From NCBI GenBank assembly GCA_031414595.1, contig JANNVX010000006.1, positions 1 to 31,832 of the forward strand: a stretch of 31,832 nucleotides of DNA. Reading direction: 5' to 3'. The DNA comes from Deinococcales bacterium (lineage in GTDB: Bacteria > Deinococcota > Deinococci > Deinococcales > JAAFIG01). Below, piece by piece: positions 1-31,832 of the stretch. Numbering within the stretch: position 1 is the stretch's first letter; the number at the start of each line of letters is the position of its first letter. The notes beneath the pieces are model-generated. The model searched no databases. It saw nothing but the letters and a program-made list of their open reading frames with translations, and was not told the origin of the DNA. Made by a program: the position numbers and the translations under genes.

Positions 1-142
1 TTAGAGCGTGAAGTAAAGACTTGGGTTAAAGAGCGGAATAAGCGCTGTATAAAGATTAATTGGCAATTTTCGATCAAATCTGCTCGGACGAAATTTGCGG
101 ACAGGTATCCAAAGATTACTTCTTAATCCGACGCTGCACTAG
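1..142 (+). mobile_element. IS630-family element, 3' end (transposase C-terminus 1..126 plus right end)
   Basis: Frame +1 reads LEREVKTWVKERNKRCIKINWQFSIKSARTKFADRYPKITS* (TAA 124-126), matching the IS630 C-terminal W..ERN....NWQF....AR.K....YP pattern. Followed by ...ACGCTGCACTAG (131-142), ending in a CTAG/TA junction. Confidence 0.8.
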
Positions 143-214
143 GTTGCCCATGCCGCTTGTCCAGAAAGCTGTTCAAAAGCTAAAAATTTGTTGACGCAAC
201 TGTGGAGTGAGCAT
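141..214 (-). pseudogene. hsdM: Type I R-M methyltransferase (HsdM) N-terminal remnant with nonsense codon, truncated by the IS630 end
   Basis: RBS-like AAGGA then ATG at 214: MLTPQLRQQIFSF*TAFWTSGMGN. Aligns without gaps to the recalled HsdM start pattern M.T.EL...ID..W..FWSGG..NP; TGA at 175-173 sits at the conserved Trp. Confidence 0.6.
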
Positions 215-287
215 TATTTTATTTCCTTGCGGGTATTCACGCTGGGCAGTATATCAAAGGTTAGTAGCCGATACTGCTATTAGGTTG

Positions 288-791
288 CTATGACTCATTT
301 GGCGGAAAATCTTCGATAGCACCAGCACTCGCCCAGACATGCGTCTCGAGTTGAATCACTTCTAAGTTTCCAACCGCCTCGAGTGGATGAGCTTGGGTCG
401 TGATTATTGGGCATTGTAATTCTTGCGCTATGGCAAGGTATTCGGCATCACCCTGAACAGATGGTGTTTTGAATTGTTGCTGCATGGTCAAAATGTCGTC
501 GCTACTGATGATGTGGTACTCCCAATTTGATTCAAGAATGGCTCGAGCCAGTGCTTGGCAATCTTCAAAACTTGTGTATCCTTCTTGGTATGTTGCAAAG
601 GCTGCTTCAATGACTTGAGAATAGAATAACATCGGCACATGAAGTATTGCCCCGTGAAAAGCGGCGCGGCTCAGAAAAGCGTGACTGGCAAAGATAAGAC
701 TCTGCTCGTTGGCAACCAGTAGGTCTGGAGACAAAGAACCGTACAAAGCCACACTTGGCGTGACCACATAATTTCTGTAAATGTAACTCAT
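288..791 (-). CDS. Degenerate PIN-domain (VapC-like) protein
   Basis: VVTPSVAL near the N-terminus and GDAEYLAIAQELQCPIITTQ resemble PIN motifs (vvDaSv; DA.YlalA..l.cpliT.D), with two acidic positions substituted. Confidence 0.55.
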   Translation of the reverse strand: MSYIYRNYVVTPSVALYGSLSPDLLVANEQSLIFASHAFLSRAAFHGAILHVPMLFYSQVIEAAFATYQEGYTSFEDCQALARAILESNWEYHIISSDDILTMQQQFKTPSVQGDAEYLAIAQELQCPIITTQAHPLEAVGNLEVIQLETHVWASAGAIEDFPPNES

Positions 792-934
792 TTGGTTTCG
801 CGCAATCGGTTTAACAAATCACGAAGGTTTAGTTCGTTTGGTTTCAGAATTCGGATTGTGGGTCGTTGAATGCCCGTAAAAATCTTGGATTCTTTTTGGT
901 CTGGTCTTGGCTTTACTGGTTGTTGAGTGTTCAT
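788..934 (-). CDS. Small basic hypothetical protein (48 aa), possible partner of the PIN-like gene
   Basis: ATG at 934 is preceded by TAAACT 7 nt upstream; stop overlaps the next start (ATGA, 791-788). Confidence 0.5.
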   Translation of the reverse strand: MNTQQPVKPRPDQKESKIFTGIQRPTIRILKPNELNLRDLLNRLRETK

Positions 935-1052
935 AGTAAAAAGTTTAGCGAAATTATGTTTTTTTGGCAAGGTTTTGCAGCACAGGAAGTTTATATCCCT
1001 CTAAGTAGCCCAGACCACGACTGAACTGACTCGAGCAGCGTTAGAGTGTTCT

Positions 1053-2036
1053 ATGCAATATACACGCCTTGGGAATTCCGGTTTAAGTGTCTCCAAACTC
1101 TGCCTTGGGATGATGACCTACGGCGACCCACAGTTTCGTCCGTGGGCGCTTAATCTCGAGGCTTCCGAGCCGTTTGTGCGCCTTGCATTTGAAGCCGGAA
1201 TTAACTTTTTTGATACCGCCAATGCCTACTCGAGAGGAACGTCTGAAGAATACACAGGGATTTTGCTGAAAAAATTTGCCAAACGCGAAGAGTATGTGCT
1301 TGCCAGTAAAGTCTTTTTTGGGGTGGGCGATAGTGCTCCAAACCAGCAAGGTTTATCGAGAAAACATATTTTTGAAGCCGTGGATGCCAGTCTTAAGCGC
1401 CTTGGTACGGATTACTTAGACCTGTATCAGATTCATCGCTGGGACTACAACACGCCAATCGAGGAGACGATGCAGGCGCTTCATGACCTTGTGCGCTCTG
1501 GGCGAGTGCGGTATATCGGTGCAAGCAGTATGCACGCTTGGCAATTTGCCAAAGCCCAGCGCGTGGCAGAGCAGCACGGGCTAACCAAGTTTATTTCAAT
1601 GCAGAATCATTACAACCTGATTTACCGCGAAGAAGAACGCGAAATGATGCCGCAATGTGTGGACATGGGGGTTGGCGTGATTCCTTGGAGTCCACTGGCT
1701 CGAGGGATGCTGGCTGGAAACCGCAGCCAAGATGGGCAGAAGCTAACCAAACGCGCCGAAACCGATACGATAAGCGATGCACTCTATAATCACCCAAGCG
1801 ATTGGGCTGTGATTGAAAACTTAAATGCACTGGCGGAGGCTCGAGGCGTTCCAGCCGCCACCATTGCGCTGGCTTGGATGCTCAGTAAACCGTTTATCAG
1901 TGCGCCAATTATTGGGGCAAGTAAAATAAAACATCTCGAGGACGCACTGGCTGCCGTGGACTTCAAATTAACACCTGAAGAAATACAGCAACTCGAGGCA
2001 AATTACCAACCTCATGCGATTGCAGGGCATCAATGA
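1053..2036 (+). CDS. Aldo/keto reductase (YajO-like)
   Basis: LGNSGLSVSKLCLG, FFDTANAY, SLKRLGTDYLDLYQIHRWD, IPWSPLARG motifs. Confidence 0.95.
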   Translation: MQYTRLGNSGLSVSKLCLGMMTYGDPQFRPWALNLEASEPFVRLAFEAGINFFDTANAYSRGTSEEYTGILLKKFAKREEYVLASKVFFGVGDSAPNQQGLSRKHIFEAVDASLKRLGTDYLDLYQIHRWDYNTPIEETMQALHDLVRSGRVRYIGASSMHAWQFAKAQRVAEQHGLTKFISMQNHYNLIYREEEREMMPQCVDMGVGVIPWSPLARGMLAGNRSQDGQKLTKRAETDTISDALYNHPSDWAVIENLNALAEARGVPAATIALAWMLSKPFISAPIIGASKIKHLEDALAAVDFKLTPEEIQQLEANYQPHAIAGHQ

Positions 2037-2323
2037 AACTGCAACTCCGAACGTACACAATTAACAAAGGCGCACTTGCCGAGTGGATACAAGAATGGCG
2101 GACGCAGCTTGTGCCTCTGCGTCAAAAAATGGGTTTTGTGGTACTTGAGGCATACACCGTGCCAAGTTCTAATCAGTTTGTTTGGCTAATGGGCTTTGAA
2201 GGCGAACACTGGGAAAAGGCAGACCAAGCCTATTTTGACTCTGCCGAACGAAAAACCATGCAGCCAGACCCAGCGCGGTTAATTGCGAATATGGAAAATG
2301 TATTTATCTCTCGAGTGCATTAA
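2033..2323 (+). CDS. NIPSNAP family protein
   Basis: 96 aa, QLRTYTINKG..AEW start typical of NIPSNAP; ATGA overlap with upstream gene. Confidence 0.75.
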   Translation: MKLQLRTYTINKGALAEWIQEWRTQLVPLRQKMGFVVLEAYTVPSSNQFVWLMGFEGEHWEKADQAYFDSAERKTMQPDPARLIANMENVFISRVH

Positions 2324-2365
2324 CGGGAACGAAAATACTCTTCATGTCGTACACTAACCTCGAGT

Positions 2366-3799
2366 ATGACGACCTGCCCTTTTTGCGCCTCGAGTATCCA
2401 AGATAACAGCCTGAACTGTCCAGACTGTGGCGCAACCCTTGCGGGTTTGCAACTGGGGCTAGGCAAAATGCTGGGTAAATACAAACTCGAGCAAGTGCTA
2501 GGACAAGGCGGGTTTGGTATCACCTACCAAGCCCATGACCAATCCCTAAACCGCCAAGTGGCGATTAAAGAACTGTTCCCAGAGGACTGCACCCGCAATG
2601 GCAGTACCCTAATTCCAGCCTCGAGCCTAGGCGCAACTGGTTTTGCCCAAACCAAACAGCGTTTTCTCGAGGAAGCCCAAACACTGGCACAATTTAATCA
2701 TGGCGGTATCGTTAAAGTCTTTGAGGTTTTTGAAGCCAACAACACCGCCTATATTGTCATGGAAGCCTTGAATGGCGAAACCCTAGGGGCGCGAATCTCG
2801 AGAAATGGCAAATTACCGATAGACGAAGTTAAACGCATTGCCGAAGAAGTCTGTGCAGCCCTCGAGATTGTACATGGCACTGGTTTACTGCACCGTGACA
2901 TCAAACCAGACAACTTGTACATCACCAAAGATAACCGTGTGGTGCTGATAGATTTTGGCAGTGCCAGAGGATTCCAGACAGGGCTTGCGATGCGTCATAC
3001 CCAACTGGTAACGCCGGGTTATGCCGCCCCAGAGCAGTACGCCAGTCAAGCCAAATTCGGTACATACACCGATGTTTACGGTTTAAGTGCCACGCTGTAC
3101 CATGCTGTAACGGGGCAAATCCCACCGACTGCCAGTGACCGAATCATCTCGAGCAGCAGCGATTTACAAATGCCGAGTGGTTTGACTGAGCCATTGCGTA
3201 CCGCTTTGGCTCGAGGGTTGGCGTTACGAATAGACCAGCGCCCGCAAACCGTGAAAGAGTTTTTGTTGCTGTTTGGAACAATCATAAAACAAAAGCTATC
3301 CGCAAAAATTGTGTCTGCACCAAATGAAACCGTTGAGGAAATTATTTATCGCAAAGGTGAAATTTTGGTGACAAATAAATTCATTCAAGTACCTGCCGCA
3401 AAAGGAGGTCATTATCAGCATCTTCTATCGAATTTAAGTGAGATTCAAGTAACAAATCTCTGGAAAGAAGTTCGACCCAAAGATGGATTATCAATTACTG
3501 TACTGATTATTTTCGCAATGCTTTGTTTTAGCAGCACAGGCATATTTTTCTTCATACCAGAAAGACTATCTGGGTCACTTTTGTTTGCAATAATTGGTAT
3601 TTTGATTGGTGGTACAGCTATTGAACAAGCAATAAAGCTAAACAGAAGAAATGTATTTTACCTCTTTATTAAAACTCGCGAACACAGGTATTGGTATTTT
3701 TTTAAATCTGAACCAGTCATTATTGAAATTGCCACCTTTAAGGATAAACAAGAGGCGGATTCCATTGCAGAACGCATTCGCGCTTATTTAACACCTTAA
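2366..3799 (+). CDS. Hanks-type Ser/Thr protein kinase with N-terminal Zn ribbon and C-terminal membrane domain
   Basis: CPFC..CPDC; LGQGGFGITY, VAIKE, HRDIKPDN, DFG, GYAAPEQ; two hydrophobic helices near the C-terminus. Confidence 0.93.
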   Translation: MTTCPFCASSIQDNSLNCPDCGATLAGLQLGLGKMLGKYKLEQVLGQGGFGITYQAHDQSLNRQVAIKELFPEDCTRNGSTLIPASSLGATGFAQTKQRFLEEAQTLAQFNHGGIVKVFEVFEANNTAYIVMEALNGETLGARISRNGKLPIDEVKRIAEEVCAALEIVHGTGLLHRDIKPDNLYITKDNRVVLIDFGSARGFQTGLAMRHTQLVTPGYAAPEQYASQAKFGTYTDVYGLSATLYHAVTGQIPPTASDRIISSSSDLQMPSGLTEPLRTALARGLALRIDQRPQTVKEFLLLFGTIIKQKLSAKIVSAPNETVEEIIYRKGEILVTNKFIQVPAAKGGHYQHLLSNLSEIQVTNLWKEVRPKDGLSITVLIIFAMLCFSSTGIFFFIPERLSGSLLFAIIGILIGGTAIEQAIKLNRRNVFYLFIKTREHRYWYFFKSEPVIIEIATFKDKQEADSIAERIRAYLTP

Positions 3800-3812
3800 A
3801 TCACAACTCGAG

Positions 3813-4412
3813 TTAGAAATTGTTAATAACGTTTTGCAATGCCCCTAGCAGCAACTCGAGTTCGTTTAAGTAATAGCGCTCAGTGTCTATTTCTAAGGTG
3901 CTACCTTGGAGTTTCAGGAATTGCCAGATTTCACCGGTCGTCACACAACCATACACGGCGATTTGTGGTGTTTCTTTGCGGAGATTAAATTTCTGGGCTG
4001 CCAGCATTTGCGCCGCGCATTGCCCTAGCCCAGCTTCGATGTCTTGCTTTTTGGCTTCTATCAGTGCAAAAACAGGTGCGCTGACTATCGAGGCTTTGGG
4101 CTGCATGGTCAGTAAAAAATCGCATTCGCCCGATAAACCTGTTTCGGGTTCAACATCAAAGTATTGACCAGAAAACAAGGCAAAACGGTGCTGGTTTAGC
4201 TCGAGTATTTCGGTTAGGATTGGCGCAATAATAAATTCTGAACGGGCTTTTTCGCTTCTGGTCTTTAAGGCACTGTCACTCATGCGGTGCAGGGTTTCTT
4301 TAAGCCAACTCGAGACTGGCACTGCTTGTACATTACTTAGGATACTTGTGTCCAACGCCATAATCCCAAATTGGTCTTGGAGTTTTTCTAAGGTAAACGT
4401 TGTGTAAGCCAT
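3813..4412 (-). CDS. Conserved hypothetical protein, PD-(D/E)XK nuclease-like fold
   Basis: SEKARSEFIIAPIL, GECDFLL, IEAKK, GLGQCAAQM, YGCVTTGEIWQF pattern. Confidence 0.7.
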   Translation of the reverse strand: MAYTTFTLEKLQDQFGIMALDTSILSNVQAVPVSSWLKETLHRMSDSALKTRSEKARSEFIIAPILTEILELNQHRFALFSGQYFDVEPETGLSGECDFLLTMQPKASIVSAPVFALIEAKKQDIEAGLGQCAAQMLAAQKFNLRKETPQIAVYGCVTTGEIWQFLKLQGSTLEIDTERYYLNELELLLGALQNVINNF

Positions 4413-4559
4413 ACTTTTAGCCTAGCAGTTTTTTAGCCCAGCCGCGATACACTGCCAACAAATCCATTCTTTTTGAACCCAGTCTAAGCAACTCATGCAG
4501 TTTAGATTGTAGAATGAACCTGTGAAAGCGATTCTTCTACCCTCGAGAAGGAAATTCTT

Positions 4560-5486
4560 ATGACCCTCGAGCGTTTTTTTAGGCGGCGACCACCGCAACA
4601 AAAAGAAAATACGGTCAATGATGACTTGCCAGACTTGTGGGGAAAGTGTCCTAAGTGCAATGCACAGGTTTACAACAAAGAACTCGAGCAGAATTTACGG
4701 GTTTGTCCAAAGTGCAGCTATCATCACCGAATTCCAGTCAAGCGCCGTGTTGAAGGCTTGTTAGATGTTGGAACATTTCAAGTCACCAGTGGAAAAATTA
4801 GAGCCAAAGACCCACTTGAATTTGTGGATACCGATACTTATGTGGCAAAACTCGAGCGGGCGCGTAAAAAGACCGGACGTGAATCTGCAATTTATGCTGG
4901 GCGCGGCAGTTTGGCGGGTTTACCAATCATCATTTGTGTGATGGATTTTGAATTTGCTGGCGGCAGTATGGGCAGCAGCGAGGGCGAAGAGATTACAAGA
5001 GCCATTGAACTGGCGACCAAAGAAGACCGCAGCATGATTTTGGTGACGGCTTCGGGTGGCGCTCGAATGATGGAAGGGGCGTTAAGCCTGATGCAAATGG
5101 CAAAAACCACCTTTGCCCTCGAGCAACTAGCTGTTAAAGGCTTACCGTACATTACGATTTTGGCAGACCCAACCACAGGTGGGGTCGCTGCCAGTTTTGC
5201 CGCCATTGGAGACGTAATTATTGGCGAACCTGACGCGCTTATTGGTTTTGCTGGTCAACGGGTGATTGAACAAACCGTGCGCCAAAGCCTGCCAGACGGT
5301 TTCCAACGCTCCGAGTTTTACGAGAAAAAAGGCTTTATAGATATGGTTGTAGACAGACGGCAACACCGCGAAACCCTCGCCAATTTAATCGCAGGGCTAC
5401 GAAACCAACCCAAACCAGAAGTCACTGCCCTCGAGATAAAAGTGCCAGAACCGCCACGCACAGGGCTTTTTGGGAGACGAAAATGA
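4560..5486 (+). CDS. accD: Acetyl-CoA carboxylase carboxyltransferase beta subunit
   Basis: LWGKCPKC..CPKC Zn finger, GGSMGS, ASGGARMMEG, PTTGGVAASFA, IGFAGQRVIEQT. Confidence 0.97.
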   Translation: MTLERFFRRRPPQQKENTVNDDLPDLWGKCPKCNAQVYNKELEQNLRVCPKCSYHHRIPVKRRVEGLLDVGTFQVTSGKIRAKDPLEFVDTDTYVAKLERARKKTGRESAIYAGRGSLAGLPIIICVMDFEFAGGSMGSSEGEEITRAIELATKEDRSMILVTASGGARMMEGALSLMQMAKTTFALEQLAVKGLPYITILADPTTGGVAASFAAIGDVIIGEPDALIGFAGQRVIEQTVRQSLPDGFQRSEFYEKKGFIDMVVDRRQHRETLANLIAGLRNQPKPEVTALEIKVPEPPRTGLFGRRK

Positions 5487-5493
5487 CGCTCAG

Positions 5494-5570
5494 AGGCAAA
5501 AGGCAAAAGGCAAAGGGCAAAAGGCAAATTGTGTTGTTGTCTTTTTCTCTTTCCTCCTTTCTCCTTTCAC
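5494..5570. repeat. Heptamer tandem repeats: (AGGCAAA)x5 followed by about 4 pyrimidine heptamers
   Basis: AGGCAAA at 5494, 5501, 5508, GGGCAAA at 5515, AGGCAAA at 5522; TTTTCTC/TTTCCTC/CTTTCTC/CTTTCAC at 5543-5570. Confidence 0.85.
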
Positions 5571-5585
5571 TCGCCGGAGGCGCAA

Positions 5586-6542
5586 ATGCCTGCACTTGAA
5601 TTTGAAAAACCGATTGTTGATTTAGAAACCCGCATCGAGGAATTAAAAACCTACGGCAGCAACAGCAATGTTGACATGACCGAGGAACTTGCCTTGCTCG
5701 AGAAGCGCTTGGAACGCTTACGCTCTGAGACTTACGACAAATTGACCCGTTGGCAAAGGGTGCAACTGGCTCGAGCGCCGGGTAGACCTACTGCACTAGA
5801 TTTTATCGGGCGTATTTTTACCGATTTTCAGGAACTGCATGGCGATAGGGCATACGGTGAGGATTCGGCTATCGTTGGTGGATTAGCGCGGCTCGAGGGT
5901 CAGGCAATTGTGTTGATTGCCCAACAAAAAGGACGCGACACCAAAGAAAACATTGCTCGGAATTTTGGTATGGCACACCCCGAGGGGTTTCGTAAAGCCA
6001 TGCGCTTAATGGACATGGCAGATAAATTTGGATTGCCTTTAATTACACTGGTGGACACGCCCGGCGCATACCCCGGAATTGCAGCCGAGGAACGCGGACA
6101 GGCATGGTTAATTGCCCAGAGCATTCAAAAAATGACGCGGCTTCGCGTTCCAGTGATTAGTGTCATCATCGGCGAAGGCGGAAGTGGTGGCGCTCTGGCG
6201 ATTGCTGTGGGCAACCGTGTGCTGATTCTCGAGAATGCAGTCTACAGCGTAATTTCGCCTGAATCTTGTGCTGCCATCGTCTGGCGCGATGCCAAAGAAG
6301 CGGCTAAAGCTGCCGAAGCACTGCGCTTAACCGCCAAAGACCTCGAGCAGTTTGCGATTGTGGATGAGGTCATACCCGAACCCAAAGGCGGAGCGCACAA
6401 CGACCCTGTTGGCTCAAGTGACGAACTGAAAAAAGCCTTGTTAAATCATCTCGAGCAGATGAAAGGCATGAGCCACATAGAATTACTGGATTCTCGAGCC
6501 GAGCGTTTCAGGAAACTTGGGGTCTTTGAAGAATTGGCTTAG
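5586..6542 (+). CDS. accA: Acetyl-CoA carboxylase carboxyltransferase alpha subunit
   Basis: GGAGG RBS at 5576-5580, ATG 5586; [40 protein letters not shown]. Confidence 0.97.
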
Positions 6543-7237
6543 ATGTTCTCGAGTTTTGTGATCCACGCATTAAAATGAGGGCATTCATCTCGGATTTTTT
6601 CTAAACCAATTTTGGAAGCAATACGAATAGCACCTGCTGGTTTTTTATAAACGGACTCAAAAATAGTCTCGAGCCGCTTAGATGGGGCGGTTATTGGAGA
6701 ATCGTTAATCAATTCTGGATTCTCTACTGATTTACGAATTTGTTCAAGTTGCCGTAACGATATTTCTGGGCGTTTTGTATCAACAGCAACTATATCGTTG
6801 ATAGTGTTTACATCAGAAAACAACAATGCTTCAAATTCGTGTAATTGAATATAAGGGATAAAGCCAGAAAAGTTGACATTATTTGCAAATGCCTGCTCAA
6901 GTTGCTCAATGCGTTTATATGGTGGAAACGACAATGATTGTTGATAATCAGGAAAATCGTTAGGTAAGGCATATAAATCAAACATGGTTGTATAAACAGC
7001 ATTTTGATCATCAAGATACCAGTCCTGAAGGTCTCTAAAGGCTTGTTGATAACTTTGTATACCCCCTGTAAATTTTGTTAGTTGCCGCTGACCATGTGAT
7101 TGAAAAACACGTTTTCGACCAGTCTCCAGCTTCTGTACGGCAATTACTACGTCAAAGTCTGCCAAGTGTGGGGCAAGAATAGTCCAAGCAAATTGTTCTT
7201 CAGTTTGACCTTCCACTAGAAAATTGAGGCGTTTCAT
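6539..7237 (-). CDS. DUF4276-family (TOPRIM-like) protein
   Basis: Start 7237 (ATGA overlap with the ATPase): [35 protein letters not shown]...APSKRL, CPHFNAW. Confidence 0.8.
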
Positions 7238-8349
7238 CGGGTTGGTCTCCCACCTAACACATTTTTTTCCCAAAGTTCACCGAGACTATAATTTTCAAGC
7301 CACTTTTTAAGTCTATTCGTATCTAAGTGCTTGAATTGAGTTTCAAGATTTTGCCGTTCTACCACAATTATTTCATCTGGCTCGAGTCTGTCCACAAGTG
7401 AAACCGATTGTGTGGCAATAATAATCTGGCGTTGAGCAGATATACTTCTTATCACTGCCAAAAGCGTCTCGAGGGCATGAGGATGCAAACCCAATTCAGG
7501 TTCATCAATCACAATCAAATGTGGTAATTGCTCAAGTGGCTGCAAAAGTAATGTTAATAATGCAATGAAACGCAGTGTACCATCTGACATTTGATGAACA
7601 CCAAATATCATCTCAGAACCCATCTCGAGATACCGCAAACGAATATGCGAACTGTTTGGTTCAAGTACAAAATCCTTAAAAAAAGGTGTGCTGAGACGAA
7701 TGGTATCCACAATACGCTGATAGTGTCTAGGATGCGTGTTTTTTAGTTTGTACAGCACTGCGGCTAAATTTGCGCCATCTGAGCGCAAAAAAACATCGTC
7801 ATCCAATGTACCTGTTTGTTTGATGCGGGCATTTTCACTGGTATCATCAAACTGGTACGGACGAATACTTGCTAGAATATCGCGTAAAATTCGAGCTTTT
7901 AAGGATGTTTCATCTTTACCAAAACCAACAGGGCGCAATTGAGATTCTTTTTCGCCAACAGTAAATTGAACATTGTTTAATTTACCCAGCTTATTTGTAA
8001 AATTAAAACCATCTGAGCGAAATACAAAAGCATCACTGGCTGGAGCATGAACCATTTCAAATTGATACTCGAGCAATTCTTGATCGTGCATAAAGCTCAA
8101 GGTCGCGCCTAAATTCGTTGTCACTTTTGATCCAAGATGCAAAATACTGCTTGCTCCACCAGCAGATTGCTGTGTCCAAAACGCAAAATCACCCAAAGCA
8201 ATTTGATTGAGTACCTTAAAAAAAGAAATCAAATTGGATTTTCCAGCCCCATTAGCTCCAATCAGCACATTCAAAGGTCGTAACTCGAGGGTACTCGAGC
8301 GGATGGACTTAAAGCCCTCAATTTGAATGCTTTTTAGAAACGTTTTCAT
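7234..8349 (-). CDS. ABC/AAA_21-type ATPase
   Basis: Walker A GANGAGKS, signature MSDGT, Walker B IVIDEPELGLHP, ATQS, C-terminal YSLGELWEKNVLGGRP. Confidence 0.9.
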   Translation of the reverse strand: MKTFLKSIQIEGFKSIRSSTLELRPLNVLIGANGAGKSNLISFFKVLNQIALGDFAFWTQQSAGGASSILHLGSKVTTNLGATLSFMHDQELLEYQFEMVHAPASDAFVFRSDGFNFTNKLGKLNNVQFTVGEKESQLRPVGFGKDETSLKARILRDILASIRPYQFDDTSENARIKQTGTLDDDVFLRSDGANLAAVLYKLKNTHPRHYQRIVDTIRLSTPFFKDFVLEPNSSHIRLRYLEMGSEMIFGVHQMSDGTLRFIALLTLLLQPLEQLPHLIVIDEPELGLHPHALETLLAVIRSISAQRQIIIATQSVSLVDRLEPDEIIVVERQNLETQFKHLDTNRLKKWLENYSLGELWEKNVLGGRPTR

Positions 8350-8403
8350 CTGTCCCTAGTTTACACGCTTAACCTCTCACCGATTCATGAGACAATGCGG
8401 TTT

Positions 8404-11022
8404 ATGTCTCGAGTACCCCGTAAACCCGAATTGATGAGTCCTGCCGGCGGAATGCCACAACTATATGCTGCCATAGAAGCAGGAGCAGATGCTGTGTATT
8501 TTGGCTTAGAAGGCTTTAATGCCCGAGCCAAAGCCATGAGTTTTAACCACGATAATTTGCCCGATGTGGTGGCTGGATTGCACGAACGCGGTGTGATGGC
8601 GTTCGTGGCGGTCAATACCTTGGTCTTTGATTCTGAACTCAGGGCTTTAACACGAGAAATCGAAGGTATTGCCGAATCTGGCGCGGATGCGATTATTGTT
8701 CAAGACATCGGGGCAATCAAATTAGCCCACCAAATCGCCCCTGAACTGCCAATTCATGCCAGTACGCAAATGACGATCACCAGTGCCGAAGGCGCAGAAT
8801 TAGCCCGTAGCCTTGGGGTCTCGAGGGCGGTGCTGGCTCGAGAACTGAGTCTAAAAGACATCGAACTGATTAAAAAAGCCACTGACCTTGAACTCGAGGT
8901 GTTTGTGCATGGGGCGTTGTGTGTTTCGTACAGTGGGCAATGCTTTAGTTCTGAGGCTTGGGGAGGACGCAGTGCCAACCGAGGCGCGTGCGCTCAGGCT
9001 TGCCGAATGCCGTATGACCTGATGGTGGATGGTGAGGAGCGCGACCTTGGCGAGTTTCGGTATTTACTGTCGCCACAAGACTTATTTGCCCTCGAGCAGA
9101 TTCCGGAACTGATTCGGATTGGGGTGGATTGCCTGAAAATTGAGGGGCGGTATAAGGATGCCGAGTACGTGGCGGCGGCGACCAATGCGTACAGAATGGC
9201 AATTGACTCGGCTTGGAACGAACAGGGCGGGTTGGGGGCAGGGCGAATACAGGGCGAATCAGAGGCAGGGAGGACACGGGGGTCCTCCCCTACGGAAAAT
9301 CGGGAAACAAAATTTTTGCTCGAGGGTGTGTACTCGAGAGGGTTATTACCAGCCTTTATGCAGGGGGTGAATCATCAAACTGTGGTGCATGGCAGAGCGC
9401 CACGCCACCGAGGGACACGGGTCGGAACAGTCGTGGATGTCTCGAGAACGGCTGTACTGGTACAACTCGAGGGAGAGTACGCGCTGGGTGGCGTGGGCGT
9501 GATTAAACCTGGAGATGGATTGGTCTTTGATGCTGCCCAACGCCAAGGCATTGAAACCAAAGAAGAAGGCGGGGCGGTTTTTGAGGTTTTTGAGTACACG
9601 CGCCGTGGTTCGGTTCGGCTCGAGGATTCACGCGGGCTGCACGAAGTCGAACTGCGTTTTGGCAATCGGGCAGTTCGCTTAGAGAACATAGAACGCGGCG
9701 ATTGGGTTTGGCGTTCCAGCAACCCAAGCATCGAGCGTGAATTGCGCTATTTGACCCACGCCAGCAAACCAGTCTCGAGAAAACCTGTGCGGTGGAAAGT
9801 GATTGGTAAACTCGGGCAGCCTTTAGCGCTAACCGTCACCGATGACGCTGGACGAGTTGCAACCAGTCAAACCGAAGATGCCCTAAAACCCGCCGAACGC
9901 CGCCCATTAGATGCTCGAGCGCTCGAAGTCGAACTTGGTAAGCTCGGCGAAACACCTTTTTATCTCGAGACCCTAGAAATAGACCTTGAAGATGGTTGCT
10001 TCCTGCCCCTCTCGAGCCTAGGACAAGCCCGCCGCCAAGCCGTGGATGCGCTCCTCGAGTTACGCCGTGAAGTCCCGCAGCGAACCATTAACAAAAATGT
10101 TCTCACATCAACCGTAGGGGCGAGGCATGCCTCGCCCAACCTGACCACCCCATTTTTATCTGTGCTGGTCAGAAAACCCGACCAACTCGAGGCAGCCATC
10201 GAAACCCGCCCAAACGAAATTGTCCTAGATTACCTCGAGTTATACGGTTTACGCCCAAGTGTTGAACGCATCCTCGAGTCTGGCATTCGGGCTGTTGTTG
10301 CCAGCCCAAGGGTACTTAAACCCGCCGAGGAACGGATACACACTTTTTTACTGTCGCTGCCCGTAGATGGCATTCTGGTGCGTCCGCTTGGCTTACTGCA
10401 TACCTTGCTCAAAACAGAAAATCGTCCCGAGTTACTAGGCGATTTTAGTTTGAATGCCGCTAATGCCATCAGCACAACGCACCTGCTCAGTATGGGTTTA
10501 ACCCGCCTTGCCCCAACCCATGACCTCAATGCCGCCCAAATTCTCGAGCTTGCCAGAAACGTGGATGCTTCTAAACTCGAGGTGATTCTGCATCATCACT
10601 TGCCTGTATTTCACACCGAACACTGTGTTTTTTGTCGCTTTATGAGTGTCGGCACTGACCACACCAATTGTGGGCATCCATGCGAAACACACAGCCTTGC
10701 GCTGCGAGACCACAACGGCTTTGAGCATCCTGTGCTGGCAGATGTGGGTTGTCGAAATACCGTCTTTGAAGCTCGGGCGCAATCTGGTGGGCGTTTCCTC
10801 GAGACTTGGCGAGCGGCTGGGATTGGGCATTACCGCTTAGAATTTGTCCAAGAAAGCCCCGAAGCACTAGAAGCCACGGTTCGGGCGTACCGCAAAGCAC
10901 TCGAGGGCAAAATAGACAGTAAAACCCTACAACGTGAACTCGAGAAGTTTGCGCCGCAAGGCACAACCCAAGGGAGTTTTATTATTCCATCAGATAGCTT
11001 GTTACCCATGGTGCAGATGTGA
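8404..11022 (+). CDS. U32 peptidase-family protein with DUF3656 (RlhA-like RNA hydroxylation protein)
   Basis: PELMSPAG, GADAVYFG, HASTQMT, EVFVHGALCVSYSGQC, SANRGACAQACR, LKIEGR; second Cys cluster near the C-terminus. Start is 8404 or 8395. Confidence 0.88.
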   Translation: MSRVPRKPELMSPAGGMPQLYAAIEAGADAVYFGLEGFNARAKAMSFNHDNLPDVVAGLHERGVMAFVAVNTLVFDSELRALTREIEGIAESGADAIIVQDIGAIKLAHQIAPELPIHASTQMTITSAEGAELARSLGVSRAVLARELSLKDIELIKKATDLELEVFVHGALCVSYSGQCFSSEAWGGRSANRGACAQACRMPYDLMVDGEERDLGEFRYLLSPQDLFALEQIPELIRIGVDCLKIEGRYKDAEYVAAATNAYRMAIDSAWNEQGGLGAGRIQGESEAGRTRGSSPTENRETKFLLEGVYSRGLLPAFMQGVNHQTVVHGRAPRHRGTRVGTVVDVSRTAVLVQLEGEYALGGVGVIKPGDGLVFDAAQRQGIETKEEGGAVFEVFEYTRRGSVRLEDSRGLHEVELRFGNRAVRLENIERGDWVWRSSNPSIERELRYLTHASKPVSRKPVRWKVIGKLGQPLALTVTDDAGRVATSQTEDALKPAERRPLDARALEVELGKLGETPFYLETLEIDLEDGCFLPLSSLGQARRQAVDALLELRREVPQRTINKNVLTSTVGARHASPNLTTPFLSVLVRKPDQLEAAIETRPNEIVLDYLELYGLRPSVERILESGIRAVVASPRVLKPAEERIHTFLLSLPVDGILVRPLGLLHTLLKTENRPELLGDFSLNAANAISTTHLLSMGLTRLAPTHDLNAAQILELARNVDASKLEVILHHHLPVFHTEHCVFCRFMSVGTDHTNCGHPCETHSLALRDHNGFEHPVLADVGCRNTVFEARAQSGGRFLETWRAAGIGHYRLEFVQESPEALEATVRAYRKALEGKIDSKTLQRELEKFAPQGTTQGSFIIPSDSLLPMVQM
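9268..9293 (-). repeat. GTAG-type REP-like palindrome inside the U32 CDS
   Basis: Minus strand reads GTAG GGGAGGAC CCCCGT GTCCTCCC (8-bp stem). Confidence 0.75.
10114..10137 (+). repeat. GTAG-type REP-like palindrome inside the U32 CDS
   Basis: GTAG plus the perfect 20-bp palindrome GGGCGAGGCATGCCTCGCCC. Confidence 0.8.
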
Positions 11023-11333
11023 AAACCATAACTCGAGAAAACCACATCTGGACATTTGTAATGCCAATCGAATCTAACCCATTCAGTTTTGATGTCGCCT
11101 GAAACAAGTCTGACATAAATCCGATATAAACTTCTTAATAGTAGATTTTTTACTACAAGGAGAAAAGTGAACACCAAACCCACAGCCGACCCTGTGCAGC
11201 CTTTTTGTGCTGTACAAAAGCCGTATCGCAAGCCAATACTTAAGAAACACACTTGGATTCAGATTACAGGTGGGATTAGCCTACCCATCGGCAACTCAGT
11301 ATTGAGTCCAACTGATTTTATGGAGGAACAACA

Positions 11334-14300
11334 ATGAAATTTTCTCGAATTCTAAGCATGGCGCTGATTGGTTCAGTTGCTCTCGCTGCCTGCACCCAAC
11401 AGGTTGCACCAAAACCAATCCAGCCCAATAAAGTCACGGCGCTTGGTAAAATCGAAGTAGCATTTGGTGATAGTAGCGCACTCCGCACCCAAGCGGTCTT
11501 GCCCGATAATGCAATTACCTTTACCCGTACTGCCAGCAGTGTGGATACAACAGGTACAGAACGCTACATTCGAGCGGTTTTTGACATCACCAACAATACC
11601 GCTAGTGCTTTCAATAACCTGACTTTTTATGCCTATAACCAAAGTGCCAACAGTATTGGCGGGACTGCCATAAAAAGCCTGAATAACTTTGGTAATGTCA
11701 ATGTAGCAAGTACAGCCGCAGCCCAAAGCCTGAAGCCAACCCATGGACTCGATACCAGTGGGGCAAGTGTCAGTGGCGCAGAAGACTTACAAGTGTTTCA
11801 ACCAACCGAAGCCTCCGATGCACAAGCCGCAGGATTAGCAGCCATTCCACCTGTGCTTGGCAACACCGACACGGTTCTCGAGTATGGTTTTGTGGCTCGG
11901 CGTTGCACTGCCAATTGTGCCAGCCCAAACCCAACTTGGACGCGTACAATTGGCGCAGGAGAAACAGGTCAGATTAGCTTGGCGTACAAACTTCCAGAAG
12001 GCATTTTAAGTAACTCGGCGAATCCATATGGTTTTGTGGCAACTTTTGTGCTTGCCAATGAAACCACAGCTCGAGTTAGCCGCAGCCCAGAAGAACCGAC
12101 CAGCAGTGCCAGTTCTCGAGCCACAGCATTTACTGCCACCCAAACCATTTTGGTCGGCGCAGATGCAGACACCGCCACGGGCAGCCTTCGTTTAAGCAAC
12201 GCTAAAATTGGCACTGCGCCTACAACTTTACTTGACCCAATTTGTTCAAATGGTGCAACCCTAACCAGTATTTCTACCTTGCAAGGTTCTGGAACTGCAA
12301 CGACAGCTTCGGGTACACACACGATTCAAGGTGTGGTGGTTGGGGCTTTCCAAAGTGCTGACAGCAGTGGTTTGCAAGGTTTTTACTTGCAAGACCGTGT
12401 TGGCGATAGCAACACTGCCACTTCAGATGCTATTTTTGTTGATGAGTTCGGAGCAACCCCAGATTCTAGTGTTCCAGTAGGTAGTTTTGTGCGGGTTACA
12501 GGAGCAGTATCCGAATTCTCTAACCTGACCAGAATCGTCCCCACCACTGTAACCCGTTGCGGCACTCAAGACCTGCCCAGCCCTGTACAAATCAGTTTCC
12601 CACTCACAGGCGGACAAACCGACCTCGAGAAGTTCGAGGGGATGCTTAGCCAAATCCCAACCCAAATGACCGTCACCGAGCTTTTTGAATTGGGTCGTTT
12701 TGGACAAGTCGAAATTTCCTCGAGCGGTACAGATAACCAAGTTGGAACAGATGACCGCTTAGACCAATTTACCCAGTTTAATCTCCCAAGTGTGGCTGGT
12801 AATGCAAGCCATTTGGCAGCCTTGAACAAACGAAAAATTGTTGTGGATGATGCCCGCAGCGACGACAACGGACCCGCTAATATCCTCGGACGTGGCGGTA
12901 ATCCACTGACCGCCAGCAACACTCTACGCGGTGGCGATACAATCACCAATTTGACAGGTATTCTTGATGAACGCTTTGCCGCCTACCGTATTCAACCCAC
13001 CACAGCCGCAAATTTTCAAGCCGTCAATGCCCGTACAAGCAGCCCAACTGTAGCAGGCAGTTTGCGTGTCGCCAGTTTTAATGTTCTGAATTACTTCACC
13101 ACCCTAAACACCGCCACAACCGATACCTTCACACCAACGGGATGCTCTGCCATTGCACCACGCGGAGCAAATACAGCGACCGAATTTACCCGCCAAAAAG
13201 ATAAAACTATAGCTGCTATCCGTGCCATGAACGCCGATGTGCTTGGCTTAATCGAAATGCAGAACAATGGCGCGGATGCCAGCAGTGCCATTGTTGACTT
13301 GGTAACCGCCGTCAACGCTGGACAACCACTAAGTAACCAGTATGCAGTCATTGCCGACCCTGCCGCCCCAGAACGGTCTGGTTGTGATGCCATTAAAGTG
13401 GCTTTTATATACAAACCAAGCACCGTCACACCAGTCGCCACTGGACTCAGTACCGCCACGGTTGGGGCTGTTACAGTAGCATCAGGTGCGGCTTTTACTG
13501 TACCCGCAGGTTACGACGGCAACACTGATTTAGTCGCAGCCTTTGACAATAACAACCGCAAGCCAATTGCTGTGACCTTCCAACAAATCTCGAGTTCCGA
13601 GACTTTTACTGCTGTGATGAACCACTTCAAATCCAAAGGCTCGAGTGCTGGTGGAGTTGGCGACACAGACACCAACGACGGACAAGGCAATTCTAACGGA
13701 ACTCGAGTTCGTGCCTCAAAAGACCTGAAATCATGGCTTGCTACCAACCCTACTGGCACAACCGACACCGATTATCTGATTATGGGCGACCTAAACGCTT
13801 ACGCCAAAGAAAATCCAATCACTGAACTCGAGACGGTTTTTACCAATTTATTACCACTCAGTACCTATTCTTATGCTTTTGATGGCGCATGGGGAAGCCT
13901 TGACCATGCCCTTGGCAGCACCAGTTTGACCACCCAATTGGCAGGTGCAGCCAAATGGCACATCAATGCCGATGAACCAACCTCACTGGATTACAACACC
14001 CAACTAGACCCAAGTGGCAACGCAGCCACCAATAATAAAATTATTAAAACCCCAGCCCAAACAACCAGCCTGTACGCTGCCGATGCTTTCCGCTCGAGCG
14101 ACCATGACCCTGTGGTTGTGGGCTTAAACCTAGGTTCTGGTTTTTCGGTTAGTGCCAGTGCTTTAAGTAACAACAACTACACTGTTGGAGCGGCAGGAAC
14201 AGCCACAAGCACCATTACGGTCAACCGCACCAGCTTTACAGACCCCGTAACCCTGAGTCTCGAGGTTAGCCCAGCCAATGCTGGAATCACTGGTAGCTTT

Positions 14301-15251
14301 AGTAACAATCCAAACTCGAGCGGCACAAGCACCTTAAACTTAAGTGTGGATAATACTGTGACTGCGGGTACTTATACCCTAACGGTTAAAGGCACATTCG
14401 GCGCAATGGTGATGTCAAGTAGTACATTTAACATTATTGTTGCACCTGTTTGCACCAGCCTCAGTGTCACTCCAAACTCTGCCAGTATTGCGGTTGGCGC
14501 AACTCAGCAACTCACAACTACCTTCTCACCTTCTGGTTGTGCTGCAACAGCTGTCACATGGTCAAATGGTGGTTCAGCATTTGCCACGGTCAACACGAGC
14601 GGTTTGGTTTTAGGTGCGTTAGTGGGTTCGGGAACAATTATCACAGCCACAGCAGGGGCAATAAATGGCACAAGCACAATCAACGTGACTGCGAGCGTTT
14701 CGGTGGCTGGATTAGTCATAAACGAAGTTGACTATGACAATATAGGCACAGATTCAGTTGAATACATCGAGATTTATAACCCAACAGCTTCGGCAATTTC
14801 CTTATCTGGCATAAAGGTTTTCCTTGTCAATGGCTCTAACAACACGAGTTATACAACCATTGACCTTACAAGTGGTGGTTCGTTAGCTGCAAATAGCTAC
14901 TTGGTTATTGCAAATACAGCCTTTCTTAGTACAATCACAGCCAGTGTTGAAATCGCATTTGCGGGAACTAATGATCAAATTCAAAACGGCTCACCAGATG
15001 GTATTGCCTTGGTAAATACAAATACCAGCACACTTGTTGATGCTTTGAGCTATGAAGGCAGTATCACAGCAGCTGTACTGACAGGTATTGGCACATTTAA
15101 TTTGGTTGAAGGTACAGTTTTAGCCGCAGCCACCGCCGATAGCAATACAGTCGTTGGTGCATTTATTCGTTCACCAAATGGTACAGATGCCAATAATGCT
15201 TCGACTGACTGGGTATTTACAGCAACTCTAAGTCCAGGCACAGCAAACTAA
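11334..15251 (+). CDS. ExeM/NucH-family extracellular endonuclease lipoprotein (OB fold, EEP domain, Ig-like domains, lamin-tail domain)
   Basis: GGAGG RBS; lipobox LAAC (Cys20); GFYLQD, LEKFEGM, VASFNVLNYF, GLIEMQN, NHFKSKG, MGDLNAY, LDHALG, WHINADEP, RSSDHDP; C-terminal LVINEVDYD...EYIEIYN. Confidence 0.9.
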   Translation: MKFSRILSMALIGSVALAACTQQVAPKPIQPNKVTALGKIEVAFGDSSALRTQAVLPDNAITFTRTASSVDTTGTERYIRAVFDITNNTASAFNNLTFYAYNQSANSIGGTAIKSLNNFGNVNVASTAAAQSLKPTHGLDTSGASVSGAEDLQVFQPTEASDAQAAGLAAIPPVLGNTDTVLEYGFVARRCTANCASPNPTWTRTIGAGETGQISLAYKLPEGILSNSANPYGFVATFVLANETTARVSRSPEEPTSSASSRATAFTATQTILVGADADTATGSLRLSNAKIGTAPTTLLDPICSNGATLTSISTLQGSGTATTASGTHTIQGVVVGAFQSADSSGLQGFYLQDRVGDSNTATSDAIFVDEFGATPDSSVPVGSFVRVTGAVSEFSNLTRIVPTTVTRCGTQDLPSPVQISFPLTGGQTDLEKFEGMLSQIPTQMTVTELFELGRFGQVEISSSGTDNQVGTDDRLDQFTQFNLPSVAGNASHLAALNKRKIVVDDARSDDNGPANILGRGGNPLTASNTLRGGDTITNLTGILDERFAAYRIQPTTAANFQAVNARTSSPTVAGSLRVASFNVLNYFTTLNTATTDTFTPTGCSAIAPRGANTATEFTRQKDKTIAAIRAMNADVLGLIEMQNNGADASSAIVDLVTAVNAGQPLSNQYAVIADPAAPERSGCDAIKVAFIYKPSTVTPVATGLSTATVGAVTVASGAAFTVPAGYDGNTDLVAAFDNNNRKPIAVTFQQISSSETFTAVMNHFKSKGSSAGGVGDTDTNDGQGNSNGTRVRASKDLKSWLATNPTGTTDTDYLIMGDLNAYAKENPITELETVFTNLLPLSTYSYAFDGAWGSLDHALGSTSLTTQLAGAAKWHINADEPTSLDYNTQLDPSGNAATNNKIIKTPAQTTSLYAADAFRSSDHDPVVVGLNLGSGFSVSASALSNNNYTVGAAGTATSTITVNRTSFTDPVTLSLEVSPANAGITGSFSNNPNSSGTSTLNLSVDNTVTAGTYTLTVKGTFGAMVMSSSTFNIIVAPVCTSLSVTPNSASIAVGATQQLTTTFSPSGCAATAVTWSNGGSAFATVNTSGLVLGALVGSGTIITATAGAINGTSTINVTASVSVAGLVINEVDYDNIGTDSVEYIEIYNPTASAISLSGIKVFLVNGSNNTSYTTIDLTSGGSLAANSYLVIANTAFLSTITASVEIAFAGTNDQIQNGSPDGIALVNTNTSTLVDALSYEGSITAAVLTGIGTFNLVEGTVLAAATADSNTVVGAFIRSPNGTDANNASTDWVFTATLSPGTAN

Positions 15252-15258
15252 AAACTGC

Positions 15259-15303
15259 AAGAAGAAACCCACTCGACAATTTAACTCGAGTGGGTTTCTT
15301 CTT
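15259..15303. terminator. Bidirectional intrinsic terminator between convergent genes
   Basis: 18-bp perfect stem AAGAAGAAACCCACTCGA / TCGAGTGGGTTTCTTCTT with 9-nt loop. Confidence 0.85.
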
Positions 15304-15816
15304 TTAAGCAAGGATTTTACGCGAGACTTCTTCTAATTCTTCTGGCGAACACGCCACAACCGCACTTAAACTCGAGGCAGCAATCGTACCTAACACACTC
15401 AAACCGTGCATACCGTTCAGACTTAAACTCGAGTGCCACGCTGCAAACTCCCCGCCGTGTTGGTACTCGAGACCAGTGCTGCTAACAGAACTTTGAGTCT
15501 CGAGACCAAGAGCTTCACCACTCGAGACGATACAATTCGCATCAAGGGCAATCACTATTTTAGGTCTGAGGAATCGCAGAGCGGCTTCTATCGGTGTGCT
15601 GTGGTTCTGCTCGAGTACCGCCAGTGTAATCCGACCCTTAAATGAATCTAAATTCTCGAGAATGCTTAAAACCTTTTGCCCATGCTCAAGCGGACAGAGC
15701 AAAAGCACGGTCTGCCAACCTGTGCTGCCCTCGAGATGAATAAAGGCAGTGCCAAAGGCATCAGTCCAACTTCTCGAGAAGGTTGGTTTCATACTGGGTG
15801 CAATCACAGGTTTCAT
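15304..15816 (-). CDS. Hypothetical protein
   Basis: 170-aa ORF coupled (ATGA overlap) to the upstream C26 gene and ending at the terminator; no recognised motif. Confidence 0.65.
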   Translation of the reverse strand: MKPVIAPSMKPTFSRSWTDAFGTAFIHLEGSTGWQTVLLLCPLEHGQKVLSILENLDSFKGRITLAVLEQNHSTPIEAALRFLRPKIVIALDANCIVSSGEALGLETQSSVSSTGLEYQHGGEFAAWHSSLSLNGMHGLSVLGTIAASSLSAVVACSPEELEEVSRKILA

Positions 15817-16523
15817 GCTGGAATTTTTTCTAGCATACCCATGAAAGCTCTAAACGGCGCGAGGTGTTCAGGGTGGGCTTCCCAAAGTAATTCGGGATGC
15901 CACTGTACTGCCAGCACACCATCGCCTTCGATGCCCTCTACAAGACCATCTGGGGCATATGCCGAGACCGATAATCCGGGCGCGACATCCTTTATTCCCA
16001 TGTGATGGTACGAATTGACCCGCAGCGTTTCCACACCATGGGCTTTTGAAAGGCGCGTACCACCAACCACTCGCACCCGATGCCCAAGTACGGGCGGGGT
16101 GGCAGTTTGGCGATGGTCTGCCCAAAGTCCGTTCGATGTTGGAATGTGCTGATGCAACGTACCGCCTTCGGCAACGTTGATGAGTTGAAAACCACGACAG
16201 ATTCCCATGATTGGTTTTTTGGTCTCTCGAGCCAAGGTGTATAACTCGAGTTCAAAGGCATCACGCAGCGCATCCACTTCGCCAAGCCCAGCTTCGTGGT
16301 CTGCCCCCCAGATTTCGGGGTCTGGGTCAACCCCACCCGAGAACAAAACACCATTCAGAGCCTCGAGTTGCATAGCCGCCGTTCCAACCAGACTGGGCAG
16401 CATGACTGGAAGCCCTCCCACAGCCAAAATCGCGGCTGAATAAGCAAGCGCAGTCCCACTCCAAGCCCGTTGTAAACTCGAGTCCTTAGAACTAGAGACC
16501 GTAATTCCAATTCGTGGTTTCAT
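15813..16523 (-). CDS. Gamma-glutamyl-gamma-aminobutyrate hydrolase family (peptidase C26, class I glutamine amidotransferase)
   Basis: KPRIGIT, FSGGVD, GICRGFQLINVAEGGTLHQ, VNSYHH, AVQWHPE. Start 16523 (or 16529); TAGGAT lies 7 nt upstream of 16523. Confidence 0.92.
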   Translation of the reverse strand: MKPRIGITVSSSKDSSLQRAWSGTALAYSAAILAVGGLPVMLPSLVGTAAMQLEALNGVLFSGGVDPDPEIWGADHEAGLGEVDALRDAFELELYTLARETKKPIMGICRGFQLINVAEGGTLHQHIPTSNGLWADHRQTATPPVLGHRVRVVGGTRLSKAHGVETLRVNSYHHMGIKDVAPGLSVSAYAPDGLVEGIEGDGVLAVQWHPELLWEAHPEHLAPFRAFMGMLEKIPA

Positions 16524-16543
16524 TCGCATAATCCTAACACGCC

Positions 16544-16572
16544 TTGACAAATGTGCCGTGCATTTGTATATT
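16544..16572 (+). promoter_or_regulatory. Sigma70-type promoter of tRNA-Leu
   Basis: TTGACA (16544-16549), 17-nt spacer, TATATT (16567-16572). Confidence 0.8.
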
Positions 16573-16585
16573 CTCTTCCGCCCTC

Positions 16586-16672
<87 letters not shown>

Positions 16673-16673
16673 C

Positions 16674-16706
16674 AAGAAGCGCTTCTTAATAGGGAGCGCT
16701 TTTTTG
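16674..16706 (+). terminator. Intrinsic terminator after tRNA
   Basis: AAGCGCTTC...GGAGCGCTT stem followed by a T-run. Confidence 0.75.
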
Positions 16707-16727
16707 ATTTTTTGGGTACAATGATGT

Positions 16728-17651
16728 ATGTCATTCTCCGAGCATCGGTTTTCGTTCGCTGGTAAAAAAGTTCTGGATTTTGCAGATAAACTCTTTGATA
16801 CAGATAAATTTGCTTTCCGAGTGCGGGTAGAATACGAAGAAACCCCAACTTGGCTCGAGAAGTTCAATACCCTTTTAGAACAAGAAAATGCTGCCAATCT
16901 CGAGGCGTTGGTGATTGGCGCTTGGTCGGATGAACAATTTGAAGATGGCTCGGAGCAAGTGGTCGAAGCACTGGTGGCAGCCAAAGACACCTTAACCAGT
17001 CTTAAAGCCATTTTTCTGGGCGATATTGCCGGCGAGGAATGCGAAGTTTCATGGATTCATCAGTCTGATATTTCGCCGATTTTTCTGGCTTACCCTGCGC
17101 TTGAGGTCTTTGCAGTTCGTGGCTCGGAAAACCTACAATTTGGTCATGTTTCGCATCAGCATTTGCGGCACTTAACCATTCAAACAGGTGGGATGGATGT
17201 TGCTATTTTGCGAGACGTTCTGGGGTCTGAATTCCCAAATCTCGAGCATCTGGACTTGTACCTAGGCACAGATAATTATGGTGCAAACACTGCCATAGAC
17301 GACTTTGCACCTTTACTGCGTGGCGAATTATTTCCAAAATTAGTGTACTTAGGACTTCGCAACTCTGACCTGACCGATGCGCTGGCTGGGGTCTTGGTCA
17401 ATGCCCCGATTTTAGAGCGAATCAAAACACTAGATTTATCGCTTGGCACGCTATCCGATGAAGGTGCAAAAATCTTCTCGAGTGCCGAGAAACTAGGCAC
17501 TCTCGAGAAATTAGACATCCATTATCATTACGTTGGCGAGGAAGCCTTGAAAGAATTAAAAGCCCATTTGCGGAAACTTAAGATAAAAATTGATGCCGCC
17601 GATGCCCAAGACCCAAATGAAGATTGGCGCAGTCCACAAATCGGTGAATGA
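16728..17651 (+). CDS. STM4015-family leucine-rich-repeat protein
   Basis: ALVIGAW, LKAIFLGDI..EECEVSWIHQSD, FPNLEHLDLYLG...YG, LDLSLGTLSDEGA; LxxLxL repeats. Confidence 0.8.
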   Translation: MSFSEHRFSFAGKKVLDFADKLFDTDKFAFRVRVEYEETPTWLEKFNTLLEQENAANLEALVIGAWSDEQFEDGSEQVVEALVAAKDTLTSLKAIFLGDIAGEECEVSWIHQSDISPIFLAYPALEVFAVRGSENLQFGHVSHQHLRHLTIQTGGMDVAILRDVLGSEFPNLEHLDLYLGTDNYGANTAIDDFAPLLRGELFPKLVYLGLRNSDLTDALAGVLVNAPILERIKTLDLSLGTLSDEGAKIFSSAEKLGTLEKLDIHYHYVGEEALKELKAHLRKLKIKIDAADAQDPNEDWRSPQIGE

Positions 17652-18771
17652 TCTCCTTGTTATTGCCCCGCCCGAAAGTCGTCGCGTTCGCGCTTTGCAA
17701 AACAGTTTACTCGAGGCTGGACTACCTCCTGCTCGAGTGTTGTCTTGGCTCGAGGTGCTAAATGGCGAACCACTCGAGAAACACATTTTTCCAAACACCA
17801 TCATCAAACTCGATTCGCCTTCTGAGGATTGGGAAACAGACAAAGCCCTGCTTGCCCTTGGCGAACTTCAACCCGACCCAGACCGTGAGTACGCTCGAGT
17901 CAATCCTGAGAATCTCGAGTATGACCTTGGGGCAATTCTGTCCTCGAGACAATGGTATTTGGGGTTTTGCACCGCCCTCGAGAATGTAAGCACCCAACTG
18001 ACGCAGCTTGGGAGACATGCCATGAATCATCCAACGGATATTGCTTTAATGTTTGATAAACGTTCTACTCACGCTAAACTCGAGAAGGCTGGAATTCTTG
18101 TACCGCCAGCTTTACCGCCAGTTCAGAATTTCGATGAGTTGTTTGAACAGATGCAGCGCTTAAATTGGAATCGGGTTTTTATCAAACTCGCGCATGGTTC
18201 TGGGGCGGCTGGGGTAATTGCCCTCGAGAACCACAAAGGAAATTGGCAAGCCACCAGCACGGTAGAAATGGCAAGTGGTGGGCGGTTGTACAACACCAAG
18301 CGCCTTTGGAAGTACCGTAACTTGGAACAAATCAAGGCGCTGGTCAATGTCATTTGCTCACAGCGTGTGCATGTCGAGAAATGGCTGTCCAAAGCCAGTT
18401 TTGAAGATAAAATTTTTGATTTACGGGTCGTGGTGATTGCTGGAATTGCCAAGCATGTGCTGGTGCGCTCCTCGAGTGGCACAGTCACCAATTTGCACCT
18501 TGGCAATGAGCGCGGTAATTGGGACGGGGTACGTGAAAAACTTGGCGAAACTTGGCTCGAGATTAAAAGCACTTGCGAGCAGTGCATGGGTTTATTCCCC
18601 AATAGTCTTTATGCTGGGGTGGATGCGCTGGTGCAAACCGATTGGCAACACCACGCCATTCTCGAGATGAATGCTTTTGGCGATTACCACCGCAATGTTT
18701 TTGTGGATGATTTAGACACCTATCAAACCCAATTTGAGGCTTGTAATAGAATAGGGGTATCCGATGCTTAA
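17644..18771 (+). CDS. STM4014-family ATP-grasp protein
   Basis: Probable GTG start at 17644 overlapping the upstream stop; MFDKR, FIKLAHGSGAAGV, FDLRVVVIAG, TNLHLGN, AGVDAL, LEMNAFGD. Confidence 0.8.
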   Translation: MNDLLVIAPPESRRVRALQNSLLEAGLPPARVLSWLEVLNGEPLEKHIFPNTIIKLDSPSEDWETDKALLALGELQPDPDREYARVNPENLEYDLGAILSSRQWYLGFCTALENVSTQLTQLGRHAMNHPTDIALMFDKRSTHAKLEKAGILVPPALPPVQNFDELFEQMQRLNWNRVFIKLAHGSGAAGVIALENHKGNWQATSTVEMASGGRLYNTKRLWKYRNLEQIKALVNVICSQRVHVEKWLSKASFEDKIFDLRVVVIAGIAKHVLVRSSSGTVTNLHLGNERGNWDGVREKLGETWLEIKSTCEQCMGLFPNSLYAGVDALVQTDWQHHAILEMNAFGDYHRNVFVDDLDTYQTQFEACNRIGVSDA

Positions 18772-19570
18772 CGCCAATCATTACATTCCCCATAAGGACA
18801 TACTTTTTATCACCTTAGACAGCCTTCGTTACGATGTGGCAGTCCAAACCCTCCAAGCTGGGCGCACCCCTAATTTGGCTCGAGTCTTGCCAAACAGTGC
18901 GTGGGAACTGCGCCACACCCCAGCGACCTTTACCTTTGCAGCGCACCAAGCATTTTTTGCCGGCTTTTTGCCGACTCCTGCCACAACTGGGCGGCACTCG
19001 AGGTTGTTTGCGGCAAAATTTGAGGGTTCTAAAACCACGTCCGAGACGACTTTTGTCTACTCAGAAAGCACTTGGCTCGAGGCGCTTAAAAACCTTGGGT
19101 ATCATACGTTTTGTATCGGTGGAGTGGGTTTTTTTCGTGGTACGGGCGGTTTGAGTTCGGTTTTACCAGATTATTTTGAGCATTCGTTTTTCTCGCACAG
19201 CATGGGTGTGACCAGTCCACGCAGCACAGAAAAACAAGTAACTCGAGCCGTCAATCTGCTGCATCAAATTCCAGATTCTGAGCGGGTCTTGTTGTTCGTT
19301 AATGTTTCGGCAACCCACACGCCCACGCGGATATTTCTGCCAAGCGCGCCCCAAGACTCGCTCGAGACCCAAGCCGCTGCCTTAGCTTATGCCGATTTGC
19401 ACCTTGGTAAACTCTTTGAAGTCTTTGAATCAAGGGGCGGGTCATTGTGCATTATTTGTGCTGACCACGGTGAGGCATTTGGCGAAGATGGTTTTTATGG
19501 GCATCGTTTAGCCCACGAAACCGTTTGGAATGTCCCCTATGTCGAATTTTTTCTCGAGGGAATAACATGA
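18764..19570 (+). CDS. STM4013/SEN3800-family hydrolase (alkaline phosphatase/sulfatase fold)
   Basis: LFITLDSLRYD, TFTFAAH, NVSATH, ADHGEAFGEDGFYGH. Confidence 0.82.
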   Translation: MLNANHYIPHKDILFITLDSLRYDVAVQTLQAGRTPNLARVLPNSAWELRHTPATFTFAAHQAFFAGFLPTPATTGRHSRLFAAKFEGSKTTSETTFVYSESTWLEALKNLGYHTFCIGGVGFFRGTGGLSSVLPDYFEHSFFSHSMGVTSPRSTEKQVTRAVNLLHQIPDSERVLLFVNVSATHTPTRIFLPSAPQDSLETQAAALAYADLHLGKLFEVFESRGGSLCIICADHGEAFGEDGFYGHRLAHETVWNVPYVEFFLEGIT

Positions 19571-20874
19571 ATCTCGAGGCGGTTCTAACGGGTAGCCCGT
19601 ATATTTCTTACACCTACGCCTATCCGCATAAAACTGCCTACCGTGCCATAAAACCCGTGCCACTCGAGCAAGTTTGGCTAAACGAACCTCGAGCCGCATT
19701 TTTATACATTCATGTGCCGTTCTGCGAGATGCGTTGTGGTTTTTGTAATTTGTTTACAACTGTCAATCCAGATGCCAGTCTCGAGGCTGGGTTTTTAAGT
19801 GCCTTAGAACGTCAAGCTAAAGTGGTGCGTGATGCTTTAGCAAATAAAACCGTCACTCGAGCCGCGCTAGGTGGTGGTACACCGACTTTTCTTGTGCCGT
19901 CTGAACTCGAGCGGGTGCTTAAAATTCTCGAGATGTTTAACGTCAGCAACCAAACGCCGCTCAGCGTCGAGACTTCACCGCAAACCGCAACTTTGGATCG
20001 GCTCGAGTTGCTGTCAAATTTTGGGATTGACCGAATCAGTATTGGTGTGCAGAGCTTTGTGGAGTCCGAAGCTCGAGCAGTTGGGCGCTCACAGCGTTCA
20101 AGCGAGGTTCTTGAGGCGTTGGAGCGCATTAAAGCCCAAGATTTTCCAACCCTGAACTTAGATTTAATCTATGGTTTACCGAATCAAACCCGTGAATCGT
20201 GGCTCGAGTCGCTAAAAACAGCTTTGCAATTTGCACCACAAGAACTTTTTTTGTACCCGTTGTATGTGCGCCCTTTGACTGGTTTGGGCAAACTCGAGCA
20301 GAGTTGGGATGATACACGCCTCGAGTTGTACCGTGTGGCTCGGGATTTTTTACTTCAATCTGGGTATGAACAGCATTCGATGCGGGTTTTTAGACGATTG
20401 GATGCGCCATCTCGGGAGGCTGGCATTGCTTTTGATGCCCAAGCCGACGGCTTAATTGGTCTTGGTGTAGGGGCGCGTTCGTACACCCAAAATCTGCATT
20501 ACTCGAGCGAATACGCGGTTGGGCAGGTTGGGGTCAAGGAAATTATTGCTGATTATGCGTTGCGTTCTGAATCCGATTTTGCTTTTGCCTCGCATGGTTT
20601 TTATTTGGATGGTTTAGAACAGCGTCGCAGATTTATCCTGCAAGATATTTTTAATGTTGTGGGTTTCTCGAGAAGTGCATATCAGCAGCATTTTTCTTCG
20701 GATGCGTTAGCTGATTTCCCGATTTTTACGGGTTTACAGGGGCTTGGTTTGATTGCCATTTCCCCAGACCAAATTCATTTGACCAAAATAGGACTTGAAC
20801 GTAGCGATGCGATTGGGCATTTGTTCTACTCGAGCCAAGTTCAGCAAGTAGCCGAGGATTACCAGTGGCGCTGA
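19567..20874 (+). CDS. STM4012-family HemN-like radical SAM protein
   Basis: Start ATG 19567 (ATGA overlap); YTYAYPHKTAY, LYIHVPFCEMRCGFC, GGGTPT, RISIGVQSF, NLDLIYGLPNQT. Confidence 0.87.
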   Translation: MNLEAVLTGSPYISYTYAYPHKTAYRAIKPVPLEQVWLNEPRAAFLYIHVPFCEMRCGFCNLFTTVNPDASLEAGFLSALERQAKVVRDALANKTVTRAALGGGTPTFLVPSELERVLKILEMFNVSNQTPLSVETSPQTATLDRLELLSNFGIDRISIGVQSFVESEARAVGRSQRSSEVLEALERIKAQDFPTLNLDLIYGLPNQTRESWLESLKTALQFAPQELFLYPLYVRPLTGLGKLEQSWDDTRLELYRVARDFLLQSGYEQHSMRVFRRLDAPSREAGIAFDAQADGLIGLGVGARSYTQNLHYSSEYAVGQVGVKEIIADYALRSESDFAFASHGFYLDGLEQRRRFILQDIFNVVGFSRSAYQQHFSSDALADFPIFTGLQGLGLIAISPDQIHLTKIGLERSDAIGHLFYSSQVQQVAEDYQWR

Positions 20875-21734
20875 GTGTTTTGTACCGTGGATTTTTAAGC
20901 AGTTGCAATTATGCCTGTGCTTATTGCCCGTTTGCCAAGCACACCGAATCTAGGTTTGAACATTTGCGCGATGCTGCCGCCCTCGAGAAATTTGCAACTT
21001 GGGTAGAAACTCGGGGCAAACCGACCAGTGTATTTTTTACGCCTTGGGGTGAGGCGTTAATCCGTACTCGGTATCAAAAAGCAGTACAGCATTTATCAAA
21101 TTTAGCGCATCTCGAGAAAGTGGTGGTACAAACCAATGGCTCGTGGGGTTTGCGCTGGCTAGAACAGGTTAATCTCGAGAAATTGGCGCTGTGGATAACC
21201 TTTCATCCATCGGAAACCAGCTTAGAAAAATTTGCGACTCGAGCCAAAGAACTTATTCGCCTTGGGGTACGTTTTAGTGTTGGGGCGGTGGGTATCCGCG
21301 AAAATCTTGTATTGCTCGAGCGTTTACGAGAAGCTATCCCACCCGAAATTTACTTCTGGATAAACGCTTTTGACCGCCGAGGACACGATTACTACAATTC
21401 AGACACACTCGAGCGCTTAACCAAAATAGACCCATACTTTGCCCTCAATCTCGAGCGCTACAAATCTCGAGGACAAGCCTGTAGTGCGGGTCATACGGTG
21501 ATTAGTGTGGATGGTTTTGGCATGGCGCGGCGTTGCCATTTTATTGAAACGCCAATTGGCAGTATTTACACGCCAGACTTTGAAGAAAAACTTTTGCCTA
21601 AAGCCTGTTCTCGCAGTTTTTGCGATTGTCATATTGGCTATGTGCATCTCGAGAAATTGGGCTTACAAGAGGTATTCGCAGGTGGCATTCTCGAGCGAAT
21701 ACCTAGCCAATGGAATAAAAACATCCTCACCTGA
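20865..21734 (+). CDS. STM4011-family radical SAM protein with C-terminal Cys cluster
   Basis: LYRGFLSSCNYACAYCPFAK, FFTPWGEAL, QTNGS; CSAG..RCHF..CSRSFCDCHIG (SPASM/twitch-like). Confidence 0.85.
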   Translation: MALSVLYRGFLSSCNYACAYCPFAKHTESRFEHLRDAAALEKFATWVETRGKPTSVFFTPWGEALIRTRYQKAVQHLSNLAHLEKVVVQTNGSWGLRWLEQVNLEKLALWITFHPSETSLEKFATRAKELIRLGVRFSVGAVGIRENLVLLERLREAIPPEIYFWINAFDRRGHDYYNSDTLERLTKIDPYFALNLERYKSRGQACSAGHTVISVDGFGMARRCHFIETPIGSIYTPDFEEKLLPKACSRSFCDCHIGYVHLEKLGLQEVFAGGILERIPSQWNKNILT

Positions 21735-21767
21735 AAAGCTCAAGGCGAGGATGTTCGATTTAGGAAT

Positions 21768-22934
21768 TTATTGTTTGCCGACTTCGAGGCTAATGCCAAT
21801 GGTGGTGCGGGGTTTGAATCCCTCGAGTTTTTCGCTCAGGTACTTATCGCCAGACTTATCCATCATTAAGTTCTGTCCCAAAAAGGCAGTCGCAAAGTGC
21901 TTGGTGATGTCATTCAGGCGTTCCCTGTCCCAGACTGGTTCAAACCAGCGTTCGTAATCCGACCAGTTGCCACGGGCAGCTTCGGGTGGGTTGTTTGTCC
22001 ATGGGTTGTGTGATGCGCCGTCCAAGGTTAGTAAGTATTTACTGCTCGAGCCAGAAGTCTTAAAGGCAGTTTGGGCATCGCGTTTATAGGTGGCAATGTC
22101 GTCCTGAGCGCCACAAGCCACAAACAATGGGGTTTTCATGGCTTTGAGTTGAGTGGCACTGAGCCAAGGAATCCCATATGGTGCCATTGCAAACACAGCT
22201 TTGATGCGTGGGTCGGCTTTGACCACACTCGAGCCGCGCACTTGGGTAATCCCATCAAAAAATGGCAGGGCAAAACAAGGACCTTCGTTATTGGAGGCTT
22301 TGCAGTACGCCTCCAAATTGGCTTTGTCCAAGCCGATGCCTGCGGCGTTCAGAACCGAATAACCGCCGTAGCTGTAGCCCATCAATCCAACATTGTTGCC
22401 GTCGGCATTGCTCATGCTCTTGGCAATTTCGCCAATGCTAAAGAGAATATCCAGCGGTCTATCCACCAAACTCGAGATATAAGCCGCTTGGGTGATGTCG
22501 TCGTAGGTGCTTCCAGTGTGGTCAATCGCTGCCACAACATAACCTCTGGATGCCAAATGTTCGGTCAGGTAGGACATCATAAATCTCGAGCCAGCTTGTC
22601 CGTGCGATAAAATCACCATTGGGAATTTGCCAGTTTCGAGTGTGGCATCTCGAGCCGCCCGTCCGGGCAGGTCAAATTTGGTTGTGCCAATCGTGGCTTT
22701 GTAAATCGTGCGTTCTGCTTGGGTAGCTCTGAGCTTAGCGGGATACCAAACCTCTAGTGTTAATGGGCGCTTACGGGTCGCATCGGTCAAATTTAGGGTT
22801 TTAACCCCAACTTGGTGTGTTCCCCTTGCCGCGAGTGGTGGCGCATCTGGGCGCGAGATGGTTTGCCCCAAAGCAGTTATCGAGGCGGTTGCGAGGGCTA
22901 AGCCCGTGCCAATCATCAATAGAATTTTTTGCAT
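21768..22934 (-). CDS. Secreted alpha/beta hydrolase (dienelactone hydrolase/PAF-acetylhydrolase-like)
   Basis: Signal peptide; EVWYPA, LSHGQAG, HLASRGYVVAAIDH, nucleophile GYSYGG, D (GAQDD) and H (ASHNP). Confidence 0.88.
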   Translation of the reverse strand: MQKILLMIGTGLALATASITALGQTISRPDAPPLAARGTHQVGVKTLNLTDATRKRPLTLEVWYPAKLRATQAERTIYKATIGTTKFDLPGRAARDATLETGKFPMVILSHGQAGSRFMMSYLTEHLASRGYVVAAIDHTGSTYDDITQAAYISSLVDRPLDILFSIGEIAKSMSNADGNNVGLMGYSYGGYSVLNAAGIGLDKANLEAYCKASNNEGPCFALPFFDGITQVRGSSVVKADPRIKAVFAMAPYGIPWLSATQLKAMKTPLFVACGAQDDIATYKRDAQTAFKTSGSSSKYLLTLDGASHNPWTNNPPEAARGNWSDYERWFEPVWDRERLNDITKHFATAFLGQNLMMDKSGDKYLSEKLEGFKPRTTIGISLEVGKQ

Positions 22935-23005
22935 GAAGGCAAGTCTACGGCTTTTCTAAGGTCTGCAAACGTTTCCAGAAATACAAACCCGAGTTCATTT
23001 AGAAA

Positions 23006-24004
23006 CTATGCCTCTAATCTCGGCGCATAATCGTTAGGATTGTCAAAGCCAGCCAGCCATGCTGCCGCTTGATGACAAGTTTTAGTTTTGGGCGGGACGC
23101 GCAGCACATAATTGCGATTTGTACTTGGGCAAATTACCCATACCGCTACAAAATCTTCATCTTTTTTGAAGGGTACGCGCAATAACTTGCGCGTACCACC
23201 CGCGTCTTGGTCAGTATCCAGCACCTGGGCTTTGACGTTTTTTAGAAATGTTTCATAGCCCATCCGTTCAAGTTTGACTCGGCGCAACTCGAGGTTTTCG
23301 GTCTCGATGATTTCTTCCGCCGTGATACTTTCGGGTTCAAAAGCAATCCGAGCTTCGATGCTTACACCACGCCAACGCAATTTGGTCTTGGGATTCTCGA
23401 GCTTGGTAATCGCTGTATCCGCCACATCAAGCCAAGAGCTAATCTGTAAGCCTTTAGGCAGCGAATCAATTTGTTCGCAACCCGCCAAGTCAAGTTGTGC
23501 CAGTTGCCCGAGCCAATTTGGTAATTTTTTAAGCCGAGTACAACCACGCAGCACCAAATGCCCAATGCCAATACTGCCATACTCTGGAAATGCCTCGAGT
23601 TGCACACAACCCGTTAAGTCTAAAAAACTGGTGTCTATGCCGTTTGGTAAGGCTTGTAAACCAATGCACTCACGCAGCAGCAGCGAACCAACCCGCAGGT
23701 TTTCTGGTAAAAACTCGAGCGCTTCACAACCCGATAAATCCATTCTAAAGCGCACCGCAATATCGGCTGGAAGACTGGTAATACTTAAATTTTGGGCATG
23801 GAGTTGATTGCAGACTAAACCCTTTGGTAACTCGAGCAACCCACTACCCGAGACATCAAGGCTGCTACAGGTGAGGTTATTTGGTAAACAACGCAAATTC
23901 TTATTGTTGGCAAAACTAAGATTCCCTGAAACCACCAGATTTTCCGGTGCGTTTCCCTCGAGAATAAGCTGTATAGCGGTTTGGACTGGTGTCGTGGTTT
24001 TCAT
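23006..24004 (-). CDS. LRR-repeat protein with C-terminal DUF6745-like domain
   Basis: GAGGA RBS, ATG 24004; about 20-aa LdLsGc..L..LP repeats; C-terminal WRGV, ENLELRRV..ERMGYE, CPSTNRNYVLRVPP...CHQAAAWLAG. Confidence 0.78.
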   Translation of the reverse strand: MKTTTPVQTAIQLILEGNAPENLVVSGNLSFANNKNLRCLPNNLTCSSLDVSGSGLLELPKGLVCNQLHAQNLSITSLPADIAVRFRMDLSGCEALEFLPENLRVGSLLLRECIGLQALPNGIDTSFLDLTGCVQLEAFPEYGSIGIGHLVLRGCTRLKKLPNWLGQLAQLDLAGCEQIDSLPKGLQISSWLDVADTAITKLENPKTKLRWRGVSIEARIAFEPESITAEEIIETENLELRRVKLERMGYETFLKNVKAQVLDTDQDAGGTRKLLRVPFKKDEDFVAVWVICPSTNRNYVLRVPPKTKTCHQAAAWLAGFDNPNDYAPRLEA

Positions 24005-24020
24005 GGTTTTCCTCGTGATG

Positions 24021-24075
24021 AGCGAAAAAAGCGAAAGGCAAAAGGCAAAGGTTAAAAACCAATCTTGCCTTCTTA
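24021..24075. repeat. Degenerate heptamer repeats (AGCGAAA/AGGCAAA) in intergenic spacer
   Basis: AGCGAAAAAAGCGAAAGGCAAAAGGCAAAGG followed by TTGCCTT; same unit as at 5494. Confidence 0.6.
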
Positions 24076-24077
24076 GC

Positions 24078-24407
24078 TTAATCCCTGACAGTAACAATGG
24101 CTTTAGGGTGATATTCGCGCTGCATCCAGTAGCGGTAAGTGGCAACCTCGAGTGGGATGGCTCGGTGTTCTTCGTGGATAATCGCAGTGGGTTGTTTTAT
24201 TTGCACAAAGGTTTGCCCGTTGTACGTAAATAACTGGGCAGCTTGGGCATTTTCGATGCGGTGGCTGTGACCTGTCAGTTCGCCGCGAGCAAGAATTGCG
24301 CCTTGGGTGGGGGTGGCGTTGTCTGGCAAGCTCGGTACTTGCTCAAGCATCACGTCGCCGTGGCGGTATTGAATGGGTTTTTGGGTTAATAAGTTAGAGA
24401 ATTTCAT
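24078..24407 (-). CDS. Small His-motif conserved hypothetical protein
   Basis: YRHGDV, LARGELTGHSHRI, HEEHRAIPL, QREY; GAAAGGAAG RBS upstream. Confidence 0.8.
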   Translation of the reverse strand: MKFSNLLTQKPIQYRHGDVMLEQVPSLPDNATPTQGAILARGELTGHSHRIENAQAAQLFTYNGQTFVQIKQPTAIIHEEHRAIPLEVATYRYWMQREYHPKAIVTVRD

Positions 24408-24449
24408 CTAGGGTCTTCCTTTCTCGAGGTTAATTTTAATTACTTCATT

Positions 24450-24478
24450 ATGATACCAGCTAATTTTTGTCTTGTCAA
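24450..24478 (-). promoter_or_regulatory. Sigma70-type promoter for the His-motif/DUF6745 operon
   Basis: Minus strand TTGACA (24478-24473), 17-nt spacer, extended -10 TGG-TATCAT (24458-24450). Confidence 0.7.
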
Positions 24479-24480
24479 AT

Positions 24481-24513
24481 AAAAATCCCCCCGAGTTGTT
24501 CTCGAGGGGATTT
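24481..24513 (-). terminator. Intrinsic terminator of the SLH gene
   Basis: AAATCCCCCCGAG-TTGTT-CTCGAGGGGATTT imperfect stem with an A-run on the left. Confidence 0.75.
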
Positions 24514-24550
24514 GAGCTAGTTGCTAAAAACTAGCCGCTAATAGCTAATT

Positions 24551-25741
24551 TTAAAGTCCTAAACGAAGTCCAAGCGCAGTCTTCACACCAAAGCTCGAGG
24601 AGGTAAAGTTAAAGCGTGGATTGGCTTCTAAGAACAAACCAAAGTTCTGAGCAATGTCAAAACCAAAGCCAAGCACGCCACCAGCATAAACGCCGCCGCC
24701 ACCAAAGACCAAGCCGCCGCCAACGCCAGCATATAAGCCGCCACCGAGGTTAAAGAGCAAGTTTGCACCTGCGCTTGGGATTTCTGAAAGGTCGGCGCTC
24801 AAACGGATGCTAAAGTCATTGCTTAAATTCAGTCCAACGGCAGCAAAAGCACCAAGTCCAAGCGGGAAGTTAAAAGGACTACTAGGAATTAAGTTGGTCG
24901 AAATTCCACCACTGACATACAAAGCTGGAACACTTGGAGCAGCCGTGGTTGGGGTGGTTGGGTCAGTCGTCGGGGTGGTCGGCGTGGTCGGCGTGGTAAC
25001 AGTTGGTGTCGTTGCCGTTGGTAAGTCAGCCACGGTTTTTTGCAAGGTTGCCACGGTGCTGTTCAAAGTGCGAACTTGACCCTCTAAAGCGGTCACTCGA
25101 GCATTTTGTGCCTCGAGTTGGGTGGTCAGTTCTGCCGTGTTAGCGTTGCTGGCTTCAAGGGTGGTCAAACGCGCATCGAGTTCTGGATTGGTTGGTTTTT
25201 CGCTGTCCTGCATGACTTTAAGGGTGGTTTCTAAGGCAGCCAAACGATCTGCGGCGGCAGTATCGGCAGTGCTTAATCCAGCCAATTTTTCTTCAAGTGC
25301 AGCAATTTTTGCGTTCAGTTCGGTGTTATTGGTGACAACTGGGGTAGCGACTGGGGTGCTGACAGTTGCTCTTAAGGCAGCAATATCAGTTTGCAGGGCA
25401 GCGATGGTTGCGGCATTGCTGGCATTGGCAGAACGCAAGGCGGAAATATCCGAACTGACTTGCGAAGTGCTTTGGGCATTGCTCTCTAAGGCGGCAAAGC
25501 GCTTGCTCGAGATTAAACGATCAAGCATACTGGTGGCTTCGTAACGATTGACGGTGTTGTTGCCACGAAATGTGCCGTCTGGGTAGCCATTGACGATACC
25601 TTCTGCCACCATGCGGTTGACTGCGCCTTCTGCCCAGTGCTTGGCTGGAATATCACTAAATTTGGCTTGTAATGCCATACCAACGCCAAAAGCGGCGGTG
25701 AGGGTCAGGGCTACGGTCAGGGCTTTTGTTTTGTTATTCAT
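24551..25741 (-). CDS. SLH-domain envelope protein (signal peptide, SLH, coiled coil, Thr/Pro linker, small beta-barrel)
   Basis: ATG 25741 with GGAGA RBS; FSDIPAKHWA...GIVNGYPDGTFRGNNTVNRYE; heptad repeats; TTPTTP linker; amphipathic Gly/aromatic strands ending LGLRLGL. Confidence 0.88.
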   Translation of the reverse strand: MNNKTKALTVALTLTAAFGVGMALQAKFSDIPAKHWAEGAVNRMVAEGIVNGYPDGTFRGNNTVNRYEATSMLDRLISSKRFAALESNAQSTSQVSSDISALRSANASNAATIAALQTDIAALRATVSTPVATPVVTNNTELNAKIAALEEKLAGLSTADTAAADRLAALETTLKVMQDSEKPTNPELDARLTTLEASNANTAELTTQLEAQNARVTALEGQVRTLNSTVATLQKTVADLPTATTPTVTTPTTPTTPTTDPTTPTTAAPSVPALYVSGGISTNLIPSSPFNFPLGLGAFAAVGLNLSNDFSIRLSADLSEIPSAGANLLFNLGGGLYAGVGGGLVFGGGGVYAGGVLGFGFDIAQNFGLFLEANPRFNFTSSSFGVKTALGLRLGL

Positions 25742-25819
25742 CTTCTCTCCTTGGTGCTTTTTACTTACTGGTCGTAATTGTACCAGCAACTGTTCTTACT
25801 TTACCCTACTTCTTAGATG

Positions 25820-25848
25820 AAAAACCCCATCCTTTGGTGAGGATGGGG
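25820..25848 (-). terminator. Intrinsic terminator of lon
   Basis: CCCCATCCT-TTGGTG-AGGATGGGG with an A5 run on the left (U-tail on minus strand). Confidence 0.8.
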
Positions 25849-25885
25849 ATAGTGCCATGAAAATTGTCACATCTGACTGGATAAC

Positions 25886-28369
25886 TTATGCACCCGGTTG
25901 GGGGGTAATGATTGCCACGGGTGGAATGGCTGGAGGGTCATCAGTGGCAAACTGGTTATTGCTGGGTGGCAAAACTGTTTCTTGTACCAGATGAAGCGGC
26001 TCAAGCATCGTGTCTAATACTTCTTTGACATCCTCAACCAGAGTAATCTCGAGTTCACGGCGAATTGTTTCTGGGACATCTTTGAGGTACGGCGCGTCGC
26101 CTTTAGGAATCAGGACTTTACGAATACCGGCTTGGTACGCACCAAGCAGTTTTTCTTTGACTCCACCAATAATTAAGACTTTGCCGCGCAAACTGATTTC
26201 GCCTGTCATGGCAATGTCGGCTCGAGCCGGGCGCTTGGTGATGGCACTAATTACACTGGTAGCAATTGCCACGCCAGCACTCGGTCCATCTTTGGGCATT
26301 CCGCCACTTGGGAAGTGGACATGAATATCGAGATTCTTATAAAAATCTGGGTCAGCACCGTATTCGGTGGCATGAGCGCGAAGGTAAGCGATTGCGGCTT
26401 GGACTGATTCTTTCATCACATCGCCCAGAGAACCGGTAAAACTAACCTTGCCTGTCCCCGGGGTAGCGAGGGTTTCGATCAGTAAAATCCCGCCACCGAC
26501 CGAAGAATAGTACAACCCAGTAGAAACACCAATTTGGCTTTTCTTTTCCTTGGATTCAATTTCAAACATCGGCACGCCTAGGTAGTCTTCGACTTCCTGA
26601 CCACCGACGTGCTTAATGCCTTCCCATGGTTTCTCGAGGGCTTCACGGGCAACTTTACGGGCTAGTTTTTGAATCATTCGATCCAAATTACGCACCCCTG
26701 CTTCTTTGGTATATTCCTGAGCGATGCGTTCAATGGCGCGGTCTGAAACCTCGAGTTTATTCTCTAAGCCGTGCGATTTGATTTGCCGTGGCAACCTAAA
26801 GCCCTTGGCAATTTCGATTTTTTCTTGCAAAGTGTAACCCGGAATCTCAATCACTTCCATACGGTCAAGTAATGGGCGTGGGATGTTGCCAAGGTTATTG
26901 GCAGTGGTGATGAACATGACTTGGCTTAGGTCGTACTGCACTTCTAAGTAATGGTCTTGGAAGGTATGGTTTTGCTCTGGGTCTAGCACCTCGAGCATTG
27001 CCGAACTCGGGTCGCCGCGCCAATCGCTGCTCATTTTATCAATTTCATCGAGTAAAATAATTGGATTGACCACACCAGCCGTTTTCATGCTTTGAATAAT
27101 CCGCCCCGGCAACGAACCAATATAGGTACGCCTGTGACCACGAATTTCGGCTTCGTCACGCACCCCACCAAGGCTCATACGGACAAACTGACGGTTTAAT
27201 GCCCGAGCAATACTCTTGCCTAAACTGGTCTTACCAACACCCGGAGGACCTGACAGACACAGAATCGGCGCACGCAATGCCATGTCTTCTTTATCCTTGG
27301 CATCACGGTCTTTGGCGGGTTGACTTTCTAAAGTTTCACGCATTCCTTGGGTCAGTTGACGCACCGCCAAGAACTCGAGGATACGCTCTTTAACTTCTTC
27401 TAAACCATGATGGTCAGAGTCAAGGATTTCGCGGGTACGGGCAATCTCGAGAATTTCATCATCGCGCTTAACCCAAGGCACATCTATTAACCAATCGAGG
27501 TAATTACGAACCACGCTGCTCTCTGGGCTACCACCGGGGGTGCGCTCGAGCCGTGCCAGTTCCTTCAAGGCTTTTTCCTTGACTTTTTCAGGCATTCCCG
27601 CATTATCTATTTTCTGACGTAAATCATCGGCTTCGGCAACCGCTTCTTCGCCGCCACCGAGTTCTTTGCCAATGGCTTTCATCTGTTCACGCAAGTAATA
27701 CTCGCGTTGATTCTGATCCATTTGTTCTTTGACTCGAGCCGCGATTTTCTTATCCATCTCAAAGCGCTCTAGGTCGCGGTTTAAGTAGCCAATCACTTTT
27801 TCTAAACGGCTGCGGATAGACAACAACTCGAGAATACCCTGTTTATCCACGACTTCCCAAGTGGCATGGTGGGTGATCGTATCGGCAATTGCTCCAGGGT
27901 CGGTCAGTTGCCGCAAATGTTCCAAATGAATGTTATCGAGGCGCAAATTCTTATTCTGCCCGACATATTTGTCAAACGATGATTTTGCCTCATCTATTAA
28001 AACCCGTAAAGTATTGGCATCGGCATCCACCACAGGATAAATCGTTTCCGCCACAACCCGCAAATATGGTAGTGGTAAAATTCCTGTAATTTTGACCCGT
28101 TCAATCGGTTCAACCAACACTTCTAAAGTCTGGTCTGGCATCCGCACGACTTGTTTAATCGCGGCTAAGGTACCAATGTCGTACAACTCGCCAACACTTG
28201 GGTCATCGGTGTTCTGGTCACGTTGGGTCAGCAATATCACACGGCGGTCGGAGGTTTGGGCTTCTTCGACGCTACGACGCGATTTAGCACGTCCGACAGC
28301 AACGTTATGGGCGTTGCCTGGCATATACACAAAACTTCTTAAAGCAAGTACAGGTAACTCCCAGCGCAT
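25886..28369 (-). CDS. lon: ATP-dependent protease La (Lon)
   Basis: QREYYLREQMKAI, GPPGVGKTS, RGHRRTYIG, LLDEIDK, catalytic PKDGPSAG and GGVKEK. Confidence 0.98.
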   Translation of the reverse strand: MRWELPVLALRSFVYMPGNAHNVAVGRAKSRRSVEEAQTSDRRVILLTQRDQNTDDPSVGELYDIGTLAAIKQVVRMPDQTLEVLVEPIERVKITGILPLPYLRVVAETIYPVVDADANTLRVLIDEAKSSFDKYVGQNKNLRLDNIHLEHLRQLTDPGAIADTITHHATWEVVDKQGILELLSIRSRLEKVIGYLNRDLERFEMDKKIAARVKEQMDQNQREYYLREQMKAIGKELGGGEEAVAEADDLRQKIDNAGMPEKVKEKALKELARLERTPGGSPESSVVRNYLDWLIDVPWVKRDDEILEIARTREILDSDHHGLEEVKERILEFLAVRQLTQGMRETLESQPAKDRDAKDKEDMALRAPILCLSGPPGVGKTSLGKSIARALNRQFVRMSLGGVRDEAEIRGHRRTYIGSLPGRIIQSMKTAGVVNPIILLDEIDKMSSDWRGDPSSAMLEVLDPEQNHTFQDHYLEVQYDLSQVMFITTANNLGNIPRPLLDRMEVIEIPGYTLQEKIEIAKGFRLPRQIKSHGLENKLEVSDRAIERIAQEYTKEAGVRNLDRMIQKLARKVAREALEKPWEGIKHVGGQEVEDYLGVPMFEIESKEKKSQIGVSTGLYYSSVGGGILLIETLATPGTGKVSFTGSLGDVMKESVQAAIAYLRAHATEYGADPDFYKNLDIHVHFPSGGMPKDGPSAGVAIATSVISAITKRPARADIAMTGEISLRGKVLIIGGVKEKLLGAYQAGIRKVLIPKGDAPYLKDVPETIRRELEITLVEDVKEVLDTMLEPLHLVQETVLPPSNNQFATDDPPAIPPVAIITPQPGA

Positions 28370-28613
28370 AAATTTCTCCTTTACAAGTTTACGCTTTTAA
28401 TGCGCCGCCACACTTCTCAGGCGGTGTCGAACGCCTCAACATACTTTACTTTCGGTGATGCTGAACCGAAAACCAGTATACCAGCACTACATAAGAAGAA
28501 TGCACCTAAACCCGACATTGCCCTGACAAAGCCAAAGGACTAATTTCATGCCGCAAAGCATACCCCTCGAGTCTAAAAACAATATGTATCCTGAGTGACG
28601 TTTAGATGCTCTT

Positions 28614-28634
28614 CTTGAGTGCAGTACACTCAAG
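28614..28634. promoter_or_regulatory. HAIR operator (HspR binding site) upstream of lon
   Basis: Perfect CTTGAGT-N7-ACTCAAG (CTTGAGT GCAGTAC ACTCAAG). Confidence 0.9.
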
Positions 28635-28950
28635 TTAGGCAAACCAAACTGTTATAGACACACCGATAAGCTATTTAGCCCATACATCCAATTCAAGGGG
28701 CGTTTTGCAAATAGGTTGGGGTGGATTCGCTGCAATGGTCTGACAGGGTATGGGCTTAGATTCCAAACATAATATGGCTCGAAAACGGCACTTAGACCCT
28801 ATGCGCTTGTACCATGCCACTTTATGCAGGGTTTTACGACAAACTCCAGTGCAAAAGTTATGTATTGGTTGTACATGAATTTTGAGTTGCGAGTTTTAAG
28901 CTAAGTTCTCAATTTCTACAAAAACATGACTCATCTGCTAAACTAAACCC

Positions 28951-30594
28951 ATGAAAACCACAACCAAAAAAAATGATTGGCTCATCAGTCATTACAAAAA
29001 AGCCATAGAAAAATTCCCAGAACGCCAATTTCTGTTCTCCACCATGAGCGGTATTAGCCCCGAACCAGTTTATACACTCGAGGATGCCCCACCCGAACTC
29101 GAGATGCCGGGACAGTACCCGTTTACCCGTGGGACACAAGCCAGCATGTACCGCGCCAAACTCTGGACGATGCGGATGTTCGCGGGCTTTGGCAGTGCCG
29201 AACAGACCAATCAGCGTTTTCATCAGTTGCTCCAAGCTGGGCAGACGGGCTTAAGTACGGCTTTTGATTTACCAACCCTGATGGGTTATGACGCTGACCA
29301 TCCGTTTAGTGTCGGTGAAGTCGGTAAGTGCGGTGTGGCGGTCTCGAGCCTAGCCGATATGGAAATTTTATTCCAAGGCATTGATTTAGAAAAAGTCACC
29401 ACCAGCATGACGATTAACTCGCCAGCCAGTGCAATTTGGGCAATGTACTTGGCAAATGCCCAAAAACAAGGTTTTAGGCTCGAGAACTTGGGTGGCACAA
29501 TCCAGAATGATATTCTAAAAGAATTTATTGCCCAAAAAGAATTTATTTTCCCGCCCGAAGCAAGTGTCAAATTGGTAATTGATACTTTTGAATGGTCGCC
29601 GATACACACCCCAAAATGGAATTTTATCAGTGTTTCGGGCTATCACATCCGTGAGGCTGGCAGCACTGGTGTGCAAGAACTGGCGTTTACTCTGGCAGAT
29701 GGTTTTCATTACGTCGAAGAGGCATTAAAACGCGGTTTGGACATTGATGAATTTGCGCCGAGAATTAGTTTTTTCTGGGATGTTCACAACGATTTTTTTG
29801 AAGAAATTGCCAAGTTCCGTGCCGCAAGACGAATCTGGGCAACCCAAATGCGTGAACGTTACGGCGCAAGAAACCCAAAGTCTTGGATGTTACGCACCCA
29901 CGCCCAAACGGCTGGTGTAAGCCTGACGGCGCAACAGCCACACAATAATATTGCTCGGGTAGCGATTCAGGCTCTGGCGGCGGTACTTGGCGGTACACAG
30001 AGTCTGCATACCGATTCTTTTGATGAAGCACTGGCATTACCCACCGAAGAAGCCGCCACCATTGCGCTGCGAACGCAACAGATTATTGCTTATGAGACTG
30101 GTGTAGCAAACGTTGTGGACCCGTTAGCTGGCAGTTATTTTGTCGAGCATTTAACAAGCGATATGGAAACTCAAGCGCTTGCCTACATCGAGCGTATCCG
30201 CAACCTTGGCGGTGTGGTCAAGGCACTAGAGGCTGGTTTTTTTGCCACCGAAATAGGCGATGCCAGTTATCAATTTCAGCGTGAGTTAGATTCTAAAAAA
30301 CGAATTATTGTCGGGGTCAATGAATTTACCGATAATCAACGCGCCAGTGTCCCGATTCAATTGGTAGATAAAAATGTAGAAATTATTCAAGCTAAACGCC
30401 TCGAGCAAGTGCGGCGTGAACGCGACCCGATTCGGCACAAAGCTGCTTTAGAGCAGTTACGAACAGCCGCCGTTCAAGGGCTTAACACCATGCCAGCTTT
30501 TCTCGAGTGCGCCCATGCTTACGCAACGCTCGGCGAGCAAATGGATGTGCTACGCGGCGTGTATGGGGTGTACCAAGAACCGGTGATGATTTAG
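28951..30594 (+). CDS. icmA: B12-dependent acyl-CoA mutase large subunit, probably isobutyryl-CoA mutase
   Basis: [56 protein letters not shown]; no B12-binding DxHxxG domain. Phe/Gln specificity residues instead of Tyr/Arg. Confidence 0.8.
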
Positions 30595-30614
30595 GCTCGA
30601 GCCAAACAGTCAAA

Positions 30615-30628
30615 GCTCAGGCTCGAGC
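30615..30628 (+). repeat. 14-bp direct repeat, left copy
   Basis: GCTCAGGCTCGAGC, identical to 31518-31531. Confidence 0.85.
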
Positions 30629-30657
30629 TTGACAAATTTTTAATGCAACGATAATGT
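30629..30657 (+). promoter_or_regulatory. Promoter giving a probable leaderless mRNA
   Basis: TTGACA (30629-30634), 17-nt spacer, TAATGT (30652-30657), ATG 6 nt later; no SD. Confidence 0.65.
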
Positions 30658-30663
30658 TCTATT

Positions 30664-31107
30664 ATGATTCCAGCATTTGACCAAAATGGCAACCTTCTTG
30701 CTGGAGAACACGACCTTGATTGGCAAGAATTTACACAACACTTTGCTTGGAATACAAAACGAGCTACGCTCATTGGTGGTCTACAAGCTGCCTTGATTGC
30801 CCTACATAATTGTGGTTGTCCGACTGCTTGGATAGATGGCAGTTTCGCTACAAATAAGCCAAATCCAAACGACATTGACGTAGCTTGGGATGATGACCAA
30901 ACAGACTTTCAATTGCTACAACAAATCGAACCCACACTCCTAGAATTTAGTCATCGCCGTGCTGCTCAAAAACGCAAATTTGGCTGTGAATGCTTTCCTG
31001 CCACATGGGAAGCTGACGCGAATGGCACAACTTTTCTCGAGTATTTCAAAAAAGACCGCAACGGCAACCCAAAAGGCATCATCCGAATTTCACTCAGTAC
31101 CATCTAA
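30664..31107 (+). CDS. DUF6932-like putative nucleotidyltransferase (toxin-antitoxin-like)
   Basis: MIPAF..NGNL..GEH; WIDGSFATNKPNPNDIDV (Pol-beta GS..DxD); PKGII end. Confidence 0.78.
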   Translation: MIPAFDQNGNLLAGEHDLDWQEFTQHFAWNTKRATLIGGLQAALIALHNCGCPTAWIDGSFATNKPNPNDIDVAWDDDQTDFQLLQQIEPTLLEFSHRRAAQKRKFGCECFPATWEADANGTTFLEYFKKDRNGNPKGIIRISLSTI

Positions 31108-31119
31108 AGAGGTGAACCC

Positions 31120-31509
31120 ATGATTCATAACGAAAAACAATTCAAAATTACCAAAGGCAACCTTGAGAAATTCCAAAATAGTTTACAACAACTCAGCGCT
31201 CAGAACGACTCGAGCTTAAAAAGCCAAACCCGAATAAAAGCCGTGCAAAGCGAAATCGAGGATTTAGAAGCACAATTGCTCGAGTACCAAAACTTACGGC
31301 ACTCAGGGAATATTAATGTACCCCTAGCAACCTTAGAAAACCTAGCCGAAGAACTGATAAAAGCCAGAATTGCCAAGGGATTAACCCAAGCAGCCCTCGC
31401 CAAGCAACTCGGTATGAAAAGCCAAATGATTCAAAGATACGAAACCACAAATTACGCAGGGGCAAGTCTAGCAAGGGTTCTCGAGGTAGCGCGGGTACTG
31501 CAAAAATAG
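31120..31509 (+). CDS. XRE-family HTH transcriptional regulator
   Basis: GAGGTGA RBS; MIHNEKQF N-terminal coiled coil; LIKARIAKGLTQAALAKQLG...IQRYE. The TAG stop reads at 31507-31509. Confidence 0.88.
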   Translation: MIHNEKQFKITKGNLEKFQNSLQQLSAQNDSSLKSQTRIKAVQSEIEDLEAQLLEYQNLRHSGNINVPLATLENLAEELIKARIAKGLTQAALAKQLGMKSQMIQRYETTNYAGASLARVLEVARVLQK

Positions 31510-31517
31510 AGCAAACC

Positions 31518-31531
31518 GCTCAGGCTCGAGC
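31518..31531 (+). repeat. 14-bp direct repeat, right copy
   Basis: GCTCAGGCTCGAGC, identical to 30615-30628. Confidence 0.85.
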
Positions 31532-31569
31532 AAACTCTTTCAGTGCAACTTAAAGACACAAGCAGTCAG

Positions 31570-31631
31570 CCCCTCACCCGACTCGCTTAGGCTCGTTACC
31601 CTCTCCCAAAATCGCTTCGCTGGGAGAGGGT
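31570..31631. repeat. CCCTCACCC / CCCTCTCCC...GGGAGAGGG palindromic repeat
   Basis: 11-bp stem ACCCTCTCCCA (31598-31608) / TGGGAGAGGGT (31621-31631), preceded by CCCCTCACCC. Confidence 0.7.
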
Positions 31632-31695
31632 TGGTGGTGGCTTTTGACTTTTGAACCCCTCCTTTGAGGCGCGAATAGCCCGCTAGGTGCTGTCT

Positions 31696-31832
31696 TATAC
31701 CAACTTTAGGTAGATAATAAGGAATGTCAAGATTAGGCACACCTCTAACCGCCCACCATACGACTGAAGAACTCGAGAAACACTACAAACAGTGCAAAGA
31801 TGCCAAAGAAAAAACTCGTCGCCAAGTGATAT
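31696..31832 (+). mobile_element. IS630-family element, 5' end (transposase N-terminus from 31724, truncated by window edge)
   Basis: AAGGA RBS then MSRLGTPLTAHHTTEELEKHYKQCKDAKEKTRRQVI, resembling IS630 winged-HTH starts; possible left end TA|TACCAA at 31696. Confidence 0.65.

Follow-up and report, generated by a model that had tools for sequence, protein, structure and literature searches.

CTCGAG as a candidate highly iterated palindrome of a Deinococcota lineage

HIP1 (GCGATCGC) and the alternate HIPs, which include the 6-mer GGCGCC of Calothrix PCC 7103, are short GC-containing palindromes that are grossly over-represented in cyanobacteria. Elhai's model reportedly explains HIP1 by methylation-coupled biased repair, to which Dcm/Vsr very-short-patch repair at CCWGG in enterobacteria is said to be comparable; there, a methyltransferase recognition site is raised in frequency by site-tied repair, the excess is small and the T-containing neighbour is depleted. 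The uptake sequences of Pasteurellaceae (USS) and Neisseriaceae (DUS), which the competence machinery reads, are 9 to 12 nt long, asymmetric and accompanied by flanking preferences; they occur about once per kb, in thousands of copies and in all frames. REP/BIME and other extragenic palindromic repeats as well as MITEs are numerous dispersed palindromic sequences of 20 to 150 bp, which are intergenic and have conserved flanks.

The stretch of DNA analysed here (31832 nt in full, hereafter the window) is rich in the palindrome CTCGAG, which a preliminary description had already likened to HIP1. CTCGAG is a different word in a different phylum, Deinococcota, but resembles HIP1 in being dispersed, lineage-wide and found in every frame as well as outside coding sequence. 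With USS and DUS it shares the occurrence in all frames; unlike these longer and asymmetric motifs with their preferred flanks, it is a bare 6-bp palindrome, and it has no known uptake bias. In the published sources, HIP1 is over-represented 15- to 300-fold (PMC5861425), compared to 26- to 78-fold for CTCGAG in the window, and an alternate HIP of 6 nt ranks first in over-representation among the 6-mers of 97 cyanobacterial genomes (Elhai, PMC4390886). CTCGAG is also denser, with about 6 sites per kb against roughly 1 per kb for HIP sites (Elhai). The HIP1 distribution has periods of 18 to 94 kb (PMC5861425), on which scale the window spans only 32 kb. Our literature search found no published report of the CTCGAG pattern.

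Abundance of CTCGAG in the window

An exact count yields 188 CTCGAG sites, the same number that had been obtained manually (one per about 170 bp), and these extend from 345-350 to 31772-31777, on average 168 bp apart. Dinucleotide-preserving shuffles contain 3.89 sites on average and 11 at most (0 of 100 reach 188), base composition predicts 7.1 and a first-order Markov model with the sites masked predicts 2.4. The over-representation of CTCGAG in the window is confirmed, and since the excess amounts to 26- to 78-fold, the earlier figure of about 24-fold was conservative. As in HIPs, the palindrome lies far above composition and low-order Markov expectations and is the top word of its length, 3-fold ahead of any other hexamer in the window, the next eight being its own overlapping neighbours. 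The third- and fourth-order Markov expectations (54.5 and 162.7, respectively) are circular because the words CTCGA (188 of 196), TCGAG (188 of 210) and TCGA (188 of 253) are mostly found within the motif itself. Usage of the shorter word TCGA, which had been raised beforehand as a possible explanation, fails as such: outside CTCGAG it occurs exactly at expectation (65 vs 65).

The enriched unit is the exact bare hexamer only. Its 18 one-off variants total 89, with 69 expected from the masked first-order model or 130.7 from base composition, and in non-coding DNA they number 11 vs 10.7 expected. No position of the hexamer is privileged among them (positions 1/6, 30 vs 20.1; 2/5, 29 vs 24.2; 3/4, 30 vs 25.1), which differs from HIP1, whose one-off deviations are biased to the end positions (PMC4390886). 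The deamination (T/A) neighbours of CTCGAG, which a Vsr-type process should deplete, are not depleted, as CTTGAG/CTCAAG occur 18 times vs 12.2 expected and TTCGAG/CTCGAA 9 times vs 8.8. Flank base counts revealed no consensus at positions -8 to +8 around the sites, and no 10-mer is present more than 10 times in the window. CTCGAG thereby consists of dispersed single sites outside any longer repeat or tandem array and, in contrast to REP and MITE copies, lies inside coding sequences at 173 of its 188 occurrences.

Sites in coding DNA, non-coding DNA and related genomes

The gene set comprises 24 CDS, all of which, on both strands, carry at least one CTCGAG (2.3 to 17.5 per kb), as had been stated for genes of both orientations. 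The 173 sites lying wholly inside one CDS occupy all three frames, namely CTC-GAG (110), nCT-CGA-G (26) and nnC-TCG-AG (37). Confinement to the Leu-Glu frame, the outcome against which the preliminary description had set its claim, is thus not seen: 63 coding sites are in the other frames, where shuffles yield about 4.5. In these shuffle tests the coding total is 174 rather than 173 because one site falls in the overlap of two CDS; synonymous-codon shuffles gave a mean of 18.9 and a maximum of 31 sites (n=500), codon-order shuffles a mean of 8.1, and codon or dipeptide bias is therefore insufficient as an explanation, in line with the earlier argument.

The palindrome also leaves its mark on the encoded proteins. 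Leu-Glu pairs number 177 vs 66.7 expected (2.65 times), 110 of them being spelled by CTCGAG, while Glu-Leu (66 vs 66.7), Leu-Asp, Ile-Glu and Val-Glu are not enriched. Away from the sites, Leu is encoded by CTC less often than by any other codon (79 of 912), and Glu by GAG less often than by GAA (126 vs 388); in all, the window has 190 CTC codons, 111 inside CTCGAG and 79 outside. The tripeptides encoded by USS and DUS are likewise about doubled in the proteome, and uptake sequences preferentially occupy poorly conserved residues (PMC2817400).

Strictly non-coding DNA contains 15 sites in 3042 hexamer positions, compared to 0.55 expected (Table 1), and includes the three (1030, 3807 and 11032) that had been singled out as intergenic. 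Two further ones had been assigned to terminator stems, and both indeed lie in hairpins. The strong hairpin between two convergent genes folds at -29.8 kcal/mol (z -9.05), which none of 200 shuffles equals, and carries CTCGAG at 15285-15290 in its 3' arm and the one-off variant CTCGAC in its 5' arm. The second site (24501-24506) is located within the stem of the terminator-like hairpin, whose surrounding 71-nt stretch folds at -30.1 kcal/mol. We take it as shown that the pressure for CTCGAG acts in every frame and in non-coding DNA and is strong enough to alter proteins. The frame independence, the presence in non-coding DNA and the dispersal beyond codon usage or dipeptide bias are those of a HIP, and the HIP1-like pattern proposed earlier stands.

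Table 1. Positions of features in the window discussed in the text
Feature	Position	Strand	Remarks
Non-coding CTCGAG	1030..1035	.	18 bp upstream of aldo/keto reductase start
Other non-coding CTCGAG (first base)	2310, 2359, 3807, 4542, 11032, 15285, 24147, 24423, 24501, 28566, 30596, 30622, 31525, 31772		together with 1030, the 15 non-coding sites
Strong hairpin	15257..15306	+	between convergent genes 11334-15251(+) and 15304-15816(-)
Densest CTCGAG stretch	15304..21734	.	62 sites in 6431 bp, 9.6 per kb; genes: unknown 170-aa protein, Peptidase_C26, STM4015-family, ATP-grasp, sulfatase-like, two radical SAM proteins
tRNA-Leu, anticodon GAG	16586..16672	+	reads CUC/CUU; context, no part of the motif
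Terminator-like hairpin	24483..24513	-	13 pairs, loop of 5, then T run
Methylmalonyl-CoA mutase gene	28951..30594	+	sole gene common to window and relatives' loci

The spacing of the sites is near-exponential (CV 1.05; KS test vs exponential, p 0.17) except at short range, where no pair is closer than 10 bp in the window or in the loci L001 and L002 of two sister MAG species. When the gaps of all three are pooled, 6 to 9 bp is found 0 times vs 9.8 expected (P 5.6e-5) and 6 to 15 bp 7 times vs 24.1.

The placement in Deinococcota, presumed in the preliminary description, is correct. The window forms a 100/100 clade with L001 and L002, its nearest relatives, in the tree, and this clade is sampled by about 73 kb in all, with only ~20 kb per relative. 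L001 carries 140 CTCGAG in 19.7 kb (7.1 per kb; non-coding 7.4 per kb) and L002 91 in 21.6 kb (4.2 per kb; non-coding 6.4 per kb), in both cases in all frames and with Leu-Glu doubled; the GC of the two loci is 0.49 and 0.61. As the flanks of these loci are not syntenic with the window, the excess is not local to it, whereas a local excess had been named as counting against the claim; the abundance of CTCGAG is common to related genomes. CTCGAG is the top hexamer in L001, L002 and L006, patchy and weaker enrichment is apparent in one Meiothermus MAG and one Trueperaceae MAG, and two Deinococcus loci, from two species, have zero sites.

The methylmalonyl-CoA mutase gene allows individual sites to be compared. 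The mutase is 91% identical to its counterpart in L001, the gene 81% at the nucleotide level, and of the 6 sites in the window and 12 in L001, 4 positions are in common. Substitutions created the sites, and several of these changes were non-synonymous, such as those that turned Leu-Ala (alignment column 499) and Leu-Gly (column 56) into Leu-Glu; the orthologue alignment shows no indels at CTCGAG. We take it as shown that the sites are made by ordinary point substitution and not by insertion of an element, and within this gene they turn over fast. The site columns vary in 9 outgroups (entropy 0.888 vs 0.545, permutation p 0.008), so that CTCGAG, falling at poorly conserved residues, is filtered by protein constraint; the tests of turnover and conservation cover this one gene with 15 distinct sites. 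CTCGAG thus has the enriched peptide and, on that one-gene basis, the poorly conserved positions of USS and DUS.

Possible origins of the excess

Since the enrichment goes beyond codons, frame and locality (it survives the shuffles, fills all frames and recurs in non-syntenic relatives), some CTCGAG-directed process shapes the lineage, as had been proposed. We described this process by a toy model with 4096 hexamer states. In this model, favouring every substitution into the site 8.8-fold and disfavouring every one out of it 8.8-fold gives 76-fold CTCGAG with neighbours at 0.98, whereas a bias at a single position saturates at 3.1-fold whatever its strength and empties that neighbour. A whole-site transmission advantage thus reproduces the data, and single-base repair bias is capped at about 3-fold. 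On these model grounds we take it as shown that the density of about 6 sites per kb is maintained by an advantage in transmission that the hexamer, complete and as a unit, has over every one-off variant. The corresponding gain-to-loss ratio is about 30 to 80 and the population-scaled bias S about 3.3 to 3.7; neither the estimate of S nor the model takes account of base composition, coding constraint or differences between mutation rates.

We read CTCGAG as a HIP- or uptake-sequence-like "self tag". It is an even call, in our judgement, whether it is a genuine highly iterated palindrome of this Deinococcota clade that spread by a whole-site advantage via a hexamer-reading protein in the uptake or recombination of kin DNA. 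Such a protein would read the whole hexamer and might most simply be a dimeric methyltransferase of the XhoI/PaeR7I class, or a partner binding the (methylated) site. The advantage could arise during uptake or recombination of kin DNA, where fragments or genome copies richer in CTCGAG would be taken up or recombined more often, and the proposed consequence is that CTCGAG spreads by molecular drive. In favour of this, natural transformation and polyploidy are found in Deinococcus and Thermus; against it, DNA uptake in Thermus is not known to be sequence-specific, and the known uptake sequences are longer and asymmetric. The same drive argument has been made for the uptake sequences of Haemophilus and Neisseria and recently for HIP1, for which a role as uptake sequence has been suggested (PMC13756078) and which in methylated form raises transformation (bioRxiv 10.1101/2024.09.10.611283). 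No methyltransferase gene is present in the 31.8-kb window, nor was a CTCGAG-reading protein identified within it; the loci of the relatives showed a single one, a C5 enzyme adjoining an NgoBV-type endonuclease, with no link to CTCGAG.

Other explanations have to be weighed against this proposal. The excess might follow from preferences in composition, codons, codon pairs or dipeptides, for instance from Leu-Glu being written CTC-GAG, as the large share of the Leu-Glu frame and the CTCGAG counts of several GC-rich relatives (e.g. L004, L010, L024, L057), which are close to codon usage, would suggest. We regard this as highly improbable and as refuted for the window, L001 and L002 by the sites that lie outside the Leu-Glu frame or in non-coding DNA, by the minor standing of CTC and GAG outside the sites and by the absence of enrichment in the related dipeptides. 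Still less credence is due to an assembly error, linker or adaptor contamination or a decayed short mobile repeat, which we rejected; nothing was found in favour of it, the sites lie in frame within conserved genes such as the mutase, the pattern recurs in three independent assemblies, and a flank consensus, a halo of degenerate copies and indels at orthologue sites are all missing. A methyltransferase of CTCGAG coupled to Vsr-like or methyl-directed repair, by which near-cognates would be converted into CTCGAG, seems improbable to us. By analogy only, cyanobacterial HIPs co-occur with their cognate methyltransferase (PMC4390886), and the strong avoidance of other palindromes in the window (GGCC 0 vs 133 expected; the other 63 palindromic hexamers 158 vs 475 in total) shows heavy restriction-modification traffic in the lineage. 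Against it stand the undepleted deamination neighbours, deviations that are spread over the positions, and an excess that, unlike that of Dcm/Vsr sites, far surpasses the 3.1-fold ceiling with neighbours at background (~1). Since the counts per neighbour are small, repair that corrects every position stays compatible with the data. Among the mechanisms listed in the preliminary description, both the neighbour spectrum and the model speak against methylation-coupled single-base repair, while drive by recombination or uptake and a selected binding function remain.

The latter would be a chromosomal one: CTCGAG could be bound by an abundant nucleoid, repair, segregation or replication factor, with selection acting on site density along the chromosome and not on DNA exchange, an idea that its periodicity has prompted for HIP1. 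We consider this unlikely, though a serious contender. It would leave the same equilibrium signature as drive, a whole-site advantage with neighbours at background, and therefore the data fail to separate the two. The absence of sites less than 10 bp apart, which drive alone leaves unexplained (0 vs 9.8), agrees with a protein footprint or with a benefit that saturates over each stretch of DNA; moreover, the trait persists over a GC of 0.48 to 0.61, and Xu et al. argue that the HIP1 distribution is under selection (PMC5861425). On the other hand, gaps of more than 15 bp are distributed nearly at random, the turnover of individual sites is fast and no candidate protein was found.

A fuller version of the kin-DNA proposal is possible, albeit doubtful: CTCGAG could be the first HIP outside cyanobacteria, with an uncultured, probably polyploid and transformable Deinococcota clade tagging its DNA about every 170 bp with (methylated) CTCGAG, to be read in uptake or inter-copy recombination by a dimeric protein that covers about one helical turn, the tag spreading by molecular drive. 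If true, the price of this spread would be one Leu-Glu rewritten in every 90 codons or so, HIP1, uptake sequences and CTCGAG would represent convergent solutions to kin-DNA recognition, and the enrichments in the Meiothermus and Trueperaceae MAGs as well as the Deinococcus zeros would reflect where the reader gene has been gained or lost.

Local differences in site density

The density of CTCGAG differs among genes (heterogeneity chi-square p 0.0035) and correlates with their Leu x Glu content (rho 0.50). Outside the densest stretch (Table 1), the rest of the window holds 126 sites in 25401 bp (5.0 per kb). Genes apparently acquired recently are poorer in CTCGAG, as do those reported for USS and DUS (PMC2817400): the apparently recent gene HEC-01B (GC 0.385) has 2.7 sites per kb, and the restriction-modification pair of L001 has 2.4 per kb compared to 7.1 for the whole locus.

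Abundance of CTCGAG and its independence of the reading frame

A DNA pattern search of the whole 31,832-bp window returned exactly 188 CTCGAG sites, in agreement with the approximate manual count of the preliminary description. Base composition (GC 0.479) predicts 7.1 sites and a first-order Markov model, for which the sites had been masked beforehand, predicts 2.4, which corresponds to an excess of 26- to 78-fold and makes the initially stated value of about 24-fold a conservative one. Dinucleotide-preserving shuffles contained 3.89 sites on average and 11 at most, and none of 100 came near the observed number. CTCGAG ranks first among the hexamers of the window by a factor of three, followed by eight of its own overlapping neighbours. 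A Markov control of high order had also been proposed and was run, yielding expectations of 54.5 (third order) and 162.7 (fourth order) sites. Both values are circular and were rejected as controls, because the sub-word counts that enter them almost wholly represent the motif itself: 188 of the 196 CTCGA, 188 of the 210 TCGAG and 188 of the 253 TCGA words lie inside CTCGAG. Outside of it, TCGA occurs exactly as often as expected (65 versus 65). What is repeated is the hexamer alone; base counts revealed no flank consensus at positions −8 to +8, and neither a longer motif nor a second repeat was found among the 7-, 8- and 10-mers of the window.

Based on a set of 24 coding sequences derived from the ORF list and Pfam, 173 sites lie within genes and 15 outside. 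The coding sites are distributed over the phases CTC-GAG (Leu-Glu), nCT-CGA-G and nnC-TCG-AG as 110, 26 and 37, which bears out the earlier claim that the motif occurs in all three frames, and each of the 24 coding sequences contains at least one site regardless of its strand. Per kb, coding DNA carries 6.0 sites and non-coding DNA 4.7; in strictly non-coding DNA, 15 observed sites compare with 0.55 expected. Two non-coding sites that had been assigned to hairpins were confirmed by folding: site 15285 resides in the 3′ arm of a hairpin of −29.8 kcal/mol that lies between two convergent genes, and site 24501 belongs to the stem of a hairpin resembling a terminator.

The excess also withstood the codon-shuffled controls that the preliminary description had suggested. 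Shuffling synonymous codons within genes (500 times) left 18.9 sites on average and 31 at most, compared to 174 observed (one of the 173 sites is counted twice here because it lies in the overlap of two coding sequences), and this control errs on the conservative side, given that the codon pool is inflated by the motif. Shuffling the codon order left a mean of 8.1 and a maximum of 20. Outside of the sites, CTC is the rarest leucine codon (79 of 912) and GAG the minor glutamate codon (126 versus 388 GAA). Leu-Glu is observed 177 times in the encoded proteins versus 66.7 expected, and 110 of these pairs are spelled CTCGAG, while no enrichment is seen for Glu-Leu (66 versus 66.7), Leu-Asp, Ile-Glu or Val-Glu. 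It is the motif in the DNA that drives this protein feature and not the reverse. In the proteins read here, one dipeptide has become more than twice as frequent through pressure at the DNA level.

Distribution of the motif among relatives and within the Deinococcota

The closest relatives of the methylmalonyl-CoA mutase of the window belong to two MAG species named "Deinococcales bacterium", represented by the loci L001 (assembly JAAFJQ01, 91%) and L002 (part of the 5.09-Mb chromosome OZ252252.1, 85%). The next-best matches, at 72 to 75%, come from Deinococcus, Thermaceae and Trueperaceae. A tree of 12 mutases groups the window with L001 and L002 in a clade with 100/100 support. The mutase is the sole gene that is syntenic between the window and either locus; the flanks of L001 and L002 can therefore be regarded as independent samples of related genomes. 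When the 24 proteins of the window were compared by tblastn with all 80 loci, no other close orthologue emerged, and megablast with positions 1–25000 of the window found no similar sequence in plasmid or phage collections.

Both loci display the full pattern, so the excess is not local to the window. L001 carries 140 sites in 19.7 kb at a GC content of 0.489 (phases 78/21/23, in the order used above, versus 11.5/2.1/1.5 after shuffling) and 114 Leu-Glu pairs versus 49 expected. L002 carries 91 sites in 21.6 kb at a GC content of 0.606 (phases 38/19/12 versus 9.7/0.7/1.7) and 68 Leu-Glu pairs versus 33 expected. Their non-coding densities of 7.4 and 6.4 per kb, respectively, are approximate because ORFs in the relatives' loci were picked crudely, as the longest non-overlapping frames of at least 100 aa. 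Weaker versions of the pattern are apparent in a Meiothermus MAG (L006, phases 36/1/8 versus 12.1/0.1/1.4) and a Trueperaceae MAG (L007, 19/9/7 versus 10.6/1.5/1.2), and codon usage approximately accounts for the counts in L004, L009, L010, L011, L024, L035, L057 and L078. The loci of Deinococcus frigens (L003, 14.0 kb) and D. murrayi (L005, 21.6 kb) contain no CTCGAG at all, with 1.6 to 16 sites expected depending on the model. They represent the opposite extreme within the phylum, as if a present or past XhoI-type restriction system were acting on them.

Turnover of sites and the nature of the bias

The turnover of sites was followed in a single gene, the mutase, by codon alignment with nine outgroups. 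The window gene has six sites and that of L001 twelve, four of them at shared positions, at a nucleotide identity of 81%. No indels were found at the sites in this alignment, and in this gene CTCGAG sites arise by substitution. Several of the site-creating changes are non-synonymous and replaced a state that is conserved in the outgroups: Leu-Ala, present in eight of nine outgroups, became Leu-Glu in the window, and Leu-Gly, present in seven of nine, became Leu-Glu in the clade of the window. A further site-creating change led from Ile-Glu to Leu-Glu. The columns that hold the clade's 15 distinct sites vary among the outgroups (mean entropy 0.888 versus 0.545 for all columns of the mutase, permutation p 0.008). 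Genes that look recently acquired contain fewer sites. The HEC-01B gene (GC 0.385) has 2.7 per kb, and a restriction-modification pair in L001 has 2.4 per kb compared to 7.1 for the locus.

The enrichment is limited to the perfect hexamer. The 18 variants that differ from CTCGAG at one base together occur 89 times, versus 69 expected from the masked first-order model and 130.7 from base composition, and in non-coding DNA 11 times versus 10.7 expected. None of the motif positions is privileged, and the neighbours connected by deamination are not depleted. From the ratio of enrichments, gains are favoured over losses by a factor of e^3.3 to e^3.7. We employed a substitution model of 4096 states, solved with a sparse solver, in which uniform rates are a deliberate simplification. 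A Vsr-type bias at a single position saturates at 3.1-fold whatever its strength and empties the respective neighbour, whereas an 8.8-fold bias each way on every step into or out of the site results in 76-fold enrichment with neighbours at 0.98, as seen in the data. Since the whole-site model fits and the single-position model fails, the complete hexamer appears to be read as a unit, with its carriers being transmitted better.

The sites also avoid each other at short range. Counted from start to start, those of the window, L001 and L002 are never less than 10 bp apart, and in the pooled data gaps of 6 to 9 bp are absent (9.8 expected, P 5.6e-5) and gaps of 6 to 15 bp number 7 versus 24.1 expected. 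Beyond 15 bp the spacing in the window is near-random (CV 1.05, KS p 0.17). The 10-bp minimum could be a protein footprint or reflect a saturating benefit.

Possible mechanism and comparison to HIP1

We are highly confident that a real, clade-wide fixation bias acts on CTCGAG as a whole site. That it works via a drive in DNA uptake or recombination with a methyltransferase-type reader is put forward tentatively, as possible rather than probable. A protein recognising the whole palindrome would favour site-bearing DNA during uptake or recombination of DNA from kin; most simply, it might be a methyltransferase of the XhoI/PaeR7I class or a protein that reads the site in its methylated form. With this advantage, CTCGAG would accumulate wherever proteins tolerate sites. 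Deinococcus and Thermus are naturally competent and polyploid. For cyanobacteria, Elhai (PMC4390886) remarks on the polyploidy of HIP-bearing species, methylated HIP1 is described in a preprint as raising transformation (bioRxiv 10.1101/2024.09.10.611283), and a role as uptake sequence is proposed for HIP1 in PMC13756078. CTCGAG resembles uptake sequences, as portrayed in PMC2817400, in that encoded peptides are about doubled, poorly conserved residues are affected and newly acquired genes contain fewer sites. It lacks their formal features, namely asymmetry and a length of 9 to 12 nt, and those of REP elements as well.

An artefact and a by-product of codon choice are refuted; the pattern recurs in L001 and L002 and exceeds both codon shuffles. 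A multi-position repair bias might likewise produce CTCGAG, and here it is the single-position form that fails in the substitution model. Alternatively, CTCGAG might be a binding site with a selected function, a reading slightly favoured by the 10-bp exclusion. As to selection on function or molecular drive, the same data fit both.

For three decades it has been debated what HIP1 does, and the motif has passed for a peculiarity of cyanobacteria. The closest known counterparts of CTCGAG are HIP1 and the alternate cyanobacterial HIPs; phylum and word differ. Among these, the 6-mer GGCGCC in Calothrix PCC 7103 is described as an extreme outlier by Elhai (PMC4390886), and the density of CTCGAG is about six-fold above the approximately 1 per kb that this author gives for HIP sites. 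Unlike in HIP1, one-off deviations of CTCGAG spread evenly across positions. In the main texts of open-access papers and bioRxiv we came across no description of an excess of CTCGAG, nor of any HIP in Deinococcota. CTCGAG represents an independent, even denser HIP-like case in another phylum, and gene families found alongside the motif in both phyla become candidates for the mechanism. The Deinococcota offer natural contrasts for this, the pattern being strong in the clade, weak in certain MAGs of Thermaceae and Trueperaceae and absent from two Deinococcus loci. One site every 170 bp moreover provides a sharp signature for metagenome binning of the lineage.

Features of the window and of the relative's locus L001
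Feature	Locus	Coordinates	Strand	Remarks
PD-(D/E)xK protein, 199 aa	window	3813-4412	-	only match PADLOC CRISPR-associated PD_DExK, E 7.9e-52
HEC-01A (AAA_21 ATPase, E 5.5e-128) and HEC-01B (DUF4276, E 5.8e-72)	window	6539-8349	-	candidate two-gene defence system
ExeM/NucH-family extracellular endonuclease, 1305 aa	window	11334-15251	+	Big_2 and lamin-tail domains
Cluster: 170-aa protein, Peptidase_C26, STM4015-family, ATP-grasp, sulfatase-like, two radical SAM	window	15304-21734		
CDS with assumed GTG start	window	15813-16613		start probably wrong because tRNA-Leu(GAG) overlaps it
tRNA-Leu(GAG)	window	16586-16672	+	reader of CUC
ORF	window	16613-17011	-	probably spurious
Methylmalonyl-CoA mutase	window	28951-30594	+	
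DUF6932 protein (PADLOC PDC-M63A, E 1.2e-21), then HTH_3 protein	window	30664-31509	+	possible toxin-antitoxin or defence pair
DNA polymerase III alpha with intein	L001	22-4938		LAGLIDADG domain
C5 cytosine methyltransferase and NgoBV-family restriction endonuclease	L001	15686-17747		overlap tail to tail

Pfam was used to look for a methyltransferase or Vsr, and neither the 25 window ORFs of a first run nor the five window ORFs of a second contained a methyltransferase. Among the relatives, the scan was confined to L001 and L002, where it comprised 33 of 35 ORFs (all but the two mutase ORFs), with the 16 ORFs of L006 lying outside it; its sole methyltransferase was the C5 enzyme beside the NgoBV-family endonuclease of L001. 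This pair was rejected as a CTCGAG methylation system, as its site, which we take to be GGNNCC, is unrelated to CTCGAG. GGNNCC is avoided in L001 (4 versus 70 expected) and in the window (6 versus 105), as are GGCC (0 versus 133 in the window, 1 versus 77 in L001) and, in the window, CCGG (27 versus 95) and GATC (15 versus 63). The other 63 palindromic hexamers total 158 occurrences in the window versus 475 expected, and 30 of all 64 are absent if CTCGAG is masked (28 unmasked). This near-total purge of other palindromes suggests that restriction weighs heavily on the lineage, and it makes the excess of CTCGAG all the more conspicuous.

The PD-(D/E)xK protein was considered as a further candidate. 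Searches of Pfam, NCBIfam and PDB sequences yielded no match of note, the Atlas places it next to unnamed clusters that are most frequent in cyanobacteria, and a single-sequence AlphaFold model was unusable (pLDDT 37.5). Nothing ties this protein to CTCGAG, and it was dismissed. The HEC-01 genes look like an acquired island because their GC content (0.385 to 0.399) is well below that of the window. The ExeM/NucH-family enzyme, a secreted DNase, would merit attention should the lineage take up DNA. The cluster with the two radical SAM proteins, possibly a peptide-modification or natural-product cluster, is the part of the window where CTCGAG is densest (9.6 per kb).

Follow-up and report, generated by a model that had tools for sequence, protein, structure and literature searches.

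A co-inherited five-gene cassette in which an LRR protein with a conserved terminal Glu may serve as substrate or carrier

Results

A widely shared five-gene cassette

The window analysed here, a 31,832-nucleotide stretch of a Deinococcales contig, carries five ORFs at 16728-21734 (+), which an ORF check located exactly where a preliminary description of this DNA had placed them (Table 1). In the profile search, all five proteins exceeded the curated cut-offs of the NCBIfam families STM4015, STM4014, STM4013, STM4012 and STM4011, confirming the five earlier family assignments. These families are named after Salmonella Typhimurium LT2 genes; in agreement with the preliminary description, a literature search found no demonstrated function for STM4011-STM4015, and the three papers that mention them do so in table entries only. 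The likely starts, chosen from the DNA sequence and the onset of the profile matches, are ATG 16728, GTG 17644, ATG 18764, ATG 19567 and GTG 20865, and successive genes do overlap as had been proposed, by 8, 8, 4 and 10 nt.

All five genes occur together in 65 of the 80 related loci that were compared, which come from about ten phyla. The distribution is patchy, and STM4013 identity stays at 50-59% across these phyla. The 4013-4012-4011 trio is the most tightly linked part and in L010 and L018 occurs with neither STM4015 nor STM4014; the STM4015-STM4014 pair moves as a unit relative to the trio in L003, L004, L006, L054 and L065. In L026, the other four genes are present and no STM4014 lies within the contig. 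Plasmid or megaplasmid copies were found in 16 records. The five genes are one co-inherited, horizontally mobile cassette, as the preliminary description had anticipated for their co-inheritance, and a real, widely shared operon. Clustering of all other ORFs in the 80 loci revealed no conserved transporter, peptidase or regulator beside the cassette, bearing out the earlier remark on the missing transporter; this fits an intracellular, protein-bound product. HAD phosphatases lie inside or beside the cassette in six lineages.

A leaderless promoter had been suggested for the operon. The TACAAT hexamer makes such a start plausible, but it has neither a -35 box nor a Shine-Dalgarno sequence and was not listed by a two-hexamer promoter scan. 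A tRNA-Leu(GAG) gene with its own promoter and terminator (16586-16672) ends 24 nt upstream, and transcripts may read through from it into the cassette. The cassette contains exactly 49 CTCGAG sites, matching the earlier estimate of about 49. Window-wide there are 188 sites versus 3.9 expected, a number that none of 100 shuffles reached. With 5.4-11.5 sites per kb, the cassette genes match or exceed accA, accD and lon (4.0-6.9 per kb), so the cassette is not a recent arrival, which supports the long residence in this genome proposed before. The genes flanking it are housekeeping ones.

Table 1. Features of the cassette and of the companion module in the window
Feature	Position	Strand	Support or remark
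-10-like hexamer TACAAT, possible leaderless start	16717..16722	+	read from sequence, 5 nt before ATG
STM4015-family LRR protein, 307 aa	16728..17651	+	NF038076, 324.8 bits vs cut-off 275
Tail codons, last seven residues R301-S-P-Q-I-G-E307	17628..17648	+	conserved tail with invariant C-terminal Glu
STM4014-family ATP-grasp ligase, 375 aa from GTG 17644	17644..18771	+	NF038074, 380 vs 175
STM4013/SEN3800-family alkaline-phosphatase-superfamily enzyme, 268 aa	18764..19570	+	NF038075, 367.7 vs 250
STM4012-family HemN-like radical SAM enzyme, 435 aa from ATG 19567	19567..20874	+	NF006067, 544.1 vs 380
STM4011-family radical SAM enzyme, 289 aa	20865..21734	+	NF038073, 355.4 vs 200
LRR + DUF6745 protein, 332 aa from ATG 24004	23006..24004	-	PF20530, 79.3 bits
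Small protein, 109 aa	24078..24407	-	directly upstream of DUF6745 gene
Promoter-like site TTGACA-17-TATCAT, upstream of small gene	24450..24478	-	consensus scan, 11/12 matches; pattern match only

The LRR protein ends in a conserved tail

In the STM4015 protein, a ribonuclease-inhibitor-like LRR core leads into an acidic tail at the C-terminus. Its AF2 model has a pLDDT of 93.6 (about 80 in the tail region), and a fold search with this model returned PDB entry 2ra8 as the best match (E 1.4e-21, TM 0.82, 30% identity); the model also resembles ribonuclease-inhibitor and F-box LRRs, and the STM4015 profile matches 2ra8 at E 2e-74.

In an alignment of 27 sequences, E307 was invariant and R301 at least 90% conserved. 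The consensus of the acidic tail, R-[YF]-x-x-V-[SG]-E with its terminal Glu, is new here. Glu is the last residue in 92 of 95 STM4015-family copies in the related loci and in 149 of 150 cluster representatives (the best 150 of 50%-identity clusters), the sole exception among the latter being a giant LRR protein of 5264 aa. The copies of Salmonella and Paenibacillus likewise have a terminal E. Among the 149, R occupies position -6 in 140, Y or F position -5 in 135, V position -2 in 120 and S or G position -1 in 122; only R(-6) and E(0) are near-universal, and the window tail RSPQIGE lacks the common Tyr. The acidic fraction between positions -30 and -8 is 0.33 in these representatives. As controls, the final position was seen to vary in the STM4014, STM4013, STM4012 and STM4011 families, and a terminal E was present in 6.8% of crude background ORFs.

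The preliminary description had overlooked that the LRR gene is expanded into paralogs and fused to WGR domains. Two to five STM4015 copies are present in 19 of the 80 loci, with the tail kept in almost all; several paralogs per enzyme set, nearly all tailed, count for a substrate role. WGR domains at the N-terminus occur in 13 of 26 long family members, a Lon substrate-binding domain in one and a KOW motif in one, and WGR forms occur within the loci L054, L057 and L065.

STM4015 is coupled to an ATP-grasp ligase gene

In 59 of the 67 loci with both genes, an STM4015 gene immediately precedes STM4014 on the same strand, and in the window the two overlap by 8 nt. Among proteins of 658-2000 aa, we found no clean STM4015-STM4014 fusion; there were two singleton matches, and in the one that was checked the STM4015 similarity stops 45 residues before the end. 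The invariant residues of STM4014 are K139, K181, E341 and N343, the latter two forming the ATP-grasp pair. Its nearest named relatives are RimK, LysX, MptN and CofF, with 21, 15, 13 and 3 of 28 members matching the rimK_fam, MptN, LysX and CofF models, respectively. The best PDB matches of the profile are LysX 1uc8/1uc9 (E 0.0045) and 3vpd (E 0.0056). The window protein scores far below the RimK and LysX cut-offs (23.8 bits vs 143.4 and 15.6 vs 275.6, respectively), and its similarity to both is weak. RimK/MptN-family matches begin only at residue 115-117, after an extra N-terminal region of about 115 residues.

Three further enzymes and a companion module

STM4013 matches the Pfam families Sulfatase (E 1e-8) and Phosphodiest and has five invariant residues, D19, T57, D234, H235 and H247. 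In the alignment with the Xanthomonas NPP structure 2gsn, T57, the probable nucleophile, falls on the T of SLTFPNH. The STM4012 gene, joined to STM4013 by an ATGA overlap, encodes invariant C53, C57 and C60 and a GGGTP motif; its profile matches HemN 1olt at E 2.3e-55 over positions 9-409 of 434 and the methyltransferase NocN at E 1.3e-34 over 37-307. In STM4011, C14/C18/C21 and five further cysteines (C206, C224, C248, C253 and C255) are invariant, and no sequence relative was found in the PDB at E <= 0.1. The five-cysteine region at its C-terminus probably holds an auxiliary Fe-S cluster. Radical SAM enzymes with auxiliary clusters often act on peptides or proteins, and the five extra cysteines count for chemistry of that kind. 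The earlier remark on intact motifs holds: the cysteines of STM4012 and STM4011, Thr57 of STM4013 and the ATP-grasp pair of STM4014 are present and conserved.

A recurrent two-gene module at 23006-24407 (-), encoding a small His-rich protein and an LRR-DUF6745 protein and missed by the preliminary description, lies near the cassette in 29 of the 80 loci, counting DUF6745 homologs up to 8 kb away; the small-protein cluster is present in 26 loci, 25 of which have DUF6745. In alignments, the DUF6745 protein (AF2 model pLDDT 95.6) has a conserved tail, GFDNPxDYxPxxE[TAS], and the small protein has invariant GDV, GE-TGH-H, H-EH and QREY motifs and a C-terminal Asp. The latter matches phrog_27831 at E 3.3e-11, and searches of Pfam and of PDB sequences gave no match. 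A terminator-like hairpin (24513-24483) precedes the promoter-like site of the module. The same two genes are adjacent in the cyanophage Ma-LMM01 of Microcystis, as gp175 and gp174.

Discussion

A possible modification of the LRR protein by its own cassette

Gene identities, co-occurrence, the conserved tail and the ligase kinship are directly established. The LRR protein had been described as a scaffold that recognises a target, in an operon with no precursor. Its conserved tail with the invariant Glu at the very end, and its coupling to a RimK/LysX-like ligase, lead us to favour, with moderate confidence, STM4015 as substrate or carrier instead of target recogniser. We infer that STM4014 acts on the STM4015 tail, along with every later chemical step, and give about an even chance to an intracellular action of the cassette on the product of its first gene.

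STM4015 has three parts: a variable N-terminal module (absent in the window), the conserved LRR core and a flexible acidic tail with the invariant Glu at its end. RimK, LysX, MptN and CofF ligases activate the carboxylate of a terminal Glu. The translationally coupled STM4014 would turn a carboxylate of the terminal Glu into an acyl phosphate and join an amine, for example an amino acid, to it, as RimK does on ribosomal protein S6 and LysX on the carrier LysW. Either the attached unit or the tail itself would subsequently be tailored by STM4012, STM4011 and STM4013. Because the Glu side chain is a propionate, HemN-type oxidative decarboxylation by STM4012 is an attractive option, with C-methylation as the alternative, and STM4013 would probably contribute phosphoester chemistry. 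The outcome would be either an LRR protein that stays modified or a small molecule assembled on this protein as its carrier. Alternatively, going by the structural model, the tail may pack on the LRR domain in a structural or regulatory role. Other points that weigh against modification of the tail are the weak similarity of STM4014 to RimK and LysX, a motif that is near-universal at R(-6) and E(0) only and lacks its usual Tyr in the window, and locus L026 with its four other genes and no STM4014 in the contig.

In the scaffold or adaptor reading, which we consider unlikely, STM4015 would recognise some third-party protein or nucleic acid, or do no more than keep the enzymes together; the four enzymes would modify this target or make a free small molecule, and the terminal Glu would serve for docking or autoinhibition and not as a reaction site. 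In favour of it, LRR domains are binding modules, the STM4015 model resembles ribonuclease-inhibitor and F-box LRRs, and the WGR, Lon substrate-binding and KOW additions look like targeting modules. In addition, the alkaline-phosphatase-fold enzyme and the HAD phosphatases point to small-molecule phosphoester chemistry, which the tail model leaves unexplained. A scaffold, however, explains neither the terminal Glu of 149 of 150 representatives nor the LRR gene locked directly upstream of a RimK/LysX-type ligase gene, and no candidate gene for a third-party target is conserved in the neighbourhood of the 80 loci. Somewhat less likely again is an anti-phage or inter-microbial conflict system in which diversified LRR proteins, some with WGR, sense an invader and the enzymes make a toxic or signalling molecule, the phage-carried small-protein and DUF6745 module being a partner or counter-measure. 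Patchy occurrence across about ten phyla despite the 50-59% identity of STM4013, the plasmid-borne cassettes in 16 records, LRR gene expansion to as many as five copies, the recurrence of the module in Ma-LMM01 and the listing of STM4015 among positively selected genes of the Typhi lineage (a table entry only) all fit such a role. Against it, no meaningful PADLOC match was obtained (the best hits, to PDC-M51A and pVip, reflect generic radical SAM similarity), an effector domain (a nuclease, pore or TIR, for example) was not recognised, the CTCGAG density shows long residence in this genome, and the neighbours are housekeeping genes. A conflict role concerns biology and is compatible with modification of the tail.

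Two further explanations start from single enzymes. STM4011 could mature STM4013 in the way that anaerobic sulfatase-maturing radical SAM enzymes treat sulfatases, with the trio acting on a phosphorylated or sulfated small molecule and STM4015 and STM4014 forming a separate regulatory pair. The tight linkage of the trio, which stands alone in L010 and L018, the Sulfatase match of STM4013 and the auxiliary-cluster-like cysteines of STM4011 agree with this, as does a very weak match of STM4011 to the anaerobic sulfatase maturase (E 0.0091). We nevertheless find it improbable: the match reaches 14.9 bits against a cut-off of 484, an invariant Thr in an NPP-like context takes the nucleophile position, where the sulfatase motif C/S-x-P-x-R has Cys or Ser, and the HemN-like enzyme and the tail are left unexplained. 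Handling of tetrapyrroles or heme, in which STM4012 would be a coproporphyrinogen dehydrogenase of the HemN type or a heme chaperone of the HemW type and the rest of the cassette accessory, is the least probable of these readings. The STM4012 profile does align with E. coli HemN 1olt over nearly the full length, and the protein matches the HemW, HemN and ChuW models at E 1e-40 to 1e-43, but it stays below their cut-offs (149.3 vs 205.4, 139.5 vs 324.95 and 137.8 vs 400, respectively) while passing that of the STM4012 model (544 vs 380). Across the 80 loci, no other heme-pathway gene is conserved nearby, and heme synthesis has no role for the four partner genes.

Comparison with known systems

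The window proteins pass the cut-offs of all five families named after Salmonella Typhimurium LT2 STM4011-STM4015 (NF038073, NF006067, NF038075, NF038074 and NF038076, respectively), and the gene order equals that in annotated Salmonella, Deinococcus and Paenibacillus records. Identity of STM4013 to the Salmonella record is only about 37%; there, a Cof-type HAD gene that the window lacks overlaps STM4011, and the small-protein and DUF6745 module of the window is not annotated in the 16.8 kb shown. PDB 2ra8 (Bacteroides fragilis Q64V53), a structural-genomics entry labelled 'uncharacterized protein', is a true STM4015 family member, with about 70 extra N-terminal residues in its chain.

STM4012 has its best solved relative in E. 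coli HemN (1olt), the oxygen-independent coproporphyrinogen III dehydrogenase, with which it shares CxxxCxxC and GGGTP, but it differs in its score and in a gene context without a heme connection. Among radical SAM maturases working at or close to the C-terminus of peptides, PqqE acts on Glu/Tyr of PqqA and MftC on the C-terminal Tyr of MftA; likewise, STM4011, a radical SAM enzyme, has extra cysteines in its C-terminal part and is encoded next to a ribosomally made protein whose conserved C-terminal motif contains Tyr and Glu. Here, however, the 'precursor' is a folded 307-aa protein whose tail in the window lacks Tyr, a Pfam search and clustering of neighbour ORFs at the 80 loci detected no RiPP recognition element or releasing peptidase, and the five conserved cysteines are fewer than the seven of the full SPASM motif.

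RimK poly-glutamylates the C-terminus of ribosomal protein S6. STM4014 belongs to the same ATP-grasp clade and is similarly paired with a protein whose acidic tail ends in Glu, although STM4015 is unrelated to S6, the RimK-family score is low (23.8 vs 143.4), the N-terminal region is additional and RimK works alone whereas STM4014 has radical SAM partners. In Thermus and Sulfolobus, lysine and arginine are made with the amino-group carrier system LysW/LysX, which also serves related secondary-metabolite pathways. LysW is a zinc-ribbon protein of roughly 54 aa, unlike the putative 307-aa LRR carrier, and the score of STM4014 for LysX is 15.6 vs 275.6. In place of a LysZ/Y/J/K-type kinase, reductase, aminotransferase or releasing peptidase, the cassette has two radical SAM enzymes and an alkaline-phosphatase-fold enzyme. 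The two systems share a RimK-family ATP-grasp next to a protein whose acidic C-terminus has Glu as its last residue. The STM4014 profile finds its best PDB matches in LysX structures, 13 of 28 members match the LysX model, and the window tail, EDWRSPQIGE, recalls the EDWGE in which LysW ends.

Results

Identity, layout and distribution of the cassette

The cassette is real; its gene families are already catalogued and its function is uncharacterised. In the window, five neighbouring genes on the same strand follow one another as STM4015 (leucine-rich-repeat, LRR, protein), STM4014 (ATP-grasp ligase), STM4013 (alkaline-phosphatase-fold enzyme), STM4012 (HemN-like radical SAM enzyme) and STM4011 (second radical SAM enzyme). 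With likely starts chosen from the DNA and the first position of the profile matches, consecutive genes overlap by 8, 8, 4 and 10 nt. The preliminary description was correct on both the overlaps and the intact motifs of the five genes, and the NCBIfam assignment that it had suggested as a check placed every one of the five window proteins above the curated cut-off of its family (see table). Pfam gave generic calls only (weak LRR, YheC/D-type ATP-grasp, Sulfatase/Phosphodiest and Radical_SAM).

In the portion of the full-text literature covered by our searches, STM4011-STM4015/SEN3800 appear only as table entries, namely among the members of a regulon, at a sigma-54 ChIP site and among positively selected genes. 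The comments in free text that accompany the NCBIfam models, which lie outside this scope, may already describe the cassette. Within the same portion, nothing relevant was found on combinations of ATP-grasp, radical SAM, LRR, a C-terminal glutamate, WGR, LysW or an amino-group carrier protein.

A homolog search with STM4013 yielded 3327 clusters, with identities of up to 92% for the closest relatives and 55-60% kept between phyla. By scanning one genome per species we obtained 80 loci (numbered L), which according to their record titles belong to Actinomycetota (33), Cyanobacteriota (14, 2 of them Obscuribacterales), Pseudomonadota (9), Myxococcota (9, one titled only 'Deltaproteobacteria bacterium'), Planctomycetota (7), Chloroflexota (4), Desulfobacterales (2), Deinococcus (1) and Blastocatellia (1). 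Profile HMMs made from the first matches and run on all ORFs of these loci detected STM4013 in 80, STM4014 and STM4012 in 74 each, STM4011 in 72 and STM4015 in 69. Because all five genes are found together in 65 of the 80 loci, in canonical order in 48, the objection set out beforehand, that the genes might not co-occur, falls away. Among the 15 incomplete loci, L002, L010, L030, L039, L051, L068 and L074 are cut by contig ends, and STM4013 stands alone in L035, L037 and L061. The cassette also occurs on 16 plasmid records, including those of Deinococcus, Methylobacterium, Streptomyces, Paenibacillus, Salmonella and one Haladaptatus, and PGAP-annotated examples carry the identical five names in the identical order.

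Features of the window and of related loci, with positions in the respective sequence
Feature	Sequence	Position	Strand	Remarks
AAA_21/AAA_15 ATPase beside DUF4276 protein	window	6539-8349	-	ATPase with weak MADS3-like match
875-aa protein	window	8395-11022	+	two Peptidase_U32 stretches and DUF3656; sub-threshold similarity to TrhP, UbiU, UbiV
1305-aa ExeM/NucH-family extracellular nuclease	window	11334-15251	+	Big_2 and lamin-tail domains
170-aa ORF	window	15304-15816	-	no family; adjoins cassette, opposite strand
Peptidase_C26 (gamma-glutamyl-hydrolase-like) gene	window	15813-16613	-	adjoins cassette, opposite strand
Promoter-like site of tRNA-Leu(GAG)	window	16544-16572		promoter scan
tRNA-Leu(GAG)	window	16586-16672	+	directly upstream of cassette
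Terminator-like hairpin behind tRNA-Leu(GAG)	window	16674-16704
STM4015 ORF	window	16728-17651	+	likely start ATG 16728; NCBIfam 324.8 bits, cut-off 275
STM4014 ORF	window	17590-18771	+	likely start GTG 17644; NCBIfam 380 bits, cut-off 175
STM4013/SEN3800 hydrolase ORF	window	18764-19570	+	likely start ATG 18764; NCBIfam 367.7 bits, cut-off 250
STM4012 radical SAM ORF	window	19525-20874	+	likely start ATG 19567; NCBIfam 544.1 bits, cut-off 380
STM4011 radical SAM ORF	window	20865-21734	+	likely start GTG 20865; NCBIfam 355.4 bits, cut-off 200
Alpha/beta hydrolase gene	window	21768-22934		between cassette and companion module; not conserved
LRR and DUF6745 protein	window	23006-24004	-	downstream of, convergent with cassette
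109-aa small protein	window	24078-24407	-	downstream of, convergent with cassette
DUF6932 protein, then HTH_3 (Xre-type) regulator	window	30664-31509	+
HAD-family phosphatase gene	L020	7381-8004
HAD-family phosphatase gene	L049	7327-8013
HAD-family phosphatase gene	L047 and L057	7267-7950
HAD-family phosphatase gene	L082	10877-11611
HAD-family phosphatase gene	L081	11410-12237
Small His-rich protein and DUF6745 protein	L084	3968-5499		Microcystis phage Ma-LMM01 gp175 and gp174, adjacent

STM4015 ends in an invariant glutamate

The main new observation is the invariant C-terminal Glu of STM4015. Within the loci, 92 of 95 STM4015-family ORFs end in Glu, following an acidic stretch and the motif R-[YF]-x-x-[VI]-[GSA]-E, and in an alignment of 27 sequences E307 never varies, while conservation of R301 reaches at least 90%. 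Used as a query against 1.84 billion cluster representatives, this alignment gave 16554 matches at E ≤ 1e-3 and 1583 at E ≤ 1e-30. The best 150 of these matches end in Glu with a single exception, a 5264-aa giant LRR protein, and the 149 Glu-ending representatives carry R at -6 in 140 cases, Y or F at -5 in 135, V at -2 in 120 and S or G at -1 in 122. The window protein ends in ...NEDWRSPQIGE, and the Salmonella (...NAMYTE) and Paenibacillus (...RYPSLTE) proteins are likewise Glu-terminal. As a control, the last residue is not fixed in the other four families, where the commonest is A in STM4014 (25/75), R in STM4013 (29/79), K in STM4012 (38/72) and G in STM4011 (10/72), and only 6.8% of crude background ORFs end in Glu. 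Because Y/F at -5 is absent from 14 of the 149 representatives and from the window tail, we rejected a cross-link of Tyr with Arg or Glu as the universal chemistry of the tail.

The AF2 model of STM4015 has a pLDDT of 93.6 overall and of about 80 over the last seven residues, and shows no secondary structure after residue 289. Its best solved match is 2ra8 (Foldseek E 1.4e-21, TM 0.82, 30% identity; profile E 2e-74), a structural-genomics entry from Bacteroides fragilis deposited merely as an uncharacterized protein.

Near-full-length STM4015 copies number 0, 1, 2, 3, 4 and 5 in 13, 48, 13, 2, 3 and 1 loci, respectively, and almost all of them keep the tail. Four to five tandem paralogs, some lying between STM4012 and STM4011, were seen in Nostocales (L011, L012, L013, L023) and in Herpetosiphon (L038); three copies there (L011, L013, L038) no longer end in Glu and are possibly degenerating. 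The Nostocales paralogs are about 115 aa longer at the N-terminus, a stretch that gives weak HEAT matches. Of 26 long representatives, 13 bear a single WGR domain or a pair of them, and a Lon substrate-binding domain and a KOW motif were each seen once, all of these extra modules being N-terminal; WGR-bearing forms occur within the cassette in L054, L057 and L065. Because the long forms differ in their N-terminal modules, STM4015 can be described as a variable head followed by an LRR and a tail that are both conserved. Longer fused forms of STM4014 comprise 2 singletons, and the one examined loses its STM4015 similarity 45 residues before the end and looks like a frameshifted read-through. The near-absence of STM4015-STM4014 fusions fits a need for a free C-terminus, which is weak evidence.

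STM4014 is a relative of the RimK clade

STM4014 keeps the ATP-grasp catalytic residues K139, K181, E341 and N343. Its nearest named relatives by sequence are in the RimK clade: of 28 members, 21 matched rimK_fam, 15 MptN, 13 LysX, 7 a RimK-related Glu-ligase-like family and 3 CofF. The best PDB matches of the family profile are LysX 1uc8/1uc9 (E 0.0045) and 3vpd (E 0.0056), and a PDB search with the single sequence returned no match. The window protein scored 15.6 bits against the LysX/ArgX model TIGR02144 (cut-off 275.6) and 23.8 bits against the RimK-family model TIGR00768 (cut-off 143.4), and so belongs to neither family; because these matches lie far below the cut-offs, we treat STM4014 as kin of the clade and not as a member.

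RimK elongates ribosomal protein S6 at its C-terminal Glu, LysX and ArgX attach an amino acid to the Glu that ends the carrier LysW, and CofF and MptN append a further Glu where a cofactor tail ends in Glu. By analogy, an acidic, Glu-ended tail encoded just before and overlapping STM4014 is what a RimK-clade substrate should look like. In 59 of the 67 loci with both genes, STM4014 is immediately preceded on its strand by an STM4015 gene, and the two shift together against the STM4013-STM4012-STM4011 trio, being inverted in the planctomycetotal loci L003, L004 and L006 and placed downstream in L054 and L065. Complex prediction for STM4014 and STM4015 with alignments as input gave 0.01 against a mark of 0.32, a value below the mark counting neither for nor against binding.

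STM4013, STM4012, STM4011 and associated phosphatases

STM4013 matches Pfam Sulfatase at 35.3 bits (cut-off 25), and its invariant residues are D19, T57, H61, D234, H235, H247 and R248. Five of these (D19, T57, D234, H235 and H247) were invariant in 19 sequences and match the metal-ligand and nucleophile pattern of NPP-like alkaline phosphatases; from its sequence, the protein is classed as a minimal alkaline-phosphatase-fold enzyme. Thr57, in the context F-T-[YF]-A-A-H, aligns with the Thr of SLTFPNH in Xanthomonas NPP (2gsn), which we take to be the nucleophile; the probable Thr nucleophile proposed from the sequence alone is therefore reasonable.

Both STM4012 (79.9 bits) and STM4011 (38.6 bits) exceed the PF04055 radical SAM cut-off of 29.5, and their CxxxCxxC cysteines are invariant. 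STM4012, which has an invariant N-terminal motif Y-x-Y-P-H-K-x-x-Y-R, matches E. coli HemN (1olt) at E 2.3e-55 over positions 9-409 of 434; its match to the class C methyltransferase NocN is weaker and shorter (E 1.3e-34, positions 37-307). Because HemN converts propionate side chains to vinyl groups and the side chain of Glu is a propionate, our guess is that STM4012 might carry out a HemN-type oxidative decarboxylation of the tail or of a ligated Glu. In STM4011, five invariant C-terminal cysteines accompany the CxxxCxxC motif and are read as ligands of a putative auxiliary cluster like those of twitch/SPASM enzymes; no solved relative emerged from the PDB by sequence or profile search.

HAD phosphatases are encoded within the cassette or next to it in Desulfobacterales and Myxococcaceae (L020, L049, L047, L057), in Salmonella, there with an overlap into STM4011, and on a plasmid of Deinococcus; the window is without one. 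In L020 and L049 the HAD hydrolase occupies the gap between STM4014 and STM4013, and the corresponding gaps of cyanobacterial loci hold no conserved ORF. These genes hint at phosphoester chemistry that modification of the STM4015 tail does not explain.

A companion module of two genes

A module overlooked in the preliminary description lies downstream of the cassette: a gene for a small His-rich protein and one for an LRR-DUF6745 protein. In 29 of the 80 loci a DUF6745 homolog is encoded no more than 8 kb from the cassette, the taxa including Planctomycetota, Chamaesiphon, Deinococcus, Methylobacterium, Ktedonobacteraceae and many Actinomycetota, the last sharing only the DUF6745 domain with the window protein. 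Unsupervised clustering of the remaining ORFs returned the small protein as the top family (26 loci, 25 with DUF6745), its gene always directly upstream of the DUF6745 gene. The small protein has the invariant motifs G-D, G-E-x-T-G-H-x-H, H-x-E-H and Q-R-E-Y and a C-terminal Asp, and the DUF6745 protein a conserved end ...D-Y-x-P-x-x-E-[TAS].

The DUF6745 protein was modelled with a pLDDT of 95.6. Solved relatives were found for its LRR part only (among them XopL, RPP1 and IpaH), the C-terminal DUF6745 domain having none among PDB folds. The small protein had no match in sequence and profile searches of the PDB, the ESM Atlas returned for both proteins just their own clusters and LRR look-alikes and no new family, and a full-text literature search gave no match for DUF6745. 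In a viral fold library, the model matched the DUF6745 protein of phage Ma-LMM01, in which gp175 and gp174 are flanked by DNA polymerase/exonuclease genes and a uracil-DNA glycosylase gene. Because the pair is present in this phage, the companion module does not depend on the cassette for its existence; where both occur, it may act together with the cassette, counteract it or simply be carried along.

Upstream region and other genes of the window

The five genes had been described as starting from one apparent leaderless promoter. A TACAAT lies 5 nt upstream of the first ATG, which itself follows the tRNA hairpin by 24 nt, and there is neither a -35 box nor a Shine-Dalgarno sequence; a two-hexamer promoter scan did not list the site. 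From the DNA, a leaderless start is only possible.

The divergent C26 peptidase ORF, read at its longest, runs into tRNA-Leu(GAG), so its real start must lie further in. A gamma-glutamyl hydrolase next to a Glu-ligase-like gene, as a possible reverse of a Glu ligase, is suggestive. The C26 gene, the 170-aa ORF, the alpha/beta hydrolase and the ExeM/NucH nuclease were nevertheless dropped as cassette parts, because no equivalent of any of them adjoins the cassette in the 80 loci. Elsewhere in the window, the ATPase and DUF4276 genes look like a two-gene defence-type pair, the 875-aa U32 protein may be a fused oxygen-independent hydroxylase-type enzyme, and the DUF6932 and HTH_3 genes may form a small toxin-antitoxin-like or regulatory pair.

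CTCGAG sites

The count of 49 CTCGAG sites in the cassette proved exact, but the enrichment is a property of the whole window (G+C about 48%), which holds 188 sites where 3.9 are expected, or about 5.9 per kb. The density is 5.4-11.5 per kb in the five cassette genes compared with 4.0-6.9 per kb in the housekeeping genes accD, accA and lon, so the cassette is equally 'ameliorated' and its proposed long residence in this genome is a reasonable inference; the 170-aa ORF has the highest density of the window (17.5 per kb). In frame, 111 of 174 in-gene sites read CTC-GAG (Leu-Glu). The flanks show no extended consensus, and HIP1 (GCGATCGC) is absent from the window. In its behaviour CTCGAG resembles an alternative 'highly iterated palindrome'; the string is absent from the main text of Elhai 2015 (PMC4390886), which deals with such palindromes.

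Discussion

We propose, as the mechanism with the best support, that STM4015 is the substrate or carrier for the rest of the cassette, that STM4014 would ligate at its terminal Glu, and that STM4013, STM4012 and STM4011 would then tailor the ligated tail, a reading to which we give an even chance. A broader version is doubtful: the cassette could embody a new biosynthetic logic, a hybrid of LysW-like carrier chemistry and RiPP maturation on a folded LRR platform, in which the ATP-grasp, the two radical SAM enzymes and a phosphodiesterase-like STM4013 would build an unknown protein-bound group or releasable metabolite on the invariant Glu, variable LRR/WGR/HEAT modules direct this group to cellular or invader targets, and the companion module acts with or against it. 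A vinylglycine-type residue, formed by HemN-style decarboxylation of the Glu side chain, is one example of such a product.

Other roles have to be set against the same data. The LRR of STM4015 might be an adaptor for a third-party target, and after 2ra8 its fold matches are ribonuclease-inhibitor, F-box and NLR-type LRRs; the conserved feature at its C-terminus is the Glu-ended tail, and we consider an adaptor role unlikely. A defence or conflict system, which we judge quite unlikely, would find the variable N-terminal heads and the phage-borne companion pair on its side; against it, the PADLOC-DB 2.0 models gave only a generic radical SAM similarity, with no match to STM4015 or STM4013. Maturation of STM4013 by STM4011 in the manner of an anaerobic sulfatase maturase is highly improbable: Pfam places STM4013 near the sulfatases, but it has Thr57 and no C/S-x-P-x-R, and the maturase match of STM4011 reaches 14.9 bits where 484 is set. 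The likeness of STM4012 to HemN could suggest heme handling, which we find scarcely credible, STM4012 scoring 139.5 bits against 324.95 for HemN, 149.3 against 205.4 for HemW and 137.8 against 400 for ChuW.

The carrier reading matters in practical terms, because the invariant Glu makes an 'unknown operon' directly testable, by asking whether STM4014 modifies the last residue of the LRR protein and then what the radical SAM product is. The cassette is large and widespread, occurring in about ten phyla, on plasmids and in Salmonella, and has two radical SAM enzymes, yet the literature covered by our searches contains no functional assignment for it. If the reading is true, it would provide a new substrate class for RimK/LysX-type ligases, probably also new radical SAM chemistry on a protein C-terminus, and a function for the solved structure 2ra8 and perhaps for DUF6745.

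RiPP-type SPASM/twitch maturases act with a short precursor, an RRE/PqqD-like recognition domain and a seven-Cys SPASM motif. The cassette differs in these respects, Pfam having found neither a short precursor nor an RRE domain in it and STM4011 having five conserved extra cysteines instead of seven; several 'substrate' STM4015 genes per enzyme set do resemble the several precursor genes of RiPP clusters. LysW is a small zinc-ribbon protein with an EDWGE C-terminus, and the partners of LysX are LysZ/LysY/LysJ/LysK-type enzymes. The candidate carrier of the cassette, in contrast, is a 307-aa LRR protein whose sole trait in common with LysW is an acidic tail ending in Glu, STM4014 is only distantly related to LysX and scores below its cut-off, and LysZ/LysY/LysJ/LysK-type enzymes are found neither in the window annotation nor among the conserved neighbours of the cassette. 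As for a modification of the RimK/S6 type, the conserved terminal Glu and the gene coupling are observed in the cassette, and ligation to that Glu would be the predicted step.
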